Below, piece by piece: positions 1 to 64,000 of a DNA stretch of 64,000 bases. A program made the translations under genes and the position numbers. How positions within the stretch are numbered: the stretch's first letter is position 1; every line of letters begins with the position of its first letter. This DNA comes from Auanema rhodensis (Eukaryota; Animalia; Nematoda). The notes beneath the pieces were generated by a model that saw only the letters and a list, made by a program, of their open reading frames with translations, ran no database searches and was not told the DNA's origin. The stretch covers positions 14,074,001-14,138,000 of the forward strand of contig OZ059898.1 of the NCBI GenBank assembly GCA_964057225.1. Direction: 5' to 3'.

Positions 1-1
1 A

Positions 2-3000
2 AACCTACTCTGTGAAAGCCTCAAAGGCAATTCACAAATAGCAATCAGAGGAATAGAACCCTCTGCTCAAAATTATGAGCTCATGCGTGAAGCATTAGTT
101 TCTGAATTTGGAGACTATTCGTCGGATATCAACTCTCTTTTAACACAACTACGTAATTTGAGATTTGCAAGCAATAATGCAAAAGCATGCAAAGAAACAT
201 TTGGAGAAACCAAGGCACTTATCAGGCAAATTGAAGCAGCCGGAGCTACAGTATCCCGCGAAATGTGTACCGCGATGATTCTCAACAAATTCCCATACCA
301 CATCGTGGAAGACATTCTAATTCATCCAAACAACTACCATTCTACTAAAGAAATGCTGGCAGCTGTAGACCATAAAATCTATTCGTTTATTCTAAAAGAA
401 CAAACAAGAAATAGTCATGAACAAAAGTTTCGAAATCACAAAGACAATGTCACATCTGTTTCACATAAAGACAGCACTGCAGAACAACGGAAAACCCAAA
501 CTTGGCCATGTGTCTTTTGCGACTCATCCGAGCATCGTTTTTATCAATGCACCACATTTGAAACACCAGAGAAAAGAAGGTACCGCATTCGCGGAAAGGC
601 CATCTGTTGGATTTGCTTTTCCGATAAACACAAAAGTTCGGAATGCAGAAAACAAAAATGTCGCAATTGCCAAGGAGATCATAATTCCGCCTTGTGCTCA
701 CAAGGAAGAAAAAGTGTACAAAATATCCAAAAAGATAAAGAAACTCCCACAATTAAAAAAGATCAGGCTTTACTGATCACCACAGAAGAATTATTGAATA
801 AAAAAACAACAGAATATAAACAAGACTCTGACACTAATAATCGAATCCCTACTGAGGCACTTAATGCACCAGTATCGCTTAATCACATTGCCGACACCCA
901 TAATATTGAAGAAAGTCAAGTAATATTACGAACAGCAATGGCAAACATATACAACCACAATAGTAAAAAATATGAGCAAGTACGCATGCTCATAGATGAA
1001 GGATCCATGAGATCTTTTATATCCAAGGACTTATCCACTAAGTTAGGATTGCCCATCCTTGGTTCTCAAAAGAAAACCTTTTACGGTATCGGAGCATTGT
1101 CCGAAACGCACGAAGTTCAGGACGTAAAGGTAATTATTGGAACCTCAAGTGGATCCCTTATCGTAACAAAACTATTCACCAAACCCATGTTAACCACACC
1201 CATACGTTGTCCAAAACTATCTAAAGAAGACTTGAAATTTATAAAGACAAGAAAAATAAAATTAGCCAATCCACAAACAAACGGAGAATCATTTACTCCG
1301 GATATACTGATAGGTATGGATAGATACAAACTGTTCATGCATTTAAACGAAGAAACCGAACTCCCCTCACGTATGAGATTGAAAAATTCGGTATTCGGCC
1401 ACATGATACATGGAGAAGCTCCTCTTCCCGATGATAATACACAACAAGAAGTAATATTATGCTCTACAGTAGAAGAAATAACAAAAGAAACCTCTCATAA
1501 AGAACTCCTCACTAATCTGTTTGAACTGGATTCTATCGGCATCAATACAGAAAATGCCAACGCAGACCGCACTATTGATTACTATGAAGAATACTCAAAA
1601 GATATAAAAATTGAGAACAACCGTATTATTGCACCGTTCCCGTTAAAAAATAACTTCAAAAATCTTAAAAACAACAAAATGCCCGCGTACCATAGATTCG
1701 TATCCCTATGGCGAAAGTTACTGCACAATCCAGAAATGCTCTCACACTATACTACAACCATTGAAAGTTACCTCAAAGATAACATTGTCGAACAAATTCC
1801 CAACAATCACCAGGAGCCTTTAGAGTTTTATATGCCCCACCATGGGGTTTGGAAGCCCAGCAAGGCTAACCCTCTCAGAATCGTTTTTGACGCCTCCGCT
1901 AAACAGAAAGACAGCCCGTCGTTGAATGAGATAATACACACAGGACGATCATTTATCACATATATACACGACATCATGATCTCCTGCAGAACAAGACCAA
2001 TATTAATAACATGCGATATCAAAGCCGCATTTTTACAAATACAACTGACAGAGAATCACAAAAATCTATGCAAATTCTTTTGGATAAAAAACAAAGAATA
2101 CCCAATATCTCACAACAATATCATAACCCTTCGATTCAACAGATTACCGTTCGGTATCACTGCATCCCCCAGCGTATTGAACATGGGCATAAAATGGTTC
2201 TTAGAATCAAAAGTAGACAACCCATTAGCTATGGAAATACTGAACAACTTATACGTTGACAATATCATTCTTACAGCAAATACAACAGCAGAAGCTATAA
2301 AGAAATGTAAAGAAACCCAAAAACTATTCACAGAAATAAACATGCATGTTCGCGAATTCTTGTCAAACGACGAACAAGTAATACAGAACCTTCCTGAAGA
2401 AGACAGATATCCGAACATGACAACCAAAATACTTGGCATATCTTTTAATAAAGAACACGACTCCTTCATTATCCCAATAAAAATAACAACGACTCACACA
2501 AGTTACACCAAGAGAATTCTACTCAGTCAGCTACACTCAATATTTGATCCCATTGGATTAGCAGCACCATTACTGTTACCTCTCAAACTTATCTTGCGAG
2601 AAATCATAAACACAAAATTATCATGGGACCAACCCATTGAATCAGATAATATCAAACAATGGGAACAACATATTAATCACATTAACAATCAGCAATTGAC
2701 CATGAGAAGATATTTTAAATTCTCTGAACATACAACACAGTTATGGGTCTTTGCTGACGCAAGCAACCAAGCCATGGCCGCATGTTCATATTTCCAAACA
2801 AACGAGCAGATTAGTTCTCTGCTCAACGGTAAATCCCGCATAGCACCCAAAAATAAGACCACAATTCCTCGATTAGAATTATTAGCCATCCGCTTAGCAG
2901 TACGAATGGCATTAGCTATTGTAACCATATGCCCGAAAGTGGCAAAAGTCAACATTGTAAGCGATAGCAACATCGCGCTATCATGGATTATTTCTCTAAA

Positions 3001-6000
3001 ATCCCTCCCACTGTTCATTAAAAATCAAACAAACATTATAAATAAACAGCTACACCAAATCAAACAAGTATGCTGCAATGTAGAATTACATCATGTACAA
3101 ACCTCGTACAATACTGCAGACATCGGATCCCGAGGTGCAGACATCGAGAAACTACAAGATTCCGACTGGATAAAGGGTCCACATTGGTTAACTAAACTTT
3201 CCGCTCGTAACCCTCTGACATCATTCGGCTCGCCTAAGAACTCTAACAGGAATAACGCAGAATCAGAATCGGAGCATCACAATGTGGTCCACATAATTAT
3301 AGACAATCTTCCAACCGATGATATTTGGAACATTCGTGAAAACTATGATGATGTGATCAAAACAATGACAACCGTAGGAAAATTATTCAAAAAATGGTTT
3401 CTTAAAGTCCATCCTAACAACGCCAACAAGTTGCAAAAAACAAAACATCTCACATCAACAGACACGCACACTGTTGAAGACATCAACATTATTGAAAAAA
3501 TTTTGATCAGTAACAGTCAATCTAATATGAGCCTTGATGACTTACAGCAAAGACATGTAAATCTAAAATTCTTCAAAGATACATGGGATATTTATCGCGT
3601 AAGAAGCCGTTTACAAAATACTCTTCTTCCCGAAGAGACGAAAAACCCTATATTCCTTCTTAAAACAAACCCCATAGTTAAAAAACTGATCAACAAAATA
3701 CACAAAGACAATAATCATCAAGGCAAACATTTCACGCTTATTCAATTGAGACAAAAATTCTACATACCAAAAATAACCGGAGTCATCAGACAAACATTGA
3801 AAAACTGTGTGACATGTAAAAGATTTCAATCACACCCTTATGAATTACCAGATATGCCATCGCTACCAAAAGATAGAGCGATTCTTACAAGAGCATTCTT
3901 TTCAACAGGGTGTGATCTTATGGGCCCCTTCACCCTTCGAAATGGGTCTAAAGTCCATATTTGTCTGTTTACATGCATGACAACTAGAGCAATTCACTTA
4001 GAGGTAGTCACCAATCAATCCACAGTTGCCTTTATGAATGCATTTAATAGATTTATATCACGCAGAGGTACTCCAGAAATTATGCGCAGTGACTGCGCAG
4101 GAAACTTTATTCTGAGCTCAAAAATATTAGAAACCCTTGAAAAAACCTCGGATTACAACGAAAGAAGCTTACTAAACACACTAGCACAGCAAAAAATTAA
4201 ATGGATATACAACACTCCATTATCACCCTGGAAAGGTGGATGTTGGGAACGTTTAGTAGGTGTAACCAAAGCTTCACTCAAAAAATGTTTCATTCCTAGT
4301 CGAATGTCCCTGGATGACTTACACACAGCCATTGTAAAAATAGAAGCTATAATTAATACACGCCCACTCACCCATCCACACCCAGATAATTTAGATACTC
4401 TACCCATAAGGCCAATTGACTTTTTAACATCAGCCATAAAGTTTTCATTACCTGAAAACAACGCGGATACTCATATATTTGATATCCATAGCGATATTCA
4501 AACGATTCAATCAACAGAGCAAGCGCTAGAAGCGCTTCAATTATCAGAAGACTCAGCATCTAAATTTTGGAAACGATTTCAAGAAGAATATCTAACAAGC
4601 TTAAAAGATATATTTAAGCATAAACACCATAGAAAAAATCACACAAACATCTTCCCCCAACCAGATGAAATAGTATTGATACAAAACGACATGTTGCCAC
4701 GAGGAACATGGAAACTAGGTCGCATCATTGAAACAATCACTAGTTCAGATGGCAACATACGTTCAGCAAAAGTCGCAACAAGCAATGGAAACATAATTAT
4801 TCGATCCATTAATCAGCTCTATCCACTAGAGATAAGATGCAACACTAACAGTAACAAAATCATAGAAGACAACTCACACATAGTTCAAGAAAATAATAGC
4901 TCAACAGATAGAACCCCACATACTGATATTGTATTAGACAATATACTTTTCGATCATCCTATAGAACATACAGATCAAACAATACATGAGAATAATAACA
5001 TAAATGATGTTAGCCATAATTACGATATTGCATATGAATCAGATAACTCGCAACATGATAATACATACACTCCAGAAACAGAGAATAATGAGGATGCCAC
5101 AAATGATCGACCTCAAAATAAGACAAAACAATCAGCAGTAAAAACAGCAAAATATACAGAACAAGATGATGTCACTGAGAAGGAAATTATAAAAGCCTTC
5201 CCACTAAAAATGTCCTATGCTACACACCAAAGAAAAAATAAAATAAACCCAAAAGTAGCAGCTGACATAATGAAAGCGCTTTCCTTACCGATTATAATAA
5301 CTTCGACATATGCCGAAGAAATCAATAGTTGCAAGGACTCTAACATGTTCACCACAAAACTTATAGCGAATCCTCATTGCTCCCCAGAAATGGCAACATG
5401 GACAGTGATAATAACCATTATGGCCGTTACCCTCATAGTCTCTTGTCTATGCCGCATGGGTTACAGCCAATATAGATATAAGACATGGTCCATAAACACT
5501 CAAACCATGCTCAACATCATGAAATTAAAACATAAAACAATCTCCGAACAAGAAGATCATGAAACTGATCAAAAAATAACAGAAGACCACAATGATACGT
5601 TGCAATTAAAACAAACGAACACACAAGACGCTAATATTGTGGATCATGAAACCTTTCAAAAGCATATTTACCCTATTTTAAACCATACGAGAAAGCCACC
5701 AAAATTCTCTCTCTTTACTAGAGGGTCGCAAACATCTTTACCATCGTTACTGGCAATCATCTTGGCTTTATGTATTGGAAGCTGCAGTTCATGTTCCGAT
5801 GTTCACGTTCAACACTTCGTTAACATACGATGCGATGACAACTTAGCTTGTTATCACGAATACAGTCAAGATATCATATTTTCTCCCGGAACAAAACAAT
5901 TATGCATTACCATAACGCATTCTAATCATGAAATTGGTCAATTTAAAATAACTAAACTATATACTGAACATGTCTGCCAGAAGAATACTAGATACTTCAC

Positions 6001-7282
6001 TAGACAGACAACCGTCAACATATTGAACATATTACGATGCCGTCACCGGGGCTCGTGTGACGGAACATGTGAAACTAACTCGCTTCATAATAAAATCGAG
6101 GAACTACAACCATATACGTTCCCTTCACAATCAGGTTGCTTCACATCGTCAGCGAGATTTTACACATGTCCTATGATTTGGACAGATCCGTGCCTTTTCT
6201 ACAAAATAGAGCATATACCCGTCACTGAGGAAGTATACGAAGTCTATACTTGTGATAGTTGGTCCACCCAAACCGTATTTAATATAGAAACAACATTACT
6301 CCAGCAGAAAAATAATTACAATATCACTCTACAACCTTACACGAAAAATCGTGAACAACTTTTCAATATAACAACGTTATCACAATCACAACCTCCTCCA
6401 GAAATGTACACAAAATTATTTTTTTCCTCCAAAGAAAACACGTACATTACGGATATACACACAAAGGGAATAATTCAATGTGCAACAGAGGAAGCCGCAT
6501 TAAAACATTTTAATAACTGTACAGTATCCTCATTCTGCCCTTGCACATTCAATAGATTTGATGAAATAAAATGTAGGTGTGATACCCCTACTTTTGAAAA
6601 AATGTCCAATACATCAGACATAACATCTCCTAACCAAAACTTTAAAACTAAAGATAACACGTTATCATTCTCTACAAATTTAGACGAAAATTTAGTTACG
6701 GTCGATTCATCCCTATTCTTAAACTCAGTGATTTTCTCCAACAATTTGCCTTGCGCACCTGCCCTGACAAAACTATCAGGTTGCTACTCCTGCGGGCAGG
6801 GTGCATTCGCAGAATTCCAATGCCTTACGGCAGAAGAAACATGGATTTCTATCGAATGTCAAAAAGAAGTTTTCATGATAAAATGCTCTCCAAAAGTAGC
6901 AATCACAAAAGTAACAATGAAAAGAGAAAATTCTCAGATTGATGAATTATGCTATACCACATGCGACAATAAAAAAATTAAGATCATTATTAAAGGAATA
7001 TTACATCACATAGCAAGCATAGATGAAATAAACGAAAGTGACTCAAGTAAGGGTACAGAATCCAAATCCATTGACTTTGCCCCAATCTTCAAGTTAATTT
7101 TATCAAAGTTGGGAATCATATTGATAGGCGTTGCAATAACCGCCACCATAGGATATGTGGCATGTACACCCATCATGTACTGTGTAGTTTTGAATACAGT
7201 CTTAACCACAAAATGGATAGCTACCAGGATATTCACACTGTGGATAAAATCAAAAGCCTTATTTCTGGATCAAAGATTTTAA
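2..7282 (+). CDS. BEL/Pao Gag-Pol-Env polyprotein (5'-partial)
   Basis: The frame is open from base 2 (NLLCESLKGNSQIAIRG...), so ATG 83 is not the true start. Zinc knuckles CVFCDSSEHRFYQC, CWICFSDKHKSSEC, CRNCQGDHNSALC; protease LIDEGSMRSFI; RT LRIVFDAS...DIKAAFLQI...LPFG...YVDN; RNase H FADAS...NTADIGSRG; integrase HHCC plus GCDLMGP / SDCAGNF / GGCWERLV. No stop or frameshift over about 2400 aa. Confidence 0.95.
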   Translation, partial: NLLCESLKGNSQIAIRGIEPSAQNYELMREALVSEFGDYSSDINSLLTQLRNLRFASNNAKACKETFGETKALIRQIEAAGATVSREMCTAMILNKFPYHIVEDILIHPNNYHSTKEMLAAVDHKIYSFILKEQTRNSHEQKFRNHKDNVTSVSHKDSTAEQRKTQTWPCVFCDSSEHRFYQCTTFETPEKRRYRIRGKAICWICFSDKHKSSECRKQKCRNCQGDHNSALCSQGRKSVQNIQKDKETPTIKKDQALLITTEELLNKKTTEYKQDSDTNNRIPTEALNAPVSLNHIADTHNIEESQVILRTAMANIYNHNSKKYEQVRMLIDEGSMRSFISKDLSTKLGLPILGSQKKTFYGIGALSETHEVQDVKVIIGTSSGSLIVTKLFTKPMLTTPIRCPKLSKEDLKFIKTRKIKLANPQTNGESFTPDILIGMDRYKLFMHLNEETELPSRMRLKNSVFGHMIHGEAPLPDDNTQQEVILCSTVEEITKETSHKELLTNLFELDSIGINTENANADRTIDYYEEYSKDIKIENNRIIAPFPLKNNFKNLKNNKMPAYHRFVSLWRKLLHNPEMLSHYTTTIESYLKDNIVEQIPNNHQEPLEFYMPHHGVWKPSKANPLRIVFDASAKQKDSPSLNEIIHTGRSFITYIHDIMISCRTRPILITCDIKAAFLQIQLTENHKNLCKFFWIKNKEYPISHNNIITLRFNRLPFGITASPSVLNMGIKWFLESKVDNPLAMEILNNLYVDNIILTANTTAEAIKKCKETQKLFTEINMHVREFLSNDEQVIQNLPEEDRYPNMTTKILGISFNKEHDSFIIPIKITTTHTSYTKRILLSQLHSIFDPIGLAAPLLLPLKLILREIINTKLSWDQPIESDNIKQWEQHINHINNQQLTMRRYFKFSEHTTQLWVFADASNQAMAACSYFQTNEQISSLLNGKSRIAPKNKTTIPRLELLAIRLAVRMALAIVTICPKVAKVNIVSDSNIALSWIISLKSLPLFIKNQTNIINKQLHQIKQVCCNVELHHVQTSYNTADIGSRGADIEKLQDSDWIKGPHWLTKLSARNPLTSFGSPKNSNRNNAESESEHHNVVHIIIDNLPTDDIWNIRENYDDVIKTMTTVGKLFKKWFLKVHPNNANKLQKTKHLTSTDTHTVEDINIIEKILISNSQSNMSLDDLQQRHVNLKFFKDTWDIYRVRSRLQNTLLPEETKNPIFLLKTNPIVKKLINKIHKDNNHQGKHFTLIQLRQKFYIPKITGVIRQTLKNCVTCKRFQSHPYELPDMPSLPKDRAILTRAFFSTGCDLMGPFTLRNGSKVHICLFTCMTTRAIHLEVVTNQSTVAFMNAFNRFISRRGTPEIMRSDCAGNFILSSKILETLEKTSDYNERSLLNTLAQQKIKWIYNTPLSPWKGGCWERLVGVTKASLKKCFIPSRMSLDDLHTAIVKIEAIINTRPLTHPHPDNLDTLPIRPIDFLTSAIKFSLPENNADTHIFDIHSDIQTIQSTEQALEALQLSEDSASKFWKRFQEEYLTSLKDIFKHKHHRKNHTNIFPQPDEIVLIQNDMLPRGTWKLGRIIETITSSDGNIRSAKVATSNGNIIIRSINQLYPLEIRCNTNSNKIIEDNSHIVQENNSSTDRTPHTDIVLDNILFDHPIEHTDQTIHENNNINDVSHNYDIAYESDNSQHDNTYTPETENNEDATNDRPQNKTKQSAVKTAKYTEQDDVTEKEIIKAFPLKMSYATHQRKNKINPKVAADIMKALSLPIIITSTYAEEINSCKDSNMFTTKLIANPHCSPEMATWTVIITIMAVTLIVSCLCRMGYSQYRYKTWSINTQTMLNIMKLKHKTISEQEDHETDQKITEDHNDTLQLKQTNTQDANIVDHETFQKHIYPILNHTRKPPKFSLFTRGSQTSLPSLLAIILALCIGSCSSCSDVHVQHFVNIRCDDNLACYHEYSQDIIFSPGTKQLCITITHSNHEIGQFKITKLYTEHVCQKNTRYFTRQTTVNILNILRCRHRGSCDGTCETNSLHNKIEELQPYTFPSQSGCFTSSARFYTCPMIWTDPCLFYKIEHIPVTEEVYEVYTCDSWSTQTVFNIETTLLQQKNNYNITLQPYTKNREQLFNITTLSQSQPPPEMYTKLFFSSKENTYITDIHTKGIIQCATEEAALKHFNNCTVSSFCPCTFNRFDEIKCRCDTPTFEKMSNTSDITSPNQNFKTKDNTLSFSTNLDENLVTVDSSLFLNSVIFSNNLPCAPALTKLSGCYSCGQGAFAEFQCLTAEETWISIECQKEVFMIKCSPKVAITKVTMKRENSQIDELCYTTCDNKKIKIIIKGILHHIASIDEINESDSSKGTESKSIDFAPIFKLILSKLGIILIGVAITATIGYVACTPIMYCVVLNTVLTTKWIATRIFTLWIKSKALFLDQRF
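5792..7282 (+). other. env: Phlebovirus Gc (G2)-like class II fusion glycoprotein domain of the polyprotein
   Basis: Hydrophobic signal SLLAIILALCIGSCSS precedes CSDVH. Cys pattern CRHRGSCDGTC, PCLFY, CPC...CRC and GCYSCGQGA, then a C-terminal TM (LGIILIGVAITATIGYV). Matches the phlebovirus-like env known from nematode BEL/Pao elements; recognised by motif only. Confidence 0.8.
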
Positions 7283-7578
7283 AAGCATAAGAGAAGAATT
7301 TCTTGTGGAGATAAAATTTAAAATTAAAAATTGAAATAATAATGAAACAAAAGAAAAAGAAAGCATTATGTACGAATATAACCATTGTAATAAAACAATA
7401 TCATAGTTTTTCTTTCTTTTCAATTTATGGTAGTATCAAGTTTCTTTTATCCAACTCAGTTACATAACACATAACCTTTTGTACAGGCTCTAAAATTCAT
7501 TGTATCTGTAACAAGATAACCTAAACACACCATTGTACAATGAACTAATAGATGATAATCAGCGTTTAAAGTCCAGAT

Positions 7579-8091
7579 GTGAACATGTATATAAGGATGC
7601 AGCTCATGTCTTTCCTATATTCCATGAAAATGGAAGATATTGTCTCGAATATAATTGAGAATGCTTCCTTTGAGGAAGAGCTCAAAAAATATTCCCATCT
7701 ACCTAACACTGCTGCCAATCTGAGGCAACTAATTGTGCTTGAAAAGAGGCTCTACGAGCACCTAGCTAGCGCGGTGAACCATCTATCCGAACGACTGGAC
7801 AATATTCAACATTCGTTAAATCTGAAACTAGACAATTTGACCATTCAGACTGCTCCTAAAGCTTCATGTGTATTCTGCAATAAACCGACAGCTGATGGGC
7901 ACCGTACTGCGGCCTGTCCGATTTATCCTTCCTCACCGGAACGCACTCTCCGTCTTCATGAACTGGGGTTATGCATCAGATGTTTGAATCAAAAACATCC
8001 AGCGATATGCGAGGTATCCTGCTATAGATGTAAGGCGGATACGCATCATGGAGTGGTTTGTGGAGATATAAAACGTAAAAGACCTTTGTAG
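7579..8091 (+). CDS. Accessory ORF of the BEL/Pao element: coiled coil plus triple CCHC zinc knuckle
   Basis: 170 aa; the start is uncertain (GTG 7579, ATG 7585 or later). Heptad-like LRQLIVLEKRLYEHL...LSERLDNIQHSLNLKLDNL, then CVFCNKPTADGHRTAAC, CIRCLNQKHPAIC, CYRCKADTHHGVVC. Lies between env and the PPT. Confidence 0.75.
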   Translation: MNMYIRMQLMSFLYSMKMEDIVSNIIENASFEEELKKYSHLPNTAANLRQLIVLEKRLYEHLASAVNHLSERLDNIQHSLNLKLDNLTIQTAPKASCVFCNKPTADGHRTAACPIYPSSPERTLRLHELGLCIRCLNQKHPAICEVSCYRCKADTHHGVVCGDIKRKRPL

Positions 8092-8121
8092 GCCTTCTTC
8101 TCATTCCCGCATTGCCGGGAG

Positions 8122-8185
8122 TGTCGCGATAAGCGAGTGAGTTTGTATAATTTTTTTATCTTCAACAATTGTTTTATTCGTTTCT

Positions 8186-8238
<53 letters not shown>

Positions 8239-8486
8239 TTCTTCTTTCTTCTAACTTCCTAAGTAATTTTTATCCATACCACATGTTGTGTTATACATGT
8301 GGCATGACTAACTCTTTGTTTCAGGCTGACGACCGCCCACGAGAAGAGATCAGTCTTACATTTTCAACGTTCGCAGTCAGTGATTTTATTCCGTGCTTGT
8401 CTTGTTAATTCATCAATAAACCCTTTTTTACATATTCGCTTTGTGTTTTACTTCCAACCATACTATACACTTGTGGTATAACGCCA
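8122..8486 (+). repeat. 3' LTR of the BEL/Pao element
   Basis: Starts TGTCGCG right after PPT-like GCCGGGAG. AATAAA at 8415-8420. Ends at a CA (8486, alternatively 8469) before array sequence resumes. The 5' LTR is not available for confirmation. Confidence 0.7.
8189..8235. repeat. (TC)n microsatellite inside the BEL LTR
   Basis: About 23 perfect TC units. Confidence 0.95.
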
Positions 8487-8530
8487 TAGAATGAAAAGCA
8501 GAAACATATTTTTTTCAAACGTTTCACATC

Positions 8531-8870
8531 CGTTCCATTCGGACTCCCCATATATGTAGCTGAAGGGTTAGAGCCAGACGACCAGAGGACCGAGGAATGG
8601 CTCCGCCTTCCCTCGTTCCCTTGGTCGGGAGTTCGCCTCTTAGCAAGCTCATGGACGGCTTGTAGTTTAGTCTTTATACTTATATTTATCTTATTGTATT
8701 GTATCTTTATCTTTGTATATTATTGTTGTAGTTTCATGCCAATAAATCTTTCTCTCTTTTATCTTATGATTGACCTTATGCTCTTTATTCCTTACCGCTA
8801 CACCAAGGAATACTATGCGCGTCATAGTATAAACTACAATGGTTTATATTATCGACGCAGGAGCATAACG
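8531..8870 (+). mobile_element. Gypsy family 1 solo LTR (340 bp, last 5 nt lost)
   Basis: Near-identical to LTR 13423-13767 and flanked by array spacer on both sides. Confidence 0.92.
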
Positions 8871-8913
8871 TTCCACATCGAAAATTCAAAAATGGACAAG
8901 CTCAAGTATTCTT

Positions 8914-8926
8914 AAAAAATGAAAAA
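8914..8926 (-). terminator. Pol III terminator (T5 then T6), present in essentially every unit
   Basis: The minus strand reads TACA-TTTTT-CA-TTTTTT immediately after the tRNA 3' end. Confidence 0.85.
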
Positions 8927-8930
8927 TGTA

Positions 8931-9002
8931 TGCGTTCGGGGGGAATCGAACCCCCGTCGAATGCTTGGAAGGCATCCATGCTGACCATTACACCACGAAC
9001 GC
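8931..9002 (-). tRNA. tRNA-Gly(TCC), first array copy (representative)
   Basis: Minus strand reads GCGTTCGTGGTGTAATGGTCAGCATGGATGCCTTCCAAGCATTCGACGGGGGTTCGATTCCCCCCGAACGCA. 7-bp acceptor stem, anticodon arm GATGC-CT TCC AA-GCATT, B box GGTTCGATTCC, no encoded CCA (eukaryotic). Confidence 0.97.
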
Positions 9003-11773
9003 TACGATGGCTCTTGAACTATTAGATTAGATGAGTTGACACATCTTTGACTTCATTGATAATTACGAATGAAAAGCAGAAACATATTTTTTCAACGTTT
9101 CACATCAAAAAATCAAAAATGGACAAGCTCAAGTATTTTCAAAATCTTTGCAACATATTGCATTCAAATCGTTCACAAAAAATGAAAAATGTATGCGTTC
9201 AGGGGGAATCGAACCCCCGTCGAATGCTTGGAAGGCATCCATGCTGACCATTACACCTCGAACGCTACGATGGCTCTTGAACTATTAGATTAGATGAGTT
9301 GACACATCTTTGACTTCATATATAATTACAGAATGAAAAGCAGAAACATATTTTTTTTAACGTTTCACATCAAAAAATCAAAAATGGACAAGCTCAAGTA
9401 TTTTCAAAATCTTTGCAACATATTGCAATCAAATCGTTCACAAAAAATGAAAAATGTATGCGTTCGGGGGGAATCGAACCCCCGTCGAATGCTTGGAAGG
9501 CATCCATGCTGACCATTACACCACGAACGCTACGATGGCTCTTGAACTATTAGATTAGATGAGTTTACACATCTTTGACTTCATTGATAATTACGAATGA
9601 AAAGCAGAAACATATTTTTTCAACGTTTCACATCAAAAAATCAAAAATGGACAAGCTCAAGTATTTTCAAAATCTTTGCAACATATTGCAAAACGTCAAA
9701 CCATTCTTAAAAAATGAAAAATGTATGCGTTCGGGGGGAATCGAACCCCCGTCGAATGCTTGGAAGGCATCCATGCTGACCATTACACCACGAACGCTAC
9801 AATAGGTTGTGAACTATTAGATTAGATGAGTTGACACATCTTTGACTTCATTGATAATTACGAATGAAAAGCAGTAACATATTTTTTTCAAACGTTTCAC
9901 ATCAAAAAATCAAAAATGGACAAGCTCAAGTATTTTCAAAATCTTTGCAACATATTGCAATCAAATCGTTCAGAAAAAATGAAAAATGTGTGCGTTCGGG
10001 GGGAATCGAACCCCCGTCGAATGCTTGGAAGGCATCCATGCTGACCATTACACCTCGAACGCTACGATGGCTCTTGAACTATTAGATTAGATGAGTTGAC
10101 ACATCTTTGACTTCATATATAATTACAGAATGAAAAGCAGAAACATATTTTTTTTAACGTTTCACATCAAAAAATCAAAAATGGACAAGCTCAAGTATTT
10201 TCAAAATCTTTGCAACATATTGCAAAACGTCAAACCATTCTTAAAAAATGAAAAATGTATGCGTTCGGGGGGAATCGAACCCCCGTCGAATGCTTGGAAG
10301 GCATCCATGCTGACCATTACACCACGAACGCTACGATGGCTCTTGAACTATTAGATTAGATGAGTTGACACATCTTTGACTTCATTGATAATTACGAATG
10401 AAAAGCAGAAACATATTTTTTCAACGTTTCACATCAAAAAATCAAAAATGGACAAGCTCAAGTATTTTCAAAATCTTTGCAACATATTGCATTCAAATCG
10501 TTCACAAAAAATGAAAAATGTATGCGTTCAGGGGGAATCGAACCCCCGTCGAATGCTTGGAAGGCATCCATGCTGACCATTACACCTCGAACGCTACGAT
10601 GGCTCTTGAACTATTTGATTAGATGAGTTGACACATCTTTGACTTCATTGATAATTACGAATGAAAAGCAGTAACATATTTTTTTCAAACGTTCCACATC
10701 GAAAATTCAAAAATGGACAAGCTCAAGTATTTTCAAAATCTTTGCAACATATTGCAAAACGTCAAACCATTCTTAAAAAATGAAAAATGTATGCGTTCGG
10801 GGGGAATCGAACCCCCGTCGAATGCTTGGAAGGCATCCATGCTGACCATTACACCACGAACGCTACAATAGGTTGTGAACTATTAGATTAGATGAGTTGA
10901 CACATCTTTGACTTCATTGATAATTACGAATGAAAAGCAGTAACATATTTTTTTCAAACGTTTCACATCAAAAAATCAAAAATGGACAAGCTCAAGTATT
11001 TTCAAAATCTTTGCAACATATTGCAAAACGTCAAACCATTCTTAAAAAATGAAAAATGTATGCGTTCGGGGGGAATCGAACCCCCGTCGAATGCTTGGAA
11101 GGCATCCATGCTGACCATTACACCACGAACGCTACAATAGGTTGTGAACTATTAGATTAGATGAGTTGACACATCTTTGACTTCATTGATAATTACGAAT
11201 GAAAAGCAGTAACATATTTTTTTCAAACGTTTCACATCAAAAAATCAAAAATGGACAAGCTCAAGTATTTTCAAAATCTTTGCAACATATTGCAATCAAA
11301 TCGTTCAGAAAAAATGAAAAATGTGTGCGTTCGGGGGGAATCGAACCCCCGTCGAATGCTTGGAAGGCATCCATGCTGACCATTACACCTCGAACGCTAC
11401 GATGGCTCTTGAACTATTAGATTAGATGAGTTGACACATCTTTGACTTCATATATAATTACAGAATGAAAAGCAGAAACATATTTTTTTTAACGTTTCAC
11501 ATCAAAAAATCAAAAATGGACAAGCTCAAGTATTTTCAAAATCTTTGCAACATATTGCAAAACGTCAAACCATTCTTAAAAAATGAAAAATGTATGCGTT
11601 CGGGGGGAATCGAACCCCCGTCGAATGCTTGGAAGGCATCCATGCTGACCATTACACCACGAACGCTACGATGGCTCTTGAACTATTAGATTAGATGAGT
11701 TGACACATCTTTGACTTCATATATAACTACAGAATGAAAAGCAGAAACATATTTTTTTCAAACGTTTCACATC

Positions 11774-12113
11774 CGTTCCATTCGGACTCCCCATATATGT
11801 AGCTGAAGGGTTAGAGCCAGACGACCAGAGGACCGAGGAATGGCTCCGCCTTCCCTCGTTCCCTTGGTCGGGAGTTCGCCTCTTAGCAAGCTCATGGACG
11901 GCTTGTAGTTTAGTCTTTATACTTATATTTATCTTATTGTATTGTATCTTTATCTTTGTATATTATTGTTGTAGTTTCATGCCAATAAATCTTTCTCTCT
12001 TTTATCTTATGATTGACCTTATGCTCTTTATTCCTTACCGCTACACCAAGGAATACTATGCGCGTCATAGTATAAACTACAATGGTTTATATTATCGACG
12101 CAGGAGCATAACG
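11774..12113 (+). mobile_element. Gypsy family 1 solo LTR
   Basis: Same sequence and same junctions as 8531-8870. Confidence 0.92.
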
Positions 12114-13422
12114 TTCCACATCGAAAATTCAAAAATGGACAAGCTCAAGTATTCTTAAAAAATGAAAAATGTATGCGTTCGGGGGGAATCGAACCCCCGT
12201 CGAATGCTTGGAAGGCATCCATGCTGACCATTACACCACGAACGCTACGATGGTTCTTGAACTATTAGATTAGATGAGTTGACACATCTTTGACTTCATT
12301 GATAATTACGAATGAAAAGCAGAAACATATTTTTTCAACGTTTCACATCAAAAAATCAAAAATGGACAAGCTCAAGTATTTTCAAAATCTTTGCAACATA
12401 TTGCAAAACGTCAAACCATTCTTAAAAAATGAAAAATGTATGCGTTCGGGGGGAATCGAACCCCCGTCGAATGCTTGGAAGGCATCCATGCTGACCATTA
12501 CACCACGAACGCTACAATAGGTTGTGAACTATTAGATTAGATGAGTTGACACATCTTTGACTTCATTGATAATTACGAATGAAAAGCAGTAACATATTTT
12601 TTTCAAACGTTTCACATCAAAAAATCAAAAATGGACAAGCTCAAGTATTTTCAAAATCTTTGCAACATATTGCAATCAAATCGTTCAGAAAAAATGAAAA
12701 ATGTGTGCGTTCGGGGGGAATCGAACCCCCGTCGAATGCTTGGAAGGCATCCATGCTGACCATTACACCTCGAACGCTACGATGGCTCTTGAACTATTAG
12801 ATTAGATGAGTTGACACATCTTTGACTTCATATATAATTACAGAATGAAAAGCAGAAACATATTTTTTTTAACGTTTCACATCAAAAAATCAAAAATGGA
12901 CAAGCTCAAGTATTTTCAAAATCTTTGCAACATATTGCAAAACGTCAAACCATTCTTAAAAAATGAAAAATGTATGCGTTCGGGGGGAATCGAACCCCCG
13001 TCGAATGCTTGGAAGGCATCCATGCTGACCATTACACCACGAACGCTACGATGGCTCTTGAACTATTAGATTAGATGAGTTGACACATCTTTGACTTCAT
13101 ATATAATTACAGAATGAAAAGCAGAAACATATTTTTTTCAAACGTTTCACATCAAAAATTCAAAAATGGACAAGCTCAAGTAATTTCAAAATCTTTGCAA
13201 CATATTGCAAAACGTCAAACCATTCTTAAAAAATGAAAAATGTATGCGTTCGGGGGGAATCGAACCCCCGTCGAATGCTTGGAAGGCATCCATGCTGACC
13301 ATTACACCACGAACGCTACAATAGGTTGTGAACTATTAGATTAGATGAGTTGACACATCTTTGACTTCATATATAATTACGAATGAAAAGCAGTAACATA
13401 TTTTTTTCAAACTTTTCACATC

Positions 13423-13767
13423 CGTTCCATTCGGACTCCCCATATATGTAGCTGAAGGGTTAGAGCCAGACGACCAGAGGACCGAGGAATGGCTCCGCCT
13501 TCCCTCGTTCCCTTGGTCGGGAGTTCGCCTCTTAGCAAGCTCATGGACGGCTTGTAGTTTAGTCTTTATACTTATATTTTTCTTATTGTATTGTATCTTT
13601 ATCTTTGTATATTATTGTTGTAGTTTCATGCCAATAAATCTTTCTCTCTTTTATCTTATGATTGACCTTATGCTCTTTATTCCTTACCGCTACACCAAGG
13701 AATACTATGCGCGTCATAGTATAAACTACAATGGTTTATATTATCGACGCAGGAGCATAACGGAACG
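13423..13767 (+). repeat. Family 1 5' LTR (345 bp)
   Basis: CGTTCCATT...AACGGAACG terminal inverted repeat, internal AATAAA, directly followed by the PBS. Confidence 0.92.
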
Positions 13768-13788
13768 TGGAGGTTCCACCTCGAACTC
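13768..13788 (+). promoter_or_regulatory. Primer-binding site, tRNA-Gln
   Basis: TGGAGGTTCCACC is complementary to the metazoan tRNA-Gln 3' end (...GGTGGAACCT-CCA). The following TCGAACTC is complementary to the T-loop. Confidence 0.85.
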
Positions 13789-16640
13789 ATCTTTTGAAAA
13801 AAAAAAAATTTTTTTTATTGTAAAAGTCCATTTTTGCATTCTAAATTATAAATTCCTCCACTTGAAACAACAAAATGAAGGCGCCAATTTGTTTTAAGGT
13901 ACAGATACAAGGGATCTCGCTTAAATGCGAGATAGGACCAATAAAAATTTTTGCCCACCGTCCTCAATTTAAAACCGTCTGAATGTCCACCCTTTTCTAT
14001 ATCGTATCTTGTACCGCTTCTCATGCCATTTTGAGGACGTTTGGATTGAAATAGAGGACAATTTCGCCAAACGAGAAATTATAATTGTTCACATTTTTTT
14101 TTTGGGCATAGAGAAGTTTGATTATTGGAACAAAAAGTTATAAGACGCGCGCAATTGATTATAGTTTGTATATTTTGTGGTCAGGACTAGAATTTTGAAA
14201 AATTATTATATTCAGACGTAAAAGATTATTTTACATATTATTTTGCGGGAAACCAAAAACGGTTACATAAATTGAATATAAAAAGAGACCACACTAGTCC
14301 GAAAAAGCCTGGTAAATCTGCAATAAGACTTCTCAGCTCTTATTTGACAGTCAGGTCAAGTTGGCGGAAGCATAACTGCTACGGATTTTATCCCCGTAGA
14401 TTATGTCACCTTCCTCAAATCATTTCGTTGTTTCAACTCATAAGATACCCCTTATTTCCTACAGTAATCCTAAGTAAATTGGAAATGTTTAAAAATAGAC
14501 GTATTTTTCTCATTTTTAAAAAGAAATTCGCTTAGGAAAACGCACTTTTGCTTATTTTGATCAAGAAAAAGGACAGCCTTTTCAATAACTCTCCTCAAAC
14601 CTCATTAGCATGCACAATGTCGAAAACATTTTGAGCAAAACATGCTATTTAAGGGAAAAGGAATGAGGAAAAGATTGCAAACATAAGTCCATTTTCTTGA
14701 CGAAAACAGAGCAAAGTGCACAAAAATAAAAACACAGAGTACAAACTTTATTCAGTCAATACCCATATTTGATTTGCAACCGAGTTCGAAACTCAGAGGC
14801 AAGAAACATAGGAGTTTCGCTCGCAATTAAATCTTCACTATATTCTAAACCTCGCGAAACCCTAAGTTCCAAACCAAATAATGAGTCATCATAAACAATA
14901 TAGATTTTAAACCATAATCTATATAATAAATAATAATAAAAATGACTCTTTTCCTGGTACCAGGCCCAAGGGCGTGCGGTTAATAAACCGGCCCTACCAT
15001 TATATACATGAGCGCATAGATCAACTAAGCACCTTCGACCAACAAGCTCCACTTCGGGAGCTACATCTACGAAGGTGGCAAAGTTTATATGGCCCTGCCC
15101 CAAATAATACATTTGGTGATCTTCGATAAACTAAAGTAATCAAATAATCAAACATAAAATGGAGATACACAAACCATTAAAATTATATCAAGATTTGGCC
15201 TATAAGCCAAAACTCCTTCTCCATCGTACTCAACGATGGATTCGTATAATTTCCACAGGACATAAGTCATGCCAGTGGGATTATAACGTTGGAAATCCAT
15301 TTTTTTTTCTTTCTTTCTTTTCTTTTCTTTTGTTTCTAACCTTAAAATAAATGTCCAAAGGCCGCAAAAGTACAAAGGGGATGACATGAATAAAGTTTTT
15401 TTTAAAGATTCTAGAGCAGTAAGAAAACAAAATTAGAGGAAAGTGCAAGAGCGGATAAAAATAGTTTTTGCGAAGAGATAAACATCATTAACTATAATAA
15501 GCTTACGGTAGATAGGCGGAGTCAGATTCCTGGCCAGGATTTGAAAAACTCCCTCTCATTTACCCTCCGCATCGCCCAGCAAAGCATGACTATCCTATTG
15601 CTCCCGAATCTTTCTCTCTCCCAACACACATCTAAAAGAATCTTACGCACCTTACGTCAACATCCCACACGTAGCTCACCATTCTCGGTTTTTCCAAACC
15701 AAGAGTAATATAAAGGTGGCCAAAAGATTCTCATCGGTTTTCCGAGCCCTTTACTCGTCCGATACCAACAGTGACGCTACTGTCGCAAGTCGTCGCAGAA
15801 GCCGTACCCGACTTCTTAGTGTTCAAATAGAAAAACCGCACCAACCAGCCGAGAAGCCGAAGCCGCAAGTCGACCAGTTTTATACTCCCCGAGAAGGAAC
15901 ATATTCACCTTCTGACGACACCTACGAAGATCCGGACTTCATCAAAGCCGACGACAGAAAAAATTTTTATATACATTCTTTTCTTTTCTGTAAATTGTAA
16001 AAGGAAAGTAACGGTGAATTAGAAAACTTTTTGATGAGAGATTAAGTGAGTAAACAACCAAAAATAAGGAATAAGTGAAAATATAATAGAAATAAATGGC
16101 TACCGTAATCCTATACGACCGATAGAGATAAAATTTTGCGCTAAACTGAGCTCCATATGTATCTCCAGGAAGAGACGAACATTGGCAGGCGCCTAAGCCA
16201 CACCCCATCTGAGTGGTAGCCTCCATTAGTACTCAAGGATTCATTCAGAGAGACATATGGAGACGAGTAAATTATTAACTAAAATTATCCCCATCATCAT
16301 TAGGATACGAGTAACCATGTAACCGAAATGTTTAATAATTCCTTAGTGTCTCACATAAATCACACATTCATGAAACAAAGAATTTTTTTTTATTACAGTA
16401 CTACAATGACTAAATTTATTTTCTAATCCTCCGTTACAAAATAACATAAAACCTATTATTGTATTCAAATTCTATCTTAATACCATAAAGAAACCTATTA
16501 AAACTATTTATATATCTTTCTACATGTAGATTTTGAAACTTTTAAATTTATTTGTAAACTCCTAGACTCTAAAACTCAGCTACATATACACTAAAAACTC
16601 TTTATATCGCGCGGACGCGAAAAATCTTTGAAAAAGGGCA

Positions 16641-16956
16641 CGTTCCATTCGGACTCCCCATATATGTAGCTGAAGGGTTAGAGCCAGACCACCAGAGGAC
16701 CGAGGAATTGCTCCGCCTTCCCTCGTTCCCTTGGTCGGGAGTTCGCCTCTTAGCAAGCTCATGGACGGCTTGTAGTTTAGTCTTTATACTTATATTTATC
16801 TTATTGTATTGTATCTTTATCTTTGTATATTATTGTTGTAGTTTCATGCCAATAAATCTTTCTCTCTTTTATCTTATGATTGACCTTATGCTCTTTATTC
16901 CTTACCGCTACACCAAGGAATACTATGCGCGTCATAGTATAAACTACAATGGTTTA
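16641..16956 (+). repeat. Family 1 3' LTR, lacking the last 29 nt
   Basis: Matches the 5' LTR with three substitutions seen by eye, and follows the PPT. Confidence 0.92.
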
Positions 16957-17253
16957 GGTAACCATATGGACTTTAATAGTGTGAATGCCATTGTAAAAGT
17001 AACAGAGAGTAGAGAAAAAGAAGTTTATTCAGAATATGGAAATACAATTATAAAAGCAAAATACAATAATCAAATAAATGAAACTACATGTTATGAGAAA
17101 GCCAACCTAGTTGCTTTCTCAGGGGTTTATATAGCAAAATATTAATTACAAATATAATTGAATTTATACAAAAAGTAGTTCAGGTCTAGTTTCTTATTGA
17201 ATTCTATTAACCAAAAGTCGGTTGACGTTGTCAACCGCCTTCTTTATAAGACA
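16955..17253 (-). repeat. Family 2 3' LTR, truncated at both ends (11 nt and 29 nt missing)
   Basis: Matches 20791-21089 with no difference seen. Confidence 0.92.
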
Positions 17254-19622
17254 GTGTTGTTTTTGAGAATGAATGCTCCTTGTATTTCCGAGATTAATAC
17301 AGTATCATTGTTGATTAGTGCTTCGAATTTCCCTAATGTCGTGTAGTCGCAATTTCGATGATCATTGGGTGGGATCCATGTGATAACTGCGTTGGTGGTG
17401 TTGCATACTCCTTGTTGCTTAGTGCATCCTTCAGTGTTGATGAATAAGTCGGAGATTATAGTGTCATCGTGTAGGCTAGTCATCATTCCTCTTTCTAAGG
17501 TGAATCTTGACTTGGTTGTGCAAGAGGATGCCCAAAACGATTTTGATTGTGTATTAGATGGCATAGGGGCTTTGAATAGTCCTGGTGCTTCGCGATTGAG
17601 GTCGTTATCCATGTGTCGTCTTTCTTGAATGGCTGTTTGGCATTCTTGTGGAGTGGCTGGTTCTATTCGGAGTAATGTAACGTTATTTTCCCTGATGAAG
17701 AATAAGTCGTGGGCGCACGTTTTATAGATTTCCTTGGCGCATTTCCATGCTTCCCATTCCTTGTAATTCATATTTTCTGCGAATAGTTCCACTGTTTTTA
17801 TCTCGACTCCGTCCTTGTGTGCATAGTCTGAGCAGGTGGTTGGGCGAGGTGGTTCGAGGAAAATACCTCCTCGTTTGCCAATGCAGAGTTGATAGGTGTT
17901 GTCTGCCTGGCAAGGTATCATAGATAGGGCGATGACGGATAAGAATAGCGGTATGAACGGAAGTGTCTTCTTTGTTTTGACTGTTTCCTTTTCTACTTTG
18001 TTAACGTGAAAACGGACGCTGGGGCTTCTTGTGTGATCTCTGTGCCTGTTATGTGGTCCATATGAAGTGCTGCGATTTCGTTGTTGAAATCCGCGATCAG
18101 GACAGTTTCCGCGGTTGTATCGGTCGTTTCCTCTGTGCTCCTGTCGATCATTCCTTCTGCTATCATATCGATCGTTTCCTCTGCTGTTGTATCGATCATT
18201 GTATCTATCGTACCGTTGGGGGCTACGATAATTGTTGTATCCTCGTTGATATCCATTGTTTCTGTTATCCTGTCTGAAGTTGTGACGGTTATTTTGTCGA
18301 TCCTCTTGGTATCTTGGTGAGCGGTATCCTCCTCTTCTTTGATTCCATTGCTCTTGTGGTTGTTGTGGTCTTGATTGATTTCCATAGAATGTTCTTGATT
18401 GGTGTGTTTGTGATCCGTCATAGATTTTCTCCTGTTGTGATGCTCTCATGTGGTTTATGAGACCATTATTAATCTCTAGTTGTTCCACGTCTTTAATCAA
18501 GTTGTTGACCAAGAGCGAAGGATCCTCGTCAGCTTCCACAGTTTCGGCAATAGTCACGGCTGCATCAAAGGTGATAGGGCTGCGGTTATTGACATGTGTT
18601 CTTAAAGTCTTTCGTAGTCCTCCTAAGAATGAAACTCGTAGTATTCTTTCATCGGCTGTCGAGTCCATGTTGCATGATTCGTAGGCAAGGTTTCTGCAGC
18701 GTTGAGCGAAATTTTGTACCGTTTCGTGCTCTCCTTGTTTCAAATGAGTGAGTTTTGTGAATGCTGCATCTCTCTTTTCTGGAGGTTGTAATTTCTCCGA
18801 TAGTATGCGTTTGACGTGGTTCCATCCCTGGCGTAAGTCTTCTGCTGGTATAGTTCGAAGAGCTTCAGCGGCTCTATCCGTTCCGAGAAGTAGATAGAGA
18901 TGGGAAAGTCTCTCGGCAATAGGGACTTGAAGGGCATCGAAATATCCTTCTAGTCTTTGCATGTAGAGGTTGAATGGAACCGATCCATCATAAAGCGTAG
19001 GTTTGTGATGGCGAATAGAAACGTTGTGGGCTCTTGCAATAGGAGAGTTGTCTTGCTCCATCTGCTCTGCCATTTGAGGGCGACTTCTCTGCTCTGTAAC
19101 ATTCGAAGTCAAATTTACGTTATTGTCTGACGAAGAAGAGACAGGAGACAGAGAGTGCCCGTGCAAAGATTGATCAGTGGAAGAGGGAGAGTTTCTAGGA
19201 ATAGGAGAGGTGAGGATTTCCGCATTTGCGGTTTGAACAAGGCGTTGAGGAGAAGTGTGATTTGGAGGACAAGTGTTAGTGCCGGTATTAACAACTGTTT
19301 TTGGAGAGTGAGAAGAGCGTTTGGGCGTGGATTTACTGGATGATGCTTTATTCTTATTCAAGCTAATTGCATGCCTAGTAGTTTTAATAGCAGTAGTATA
19401 AAGTTTCTTAGCAGTTAGCGGTGTACCCGGAATAGGGGGTAATTTCTTTGATTTCGCGTTCGTTTTCGGATATTTCGCATCTGGTCGGAATGCATCCGGT
19501 GGTCCTCTTTTTCTTTGGTTTCTATGCAGTGCTGCTTCCACTGTCTGAGTTTTCTCTGCGCTATTCGTAGCATTTTGGGCAATATTTCCCGGCGGAGGGT
19601 TTTGATTCGCTGCGTCAGCCAT
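17244..19622 (-). CDS. Gypsy Gag fused in frame to a signal peptide and Cys-rich envelope-like ectodomain (3'-truncated)
   Basis: Basic, Ser/Pro-rich N-terminus. Capsid-like PTLYDGSVPFNLYMQRLEGYF...LKQGEHETVQNFAQR...FLGGLR. R/N/D/G-rich repeats instead of CCHC. Signal LPFIPLFLSVIALSMIPCQA, then a Cys-rich domain with N-glycosylation sequons (NVT, NTT, NDT). The stop is supplied by the LTR after the deletion junction. Confidence 0.85.
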   Translation of the reverse strand: MADAANQNPPPGNIAQNATNSAEKTQTVEAALHRNQRKRGPPDAFRPDAKYPKTNAKSKKLPPIPGTPLTAKKLYTTAIKTTRHAISLNKNKASSSKSTPKRSSHSPKTVVNTGTNTCPPNHTSPQRLVQTANAEILTSPIPRNSPSSTDQSLHGHSLSPVSSSSDNNVNLTSNVTEQRSRPQMAEQMEQDNSPIARAHNVSIRHHKPTLYDGSVPFNLYMQRLEGYFDALQVPIAERLSHLYLLLGTDRAAEALRTIPAEDLRQGWNHVKRILSEKLQPPEKRDAAFTKLTHLKQGEHETVQNFAQRCRNLAYESCNMDSTADERILRVSFLGGLRKTLRTHVNNRSPITFDAAVTIAETVEADEDPSLLVNNLIKDVEQLEINNGLINHMRASQQEKIYDGSQTHQSRTFYGNQSRPQQPQEQWNQRRGGYRSPRYQEDRQNNRHNFRQDNRNNGYQRGYNNYRSPQRYDRYNDRYNSRGNDRYDSRRNDRQEHRGNDRYNRGNCPDRGFQQRNRSTSYGPHNRHRDHTRSPSVRFHVNKVEKETVKTKKTLPFIPLFLSVIALSMIPCQADNTYQLCIGKRGGIFLEPPRPTTCSDYAHKDGVEIKTVELFAENMNYKEWEAWKCAKEIYKTCAHDLFFIRENNVTLLRIEPATPQECQTAIQERRHMDNDLNREAPGLFKAPMPSNTQSKSFWASSCTTKSRFTLERGMMTSLHDDTIISDLFINTEGCTKQQGVCNTTNAVITWIPPNDHRNCDYTTLGKFEALINNDTVLISEIQGAFILKNNTVL

Positions 19623-20740
19623 CTTTGTTGGTTTCCTGGAAGGAAATTATTAACCAACGAAGACTGAGCTTATATTATACAAAACGTAAGAGACAATATG
19701 GGGTTGGTATGCGCGACTCCTGTTCCTGTCAGGGGGCCAGCCTGCAGCGGGTCTCTAGTCGGAGAATAGCCTGGTCAGGTTCATACACGAGTCCGCAACT
19801 ACGTGTGACCTTTAGCAAAGGACCAAGTTCTTATCTCTCGAAGAGGCATGAGATATGAGACAGTGGTCTGTGTATTGCTCCTTTTCAGTCATGGACAAGA
19901 TCAGGTACACAGGCTTCTCATACTCACTTTTCCAGACTTCTCTTACCTAAGCAAACCCCCAAAAGACGTTCCCTTTTAACGTTACTTCTGTTCCCCTGGG
20001 TCTTGCTAGGTGGGACCACTCAATTTCAAAATATTCTTTAATTCTCATATGGGACCAAAAGGGTAAATTTCAAATGATTGCGCGTCTTATATCAAAAAGT
20101 GTACGCCTCCGCGCGATGTCCCGAGAATGTCTGGTATTGTTTCTTACGGGGCTTTCTCATAAAAATGCGTTAGATATCAAGAATAGTGATTTTGTTTATG
20201 AATCAATGTTTTCAGAATGATTTATGAATAGATATTTTCAAAATTTAGCTTGTGATAAGATGTTTTCAAGATGACTTATGGGTAAGTGTTGCAATATGAA
20301 TAAATGTCTTTAAGATATTTCATGAATTGATAGTTTTTAATATTATTCGTGGTTAAATATTTTGATATGCTTGTTCCAAAAAGAGTTTTTATGCATTATA
20401 TGCCTTTAACATACAGGAAAGTAGAGGAATAAAGTAGGAATATAGATTGTAATAGATAATATGTATAAGACATTTTTTTTTTTTTTTTTTCAAATAGATA
20501 TATCAGAAATGATGTTAGAAGAATGATATTTAGAGATAAATTCGAATTACTAGATTAAATTGGAGTTTTTGTTTTAGATACAAAATTGACTTGAAAGTTT
20601 GAAATATAAAATTTAATTAGAATTTTTGGATATGAAATCAAGATAAATTTTTAGAGTAAAAAGGATTTCAAAGAAAGAGAAAGTAATTTAAAGGTGAGAA
20701 AAGTAGCGGCAATGGTCCATAGAGATTCGTCCCTTATAGA

Positions 20741-20761
20741 CGAATCTCGGTGGAACCTCCA
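20741..20761 (-). promoter_or_regulatory. Primer-binding site, tRNA-Gln
   Basis: The minus strand reads TGGAGGTTCCACCGAGATTCG immediately after the LTR, an 18-21 nt complement of the tRNA-Gln 3' end. Confidence 0.9.
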
Positions 20762-21100
20762 CGTTCCATATTGGTTCCTAGGGTTCCGGCTAGGTAACCA
20801 TATGGACTTTAATAGTGTGAATGCCATTGTAAAAGTAACAGAGAGTAGAGAAAAAGAAGTTTATTCAGAATATGGAAATACAATTATAAAAGCAAAATAC
20901 AATAATCAAATAAATGAAACTACATGTTATGAGAAAGCCAACCTAGTTGCTTTCTCAGGGGTTTATATAGCAAAATATTAATTACAAATATAATTGAATT
21001 TATACAAAAAGTAGTTCAGGTCTAGTTTCTTATTGAATTCTATTAACCAAAAGTCGGTTGACGTTGTCAACCGCCTTCTTTATAAGACACGTATGGAACA
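20762..21100 (-). repeat. Family 2 5' LTR (339 bp)
   Basis: TGTTCCATAC...ATATGGAACG terminal inverted repeat. Abuts array spacer at 21101. Confidence 0.92.
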
Positions 21101-22465
21101 AAAAGCAGAAACATATTTTTTCAACGTTTCACATCGAAAATTCAAAAATGGACAAGCTCAAGTATTTTAAAAATCTTTGCAACATATTGCAATCAAATCG
21201 TTCACAAAAAATGAAAAATGTATGCGTTCGGGGAGAATCGAACCCCCGTCGAATGCTTGGAAGGCATCCATGCTGACCATTACACCACGAACGCTACGAT
21301 GGCTCTTGAACTATTTGATTAGATGAGTTGACACATCTTTGACTTCATTGATAATTACGAATGAAAAGCAGTAACATATTTTTTTCAAACGTTTCACATC
21401 AAAAATTCAAAAATGGACAAGCTCAAGTACTTTCAAAATCTTTGCAACATATTGCAAAACGTCAAACCATTCTTAAAAAATGAAAAATGTATGCGTTCGG
21501 GGGGAATCGAACCCCCGTCGAATGCTTGGAAGGCATCCATGCTGACCATTACACCACGAACGCTACAATAGGTTGTGAACTATTAGATTAGATGAGTTGA
21601 CACATCTTTGACTTCATATATAATTACGAATGAAAAGCAGTAACATATTTTTTTCAAACGTTTCACATCAAAAATTCAAAAATGGACAAGCTCAAGTACT
21701 TTCAAAATCTTTGCAACATATTGCAAAACGTCAAACCATTCTTAAAAAATGAAAAATGTATGCGTTCGGGGGGAATCGAACCCCCGTCGAATGCTTGGAA
21801 GGCATCCATGCTGACCATTACACCACGAACGCTACGATGGCTCTTGAACTATTAGATTAGATGAGTTGACACATCTTTGCCTTCATTGATAATTACGAAT
21901 GAAAAGCAGAAACATATTTTTTCAACGTTTCACATCAAAAATTCAAAAATGGACAAGCTCAAGTACTTTCAAAATCTTTGCAACATATTGCAATCAAATC
22001 GTTCACAAAAAATGAAAAATGTATGCGTTCGGGGGGAATCGAACCCCCGTCGAATGCTTGGAAGGCATCCATGCTGACCATTACACCACGAACGCTACGA
22101 TGGCTCTTGAACTATTAGATTAGATGAGTTGACACATCTTTGACTTCATTGATAATTACGAATGAAAAGCAGAAACATATTTTTTCAACGTTTCACATCG
22201 AAAATTCAAAAATGGACAAGCTCAAGTATTTTCAAAATCTTTGCAACATATTGCAATCAAATCGTTCACAAAAAATGAAAAATGTATGCGTTCGGGGGGA
22301 ATCGAACCCCCGTCGAATGCTTGGAAGGCATCCATGCTGACCATTACACCACGAACGCTATGATGGCTCTTGAACTATTAGATTAGATGAGTTGACACAT
22401 CTTTGACTTCATATATAACTACAGAATGAAAAGCAGAAACATATTTTTTTCAAACGTTTCACATC

Positions 22466-22805
22466 CGTTCCATTCGGACTCCCCATATATGTAGCTGAAG
22501 GGTTAGAGCCAGACGACCAGAGGACCGAGGAATGGCTCCGCCTTCCCTCGTTCCCTTGGTCGGGAGTTCGCCTCTTAGCAAGCTCATGGACGGCTTGTAG
22601 TTTAGTCTTTATACTTATATTTATCTTATTGTATTGTATCTTTATCTTTGTATATTATTGTTGTAGTTTCATGCCAATAAATCTTTCTCTCTTTTATCTT
22701 ATGATTGACCTTATGCTCTTTATTCCTTACCGCTACACCAAGGAATACTATGCGCGTCATAGTATAAACTACAATGGTTTATATTATCGACGCAGGAGCA
22801 TAACG
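22466..22805 (+). mobile_element. Gypsy family 1 solo LTR
   Basis: Same sequence and junctions as 8531-8870. Confidence 0.92.
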
Positions 22806-25154
22806 TTCCACATCGAAAATTCAAAAATGGACAAGCTCAAGTATTCTTAAAAAATGAAAAATGTATGCGTTCGGGGGGAATCGAACCCCCGTCGAATGCT
22901 TGGAAGGCATCCATGCTGACCATTACACCACGAACGCTGCGATGGTTCTTGAACTATTAGATTAGATGAGTTGACACATCTTTGACTTCATTGATAATTA
23001 CGAATGAAAAGCAGAAACATATTTTTTCAACGTTTCACATCAAAAAATCAAAAATGGACAAGCTCAAGTATTTTCAAAATCTTTGCAACATATTGCATTC
23101 AAATCGTTCACAAAAAATGAAAAATGTATGTGTTCGGGGGGAATCGAACCCCCGTCGAATGCTTGGAAGGCATCCATGCTGACCATTACACCACGAACGC
23201 TACGATGGCTCTTGAACTATTAGATTAGATGAGTTGACACATCTTTGACTTCATTGATAATTACGAATGAAAAGCAGAAACATATTTTTTCAACGTTTCA
23301 CATCGAAAATTCAAAAATGGACAAGCTCAAGTATTTTCAAAATCTTTGCAACATATTGCAATCAAATCGTTCACAAAAAATGAAAAATGTATGCGTTCGG
23401 GGGGAATCGAACCCCCGTCGAATGCTTGGAAGGCATCCATGCTGACCATTACACCACGAACGCTACGATGGCTCTTGAACTATTAGATTAGATGAGTTGA
23501 CACATCTTTGACTTCATTGATAATTACGAATGAAAAGCAGAAACATATTTTTTCAACGTTTCACATCAAAAAATCAAAAATGGACAAGCTCAAGTATTTT
23601 CAAAATCTTTGCAACATATTGCATTCAAATCGTTCACAAAAAATGAAAAATGTATGCGTTCGGGGGGAATCGAACCCCCGTCGAATGCTTGGAAGGCATC
23701 CATGCTGACCATTACACCACGAACGCTACGATGGCTCTTGAACTATTAGATTAGATGAGTTGACACATCTTTGACTTCATTGATAATTACGAATGAAAAG
23801 CAGAAACATATTTTTTCAACGTTTCACATCGAAAATTCAAAAATGGACAAGCTCAAGTATTTTCAAAATCTTTGCAACATATTGCAATCAAATCGTTCAC
23901 AAAAAATGAAAAATGTATGCGTTCGGGGGGAATCGAACCCCCGTCGAATGCTTGGAAGGCATCCATGCTGACCATTACACCACGAACGCTACGATGGCTC
24001 TTGAACTATTAGATTAGATGAGTTGACACATCTTTGACTTCATTGATAATTACGAATGAAAAGCAGAAACATATTTTTTCAACGTTTCACATCAAAAAAT
24101 CAAAAATGGACAAGCTCAAGTATTTTCAAAATCTTTGCAACATATTGCATTCAAATCGTTCACAAAAAATGAAAAATGTATGCGTTCGGGGAGAATCGAA
24201 CCCCCGTCGAATGCTTGGAAGGCATCCATGCTGACCATTACACCACGAACGCTACGATGGCTCTTGAACTATTTGATTAGATGAGTTGACACATCTTTGA
24301 CTTCATTGATAATTACGAATGAAAAGCAGTAACATATTTTTTTCAAACGTTTCACATCAAAAATTCAAAAATGGACAAGCTCAAGTACTTTCAAAATCTT
24401 TGCAACATATTGCAAAACGTCAAACCATTCTTAAAAAATGAAAAATGTATGCGTTCGGGGGGAATCGAACCCCCGTCGAATGCTTGGAAGGCATCCATGC
24501 TGACCATTACACCACGAACGCTACGATGGCTCTTGAACTATTAGATTAGATGAGTTGACACATCTTTGCCTTCATTGATAATTACGAATGAAAAGCAGAA
24601 ACATATTTTTTCAACGTTTCACATCAAAAATTCAAAAATGGACAAGCTCAAGTACTTTCAAAATCTTTGCAACATATTGCAATCAAATCGTTCACAAAAA
24701 ATGAAAAATGTATGCGTTCGGGGGGAATCGAACCCCCGTCGAATGCTTGGAAGGCATCCATGCTGACCATTACACCACGAACGCTACGATGGCTCTTGAA
24801 CTATTAGATTAGATGAGTTGACACATCTTTGACTTCATTGATAATTACGAATGAAAAGCAGAAACATATTTTTTCAACGTTTCACATCGAAAATTCAAAA
24901 ATGGACAAGCTCAAGTATTTTCAAAATCTTTGCAACATATTGCAATCAAATCGTTCACAAAAAATGAAAAATGTATGCGTTCGGGGGGAATCGAACCCCC
25001 GTCGAATGCTTGGAAGGCATCCATGCTGACCATTACACCACGAACGCTACGATGGCTCTTGAACTATTAGATTAGATGAGTTGACACATCTTTGACTTCA
25101 TATATAACTACAGAATGAAAAGCAGAAACATATTTTTTTCAAACGTTTCACATC

Positions 25155-25494
25155 CGTTCCATTCGGACTCCCCATATATGTAGCTGAAGGGTTAGAGCCA
25201 GACGACCAGAGGACCGAGGAATGGCTCCGCCTTCCCTCGTTCCCTTGGTCGGGAGTTCGCCTCTTAGCAAGCTCATGGACGGCTTGTAGTTTAGTCTTTA
25301 TACTTATATTTATCTTATTGTATTGTATCTTTATCTTTGTATATTATTGTTGTAGTTTCATGCCAATAAATCTTTCTCTCTTTTATCTTATGATTGACCT
25401 TATGCTCTTTATTCCTTACCGCTACACCAAGGAATACTATGCGCGTCATAGTATAAACTACAATGGTTTATATTATCGACGCAGGAGCATAACG
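25155..25494 (+). mobile_element. Gypsy family 1 solo LTR
   Basis: Same sequence and junctions; 2689 bp after the previous copy. Confidence 0.92.
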
Positions 25495-27845
25495 TTCCAC
25501 ATCGAAAATTCAAAAATGGACAAGCTCAAGTATTCTTAAAAAATGAAAAATGTATGCGTTCGGGGGGAATCGAACCCCCGTCGAATGCTTGGAAGGCATC
25601 CATGCTGACCATTACACCACGAACGCTACGATGGTTCTTGAACTATTAGATTAGATGAGTTGACACATCTTTGACTTCATTGATAATTACGAATGAAAAG
25701 CAGAAACATATTTTTTCAACGTTTCACATCAAAAAATCAAAAATGGACAAGCTCAAGTATTTTCAAAATCTTTGCAACATATTGCATTCAAATCGTTCAC
25801 AAAAAATGAAAAATGTATGTGTTCGGGGGGAATCGAACCCCCGTCGAATGCTTGGAAGGCATCCATGCTGACCATTACACCACGAACGCTACGATGGCTC
25901 TTGAACTATTAGATTAGATGAGTTGACACATCTTTGACTTCATTGATAATTACGAATGAAAAGCAGAAACATATTTTTTCAACGTTTCACATCGAAAATT
26001 CAAAAATGGACAAGCTCAAGTATTTTCAAAATCTTTGCAACATATTGCAATCAAATCGTTCACAAAAAATGAAAAATGTATGCGTTCGGGGGGAATCGAA
26101 CCCCCGTCGAATGCTTGGAAGGCATCCATGCTGACCATTACACCACGAACGCTACGATGGCTCTTGAACTATTAGATTAGATGAGTTGACACATCTTTGA
26201 CTTCATTGATAATTACGAATGAAAAGCAGTAACATATTTTTTCAACGTTTCACATCAAAAAATCAAAAATGGACAAGCTCAAGTATTTTCAAAATCTTTG
26301 CAACATATTGCATTCAAATCGTTCACAAAAAATGAAAAATGTATGCGTTCGGGGGGAATCGAACCCCCGTCGAATGCTTGGAAGGCATCCATGCTGACCA
26401 TTACACCACGAACGCTACGATGGCTCTTGAACTATTAGATTAGATGAGTTGACACATCTTTGACTTCATTGATAATTACGAATGAAAAGCAGAAACATAT
26501 TTTTTCAACGTTTCACATCGAAAATTCAAAAATGGACAAGCTCAAGTATTTTCAAAATCTTTGCAACATATTGCAATCAAATCGTTCACAAAAAATGAAA
26601 AATGTATGCGTTCGGGGGGAATCGAACCCCCGTCGAATGCTTGGAAGGCATCCATGCTGACCATTACACCACGAACGCTACGATGGCTCTTGAACTATTA
26701 GATTAGATGAGTTGACACATCTTTGACTTCATTGATAATTACGAATGAAAAGCAGAAACATATTTTTTCAACGTTTCACATCAAAAAATCAAAAATGGAC
26801 AAGCTCAAGTATTTTCAAAATCTTTGCAACATATTGCATTCAAATCGTTCACAAAAAATGAAAAATGTATGCGTTCGGGGAGAATCGAACCCCCGTCGAA
26901 TGCTTGGAAGGCATCCATGCTGACCATTACACCACGAACGCTACGATGGCTCTTGAACTATTTGATTAGATGAGTTGACACATCTTTGACTTCATTGATA
27001 ATTACGAATGAAAAGCAGTAACATATTTTTTTCAAACGTTTCACATCAAAAATTCAAAAATGGACAAGCTCAAGTACTTTCAAAATCTTTGCAACATATT
27101 GCAAAACGTCAAACCATTCTTAAAAAATGAAAAATGTATGCGTTCGGGGGGAATCGAACCCCCGTCGAATGCTTGGAAGGCATCCATGCTGACCATTACA
27201 CCACGAACGCTACAATAGGTTGTGAACTATTAGATTAGATGAGTTGACACATCTTTGACTTCATATATAATTACGAATGAAAAGCAGTAACATATTTTTT
27301 TCAAACGTTTCACATCAAAAATTCAAAAATGGACAAGCTCAAGTACTTTCAAAATCTTTGCAACATATTGCAATCAAATCGTTCACAAAAAATGAAAAAT
27401 GTATGCGTTCGGGGGGAATCGAACCCCCGTCGAATGCTTGGAAGGCATCCATGCTGACCATTACACCACGAACGCTACGATGGCTCTTGAACTATTAGAT
27501 TAGATGAGTTGACACATCTTTGACTTCATTGATAATTACGAATGAAAAGCAGAAACATATTTTTTCAACGTTTCACATCGAAAATTCAAAAATGGACAAG
27601 CTCAAGTATTTTCAAAATCTTTGCAACATATTGCAATCAAATCGTTCACAAAAAATGAAAAATGTATGCGTTCGGGGGGAATCGAACCCCCGTCGAATGC
27701 TTGGAAGGCATCCATGCTGACCATTACACCACGAACGCTACGATGGCTCTTGAACTATTAGATTAGATGAGTTGACACATCTTTGACTTCATATATAACT
27801 ACAGAATGAAAAGCAGAAACATATTTTTTTCAAACGTTTCACATC

Positions 27846-28185
27846 CGTTCCATTCGGACTCCCCATATATGTAGCTGAAGGGTTAGAGCCAGACGACCAG
27901 AGGACCGAGGAATGGCTCCGCCTTCCCTCGTTCCCTTGGTCGGGAGTTCGCCTCTTAGCAAGCTCATGGACGGCTTGTAGTTTAGTCTTTATACTTATAT
28001 TTATCTTATTGTATTGTATCTTTATCTTTGTATATTATTGTTGTAGTTTCATGCCAATAAATCTTTCTCTCTTTTATCTTATGATTGACCTTATGCTCTT
28101 TATTCCTTACCGCTACACCAAGGAATACTATGCGCGTCATAGTATAAACTACAATGGTTTATATTATCGACGCAGGAGCATAACG
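27846..28185 (+). mobile_element. Gypsy family 1 solo LTR
   Basis: Same sequence and junctions; 2691 bp after the previous copy. Confidence 0.92.
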
Positions 28186-31100
28186 TTCCACATCGAAAAT
28201 TCAAAAATGGACAAGCTCAAGTATTCTTAAAAAATGAAAAATGTATGCGTTCGGGGGGAATCGAACCCCCGTCGAATGCTTGGAAGGCATCCATGCTGAC
28301 CATTACACCACGAACGCTACGATGGTTCTTGAACTATTAGATTAGATGAGTTGACACATCTTTGACTTCATTGATAATTACGAATGAAAAGCAGAAACAT
28401 ATTTTTTCAACGTTTCACATCAAAAAATCAAAAATGGACAAGCTCAAGTATTTTCAAAATCTTTGCAACATATTGCATTCAAATCGTTCACAAAAAATGA
28501 AAAATGTATGTGTTCGGGGGGAATCGAACCCCCGTCGAATGCTTGGAAGGCATCCATGCTGACCATTACACCACGAACGCTACGATGGCTCTTAAACTAT
28601 TAGATTAGATGAGTTGACACATCTTTGACTTCATTGATAATTACGAATGAAAAGCAGAAACATATTTTTTCAACGTTTCACATCGAAAATTCAAAAATGG
28701 ACAAGCTCAAGTATTTTCAAAATCTTTGCAACATATTGCAATCAAATCGTTCACAAAAAATGAAAAATGTATGCGTTCGGGGGGAATCGAACCCCCGTCG
28801 AATGCTTGGAAGGCATCCATGCTGACCATTACACCACGAACGCTACGATGGCTCTTGAACTATTAGATTAGATGAGTTGACACATCTTTGACTTCATTGA
28901 TAATTACGAATGAAAAGCAGAAACATATTTTTTCAACGTTTCACATCAAAAAATCAAAAATGGACAAGCTCAAGTATTTTCAAAATCTTTGCAACATATT
29001 GCATTCAAATCGTTCACAAAAAATGAAAAATGTATGCGTTCGGGGGGAATCGAACCCCCGTCGAATGCTTGGAAGGCATCCATGCTGACCATTACACCAC
29101 GAACGCTACGATGGCTCTTGAACTATTAGATTAGATGAGTTGACACATCTTTGACTTTATTGATAATTACGAATGAAAAGCAGAAACATATTTTTTCAAC
29201 GTTTCACATCGAAAATTCAAAAATGGACAAGCTCAAGTATTTTCAAAATCTTTGCAACATATTGCAATCAAATCGTTCACAAAAAATGAAAAATGTATGC
29301 GTTCGGGGGGAATCGAACCCCCGTCGAATGCTTGGAAGGCATCCATGCTGACCATTACACCACGAACGCTACAATAGGTTGTGAACTATTAGATTAGATG
29401 AGTTGACACATCTTTGACTTCATTGATAATTACGAATGAAAAGCAGAAACATATTTTTTCAACGTTTCACATCGAAAATTCAAAAATGGACAAGCTCAAG
29501 TATTTTCAAAATCTTTGCAACATATTGCATTCAAATCGTTCACAAAAAATGAAAAATGTATGCGTTCGGGGGGAATCGAACCCCCGTCGAATGCTTGGAA
29601 GGCATCCATGCTGACCATTACACCACGAACGCTACAATAGGTTGTGAACTATTAGATTAGATGAGTTGACACATCTTTGACTTCATTGATAATTACGAAT
29701 GAAAAGCAGAAACATATTTTTTCAACGTTTCACATCGAAAATTCAAAAATGGACAAGCTCAAGTATTTTCAAAATCTTTGCAACATATTGCAATCAAATC
29801 GTTCACAAAAAATGAAAAATGTATGCGTTCGGGGGGAATCGAACCCCCGTCGAATGCTTGGAAGGCATCCATGCTGACCATTACACCACGAACGCTACGA
29901 TGGCTCTTGAACTATTAGATTAGATGAGTTGACACATCTTTGACTTCATTGATAATTACGAATGAAAAGCAGAAACATATTTTTTCAACGTTTCACATCA
30001 AAAAATCAAAAATGGACAAGCTCAAGTATTTTCAAAATCTTTGCAACATATTGCAATCAAATCGTTCACAAAAAATGAAAAATGTATGCGTTCGGGGGGA
30101 ATCGAACCCCCGTCGAATGCTTGGAAGGCATCCATGCTGACCATTACACCACGAACGCTACGATGGCTCTTGAACTATTAGATTAGATGAGTTGACACAT
30201 CTTTGACTTTATTGATAATTACGAATGAAAAGCAGTAACATATTTTTTCAACGTTTCACATCGAAAATTCAAAAATGGACAAGCTCAAGTATTTTCAAAA
30301 TCTTTGCAACATATTGCAATCAAATCGTTCACAAAAAATGAAAAATGTATGCGTTCGGGGGGAATCGAACCCCCGTCGAATGCTTGGAAGGCATCCATGC
30401 TGACCATTACACCACGAACGCTACGATGGCTCTTGAACTATTAGATTAGATGAGTTGACACATCTTTGACTTTATTGATAATTACGAATGAAAAGCAGTA
30501 ACATATTTTTTCAACGTTTCACATCAAAAAATCAAAAATGGACAAGCTCAAGTATTTTCAAAATCTTTGCAACATATTGCAATCAAATCGTTCACAAAAA
30601 ATGAAAAATGTATGCGTTCGGGGGGAATCGAACCCCCGTCGAATGCTTGGAAGGCATCCATGCTGACCATTACACCACGAACGCTACGATGGCTCTTGAA
30701 CTATTAGATTAGATGAGTTGACACATCTTTGACTTCATTGATAATTACGAATGAAAAGCAGAAACATATTTTTTCAACGTTTCACATCAAAAAATCAAAA
30801 ATGGACAAGCTCAAGTATTTTCAAAATCTTTGCAACATATTGCATTCAAATCGTTCACAAAAAATGAAAAATGTATGCGTTCGGGGAGAATCGAACCCCC
30901 GTCGAATGCTTGGAAGGCATCCATGCTGACCATTACACCACGAACGCTACGATGGCTCTTGAACTATTTGATTAGATGAGTTGACACATCTTTGACTTCA
31001 TATATAATTACGAATGAAAAGCAGTAACATATTTTTTTCAAACGTTTCACATCAAAAATTCAAAAATGGACAAGCTCAAGTACTTTCAAAATCTTTGCAA

Positions 31101-31670
31101 CATATTGCAAAACGTCAAACCATTCTTAAAAAATGAAAAATGTATGCGTTCGGGGGGAATCGAACCCCCGTCGAATGCTTGGAAGGCATCCATGCTGACC
31201 ATTACACCACGAACGCTACGATGGCTCTTGAACTATTAGATTAGATGAGTTGACACATCTTTGACTTCATTGATAATTACGAATGAAAAGCAAAAACATA
31301 TTTTTTCAACGTTTCACATCAAAAATTCAAAAATGGACAAGCTCAAGTACTTTCAAAATCTTTGCAACATATTGCAATCAAATCGTTCACAAAAAATGAA
31401 AAATGTATGCGTTCGGGGGGAATCGAACCCCCGTCGAATGCTTGGAAGGCATCCATGCTGACCATTACACCACGAACGCTACAATAGGTTGTGAACTATT
31501 AGATTAGATGAGTTGACACATCTTTGACTTCATATATAATTACGAATGAAAAGCAGAAACATATTTTTTCAACGTTTCACTTCAAAAAATCAAAAATGGA
31601 CAAGCTCAAGTATTTTCAAAATCTTTGCAACATATTGCAATCAAATCGTTCACAAAAAATGAAAAATGTA

Positions 31671-31742
31671 TGCGTTCGGGGGGAATCCAACCCCCGTCGA
31701 ATGCTTGGAAGGCATCCATGCTGACCATTACACCACGAACGC
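31671..31742 (-). pseudogene. tRNA-Gly(TCC) copy with B-box mutation
   Basis: GGTTGGATTC instead of GGTTCGATTC; the invariant C56 is changed. Confidence 0.6.
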
Positions 31743-34700
31743 TACGATGGCTCTTGAACTATTAGATTAGATGAGTTGACACATCTTTGACTTCATTGAT
31801 AATTACGAATGAAAAGCAGAAACATATTTTTTCAACGTTTCACATCAAAAAATCAAAAATGGACAAGCTCAAGTATTTTCAAAATCTTTGCAACATATTG
31901 CATTCAAATCGTTCACAAAAAATGAAAAATGTATGCGTTCGGGGAGAATCGAACCCCCGTCGAATGCTTGGAAGGCATCCATGCTGACCATTACACCACG
32001 AACGCTACGATGGCTCTTGAACTATTTGATTAGATGAGTTGACACATCTTTGACTTCATTGATAATTACGAATGAAAAGCAGTAACATATTTTTTTCAAA
32101 CGTTTCACATCAAAAATTCAAAAATGGACAAGCTCAAGTACTTTCAAAATCTTTGCAACATATTGCAAAACGTCAAACCATTCTTAAAAAATGAAAAATG
32201 TATGCGTTCGGGGGGAATCGAACCCCCGTCGAATGCTTGGAAGGCATCCATGCTGACCATTACACCACGAACGCTACAATAGGTTGTGAACTATTAGATT
32301 AGATGAGTTGACACATCTTTGACTTCATATATAATTACGAATGAAAAGCAGTAACATATTTTTTTCAAACGTTTCACATCAAAAATTCAAAAATGGACAA
32401 GCTCAAGTACTTTCAAAATCTTTGCAACATATTGCAAAACGTCAAACCATTCTTAAAAAATGAAAAATGTATGCGTTCGGGGGGAATCGAACCCCCGTCG
32501 AATGCTTGGAAGGCATCCATGCTGACCATTACACCACGAACGCTACGATGGCTCTTGAACTATTAGATTAGATGAGTTGACACATCTTTGACTTCATTGA
32601 TAATTACGAATGAAAAGCAGAAACATATTTTTTCAACGTTTCACATCAAAAATTCAAAAATGGACAAGCTCAAGTACTTTCAAAATCTTTGCAACATATT
32701 GCAATCAAATCGTTCACAAAAAATGAAAAATGTATGCGTTCGGGGGGAATTGAACCCCCGTCGAATGCTTGGAAGGCATCCATGCTGACCATTACACCAC
32801 GAACGCTACAATAGGTTGTGAACTATTAGATTAGATGAGTTGACACATCTTTGACTTCATTGATAATTACGAATGAAAAGCAGAAACATATTTTTTCAAC
32901 GTTTCACATCAAAAATTCAAAAATGGACAAGCTCAAGTACTTTCAAAATCTTTGCAACATATTGCAATCAAATCGTTCACAAAAAATGAAAAATGTATGC
33001 GTTCGGGGGGAATCGAACCCCCGTCGAATGCTTGGAAGGCATCCATGCTGACCATTACACCACGAACGCTACGATGGCTCTTGAACTATTTGATTAGATG
33101 AGTTGACACATCTTTGACTTCATTGATAATTACGAATGAAAAGCAGTAACATATTTTTTTCAAACGTTCCACATCGAAAATTCAAAAATGGACAAGCTCA
33201 AATATTTTCAAAATCTTTGCAACATATTGCAATCAAATCGTTCACAAAAAATGAAAAATGTATGCGTTCGGGGGGAATCGAACCCCCGTCGAATGCTTGG
33301 AAGGCATCCATGCTGACCATTACACCACGAACGCTACGATGGCTCTTGAACTATTTGATTAGATGAGTTGACACATCTTTGACTTCATTGATAATTACGA
33401 ATGAAAAGCAGTAACATATTTTTTTCAAACGTTTCACATCAAAAATTCAAAAATGGACAAGCTCAAGTATTTTCAAAATCTTTGCAACATATTGCAATCA
33501 AATCGTTCACAAAAAATGAAAAATGTATGCGTTCGGGGGGAATCGAACCCCCGTCGAATGCTTGGAAGGCATCCATGCTGACCATTACACCACGAACGCT
33601 ACGATGGCTCTTGAACTATTAGATTAGATGAGTTGACACATCTTTGACTTCATTGATAATTACGAATGAAAAGCAGAAACATATTTTTTCAACGTTTCAC
33701 ATCAAAAAATCAAAAATGGACAAGCTCAAGTATTTTCAAAATCTTTGCAACATATTGCATTCAAATCGCTCACAAAAAATGAAAAATGTATGCGTTCGGG
33801 GAGAATCGAACCCCCGTCGAATGCTTGGAAGGCATCCATGCTGACCATTACACCACGAACGCTACGATGGCTCTTGAACTATTTGATTAGATGAGTTGAC
33901 ACATCTTTGACTTCATTGATAATTACGAATGAAAAGCAGTAACATATTTTTTTCAAACGTTTCACATCAAAAATTCAAAAATGGACAAGCTCAAGTACTT
34001 TCAAAATCTTTGCAACATATTGCAAAACGTCAAACCATTCTTAAAAAATGAAAAATGTATGCGTTCGGGGGGAATCGAACCCCCGTCGAATGCTTGGAAG
34101 GCATCCATGCTGACCATTACACCACGAACGCTACAATAGGTTGTGAACTATTAGATTAGATGAGTTGACACATCTTTGACTTCATATATAATTACGAATG
34201 AAAAGCAGTAACATATTTTTTTCAAACGTTTCACATCAAAAATTCAAAAATGGACAAGCTCAAGTACTTTCAAAATCTTTGCAACATATTGCAAAACGTC
34301 AAACCATTCTTAAAAAATGAAAAATGTATGCGTTCGGGGGGAATCGAACCCCCGTCGAATGCTTGGAAGGCATCCATGCTGACCATTACACCACGAACGC
34401 TACGATGGCTCTTGAACTATTAGATTAGATGAGTTGACACATCTTTGACTTCATTGATAATTACGAATGAAAAGCAGAAACATATTTTTTCAACGTTTCA
34501 CATCAAAAATTCAAAAATGGACAAGCTCAAGTACTTTCAAAATCTTTGCAACATATTGCAATCAAATCGTTCACAAAAAATGAAAAATGTATGCGTTCGG
34601 GGGGAATCGAACCCCCGTCGAATGCTTGGAAGGCATCCATGCTGACCATTACACCACGAACGCTACAATAGGTTGTGAACTATTAGATTAGATGAGTTGA

Positions 34701-37700
34701 CACATCTTTGACTTCATATATAATTACGAATGAAAAGCAGAAACATATTTTTTCAACGTTTCACATCAAAAATTCAAAAATGGACAAGCTCAAGTACTTT
34801 CAAAATCTTTGCAACATATTGCAATCAAATCGTTCACAAAAAATGAAAAATGTATGCGTTCGGGGGGAATCGAACCCCCGTCGAATGCTTGGAAGGCATC
34901 CATGCTGACCATTACACCACGAACGCTACGATGGCTCTTGAACTATTAGATTAGATGAGTTGACACATCTTTGACTTCATTGATAATTACGAATGAAAAG
35001 CAGTAACATATTTTTTTCAAACGTTTCACATCAAAAATTCAAAAATGGACAAGCTCAAGTACTTTCAAAATCTTTGCAACATATTGCAAAACGTCAAACC
35101 ATTCTTAAAAAATGAAAAATGTATGCGTTCGGGGGGAATCGAACCCCCGTCGAATGCTTGGAAGGCATCCATGCTGACCATTACACCACGAACGCTACGA
35201 TGGCTCTTGAACTATTAGATTAGATGAGTTGACACATCTTTGACTTCATATATAATTACGAATGAAAAGCAGAAACATATTTTTTCAACGTTTCACTTCA
35301 AAAAATCAAAAATGGACAAGCTCAAGTATTTTCAAAATCTTTGCAACATATTGCAATCAAATCGTTCACAAAAAATGAAAAATGTATGCGTTCGGGGGGA
35401 ATCGAACCCCCGTCGAATGCTTGGAAGGCATCCATGCTGACCATTACACCACGAACGCTACGATGGCTCTTGAACTATTAGATTAGATGAGTTGACACAT
35501 CTTTGACTTCATTGATAATTACGAATGAAAAGCAGAAACATATTTTTTCAACGTTTCACATCGAAAATTCAAAAATGGACAAGCTCAAGTATTTTCAAAA
35601 TCTTTGCAACATATTGCAATCAAATCGTTCACAAAAAATGAAAAATGTATGCGTTCGGGGGGAATCGAACCCCCGTCGAATGCTTGGAAGGCATCCATGC
35701 TGACCATTACACCACGAACGCTACGATGGCTCTTGAACTATTAGATTAGATGAGTTGACACATCTTTGACTTCATTGATAATTACGAATGAAAAGCAGAA
35801 ACATATTTTTTCAACGTTTCACATCAAAAAATCAAAAATGGACAAGCTCAAATATTTTCAAAATCTTTGCAACATATTGCAATCAAATCGTTCACAAAAA
35901 ATGAAAAATGTATGCGTTCGGGGGGAATCGAACCCCCGTCGAATGCTTGGAAGGCATCCATGCTGACCATTACACCACGAACGCTACAATAGGTTGTGAA
36001 CTATTAGATTAGATGAGTTGACACATCTTTGACTTCATATATAATTACGAATGAAAAGCAGAAACATATTTTTTTCAAACGTTTCACATCAAAAATTCAA
36101 AAATGGACAAGCTCAAATATTTTCAAAATCTTTGCAACATATTGCAATCAAATCGTTCACAAAAAATGAAAAATGTATGCGTTCGGGGGGAATCGAACCC
36201 CCGTCGAATGCTTGGAAGGCATCCATGCTGACCATTACACCACGAACGCTACAATAGATTGTGAACTATTAGATTAGATGAGTTGACACATCTTTGACTT
36301 CATATATAATTACGAATGAAAAGCAGAAACATATTTTTTTCAAACGTTTCACATCAAAAATTCAAAAATGGACAAGCTCAAATATTTTCAAAATCTTTGC
36401 AACATATTGCAATCAAATCGTTCACAAAAAATGAAAAATGTATGCGTTCGGGGGGAATCGAACCCCCGTCGAATGCTTGGAAGGCATCCATGCTGACCAT
36501 TACACCACGAACGCTACGATGGCTCTTGAACTATTAGATTAGATGAGTTGACACATCTTTGACTTCATTGATAATTACGAATGAAAAGCAGAAACATATT
36601 TTTTCAACGTTTCACATCAAAAATTCAAAAATGGACAAGCTCAAGTACTTTCAAAATCTTTGCAACATATTGCAATCAAATCGTTCACAAAAAATGAAAA
36701 ATGTATGCGTTCGGGGGGAATCGAACCCCCGTCGAATGCTTGGAAGGCATCCATGCTGACCATTACACCACGAACGCTACAATAGGTTGTGAACTATTAG
36801 ATTAGATGAGTTGACACATCTTTGACTTCATTGATAATTACGAATGAAAAGCAGAAACATATTTTTTCAACGTTTCACTTCAAAAAATCAAAAATGGACA
36901 AGCTCAAGTATTTTCAAAATCTTTGCAACATATTGCAATCAAATCGTTCACAAAAAATGAAAAATGTATGCGTTCGGGGGGAATCGAACCCCCGTCGAAT
37001 GCTTGGAAGGCATCCATGCTGACCATTACACCACGAACGCTACGATGGCTCTTGAACTATTAGATTAGATGAGTTGACACATCTTTGACTTCATTGATAA
37101 TTACGAATGAAAAGCAGAAACATATTTTTTCAACGTTTCACTTCAAAAAATCAAAAATGGACAAGCTCAAGTATTTTCAAAATCTTTGCAACATATTGCA
37201 ATCAAATCGTTCACAAAAAATGAAAAATGTATGCGTTCGGGGAGAATCGAACCCCCGTCGAATGCTTGGAAGGCATCCATGCTGACCATTACACCACGAA
37301 CGCTACGATGGCTCTTGAACTATTTGATTAGATGAGTTGACACATCTTTGACTTCATTGATAATTACGAATGAAAAGCAGTAACATATTTTTTTCAAACG
37401 TTTCACATCAAAAATTCAAAGATGGACAAGCTCAAGTATTTTCAAAATCTTTGCAACATATTGCAAAACGTCAAACCATTCTTAAAAAATGAAAAATGTA
37501 TGCGTTCGGGGGGAATCGAACCCCCGTCGAATGCTTGGAAGGCATCCATGCTGACCATTACACCACGAACGCTACAATAGGTTGTGAACTATTAGATTAG
37601 ATGAGTTGACACATCTTTGACTTCATATATAATTACGAATGAAAAGCAGTAACATATTTTTTTCAAACGTTTCACATCAAAAATTCAAAAATGGACAAGC

Positions 37701-40700
37701 TCAAGTACTTTCAAAATCTTTGCAACATATTGCAAAACGTCAAACCATTCTTAAAAAATGAAAAATGTATGCGTTCGGGGGGAATCGAACCCCCGTCGAA
37801 TGCTTGGAAGGCATCCATGCTGACCATTACACCACGAACGCTACAATAGGTTGTGAACTATTAGATTAGATGAGTTGACACATCTTTGACTTCATATATA
37901 ATTACGAATGAAAAGCAGTAACATATTTTTTTCAAACGTTTCACATCAAAAATTCAAAAATGGACAAGCTCAAGTACTTTCAAAATCTTTGCAACATATT
38001 GCAAAACGTCAAACCATTCTTAAAAAATGAAAAATGTATGCGTTCGGGGGGAATCGAACCCCCGTCGAATGCTTGGAAGGCATCCATGCTGACCATTACA
38101 CCACGAACGCTACGATGGCTCTTGAACTATTAGATTAGATGAGTTGACACATCTTTGACTTCATTGATAATTACGAATGAAAAGCAGAAACATATTTTTT
38201 CAACGTTTCACATCAAAAATTCAAAAATGGACAAGCTCAAGTACTTTCAAAATCTTTGCAACATATTGCAATCAAATCGTTCACAAAAAATGAAAAATGT
38301 ATGCGTTCGGGGGGAATCGAACCCCCGTCGAATGCTTGGAAGGCATCCATGCTGACCATTACACCACGAACGCTACGATAGCTCTTGAACTATTAGATTA
38401 GATGAGTTGACACATCTTTGACTTCATTGATAATTACGAATGAAAAGCAGAAACATATTTTTTCAACGTTTCACATCAAAAAATCAAAAATGGACAAGCT
38501 CAAGTATTTTCAAAATCTTTGCAACATATTGCATTCAAATCGTTCACAAAAAATGAAAAATGTATGCGTTCGGGGGGAATCGAACCCCCGTCGAATGCTT
38601 GGAAGGCATCCATGCTGACCATTACACCACGAACGCTACGATGGCTCTTGAACTATTTGATTAGATGAGTTGACACATCTTTGACTTCATTGATAATTAC
38701 GAATGAAAAGCAGTAACATATTTTTTTCAAACGTTTCACATCAAAAATTCAAAAATGGACAAGCTCAAATATTTTCAAAATCTTTGCAACATATTGCAAT
38801 CAAATCGTTCACAAAAAATGAAAAATGTATGCGTTCGGGGGGAATCGAACCCCCGTCGAATGCTTGGAAGGCATCCATGCTGACCATTACACCACGAACG
38901 CTACGATGGCTCTTGAACTATTTGATTAGATGAGTTGACACATCTTTGACTTCATTGATAATTACGAATGAAAAGCAGTAACATATTTTTTTCAAACGTT
39001 TCACATCAAAAATTCAAAAATGGACAAGCTCAAATATTTTCAAAATCTTTGCAACATATTGCAATCAAATCGTTCACAAAAAATGAAAAATGTATGCGTT
39101 CGGGGGGAATCGAACCCCCGTCGAATGCTTGGAAGGCATCCATGCTGACCATTACACCACGAACGCTACGATGGCTCTTGAACTATTTGATTAGATGAGT
39201 TGACACATCTTTGACTTCATTGATAATTACGAATGAAAAGCAGTAACATATTTTTTTCAAACGTTTCACATCAAAAATTCAAAAATGGACAAGCTCAAGT
39301 ATTTTCAAAATCTTTGCAACATATTGCAATCAAATCGTTCACAAAAAATGAAAAATGTATGCGTTCGGGGGGAATCGAACCCCCGTCGAATGCTTGGAAG
39401 GCATCCATGCTGACCATTACACCACGAACGCTACAATAGGTTGTGAACTATTAGATTAGATGAGTTGACACATCTTTGACTTCATTGATAATTACGAATG
39501 AAAAGCAGAAACATATTTTTTCAACGTTTCACATCAAAAATTCAAAAATGGACAAGCTCAAGTACTTTCAAAATCTTTGCAACATATTGCAAAACGTCAA
39601 ACCATTCTTAAAAAATGAAAAATGTATGCGTTCGGGGGGAATCGAACCCCCGTCGAATGCTTGGAAGGCATCCATGCTGACCATTACACCACGAACGCTA
39701 CGATGGCTCTTGAACTATTAGATTAGATAAGTTGACACATCTTTGACTTCATTGATAATTACGAATGAAAAGCAGAAACATATTTTTTCAACGTTTCACA
39801 TCAAAAATTCAAAAATGGACAAGCTCAAGTACTTTCAAAATCTTTGCAACATATTGCAAAACGTCAAACCATTCTTAAAAAATGAAAAATGTATGCGTTC
39901 GGGGGGAATCGAACCCCCGTCGAATGCTTGGAAGGCATCCATGCTGACCATTACACCACGAACGCTACGATGGCTCTTGAACTATTAGATTAGATAAGTT
40001 GACACATCTTTGACTTCATTGATAATTACGAATGAAAAGCAGAAACATATTTTTTCAACGTTTCACATCAAAAATTCAAAAATGGACAAGCTCAAGTACT
40101 TTCAAAATCTTTGCAACATATTGCAAAACGTCAAACCATTCTTAAAAAATGAAAAATGTATGCGTTCGGGGGGAATCGAACCCCCGTCGAATGCTTGGAA
40201 GGCATCCATGCTGACCATTACACCACGAACGCTACGATGGCTCTTGAACTATTTGATTAGATGAGTTGACACATCTTTGACTTCATTGATAATTACGAAT
40301 GAAAAGCAGTAACATATTTTTTTCAAACGTTCCACATCGAAAATTCAAAAATGGACAAGCTAAAGTACTTTCAAAATCTTTGCAACATATTGCAATCAAA
40401 TCATTCACAAAAAATGAAAAATGTATGCGTTCGGGGGGAATCGAACCCCCGTCGAATGCTTGGAAGGCATCCATGCTGACCATTACACCACGAACGCTAC
40501 AATAGGTTGTGAACTATTAGATTAGATGAGTTGACACATCTTTGACTTCATTGATAATTACGAATGAAAAGCAGAAACATATTTTTTCAACGTTTCACAT
40601 CAAAAATTCAAAAATGGACAAGCTAAAGTACTTTCAAAATCTTTGCAACATATTGCAATCAAATCGTTCACAAAAAATGAAAAATGTATGCGTTCGGGGG

Positions 40701-43700
40701 GAATCGAACCCCCGTCGAATGCTTGGAAGGCATCCATGCTGACCATTACACCACGAACGCTACGATGGCTCTTGAACTATTTGATTAGATGAGTTGACAC
40801 ATCTTTGACTTCATTGATAATTACGAATGAAAAGCAGTAACATATTTTTTTCAAACGTTCCACATCGAAAATTCAAAAATGGACAAGCTCAAGTATTTTC
40901 AAAATCTTTGCAACATATTGCAATCAAATCGTTCACAAAAAATGAAAAATGTATGCGTTCGGGGGGAATCGAACCCCCGTCGAATGCTTGGAAGGCATCC
41001 ATGCTGACCATTACACCACGAACGCTACAATAGGTTGTGAACTATTAGATTAGATGAGTTGACACATCTTTGACTTCATTGATAATTACGAATGAAAAGC
41101 AGAAACATATTTTTTCAACGTTTCACATCAAAAATTCAAAAATGGACAAGCTAAAGTACTTTCAAAATCTTTGCAACATATTGCAATCAAATCATTCACA
41201 AAAAATGAAAAATGTATGCGTTCGGGGGGAATCGAACCCCCGTCGAATGCTTGGAAGGCATCCATGCTGACCATTACACCACGAACGCTACAATAGGTTG
41301 TGAACTATTAGATTAGATGAGTTGACACATCTTTGACTTCATTGATAATTACGAATGAAAAGCAGTAACATATTTTTTTCAAACGTTTCACATCAAAAAT
41401 TCAAAAATGGACAAGCTCAAGTACTTTCAAAATCTTTGCAACATATTGCAAAACGTCAAACCATTCTTAAAAAATGAAAAATGTATGCGTTCGGGGGGAA
41501 TCGAACCCCCGTCGAATGCTTGGAAGGCATCCATGCTGACCATTACACCACGAACGCTACGATGGCTCTTGAACTATTTGATTAGATGAGTTGACACATC
41601 TTTGACTTCATTGATAATTACGAATGAAAAGCAGTAACATATTTTTTTCAAACGTTCCACATCGAAAATTCAAAAATGGACAAGCTCAAGTATTTTCAAA
41701 ATCTTTGCAACATATTGCAATCAAATCGTTCACAAAAAATGAAAAATGTATGCGTTCGGGGGGAATCGAACCCCCGTCGAATGCTTGGAAGGCATCCATG
41801 CTGACCATTACACCACGAACGCTACGATGGCTCTTGAACTATTTGATTAGATGAGTTGACACATCTTTGACTTCATTGATAATTACGAATGAAAAGCAGT
41901 AACATATTTTTTTCAAACGTTTCACATCAAAAATTCAAAAATGGACAAGCTCAAGTACTTTCAAAATCTTTGCAACATATTGCAAAACGTCAAACCATTC
42001 TTAAAAAATGAAAAATGTATGCGTTCGGGGGGAATCGAACCCCCGTCGAATGCTTGGAAGGCATCCATGCTGACCATTACACCACGAACGCTACAATAGG
42101 TTGTGAACTATTAGATTAGATGAGTTGACACATCTTTGACTTCATATATAATTACGAATGAAAAGCAGTAACATATTTTTTTCAAACGTTTCACATCAAA
42201 AATTCAAAAATGGACAAGCTCAAGTACTTTCAAAATCTTTGCAACATATTGCAAAACGTCAAACCATTCAGCAAAAATGAAAAATGTATGCGTTCGGGGG
42301 GAATCGAACCCCCGTCGAATGCTTGGAAGGCATCCATGCTGACCATTACACCACGAACGCTACAATAGGTTGTGAACTATTAGATTAGATGAGTTGACAC
42401 ATCTTTGACTTCATTGATAATTACGAATGAAAAGCAGAAACATATTTTTTCAACGTTTCACATCAAAAATTCAAAAATGGACAAGCTCAAGTACTTTCAA
42501 AATCTTTGCAACATATTGCAATCAAATCGTTCACAAAAAATGAAAAATGTATGCGTTCGGGGGGAATCGAACCCCCGTCGAATGCTTGGAAGGCATCCAT
42601 GCTGACCATTACACCACGAACGCTACGATGGCTCTTGAACTATTAGATTAGATGAGTTGACACATCTTTGACTTCATTGATAATTACGAATGAAAAGCAG
42701 AAACATATTTTTTCAACGTTTCACATCAAAAATTCAAAAATGGACAAGCTCAAGTACTTTCAAAATCTTTGCAACATATTGCAAAACGTCAAACCATTCT
42801 TAAAAAATGAAAAATGTATGCGTTCGGGGGGAATCGAACCCCCGTCGAATGCTTGGAAGGCATCCATGCTGACCATTACACCACGAACGCTACGATGGCT
42901 CTTGAACTATTAGATTAGATGAGTTGACACATCTTTGACTTCATTGATAATTACGAATGAAAAGCAGAAACATATTTTTTCAACGTTTCACATCAAAAAT
43001 TCAAAAATGGACAAGCTCAAGTACTTTCAAAATCTTTGCAACATATTGCAATCAAATCGTTCACAAAAAATGAAAAATGTATGCGTTCGGGGGGAATCGA
43101 ACCCCCGTCGAATGCTTGGAAGGCATCCATGCTGACCATTACACCACGAACGCTACGATGGCTCTTGAACTATTAGATTAGATGAGTTGACACATCTTTG
43201 ACTTCATTGATAATTACGAATGAAAAGCAGAAACATATTTTTTCAACGTTTCACATCAAAAAATCAAAAATGGACAAGCTCAAGTATTTTCAAAATCTTT
43301 GCAACATATTGCATTCAAATCGTTCACAAAAAATGAAAAATGTATGCGTTCGGGGGGAATCGAACCCCCGTCGAATGCTTGGAAGGCATCCATGCTGACC
43401 ATTACACCACGAACGCTACGATGGCTCTTGAACTATTTGATTAGATGAGTTGACACATCTTTGACTTCATTGATAATTACGAATGAAAAGCAGTAACATA
43501 TTTTTTTCAAACGTTTCACATCAAAAATTCAAAAATGGACAAGCTCAAATATTTTCAAAATCTTTGCAACATATTGCAATCAAATCGTTCACAAAAAATG
43601 AAAAATGTATGCGTTCGGGGGGAATCGAACCCCCGTCGAATGCTTGGAAGGCATCCATGCTGACCATTACACCACGAACGCTACGATGGCTCTTGAACTA

Positions 43701-46700
43701 TTTGATTAGATGAGTTGACACATCTTTGACTTCATTGATAATTACGAATGAAAAGCAGTAACATATTTTTTTCAAACGTTTCACATCAAAAATTCAAAAA
43801 TGGACAAGCTCAAATATTTTCAAAATCTTTGCAACATATTGCAATCAAATCGTTCACAAAAAATGAAAAATGTATGCGTTCGGGGGGAATCGAACCCCCG
43901 TCGAATGCTTGGAAGGCATCCATGCTGACCATTACACCACGAACGCTACGATGGCTCTTGAACTATTTGATTAGATGAGTTGACACATCTTTGACTTCAT
44001 TGATAATTACGAATGAAAAGCAGTAACATATTTTTTTCAAACGTTTCACATCAAAAATTCAAAAATGGACAAGCTCAAGTATTTTCAAAATCTTTGCAAC
44101 ATATTGCAATCAAATCGTTCACAAAAAATGAAAAATGTATGCGTTCGGGGGGAATCGAACCCCCGTCGAATGCTTGGAAGGCATCCATGCTGACCATTAC
44201 ACCACGAACGCTACAATAGGTTGTGAACTATTAGATTAGATGAGTTGACACATCTTTGACTTCATTGATAATTACGAATGAAAAGCAGAAACATATTTTT
44301 TCAACGTTTCACATCAAAAATTCAAAAATGGACAAGCTAAAGTACTTTCAAAATCTTTGCAACATATTGCAATCAAATCGTTCACAAAAAATGAAAAATG
44401 TATGCGTTCGGGGGGAATCGAACCCCCGTCGAATGCTTGGAAGGCATCCATGCTGACCATTACACCACGAACGCTACGATGGCTCTTGAACTATTAGATT
44501 AGATAAGTTGACACATCTTTGACTTCATTGATAATTACGAATGAAAAGCAGAAACATATTTTTTCAACGTTTCACATCAAAAATTCAAAAATGGACAAGC
44601 TCAAGTACTTTCAAAATCTTTGCAACATATTGCAAAACGTCAAACCATTCTTAAAAAATGAAAAATGTATGCGTTCGGGGGGAATCGAACCCCCGTCGAA
44701 TGCTTGGAAGGCATCCATGCTGACCATTACACCACGAACGCTACGATGGCTCTTGAACTATTAGATTAGATAAGTTGACACATCTTTGACTTCATTGATA
44801 ATTACGAATGAAAAGCAGAAACATATTTTTTCAACGTTTCACATCAAAAATTCAAAAATGGACAAGCTCAAGTACTTTCAAAATCTTTGCAACATATTGC
44901 AAAACGTCAAACCATTCTTAAAAAATGAAAAATGTATGCGTTCGGGGGGAATCGAACCCCCGTCGAATGCTTGGAAGGCATCCATGCTGACCATTACACC
45001 ACGAACGCTACGATGGCTTTTGAACTATTTGATTAGATGAGTTGACACATCTTTGACTTCATTGATAATTACGAATGAAAAGCAGAAACATATTTTTTCA
45101 ACGTTTCACATCAAAAATTCAAAAATGGACAAGCTAAAGTACTTTCAAAATCTTTGCAACATATTGCAATCAAATCGTTCACAAAAAATGAAAAATGTAT
45201 GCGTTCGGGGGGAATCGAACCCCCGTCGAATGCTTGGAAGGCATCCATGCTGACCATTACACCACGAACGCTACAATAGGTTGTGAACTATTAGATTAGA
45301 TGAGTTGACACATCTTTGACTTCATTGATAATTACGAATGAAAAGCAGAAACATATTTTTTCAACGTTTCACATCAAAAATTCAAAAATGGACAAGCTAA
45401 AGTACTTTCAAAATCTTTGCAACATATTGCAATCAAATCGTTCACAAAAAATGAAAAATGTATGCGTTCGGGGGGAATCGAACCCCCGTCGAATGCTTGG
45501 AAGGCATCCATGCTGACCATTACACCACGAACGCTACAATAGGTTGTGAACTATTAGATTAGATGAGTTGACACATCTTTGACTTCATTGATAATTACGA
45601 ATGAAAAGCAGAAACATATTTTTTCAAACGTTCCACATCGAAAATTCAAAAATGGACAAGCTAAAGTACTTTCAAAATCTTTGCAACATATTGCAATCAA
45701 ATCATTCACAAAAAATGAAAAATGTATGCGTTCGGGGGGAATCGAACCCCCGTCGAATGCTTGGAAGGCATCCATGCTGACCATTACACCACGAACGCTA
45801 CAATAGGTTGTGAACTATTAGATTAGATGAGTTGACACATCTTTGACTTCATTGATAATTACGAATGAAAAGCAGAAACATATTTTTTCAACGTTTCACA
45901 TCAAAAATTCAAAAATGGACAAGCTAAAGTACTTTCAAAATCTTTGCAACATATTGCAATCAAATCGTTCACAAAAAATGAAAAATGTATGCGTTCGGGG
46001 GGAATCGAACCCCCGTCGAATGCTTGGAAGGCATCCATGCTGACCATTACACCACGAACGCTACGATGGCTCTTGAACTATTTGATTAGATGAGTTGACA
46101 CATCTTTGACTTCATTGATAATTACGAATGAAAAGCAGTAACATATTTTTTTCAAACGTTCCACATCGAAAATTCAAAAATGGACAAGCTCAAGTATTTT
46201 CAAAATCTTTGCAACATATTGCAATCAAATCGTTCACAAAAAATGAAAAATGTATGCGTTCGGGGGGAATCGAACCCCCGTCGAATGCTTGGAAGGCATC
46301 CATGCTGACCATTACACCACGAACGCTACAATAGGTTGTGAACTATTAGATTAGATGAGTTGACACATCTTTGACTTCATTGATAATTACGAATGAAAAG
46401 CAGAAACATATTTTTTCAACGTTTCACATCAAAAATTCAAAAATGGACAAGCTAAAGTACTTTCAAAATCTTTGCAACATATTGCAATCAAATCATTCAC
46501 AAAAAATGAAAAATGTATGCGTTCGGGGGGAATCGAACCCCCGTCGAATGCTTGGAAGGCATCCATGCTGACCATTACACCACGAACGCTACAATAGGTT
46601 GTGAACTATTAGATTAGATGAGTTGACACATCTTTGACTTCATTGATAATTACGAATGAAAAGCAGTAACATATTTTTTTCAAACGTTTCACATCAAAAA

Positions 46701-49700
46701 TTCAAAAATGGACAAGCTCAAGTACTTTCAAAATCTTTGCAACATATTGCAAAACGTCAAACCATTCTTAAAAAATGAAAAATGTATGCGTTCGGGGGGA
46801 ATCGAACCCCCGTCGAATGCTTGGAAGGCATCCATGCTGACCATTACACCACGAACGCTACGATGGCTCTTGAACTATTTGATTAGATGAGTTGACACAT
46901 CTTTGACTTCATTGATAATTACGAATGAAAAGCAGTAACATATTTTTTTCAAACGTTCCACATCGAAAATTCAAAAATGGACAAGCTCAAGTATTTTCAA
47001 AATCTTTGCAACATATTGCAATCAAATCGTTCACAAAAAATGAAAAATGTATGCGTTCGGGGGGAATCGAACCCCCGTCGAATGCTTGGAAGGCATCCAT
47101 GCTGACCATTACACCACGAACGCTACGATGGCTCTTGAACTATTTGATTAGATGAGTTGACACATCTTTGACTTCATTGATAATTACGAATGAAAAGCAG
47201 TAACATATTTTTTTCAAACGTTTCACATCAAAAATTCAAAAATGGACAAGCTCAAGTACTTTCAAAATCTTTGCAACATATTGCAAAACGTCAAACCATT
47301 CTTAAAAAATGAAAAATGTATGCGTTCGGGGGGAATCGAACCCCCGTCGAATGCTTGGAAGGCATCCATGCTGACCATTACACCACGAACGCTACAATAG
47401 GTTGTGAACTATTAGATTAGATGAGTTGACACATCTTTGACTTCATATATAATTACGAATGAAAAGCAGTAACATATTTTTTTCAAACGTTTCACATCAA
47501 AAATTCAAAAATGGACAAGCTCAAGTACTTTCAAAATCTTTGCAACATATTGCAAAACGTCAAACCATTCAGCAAAAATGAAAAATGTATGCGTTCGGGG
47601 GGAATCGAACCCCCGTCGAATGCTTGGAAGGCATCCATGCTGACGATTACACCACGAACGCTACGATGGCTCTTGAACTATTTGATTAGATGAGTTGACA
47701 CATCTTTGACTTCATTGATAATTACGAATGAAAAGCAGTAACATATTTTTTTCAAACGTTCCACATCGAAAATTCAAAAATGGACAAGCTCAAGTATTTT
47801 CAAAATCTTTGCAACATATTGCAATCAAATCGTTCACAAAAAATGAAAAATGTATGCGTTCGGGGGGAATCGAACCCCCGTCGAATGCTTGGAAGGCATC
47901 CATGCTGACCATTACACCACGAACGCTACGATGGCTCTTGAACTATTTGATTAGATGAGTTGACACATCTTTGACTTCATTGATAATTACGAATGAAAAG
48001 CAGTAACATATTTTTTTCAAACGTTCCACATCGAAAATTCAAAAATGGACAAGCTCAAGTATTTTCAAAATCTTTGCAACATATTGCAATCAAATCGTTC
48101 ACAAAAAATGAAAAATGTATGCGTTCGGGGGGAATCGAACCCCCGTCGAATGCTTGGAAGGCATCCATGCTGACCATTACACCACGAACGCTACGATGGC
48201 TCTTGAACTATTTGATTAGATGAGTTGACACATCTTTGACTTCATTGATAATTACGAATGAAAAGCAGTAACATATTTTTTTCAAACGTTCCACATCGAA
48301 AATTCAAAAATGGACAAGCTCAAGTATTTTCAAAATCTTTGCAACATATTGCAATCAAATCGTTCACAAAAAATGAAAAATGTATGCGTTCGGGGGGAAT
48401 CGAACCCCCGTCGAATGCTTGGAAGGCATCCATGCTGACCATTACACCACGAACGCTACGATGGCTCTTGAACTATTTGATTAGATGAGTTGACACATCT
48501 TTGACTTCATTGATAATTACGAATGAAAAGCAGTAACATATTTTTTTCAAACGTTTCACATCAAAAATTCAAAAATGGACAAGCTCAAGTACTTTCAAAA
48601 TCTTTGCAACATATTGCAAAACGTCAAACCATTCTTAAAAAATGAAAAATGTTTGCGTTCGGGGGGAATCGAACCCCCGTCGAATGCTTGGAAGGCATCC
48701 ATGCTGACCATTACACCACGAACGCTACAATAGGTTGTGAACTATTAGATTAGATGAGTTGACACATCTTTGACTTCATTGATAATTACGAATGAAAAGC
48801 AGTAACATATTTTTTTCAAACGTTTCACATCAAAAATTCAAAAATGGACAAGCTCAAGTATTTTCAAAATCTTTGCAACATATTGCAATCAAATCATTCA
48901 CAAAAAATGAAAAATGTATGCGTTCGGGGGGAATCGAACCCCCGTCGAATGCTTGGAAGGCATCCATGCTGACCATTACACCACGAACGCTACGATGGCT
49001 CTTGAACTATTAGATTAGATGAGTTGACACATCTTTGACTTCATATATAATTACGAATGAAAAGCAGAAACATATTTTTTTCAAACGTTTCACATCAAAA
49101 ATTCAAAAATGGACAAGCTCAAGTATTTTCAAAATCTTTGCAACATATTGCAATCAAATCATTCACAAAAAATGAAAAATGTATGCGTTCGGGGGGAATC
49201 GAACCCCCGTCGAATGCTTGGAAGGCATCCATGCTGACCATTACACCACGAACGCTACGATGGCTCTTGAACTATTAGATTAGATGAGTTGACACATCTT
49301 TGACTTCATTGATAATTACGAATGAAAAGCAGAAACATATTTTTTCAACGTTTCACATCAAAAAATCAAAAATGGACAAGCTCAAGTATTTTCAAAATCT
49401 TTGCAACATATTGCAAAACGTCAAACCATTCTTAAAAAATGAAAAATGTATGCGTTCGGGGGGAATCGAACCCCCGTCGAATGCTTGGAAGGCATCCATG
49501 CTGACCATTACACCACGAACGCTACGATGGCTCTTGAACTATTAGATTAGATGAGTTGACACATCTTTGACTTCATATATAATTACGAATGAAAAGCAGT
49601 AACATATTTTTTCAAACGTTTCACATCAAAAATTCAAAAATGGACAAGCTCAAGTATTTTCAAAATCTTTGCAACATATTGCAAAACGTCAAACCATTCT

Positions 49701-52700
49701 TAAAAAATGAAAAATGTATGCGTTCGGGGGGAATCGAACCCCCGTCGAATGCTTGGAAGGCATCCATGCTGACCATTACACCACGAACGCTACAATAGGT
49801 TGTGAACTATTAGATTAGATGAGTTGACACATCTTTGACTTCATATATAATTACGAATGAAAAGCAGTAACATATTTTTTTCAAACGTTTCACATCAAAA
49901 ATTCAAAAATGGACAAGCTCAAGTATTTTCAAAATCTTTGCAACATATTGCAATCCAATCATTCACAAAAAATGAAAAATGTTTGCGTTCGGGGGGAATC
50001 GAACCCCGTCGAATGCTTGGAAGGCATCCATGCTGACCATTACACCACGAACGCTACAATAGGTTGTGAACTATTAGATTAGATGAGTTGACACATCTTT
50101 GACTTCATTGATAATTACGAATGAAAAGCAGTAACATATTTTTTTCAAACGTTTCACATCAAAAATTCAAAAATGGACAAGCTCAAGTATTTTCAAAATC
50201 TTTGCAACATATTGCAATCAAATCATTCACAAAAAATGAAAAATGTATGCGTTCGGGGGGAATCGAACCCCCGTCGAATGCTTGGAAGGCATCCATGCTG
50301 ACCATTACACCACGAACGCTACGATGGCTCTTGAACTATTAGATTAGATGAGTTGACACATCTTTGACTTCATATATAATTACGAATGAAAAGCAGAAAC
50401 ATATTTTTTTCAAACGTTTCACATCAAAAATTCAAAAATGGACAAGCTCAAGTATTTTCAAAATCTTTGCAACATATTGCAATCAAATCATTCACAAAAA
50501 ATGAAAAATGTATGCGTTCGGGGGGAATCGAACCCCCGTCGAATGCTTGGAAGGCATCCATGCTGACCATTACACCACGAACGCTACGATGGCTCTTGAA
50601 CTATTAGATTAGATGAGTTGACACATCTTTGACTTCATTGATAATTACGAATGAAAAGCAGAAACATATTTTTTCAACGTTTCACATCAAAAAATCAAAA
50701 ATGGACAAGCTCAAGTATTTTCAAAATCTTTGCAACATATTGCAAAACGTCAAACCATTCTTAAAAAATGAAAAATGTATGCGTTCGGGGGGAATCGAAC
50801 CCCCGTCGAATGCTTGGAAGGCATCCATGCTGACCATTACACCACGAACGCTACGATGGCTCTTGAACTATTAGATTAGATGAGTTGACACATCTTTGAC
50901 TTCATATATAATTACGAATGAAAAGCAGTAACATATTTTTTCAAACGTTTCACATCAAAAATTCAAAAATGGACAAGCTCAAGTATTTTCAAAATCTTTG
51001 CAACATATTGCAAAACGTCAAACCATTCTTAAAAAATGAAAAATGTATGCGTTCGGGGGGAATCGAACCCCCGTCGAATGCTTGGAAGGCATCCATGCTG
51101 ACCATTACACCACGAACGCTACAATAGGTTGTGAACTATTAGATTAGATGAGTTGACACATCTTTGACTTCATATATAATTACGAATGAAAAGCAGTAAC
51201 ATATTTTTTTCAAACGTTTCACATCAAAAATTCAAAAATGGACAAGCTCAAGTATTTTCAAAATCTTTGCAACATATTGCAATCCAATCATTCACAAAAA
51301 ATGAAAAATGTTTGCGTTCGGGGGGAATCGAACCCCGTCGAATGCTTGGAAGGCATCCATGCTGACCATTACACCACGAACGCTACAATAGGTTGTGAAC
51401 TATTAGATTAGATGAGTTGACACATCTTTGACTTCATATATAATTACGAATGAAAAGCAGTAACATATTTTTTTCAAACGTTTCACATCAAAAATTCAAA
51501 AATGGACAAGCTCAAGTATTTTCAAAATCTTTGCAACATATTGCAAAACGTCAAACCATTCTTAAAAAATGAAAAATGTATGCGTTCGGGGGGAATCGAA
51601 CCCCCGTCGAATGCTTGGAAGGCATCCATGCTGACCATTACACCACGAACGCTACGATGGCTCTTGAACTATTAGATTAGATGAGTTGACACATCTTTGA
51701 CTTTATTGATAATTACGAATGAAAAGCAGTAACATATTTTTTCAACGTTTTGTTCCGTTGCAAATCAAATATGGGTATTGACTGAATAAAGTTTGTACTC
51801 TGTGTTTTTATTTTTGTGCACTTTGCTCTGTTTTCGTCAAGAAAATGGACTTATGTTTGCAATCTTTTCCTCATTCCTTTTCCCTTAAATAGCATGTTTT
51901 GCTCAAAATGTTTTCGACATTGTGCATGCTAATGAGGTTTGAGGAGAGTTATTGAAAAGGCTGTCCTTTTTCTTGATCAAAATAAGCAAAAGTGCGTTTT
52001 CCTAAGCGAATTTCTTTTTAAAAATGAGAAAAATACGTCTATTTTTAAACATTTCCAATTTACTTAGGATTACTGTAGGAAATAAGGGGTATCTTATGAG
52101 TTGAAACAACGAAATGATTTGAGGAAGGTGACATAATCTACGGGGATAAAATCCGTAGCAGTTATGCTTCCGCCAACTTGACCTGACTGTCAAATAAGAG
52201 CTGAGAAGTCTTATTGCAGATTTACCAGGCTTTTTCGGACTAGTGTGGTCTCTTTTTATATTCAATTTATGTAACCGTTTTTGGTTTCCCGCAAAATAAT
52301 ATGTAAAATGATCTTTTACGTCTGAATATAATAATTTTTCAAAATTCTAGTCCTGACCACAAAATATACAAACTATAATCAATTGCGCGCGTCTTATAAC
52401 TTTTTGTTCCAATAATCAAACTTCTCTATGCCCAAAAAAAAAATGTGAACAATTATAATTTCTCGTTTGGCGAAATTGTCCTCTATTTCAATCCAAACGT
52501 CCTCAAAATGGCATGAGAAGCGGTACAAGATACGATATAGAAAAGGGTGGACATTCAGACGGTTTTAAATTGAGGACGGTGGGCAAAAATTTTTATTGGT
52601 CCTATCTCGCATTTAAGCGAGATCCCTTGTATCTGTACCTTAAAACAAATTGGCGCCTTCATTTTGTTGTTTCAAGTGGAGGAATTTATAATTTAGAATG

Positions 52701-52769
52701 CAAAAATGGACTTTTACAATAAAAAAAATTTTTTTTTTTTCAAAAGATGAGTTCGAGGTGGAACCTCCA

Positions 52770-53114
52770 CGTTCCGTTATGCTCCTGCGTCGATAATATA
52801 AACCATTGTAGTTTATACTATGACGCGCATAGTATTCCTTGGTGTAGCGGTAAGGAATAAAGAGCATAAGGTCAATCATAAGATAAAAGAGAGAAAGATT
52901 TATTGGCATGAAACTACAACAATAATATACAAAGATAAAGATACAATACAATAAGATAAATATAAGTATAAAGACTAAACTACAAGCCGTCCATGAGCTT
53001 GCTAAGAGGCGAACTCCCGACCAAGGGAACGAGGGAAGGCGGAGCCATTCCTCGGTCCTCTGGTCGTCTGGCTCTAACCCTTCAGCTACATATATGGGGA
53101 GTCCGAATGGAACG
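52770..53114 (-). repeat. Family 1 LTR (345 bp) flanked by both PPT and PBS
   Basis: Reverse complement of 13423-13767, with PPT 53115-53125 on one side and PBS on the other. Confidence 0.93.
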
Positions 53115-53813
53115 TGCCCTTTTTCAAAGATTTTTCGCGTCCGCGCGATATAAAGAGTTTTTAGTGTATATGTAGCTGAGTTTTAGAGTCTAGGAGTTTA
53201 CAAATAAAATTAAAAGTTTTAAAATCTACATGTAGAAAGATATATAAATAATTTTTATAGGTTTCTTTATGGTATTAAGATAGAATTTGAATACAATAAT
53301 AGGTTTTATGTTATTTTGTAACGGAGGATTAGAAAATAAATTTAGTCATTGTAGTACTGTAATAAAAAAAAAAATTTTTTTTTGTTTCATGAATGTGTGA
53401 TTTATGTGAGATAATAAGGAATTATTAAACATTTCTGGTACATGGTTACTCGTATCCTAATGATGATGGGGATAATTTTATTTAATAATTTACTCGTCTC
53501 CATATGTCTCTCTGAATGAATCCTTGAGTACTAATGGAGGCTACCACTCAGATGGGGTGTGGCTTAGGCGCCTGCCAATGTTCGTCTCTTCCTGGAGATA
53601 CATATGGAGCTCAGTTTAGCGCAAAATTTTATCTCTATCGGTCGTATAGGATTACGGTAGCCATTTATTTCTATTATATTTTTGCTTATTCCTTATTTTT
53701 AGTTGTTTACCCACTTAATCTCTCATCAAAAAGTTTTCTAATTCACCGTTACTTCCATTTTACAATTTACAGAAAAGAAAAGAATGTATATAAAGTTATT
53801 TCTTGTCGTCTTT

Positions 53814-56558
53814 TCATGCTTTCTCTTTTTGATTTTTCATCCGTGGTAACCATAATTCGTCTCCATCTTCGTTCTCTGATTCCGGTTCGCTATCGGTGTT
53901 ATCTTGCTCGTTTCTTTTGATCACTCTAAGTATCTCTATATCGCTGTCCTCTTCTTCTTCTTCGTGATTGTTGCGTGTATTAGAGCGGGTATTGTGAGTG
54001 ATATTTTGAGTAGCGTTTGAGAAGAGTTTGAGATTATCCTTGTGGATATCTTGTATCTTTCCTGATGAATTCCTTATCTGCACCTTGGATCCTTGTACGT
54101 TAATAACTTCGTAAGGTCCGTCATAGCTTTTCCTCAGTTTCTGACCAATTTTATGTGACTTTATTGTTGTCATCACCATGTCGCCGGGTTGAATGTTCCT
54201 TTCGTGCGTCCTTTGTGTTCTATCCTTCTTCTTTCTGGCGTTTTCTTGGTTTTGGGCGATACGTTCACGTATTATTTGGTCTATTTTCATCATTTGAGGT
54301 CTTCTCGTGAGTAATTCTTCCGAAATCTCTTTGATTTTTGTTATGGTTCCCGGTAATTCGGCATCAATTTTCATTCTGCATTCTTTTCCAAAAAGTGCTA
54401 CGTATGGGGCTATGCCTGTTGTAGCATGCTGAATGTTATTGATAGCGAATGTAATTTTTGGCAATACACTATCCCAGTCGCTTAGATCTTCCTTCAAGTA
54501 GTGTGTTAATCCTTCCTCAAGAGTTCTGTGTAGTCTTTCGACTTGTCCGTTTGAGTTCTTTTGGTGAGGAAGGGTGGGTTCATGTTGAATTCCCAGTTTT
54601 GTACACATTTCTTCAAACTTTTGAGATACAAAATTAGATCCTCTATCGGTGATCAGTCGATGAGGCGGTCCGTATATGTATACAAAGTTGCGTAGAAATC
54701 TGTCAATTGTTATTTCTGTCGTAATTTGCGGTACTGCTATCGTTGTTGACCATTTAGTAAAAGCATCCTGGATGGTAATAACGTAAGTACAATTCCTTTT
54801 TGACGGGGGAAAAGGTCCCATTACATCCATATGAACTCGTTCAAAAGGCTTGGTCGGTATTTCAAATTGACCTATTGGCTGTACTGTCATAGAATGTGGG
54901 TCCTTCTTCCTTTGTGCGCATTTAATGCAGTTTTTGATATATATCATGATATCATTTTGCATGTTGGTCCAATAAAATCTCCGTAGGATAGCTTCTTTAG
55001 TTTTATTAATTCCTTGATGCGCTGCGATTGTAGGATCTTCGTGAAATAATTCTATTATCTCGTCCTTGATTGGATGATCTTGTGGCACAACGATTGCAGG
55101 ATGTGGTTTCTTGTCTGTTGGTTTTGTGTAGAGTAATCCATTTATAACGCAATATCTATCGTTAGAGACCATTTTCTTTTGCGTTCTATATTCGATGTCC
55201 GCGATTGTTTTCTTTATCCATAGAGTATTTAGTTGAATTTCTTTTATAGCAGGTGTATCAATAGTATTTATTCTGATCGATTCTGCGTTTTTCTTTTTCT
55301 TCTTTTCCGGCTTTGCATCATTTGCTTCATCGCCTATATAACGTGACAATGCATCACATACTTTATTGAGCTGGCCCTCTCTGTACCTTATCTCAATGTC
55401 GTATTCTTGTATTACTAACTGAAATTTAGCAAGACGACCAAATAGGTCTCTGCGAGTTAGTAAACTTGTGAGAGGGCGATGGTCAGTGATACATATAGTA
55501 TGCGTTCCCAGTATGTATGTGCGAAATTGATTCAGTGCGTATACTAACCCTAAGGCTTCAATTTCGATTGGTGCGTAATTGCGTTCCGCTTTTACCAGTT
55601 TTCTGCTGGCGAATGCGATAGGATGAAGATGCTTCAATGGTTGCGTGGGATCTTCTGGTTGCAATAATACTGCGCCCACTGCTATGTTGCTGCCTTCACT
55701 CTCGATAATGAATAATCGATCAGATTTTGGTGGACTTAATACGGGCGCTTGGGTGAGACTTCTTTTTAATCGATCTACAGCTTCCTGATGTTGCTTTTCC
55801 CAAGCGAATTCGGTATCCGTCTTTGTCAAATCGTACAATGGGCTTGCGATACTTGCAAAATCTTTAATGAATTTGCGAAAAAATCCAACCATTCCTAAGA
55901 ATGCGCGAACGCCTGTTGCGTTCTTTGGTGCCGGATATTCTTGTATCGCAGCCACTTTTTGAGGGTCGGGTTTTATTCCTTCTCTTCCAATTATTAATCC
56001 GAGAAATTTTACTTCTGGTTGAGCAAAGGCACATTTCTTTAACTTAATTTTCATTCCCAAACTTTCGACCGCATGTAATAATTCGTCGATATCTTCAAGG
56101 TGTTGCTTTCTTGTATCAGAGATTATCAGCAGATCGTCCAAGTATACAAATAATTTGCAAGAGCATTTACTTTGCAAATATCTTACTGCTGTTTGAAAAG
56201 TATGAGGGGCTCCGCAGAGACCCATAGGCATTCTTTTATATTGATACGTGCCTGATGTTGTTGTAAATGCTGTTAAATGACGATCAGATTTACGTAGTGA
56301 TATTTGAAAAAATCCTGATACTAAATCGAAGTTTGAGAAGAATTGAGCTCCAGCTGCCATGTCAACTATATCCGATATGCTTGGTATAACGTATGTTTGT
56401 TTACGCGTGACACTATTGAGGGCTCGAAAATCTGTCACGAACCTATATGTCTCATCCTTCTTCTTCACTAGCACAGCAGGGCTATTGAAGAGGGATGTAG
56501 AGGGTTCGATTATGCCTTGCTCTAGCATTTCTTTTACTTGCTTTTCCACTTCTTCCTG
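53814..56558 (-). CDS. pol: Ty3/Gypsy Pol (RT-RNase H-integrase), 5'-truncated
   Basis: RT GIIEPSTSLFNSPAVLVKKKD...DFRALN...MPMGL...YLDD; RNase H PIAFASRKL...IEALG...TDHRPL; IN HHCC, HMDVMGP, TDRGSNF, NGQVERLH, GPY motif; acidic tail. The RT-RH-IN order is Gypsy. Gag and protease are removed by the junction at ~56559. Confidence 0.95.
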   Translation of the reverse strand, partial: QEEVEKQVKEMLEQGIIEPSTSLFNSPAVLVKKKDETYRFVTDFRALNSVTRKQTYVIPSISDIVDMAAGAQFFSNFDLVSGFFQISLRKSDRHLTAFTTTSGTYQYKRMPMGLCGAPHTFQTAVRYLQSKCSCKLFVYLDDLLIISDTRKQHLEDIDELLHAVESLGMKIKLKKCAFAQPEVKFLGLIIGREGIKPDPQKVAAIQEYPAPKNATGVRAFLGMVGFFRKFIKDFASIASPLYDLTKTDTEFAWEKQHQEAVDRLKRSLTQAPVLSPPKSDRLFIIESEGSNIAVGAVLLQPEDPTQPLKHLHPIAFASRKLVKAERNYAPIEIEALGLVYALNQFRTYILGTHTICITDHRPLTSLLTRRDLFGRLAKFQLVIQEYDIEIRYREGQLNKVCDALSRYIGDEANDAKPEKKKKKNAESIRINTIDTPAIKEIQLNTLWIKKTIADIEYRTQKKMVSNDRYCVINGLLYTKPTDKKPHPAIVVPQDHPIKDEIIELFHEDPTIAAHQGINKTKEAILRRFYWTNMQNDIMIYIKNCIKCAQRKKDPHSMTVQPIGQFEIPTKPFERVHMDVMGPFPPSKRNCTYVITIQDAFTKWSTTIAVPQITTEITIDRFLRNFVYIYGPPHRLITDRGSNFVSQKFEEMCTKLGIQHEPTLPHQKNSNGQVERLHRTLEEGLTHYLKEDLSDWDSVLPKITFAINNIQHATTGIAPYVALFGKECRMKIDAELPGTITKIKEISEELLTRRPQMMKIDQIIRERIAQNQENARKKKDRTQRTHERNIQPGDMVMTTIKSHKIGQKLRKSYDGPYEVINVQGSKVQIRNSSGKIQDIHKDNLKLFSNATQNITHNTRSNTRNNHEEEEEDSDIEILRVIKRNEQDNTDSEPESENEDGDELWLPRMKNQKEKA

Positions 56559-59500
56559 TCAAAATCTTTGCAACATATTGCAATCAAATCATTCACAAAA
56601 AATGAAAAATGTATGCGTTCGGGGGGAATCGAACCCCCGTCGAATGCTTGGAAGGCATCCATGCTGACCATTACACCACGAACGCTACGATGGCTCTTGA
56701 ACTATTTGATTAGATGAGTTGACACATCTTTGACTTCATTGATAATTACGAATGAAAAGCAGTAACATATTTTTTTCAAACGTTCCACATCGAAAATTCA
56801 AAAATGGACAAGCTCAAGTATTTTCAAAATCTTTGCAACATATTGCAATCAAATCATTCACAAAAAATGAAAAATGTATGCGTTCGGGGGGAATCGAACC
56901 CCCGTCGAATGCTTGGAAGGCATCCATGCTGACCATTACACCACGAACGCTACGATGGCTCTTGAACTATTTGATTAGATGAGTTGACACATCTTTGACT
57001 TCATTGATAATTACGAATGAAAAGCAGTAACATATTTTTTTCAAACGTTTCACATCAAAAATTCAAAAATGGACAAGCTCAAGTACTTTCAAAATCTTTG
57101 CAACATATTGCAAAACGTCAAACCATTCTTAAAAAATGAAAAATGTATGCGTTCGGGGGGAATCGAACCCCCGTCGAATGCTTGGAAGGCATCCATGCTG
57201 ACCATTACACCACGAACGCTACAATAGGTTGTGAACTATTAGATTAGATGAGTTGACACATCTTTGACTTCATATATAATTACGAATGAAAAGCAGTAAC
57301 ATATTTTTTTCAAACGTTTCACATCAAAAAATCAAAAATGGACAAGCTCAAGTATTTTCAAAATCTTTGCAACATATTGCAATCAAATCGTTCACAAAAA
57401 ATGAAAAATGTATTCGTTCGGGGGGAATCGAACCCCCGTCGAATGCTTGGAAGGCATCCATGCTGACCATTACACCACGAACGCTACGATGGCTCTTGAA
57501 CTATTAGATTAGATGAGTTGACACATCTTTGACTTCATTGATAATTACGAATGAAAAGCAGTAACATATTTTTTTCAAACGTTTCACATCAAAAAATCAA
57601 AAATGGACAAGCTCAAGTATTTTCAAAATCTTTGCAACATATTGCAATCAAATCATTCACAAAAAATGAAAAATGTATGCGTTCGGGGGGAATCGAACCC
57701 CCGTCGAATGCTTGGAAGGCATCCATGCTGACCATTACACCACGAACGCTACGATGGCTCTTGAACTATTAGATTAGATGAGTTGACACATCTTTGACTT
57801 CATATATAATTACAGAATGAAAAGCGGAAACATATTTTTTTCAAACGTTTCACATCAAAAATTCAAAAATGGACAAGCTCAAGTACTTTCAAAATCTTTG
57901 CAACATATTGCAAAACGTCAAACCATTCTTAAAAAATGAAAAATGTATGCGTTCGGGGGGAATCGAACCCCCGTCGAATGCTTGGAAGGCATCCATGCTG
58001 ACCATTACACCACGAACGCTACAATAGGTTGTGAACTATTAGATTAGATGAGTTGACACATCTTTGACTTCATTGATAATTACGAATGAAAAGCAGAAAC
58101 ATATTTTTTTCAAACGTTTCACATCAAAAAATCAAAAATGGACAAGCTCAAGTATTTTCAAAATCTTTGCTACATATTGCAAAACGTCAAACCATTCTTA
58201 AAAAATGAAAAATATATGCGTTCGGGGGGAATCGAACCCCCGTCGAATGCTTGGAAGGCATCCATGCTGACCATTACACCACGAACGCTACAATAGGTTG
58301 TGAACTATTAGATTAGATGAGTTGACACATCTTTGACTTCATTGATAATTACGAATGAAAAGCAGAAACATATTTTTTTCAAACGTTTCACATCAAAAAT
58401 TCAAAAATGGACAAGCTCAAGTATTTTCAAAATCTTTGCAACATATTGCAATCAAATCATTCACAAAAAATGAAAAATGTATGCGTTCGGGGGGAATCGA
58501 ACCCCCGTCGAATGCTTGGAAGGCATCCATGCTGACCATTACACCACGAACGCTACGATGGCTCTTGAACTATTAGATTAGATGAGTTGACACATCTTTG
58601 ACTTCATTGATAATTACGAATGAAAAGCAGAAACATATTTTTTTCAAACGTTTCACATCAAAAATTCAAAAATGGACAAGCTCAAGTATTTTCAAAATCT
58701 TTGCAACATATTGCAATCAAATCATTCACAAAAAATGAAAAATGTATGCGTTCGGGGGGAATCGAACCCCCGTCGAATGCTTGGAAGGCATCCATGCTGA
58801 CCATTACACCACGAACGCTACAATAGGTTGTGAACTATTAGATTAGATGAGTTGACACATCTTTGACTTCATTGATAATTACGAATGAAAAGCAGAAACA
58901 TATTTTTTTCAAACGTTTCACATCAAAAATTCAAAAATGGACAAGCTCAAGTACTTTCAAAATCTTTGCAACATATTGCAAAACGTCAAACCATTCTTAA
59001 AAAATGAAAAATGTATGCGTTCGGGGGGAATCGAACCCCCGTCGAATGCTTGGAAGGCATCCATGCTGACCATTACACCACGAACGCTACGATGGCTCTT
59101 GAACTATTAGATTAGATGAGTTGACACATCTTTGACTTCATATATAATTACGAATGAAAAGCAGAAACATATTTTTTTCAAACGTTTCACATCAAAAATT
59201 CAAAAATGGACAAGCTCAAGTACTTTCAAAATCTTTGCAACATATTGCAAAACGTCAAACCATTCTTAAAAAATGAAAAATATATGCGTTCGGGGGGAAT
59301 CGAACCCCCGTCGAATGCTTGGAAGGCATCCATGCTGACCATTACACCACGAACGCTACAATAGGTTGTGAACTATTAGATTAGATGAGTTGACACATCT
59401 TTGACTTCATTGATAATTACGAATGAAAAGCAGAAACATATTTTTTTCAAACGTTTCACATCAAAAATTCAAAAATGGACAAGCTCAAGTATTTTCAAAA

Positions 59501-62500
59501 TCTTTGCAACATATTGCAATCAAATCATTCACAAAAAATGAAAAATGTATGCGTTCGGGGGGAATCGAACCCCCGTCGAATGCTTGGAAGGCATCCATGC
59601 TGACCATTACACCACGAACGCTACGATGGCTCTTGAACTATTAGATTAGATGAGTTGACACATCTTTGACTTCATATATAATTACGAATGAAAAGCAGAA
59701 ACATATTTTTTTCAAACGTTTCACATCAAAAATTCAAAAATGGACAAGCTCAAGTATTTTCAAAATCTTTGCAACATATTGCAATCAAATCATTCACAAA
59801 AAATGAAAAATGTATGCGTTCGGGGGGAATCGAACCCCCGTCGAATGCTTGGAAGGCATCCATGCTGACCATTACACCACGAACGCTACGATGGCTCTTG
59901 AACTATTAGATTAGATGAGTTGACACATCTTTGACTTCATATATAATTACGAATGAAAAGCAGAAACATATTTTTTTCAAACGTTTCACATCAAAAATTC
60001 AAAAATGGACAAGCTCAAGTACTTTCAAAATCTTTGCAACATATTGCAAAACGTCAAACCATTCTTAAAAAATGAAAAATGTATGCGTTCGGGGGGAATC
60101 GAACCCCCGTCGAATGCTTGGAAGGCATCCATGCTGACCATTACACCACGAACGCTACAATAGGTTGTGAACTATTAGATTAGATGAGTTGACACATCTT
60201 TGACTTCATATATAATTACGAATGAAAAGCAGAAACATATTTTTTTCAAACGTTTCACATCAAAAATTCAAAAATGGACAAGCTCAAGTACTTTCAAAAT
60301 CTTTGCAACATATTGCAAAACGTCAAACCATTCTTAAAAAATGAAAAATGTATGCGTTCGGGGGGAATCGAACCCCCGTCGAATGCTTGGAAGGCATCCA
60401 TGCTGACCATTACACCACGAACGCTACAATAGGTTGTGAACTATTAGATTAGATGAGTTGACACATCTTTGACTTCATTGATAATTACGAATGAAAAGCA
60501 GTAACATAGTTCTTTAAACGTTTCACGTGAAAAGTTAGAAAATGGACAAGCTAAAGTACTTTCAAAATCTTTGCAACATATTGCAAAACGTCAAATCATT
60601 CAGCAAAAATGAAAAATGTGTGCGTTCGGGGGGAATCGAACCCCCGTCGAATGCTTGGAAGGCATCCATGCTGACCATTACACCACGAACGCTACAATAG
60701 GTTGTGAACTATTAGATTAGATGAGTTGACACATCTTTGACTTCATTGATAATTACGAATGAAAAGCAGTAACATAGTTCTTTAAACGTTTCACGTGAAA
60801 AGTTAGAAAATGGACAAGCTAAAGTACTTTCAAAATCTTTGCAACATATTGCAATCAAATCATTCACAAAAAATGAAAAATGTTTGCGTTCGGGGGGAAT
60901 CGAACCCCCGTCGAATGCTTGGAAGGCATCCATGCTGACCATTACACCACGAACGCTACAATACGTTGTGAACTATTAGATTAGATGAGTTGACACATCT
61001 TTGACTTCATTGATAATTACGAATGAAAAGCAGTAACATAGTTCTTTAAACGTTTCACGTGAAAAGTTAGAAAATGGACAAGCTAAAGTACTTTCAAAAT
61101 CTTTGCAACATATTGCAATCAAATCATTCACAAAAAATGAAAAATGTTTGCGTTCGGGGGGAATCGAACCCCCGTCGAATGCTTGGAAGGCATCCATGCT
61201 GACCATTACACCACGAACGCTACAATAGGTTGTGAACTATTAGATTAGATGAGTTGACACATCTTTGACTTCATTGATAATTACGAATGAAAAGCAGAAA
61301 CATATTTTTTTCAAACGTTTCACATCAAAAATTCAAAAATGGACAAGCTCAAGTACTTTCAAAATCTTTGCAACATATTGCAATCAAATCATTCACAAAA
61401 AATGAAAAATGTTTGCGTTCGGGGGGAATCGAACCCCCGTCGAATGCTTGGAAGGCATCCATGCTGACCATTACACCACGAACGCTACAATAGGTTGTGA
61501 ACTATTAGATTAGATGAGTTGACACATCTTTGATTTCATTGATAATTACGAATGAAAAGCAGTAACATATTTTTTTCAAACGTTTCACATCAAAAAATCA
61601 AAAATGGACAAGCTCAAGTATTTTCAAAATCTTTGCAACATATTGCAATCAAATCATTCACAAAAAATGAAAAATGTATGCGTTCGGGGGGAATCGAACC
61701 CCCGTCGAATGCTTGGAAGGCATCCATGCTGACCATTACACCACGAACGCTACAATAGGTTGTGAACTATTAGATTAGATGAGTTGACACATCTTTGACT
61801 TCATTGATAATTACGAATGAAAAGCAGTAACATATTTTTTTCAAACGTTTCACATCAAAAAATCAAAAATGGACAAGCTCAAGTATTTTCAAAATCTTTG
61901 CAACATATTGCAATCAAATCATTCACAAAAAATGAAAAATGTATGCGTTCGGGGGGAATCGAACCCCCGTCGAATGCTTGGAAGGCATCCATGCTGACCA
62001 TTACACCACGAACGCTACAATAGGTTGTGAACTATTAGATTAGATGAGTTGACACATCTTTGACTTCATTGATAATTACGAATGAAAAGCAGTAACATAG
62101 TTCTTTAAACGTTTCACGTGAAAAGTTAGAAAATGGACAAGCTAAAGTACTTTCAAAATCTTTGCAACATATTGCAAAACGTCAAATCATTCAGCAAAAA
62201 TGAAAAATGTTTGCGTTCGGGGGGAATCGAACCCCCGTCGAATGCTTGGAAGGCATCCATGCTGACCATTACACCACGAACGCTACAATAGGTTGTGAAC
62301 TATTAGATTAGATGAGTTGACACATCTTTGACTTCATTGATAATTACGAATGAAAAGCAGTAACATAGTTCTTTAAACGTTTCACGTGAAAAGTTAGAAA
62401 ATGGACAAGCTAAAGTACTTTCAAAATCTTTGCAACATATTGCAAAACGTCAAATCATTCAGCAAAAATGAAAAATGTTTGCGTTCGGGGGGAATCGAAC

Positions 62501-64000
62501 CCCCGTCGAATGCTTGGAAGGCATCCATGCTGACCATTACACCACGAACGCTACAATAGGTTGTGAACTATTAGATTAGATGAGTTGACACATCTTTGAC
62601 TTCATTGATAATTACGAATGAAAAGCAGAAACATATTTTTTTCAAACGTTTCACATCAAAAATTCAAAAATGGACAAGCTCAAGTACTTTCAAAATCTTT
62701 GCAACATATTGCAATCAAATCATTCACAAAAAATGAAAAATGTTTGCGTTCGGGGGGAATCGAACCCCCGTCGAATGCTTGGAAGGCATCCATGCTGACC
62801 ATTACACCACGAACGCTACGATGGCTCTTGAACTATTAGATTAGATGAGTTGACACATCTTTGACTTCATTGATAATTACGAATGAAAAGCAGAAACATA
62901 TTTTTTTCAAACGTTTCACATCAAAAATTCAAAAATGGACAAGCTCAAGTATTTTCAAAATCTTTGCAACATATTGCAATCAAATCATTCACAAAAAATG
63001 AAAAATGTATGCGTTCGGGGGGAATCGAACCCCCGTCGAATGCTTGGAAGGCATCCATGCTGACCATTACACCACGAACGCTACGATGGCTCTTGAACTA
63101 TTAGATTAGATGAGTTGACACATCTTTGACTTCATATATAATTACGAATGAAAAGCAGAAACATATTTTTTTCAAACGTTTCACATCAAAAATTCAAAAA
63201 TGGACAAGCTCAAGTACTTTCAAAATCTTTGCAACATATTGCAAAACGTCAAACCATTCTTAAAAAATGAAAAATGTATGCGTTCGGGGGGAATCGAACC
63301 CCCGTCGAATGCTTGGAAGGCATCCATGCTGACCATTACACCACGAACGCTACAATAGGTTGTGAACTATTAGATTAGATGAGTTGACACATCTTTGACT
63401 TCATATATAATTACGAATGAAAAGCAGAAACATATTTTTTTCAAACGTTTCACATCAAAAATTCAAAAATGGACAAGCTCAAGTACTTTCAAAATCTTTG
63501 CAACATATTGCAAAACGTCAAACCATTCTTAAAAAATGAAAAATGTATGCGTTCGGGGGGAATCGAACCCCCGTCGAATGCTTGGAAGGCATCCATGCTG
63601 ACCATTACACCACGAACGCTACAATAGGTTGTGAACTATTAGATTAGATGAGTTGACACATCTTTGACTTCATTGATAATTACGAATGAAAAGCAGTAAC
63701 ATAGTTCTTTAAACGTTTCACGTGAAAAGTTAGAAAATGGACAAGCTAAAGTACTTTCAAAATCTTTGCAACATATTGCAATCAAATCATTCACAAAAAA
63801 TGAAAAATGTTTGCGTTCGGGGGGAATCGAACCCCCGTCGAATGCTTGGAAGGCATCCATGCTGACCATTACACCACGAACGCTACAATACGTTGTGAAC
63901 TATTAGATTAGATGAGTTGACACATCTTTGACTTCATTGATAATTACGAATGAAAAGCAGTAACATAGTTCTTTAAACGTTTCACGTGAAAAGTTAGAAA
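56559..64000 (-). repeat. tRNA-Gly(TCC) tandem array, block 3 (28 genes, continues past window)
   Basis: First tRNA 56614-56685, last 63812-63883. Confidence 0.95.

What the first reader, a model, noticed from the sequence alone, without database searches (positions are those of the whole stretch)
8488..64000. Array of about 155 intact tRNA-Gly(TCC) genes
Seen: over 40 kb of head-to-tail ~265-bp units, each with a complete tRNA, A/B boxes and a T-run terminator. Recurrent variation is concentrated in the spacer and the anticodon looks unchanged in every copy read. This is far above ordinary single-isoacceptor dosage at one locus. Inference: either selected dosage amplification (GGA is the preferred Gly codon in C. 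elegans, notably in cuticle collagens) or a tRNA-based satellite with a structural or heterochromatic role.
Basis: partly seen in the sequence, partly recalled or inferred. Interest (0 to 1): 0.75.

Follow-up and report, generated by a model that had tools for sequence, protein, structure and literature searches.

The report
Tandem array of tRNA-Gly genes
At least 156 head-to-tail copies of one glycine tRNA gene sit in a transposon-riddled stretch of a nematode genome (not the C. elegans reference). The array is real and unusually large, but similar tRNA arrays are already known, and sequence alone cannot show whether the copies are used.

Summary
ARAGORN, Rfam and BLAST each find 156 tRNA-Gly(TCC) genes, all on the minus strand, from 8931 to 63883, in 263-270 bp units. 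The array runs off the right end of the window.

- The array is not continuous. LTR-retrotransposon blocks of 7.9 kb and 5.0 kb split it into runs of 16, 112 and 28 genes. Four identical 579-bp units carry a co-amplified LTR remnant.
- 135 copies are identical. 21 carry one change (two of them a second), and in 13 it is probably damaging (U8, G18, C56, acceptor mismatches, a T-stem deletion). The anticodon is TCC, and a T5 terminator starts 5 nt after the gene, in all 156.
- Diversity is about 15-fold lower in the tRNA than in the spacer. None of 17 independent common variants lies in the tRNA (P=0.005), but singletons are equally dense in both.

The transposon proteins match only clade V nematodes at 41-63% identity, and C. 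elegans has just 36 Gly-TCC genes genome-wide. The host is therefore a rhabditid nematode, not the C. elegans reference.

Best reading: a homocluster of Pol III-competent genes grown by unequal exchange. Expression is untested. The closest precedent is the tRNA arrays in somatically eliminated DNA of Auanema rhodense.

The parts
8931..13316 (-). Array run 1: 16 tRNA-Gly(TCC) genes in 263-270 bp units, including one 579-bp unit (11595-12173). All five U8>A variant copies lie here.
21223..51652 (-). Array run 2: 112 tRNA-Gly(TCC) genes. It includes three ~2.69-kb higher-order blocks (22287-24975, 24976-27666, 27667-30357), each opening with an identical 579-bp unit.
56614..63883 (-). Array run 3: 28 tRNA-Gly(TCC) genes. 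The repeat continues to the window end at 64000.
8931..9002 (-). Representative canonical tRNA-Gly(UCC) gene, 72 nt, the sequence shared by 135 of 156 copies. Cloverleaf, A73 discriminator, C2:G71 and G3:C70 pairs, B box GGTTCGATTCC.
23392..23654 (-). Representative 263-bp unit: the 72-nt gene (23392-23463) plus a 191-bp AT-rich spacer (29% GC). The T5 and T6 terminator runs lie just downstream of each gene (to the left on the + strand).
11595..12173 (-). A 579-bp unit: an intact tRNA gene plus a 316-bp LTR with 24 bp of element X's internal sequence, and a ~40-bp spacer deletion. Three further units (22287-22865, 24976-25554, 27667-28245) differ from it by 0-1 mismatch, and the left edge 8488-8930 holds a 100% identical copy of the LTR remnant. 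One transposon remnant was therefore amplified with the array.
13423..16956 (+). Element X: a ~3.5-kb LTR element without a pol gene, with 316-bp LTRs 99% identical. It is inserted in a spacer.
16955..21089 (-). Element Y: a ~4.1-kb LTR element with 299-bp LTRs 100% identical. Its 792-aa ORF (17244-19622) has a Retrotrans_gag domain. It abuts the end of X.
51653..56613 (-). Rearranged Ty3/Gypsy-type element. It holds inverted copies of X's LTR and internal parts (51754-53810) and a 911-aa RT-RNaseH-integrase ORF (53814-56549), cut off at its 5' end where the array resumes.
83..8487 (+). Left flank: a BEL/Pao LTR retrotransposon. One uninterrupted 2399-aa ORF (83-7282) carries Peptidase_A17, integrase and Phlebovirus-G2-type env domains. 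The array spacer starts abruptly at 8488.

Best explanation
This is a genuine tandem homocluster of at least 156 cytosolic tRNA-Gly(UCC) genes in a transposon-rich region of a clade V (rhabditid) nematode genome.

Each ~265-bp unit is a self-contained type-2 Pol III gene. Internal A and B boxes would recruit TFIIIC and then TFIIIB, and transcription would end at the T5 run 5 nt past the gene (inferred from sequence, not shown).

The array grew and is kept similar by unequal exchange and segmental duplication. This is shown by higher-order blocks, mosaic flank haplotypes and a co-amplified transposon remnant.

Over the array's longer history the tRNA body and terminator were kept constant while the spacer diverged. 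That implies selection on the gene product, or repeated homogenisation from functional copies. Individual copies are now too redundant to be protected one by one and are picking up mutations at the spacer's rate. About 8% already carry probably damaging changes.

The most likely role is bulk supply of the tRNA that reads GGA, from at least a subset of copies. GGA is the commonest Gly codon in the ORFs present here, and TCC/glycine is the most frequent anticodon among tRNA genes in the C. elegans and C. briggsae references. Expression itself is inferred, not shown.
For: Gene competence:
- 156 of 156 copies match RF00005 above threshold, the canonical copy at 68.2 bits against 29.
- TCC anticodon in all copies.
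- T5 terminator at +5 in all copies, B box intact in 147.
- 135 identical copies plus 8 with only structure-preserving changes.

Constraint:
- Diversity (pi) is 0.0042 in the tRNA against 0.061 in the spacer.
- Variants present in 8 or more copies: 0 in the tRNA against 29 spacer columns, which form 17 linkage groups (P=0.005).
- The terminator stretch +1..+17 is also quiet (pi 0.016), next to patches of 0.12-0.17.

Growth by unequal exchange:
- 85 distinct unit sequences among 149, with repeated runs of unit types.
- The ~2.69-kb blocks differ by 12-36 mismatches.
- The 579-bp units are identical.
- Two upstream-flank haplotypes (89 and 51 units) are interleaved along the array and recombined with downstream haplotypes.

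Demand:
- GGA is 60% of Gly codons in the three ORFs.
- TCC/glycine is the most frequent anticodon among tRNA genes in C. elegans (36 genes) and C. briggsae (60) (PMC13010820).

Host: transposon proteins match only nematodes of clade V best.
Against: - No expression, Pol III occupancy or read-depth data can be had with these tools.
- Singleton variants are as dense in the tRNA (0.056 per column) as in the spacer (0.061), so no current purifying selection on single copies is visible.
- 13 copies carry changes at U8, G18, C56, the acceptor stem or the T stem.
- Three LTR elements have landed in or beside the array, two of them with LTRs 99-100% identical, and transposon debris was amplified with it. 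That is typical of silent, repeat-rich DNA.
- Arabidopsis tRNA clusters keep Pol III cis-elements yet are silent (PMC7544208).
- Several common spacer variants sit in A/T runs, which mutate (and are mis-sequenced) more easily than the GC-rich tRNA, so part of the contrast may be mutational.
Confidence: 0.55

Rival explanations
1. A satellite-like by-product. A tRNA gene happened to seed a tandem repeat that expanded by unequal crossing-over in a repeat-tolerant (heterochromatic, low-recombination or germline-restricted) region. The copies are largely or wholly silenced and add little to the tRNA pool. Their uniformity reflects youth and homogenisation rather than selection.
For: - Rare variants are as frequent in the tRNA as in the spacer.
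- 8% of copies carry probably damaging changes.
- Transposon debris was amplified together with the genes.
- Recent LTR insertions sit in or beside the array.
- Arabidopsis tRNA clusters with conserved Pol III elements are silent (PMC7544208).
- In Auanema rhodense, tRNA arrays lie among satellite blocks that are discarded from somatic cells.
Against: - None of 17 independent common variants lies in the 72 tRNA columns (P=0.005).
- The terminator is also conserved.
- Units differ by 4.6% on average, so the array is not so young that no variation could have accumulated in the gene.
- The amplified isoacceptor is the one with the highest gene count in related worms.
Confidence: 0.35
2. An assembly artefact. 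A much shorter array was inflated by the assembler looping through near-identical repeats.
For: No reads are available to check depth. Tandem repeats are a known weak point of assemblies. Some blocks are very similar: the 2.69-kb blocks differ by only 12 mismatches.
Against: - 85 distinct unit sequences among 149.
- The longest exact self-repeat is 2,026 bp and only six exceed 900 bp, which is within the reach of long reads.
- Three different unique transposon insertions anchor the runs.
- Variants form an ordered, non-periodic pattern.
Confidence: 0.07
3. A tRNA-derived SINE or other retroposed element that happens to lie in tandem.
For: tRNA-derived SINEs are common in animals, and the region is full of retroelements.
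Against: - The tRNA is complete, canonical and followed at once by its own terminator, so no longer transcript would be made.
- There is no A-rich or simple-repeat tail and no target-site duplication.
- Strict head-to-tail spacing, and no dispersed or truncated copies.
Confidence: 0.02

Closest known systems
Tandem tRNA, 5S rRNA and U2 gene arrays in the germline-restricted DNA of the nematode Auanema rhodense (bioRxiv 10.64898/2026.08.27.747507)
   Same: Both are in rhabditid nematodes. That genome has thousands of mostly non-pseudogene tRNA loci (19,554 annotated, 215 called pseudogenes), arranged as tandem blocks in repeat-rich DNA. One of the window's transposon proteins has an Auanema relative at 63% identity over half its length.
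   Different: It is not shown that this window comes from Auanema or from eliminated DNA. That paper states ncRNA density is always below 20% per 10 kb, whereas here the tRNA covers 27% of the array (72 of ~265 bp). Its table of tRNA types is an image and could not be read.
Arabidopsis thaliana clustered tRNA genes: Pro homoclusters and Ser-Tyr-Tyr heteroclusters (Hummel et al. 2020, PMC7544208)
   Same: Tandem repeats of complete tRNA genes with conserved Pol III cis-elements, present as extra copies besides dispersed genes.
   Different: Those are plant clusters and far smaller (from my own knowledge, tens of copies), and they are shown to be silenced through DNA methylation. Copy number here is at least 156, in a single isoacceptor, and the chromatin state is unknown.
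Entamoeba histolytica tRNA gene arrays
   Same: Tandemly repeated tRNA-bearing units forming long arrays. They were long cited as the only case of tRNA tandem repeats (PMC2888827).
   Different: From my own knowledge, Entamoeba units usually carry several different tRNA genes plus short tandem repeats, account for nearly all tRNA genes of the genome, and are proposed to lie at chromosome ends. Here there is one gene per unit, and it is not known whether dispersed copies exist.
Human 1q23.3 tRNA variable-number tandem repeat (Darrow and Chadwick 2014, PMC4041453; seen only as a reference)
   Same: A metazoan tandem repeat whose unit carries tRNA genes and varies in copy number.
   Different: From my own knowledge, it has a multi-kilobase unit with several tRNA genes and tens of copies, and is proposed to act as a chromatin boundary. 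Here the unit is 265 bp with a single gene.
Tandem 5S rRNA gene arrays (for example oocyte-type 5S genes of Xenopus; own knowledge)
   Same: Short Pol III gene plus AT-rich spacer, repeated head to tail in large numbers, homogenised by unequal exchange, with only part of the copies active or stage-specific.
   Different: A different gene and promoter type (type 1 rather than type 2). For 5S, tandem organisation is the rule. For animal tRNA genes it is the exception.

Membership tests
Eukaryotic cytosolic tRNA-Gly(UCC) gene (type-2 Pol III gene) | Cloverleaf matching the tRNA covariance model | tested here: met
   RF00005 matches all 156 above the gathering score, 68.2 bits for the canonical copy, full model 1-71. 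ARAGORN calls all 156.
Eukaryotic cytosolic tRNA-Gly(UCC) gene (type-2 Pol III gene) | Anticodon UCC, and eukaryote-type glycine identity set (A73, C2:G71, G3:C70; identity set from my own knowledge) | tested here: met
   Anticodon tcc in 156 of 156. A73, C2:G71 and G3:C70 can be read in the canonical sequence. Three copies have G71>A and one has C72>A.
Eukaryotic cytosolic tRNA-Gly(UCC) gene (type-2 Pol III gene) | Internal A and B box promoter elements and a downstream T-run terminator | tested here: met
   B box GGTTCGANTCC intact in 147 of 156. The A-box region TGGTGTAATGGTC is unchanged in 150 (148 as counted, plus the two 71-nt copies, which the fixed-length slice mis-registers). T5 at +5 in 156 of 156.
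Eukaryotic cytosolic tRNA-Gly(UCC) gene (type-2 Pol III gene) | Transcribed by Pol III, processed and aminoacylated | not testable with these tools
   Needs ChIP and tRNA sequencing. Intact cis-elements do not prove activity (PMC7544208).
Tandem tRNA gene homocluster | One isoacceptor repeated head to tail with a regular unit | tested here: met
   156 copies on one strand. 149 of 155 spacings are 263-270 bp. TRF gives 94-97% match.
Satellite DNA | Long tandem array of a short unit, with higher-order structure and homogenisation | tested here: met
   At least 41 kb of repeat. Higher-order blocks of 2.69 kb, and repeated runs of unit types.
Satellite DNA | Non-coding unit evolving without constraint on any embedded gene | tested here: not met
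   The unit holds a complete gene. Common variants avoid it (0 of 17 groups, P=0.005), and diversity is 15-fold lower than in the spacer. Rare variants show no such deficit, so the result holds for older variation only.
Satellite DNA | Heterochromatic packaging or a structural chromosomal role | not testable with these tools
   Transposon accumulation is compatible with this but is not a test.
tRNA-derived SINE | tRNA-related head joined to a body and tail, in dispersed copies with target-site duplications | tested here: not met
   A terminator follows directly after a full tRNA. There is no tail, no duplications and no truncated copies, and the arrangement is strictly tandem.
Germline-restricted (somatically eliminated) repeat of rhabditid nematodes | Lower coverage in somatic than in germline DNA, lying beyond an elimination site | not testable with these tools
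   No reads are available. The elimination motif of A. rhodense is shown only as a figure. There are no telomere repeats in the window.

The most novel reading that the evidence does not exclude
The array is a germline-restricted reservoir of tRNA-Gly(UCC) genes. It would be present and transcribed in the germline and early embryo, when translation demand is extreme, and then discarded from somatic cells by programmed DNA elimination. That would be a tRNA counterpart of oocyte-type 5S genes, and would give eliminated DNA in rhabditid nematodes a concrete function.
Probability: 0.12. Interest if true: 0.75.

Novelty: new member of a known kind. Interest (0 to 1): 0.42.

Why it matters
Animal tRNA genes are normally scattered or grouped in mixed islands (PMC13578239). 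A single-isoacceptor array of more than 150 copies at one site is rare.

If the copies are active, the array is a natural experiment in how far tRNA gene dosage can be pushed to serve one codon. It also shows how selection acts on a gene family so redundant that single copies escape it. The split seen here, between old variants excluded from the tRNA and young variants not excluded, is what that situation predicts.

If the copies are silent or eliminated from somatic cells, the array is one more example of functional-looking Pol III genes behaving as satellite DNA. That bears on why rhabditid nematodes accumulate and discard such repeats.

Either way, tRNA gene counts from new long-read assemblies cannot be read as tRNA supply without expression data.

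Tried and rejected
- **Exact look-up** of the three long transposon ORFs among 15 billion proteins found nothing, so the source species could not be named that way.
- **Two word searches** with transposon proteins gave only distant relatives, 41-63% identity, in clade V nematodes. They place the host broadly but not to genus. The third search and the large representative search were not spent, because the claim does not rest on these proteins.
- **Two scans of metagenome contigs** for the tRNA, one with 40 exact bases and one with the anticodon stem left free, found nothing. No related locus could be compared. The bacterial genome and viral collections were not scanned because a nematode tRNA array is not expected there.
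- **Full-text search** for the tRNA's own sequence strings found nothing, so I could not check whether it equals the Caenorhabditis Gly-TCC sequence. I have not relied on my memory of that sequence.
- **Supplementary tables** of the Auanema and Caenorhabditis tRNA papers are not held as text.
- **Transcription-associated mutagenesis:** I tested whether spacer diversity falls with distance from the gene, a possible signature. It does not do so monotonically (Spearman -0.03, p=0.66). Only two hypervariable patches next to the gene stand out, and each is essentially one linked haplotype difference.
- **MFE folding** of the single sequence does not return the cloverleaf. This is usual for tRNAs, and the covariance model is the proper test.
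- **SINE and assembly-artefact readings** were considered and rejected, as set out under the rival explanations.
- **Operator rules:** nothing in the window looked human. No spliced gene model was needed.
Full report
**Observation.** Three independent methods agree on 156 tRNA-Gly genes with anticodon TCC, all on the minus strand, from 8931 to 63883.
- ARAGORN finds 156.
- The Rfam tRNA model matches all 156 above its gathering score. The canonical copy scores 68.2 bits against a threshold of 29 and covers the full model.
- BLAST of one copy gives 156 full-length hits, no fragments, all in one orientation.

Tandem Repeats Finder reports periods of 263-269 bp at 94-97% match. Gene-to-gene spacing is 263 bp (53 units), 265 (40), 269 (33), and 264-270 for the rest. 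The repeat runs into the right end of the window. On the left it abuts a transposon whose start is off-window. The count is therefore a lower bound.

**Anatomy of a unit.** Read in the sense of the tRNA, each unit has a 72-nt gene followed by a 191-bp spacer of 29% GC.
- The gene has a standard cloverleaf, an A73 discriminator, and C2:G71 and G3:C70 pairs. From my own knowledge of tRNA identity rules, this is the eukaryotic glycine identity set.
- It has an A-box region TGGTGTAATGGTC and a perfect B box GGTTCGATTCC.
- A T5 run starts 5 nt after the 3' end in all 156 copies, and a second T5-6 run follows.

**Corrections to the observation.** The span 8488-64000 is not one array but three runs of 16, 112 and 28 genes.
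- Between runs 1 and 2 (13317-21222) lie two nested LTR elements. Element X (13423-16956) is about 3.5 kb, has no pol gene and has 316-bp LTRs 99% identical. Element Y (16955-21089) has 299-bp LTRs 100% identical and a 792-aa gag-containing ORF.
- Between runs 2 and 3 (51653-56613) lies a rearranged Ty3/Gypsy-type element. It holds inverted pieces of X and a 911-aa RT-RNaseH-integrase ORF, cut off where the array resumes.
- The left flank (83-8487) is a BEL/Pao element. Its single 2399-aa ORF ends in a Phlebovirus-G2-type envelope domain.
- Four 579-bp units, starting at 11595, 22287, 24976 and 27667, each hold an intact tRNA gene, the LTR of X, 24 bp of X's interior and a ~40-bp spacer deletion. 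They differ by 0-1 base, and the left edge at 8488-8930 carries a 100% identical copy of the same remnant. One decayed insertion was therefore copied along with the array.

**'Intact' holds for most copies, not all.** 135 copies are identical. The other 21 carry one change each, and two of them carry a second:

| Change | Copies | Likely effect |
|---|---|---|
| C62>U | 7 | keeps a G-U pair |
| G57>A | 1 | conservative |
| C65>U | 2 | keeps a G-U pair; occurs only in two of the U8>A copies |
| U8>A | 5 | probably damaging |
| G71>A | 3 | acceptor mismatch, and an identity pair |
| T-stem G deletion | 2 | probably damaging |
| G18>C | 1 | probably damaging |
| C56>G | 1 | probably damaging |
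| C72>A | 1 | acceptor mismatch |

By my reading, about 143 copies look fully competent and 13 look impaired.

**Is the tRNA more conserved than the spacer?** I aligned the 149 normal-length units.
- Nucleotide diversity is 0.0042 in the 72 tRNA columns and 0.061 in the 198 spacer columns.
- Variants carried by 8 or more units number 0 in the tRNA and 29 columns in the spacer.
- Grouping columns in strong linkage leaves 17 independent common variants, none in the tRNA (P=0.005 if placed at random).
- Singletons are equally dense: 4 in 72 columns against 12 in 198 (0.056 against 0.061 per column, p=1.0).

My reading is that over the array's longer history, changes in the gene did not spread while changes in the spacer did. 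That points to selection on the product or homogenisation from good copies. Selection on any one of 156 redundant copies is now too weak to see. The terminator stretch is also quiet (pi 0.016), between hypervariable patches at -1..-20 (0.12) and +18..+40 (0.17).

Three caveats apply. Several spacer variants lie in A/T runs that mutate or are mis-called easily. The counts of rare variants are small. The two hypervariable patches are each essentially one linked haplotype difference.

**How the array grew.**
- Among 149 units there are 85 distinct sequences, and runs of unit types recur along the array.
- Three ~2.69-kb blocks (22287-30357) differ from each other by 12-36 mismatches.
- Two versions of the 15 bp just upstream of the gene (89 and 51 units) are interleaved along the array and recombined with downstream-flank versions.

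This is the pattern expected from repeated unequal exchange and segmental duplication. It also argues against a simple assembly loop. The longest exact self-repeat is 2,026 bp, only six exceed 900 bp, and three unique transposon blocks anchor the runs. Copy number still needs read-depth confirmation.

The evidence says otherwise.
- None of the three long ORFs exists as an exact sequence among about 15 billion proteins.
- The Gypsy pol is closest to Heterorhabditis (49%), C. japonica (44%), and partial proteins of Auanema sp. JU1783 (63% over half) and C. brenneri (61% over 45%).
- The BEL/Pao pol is closest to hookworms and Haemonchus (40-41%), and to C. nigoni at only 31%.
- The C. elegans reference has 36 Gly-TCC genes genome-wide and C. 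briggsae has 60 (PMC13010820), far fewer than this one locus.

The host is a clade V (rhabditid) nematode poorly represented in protein databases. I could not name it. Scans of metagenome contigs for the tRNA found nothing.

**What is known.**
- Tandem tRNA arrays were long considered peculiar to Entamoeba (PMC2888827).
- In metazoans, compact single-family clusters are uncommon compared with mixed islands (PMC13578239).
- Arabidopsis has Pro and Ser-Tyr-Tyr tandem clusters. Their Pol III elements are conserved, yet they are transcriptionally silent (PMC7544208).
- The closest precedent is a 2026 preprint on Auanema rhodense. [quoted passage not shown]
- That paper says ncRNA density never exceeds 20% per 10 kb. 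Here the tRNA covers 27% of the array. This window is therefore either from another species or was counted differently.

**Verdict.** The structure is a real, very large tRNA-Gly(UCC) homocluster of Pol III-competent genes, shaped by unequal exchange and invaded by retrotransposons.

| Reading | Confidence |
|---|---|
| At least part of the array is or recently was used for tRNA supply | 0.55 |
| Largely silent, satellite-like expansion | 0.35 |
| Assembly inflation | 0.07 |
| SINE | 0.02 |

In favour of tRNA supply are the exclusion of old variants from gene and terminator, GGA at 60% of Gly codons in the local ORFs, and TCC/glycine being the most frequent anticodon among tRNA genes in the C. 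elegans and C. briggsae references. The most novel reading still open is a germline-restricted tRNA reservoir removed by programmed DNA elimination, at about 0.12.

I rate it a new member of a known kind, of moderate interest. It is unusual in size for an animal, has direct recent precedent in related nematodes, and its function cannot be decided without reads and expression data.

Noticed in passing
window 83-7282 (+): One uninterrupted 2399-aa ORF of a BEL/Pao retrotransposon that runs gag, protease, RT, integrase and a Phlebovirus-G2-type envelope together (Pfam E 2e-41 for G2). It looks recently active. Its closest relatives are in hookworms and Haemonchus at about 41% identity.
   Followed up: partly
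window 7579-8091 (+): A 170-aa ORF downstream of the env region, with Cys/His spacing like retroviral zinc knuckles but no Pfam match. It may be a fragment of another element's gag or an accessory gene of the BEL/Pao element.
   Followed up: no
window 8183-8252: A perfect (TC)n microsatellite of about 23 repeats, with TTC-rich flanks, in the 3' part of the left-flank element just before the array.
   Followed up: no
window 16955-17253 and 20791-21089: The LTRs of element Y are 100% identical over 299 bp, which implies a very recent insertion. Y sits exactly at the end of element X's right LTR, and the spacer resumes out of register after it. The site was therefore rearranged and is not a clean nested insertion.
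   Followed up: partly
window 51754-53810 compared with 13423-16956: The insert between runs 2 and 3 holds the 3' interior, one LTR and the 5' interior of element X in permuted, inverted order, next to an intact pol ORF. This suggests X is a pol-less derivative of this Gypsy-type element, and that tandem or circular intermediates were involved.
   Followed up: partly
every spacer, e.g. window 23592-23607 (+): Each spacer carries TTGCAATATGTTGCAA, two copies of the self-complementary hexamer TTGCAA 4 bp apart, in one of the least variable parts of the spacer (pi about 0.001 for alignment columns 45-60). It could be a protein-binding site. This is unexplained.
   Followed up: no
15 bp upstream of each tRNA gene, e.g. 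window 9003-9017 and 13317-13331: Two sharply different versions of the immediate 5' flank, TCAAGAGCCATCGTA (89 units) and TCACAACCTATTGTA (51 units), differ at 5 linked positions within 9 bp and are interleaved along the array. The array may descend from two founder genes, or from conversion by another locus.
   Followed up: partly
window 9194-12777: All five U8>A variant copies lie in run 1, at spacings that follow local duplications (9194/10523 and 9991/11326/12706). An apparently damaging variant has therefore been copied several times without being removed.
   Followed up: partly
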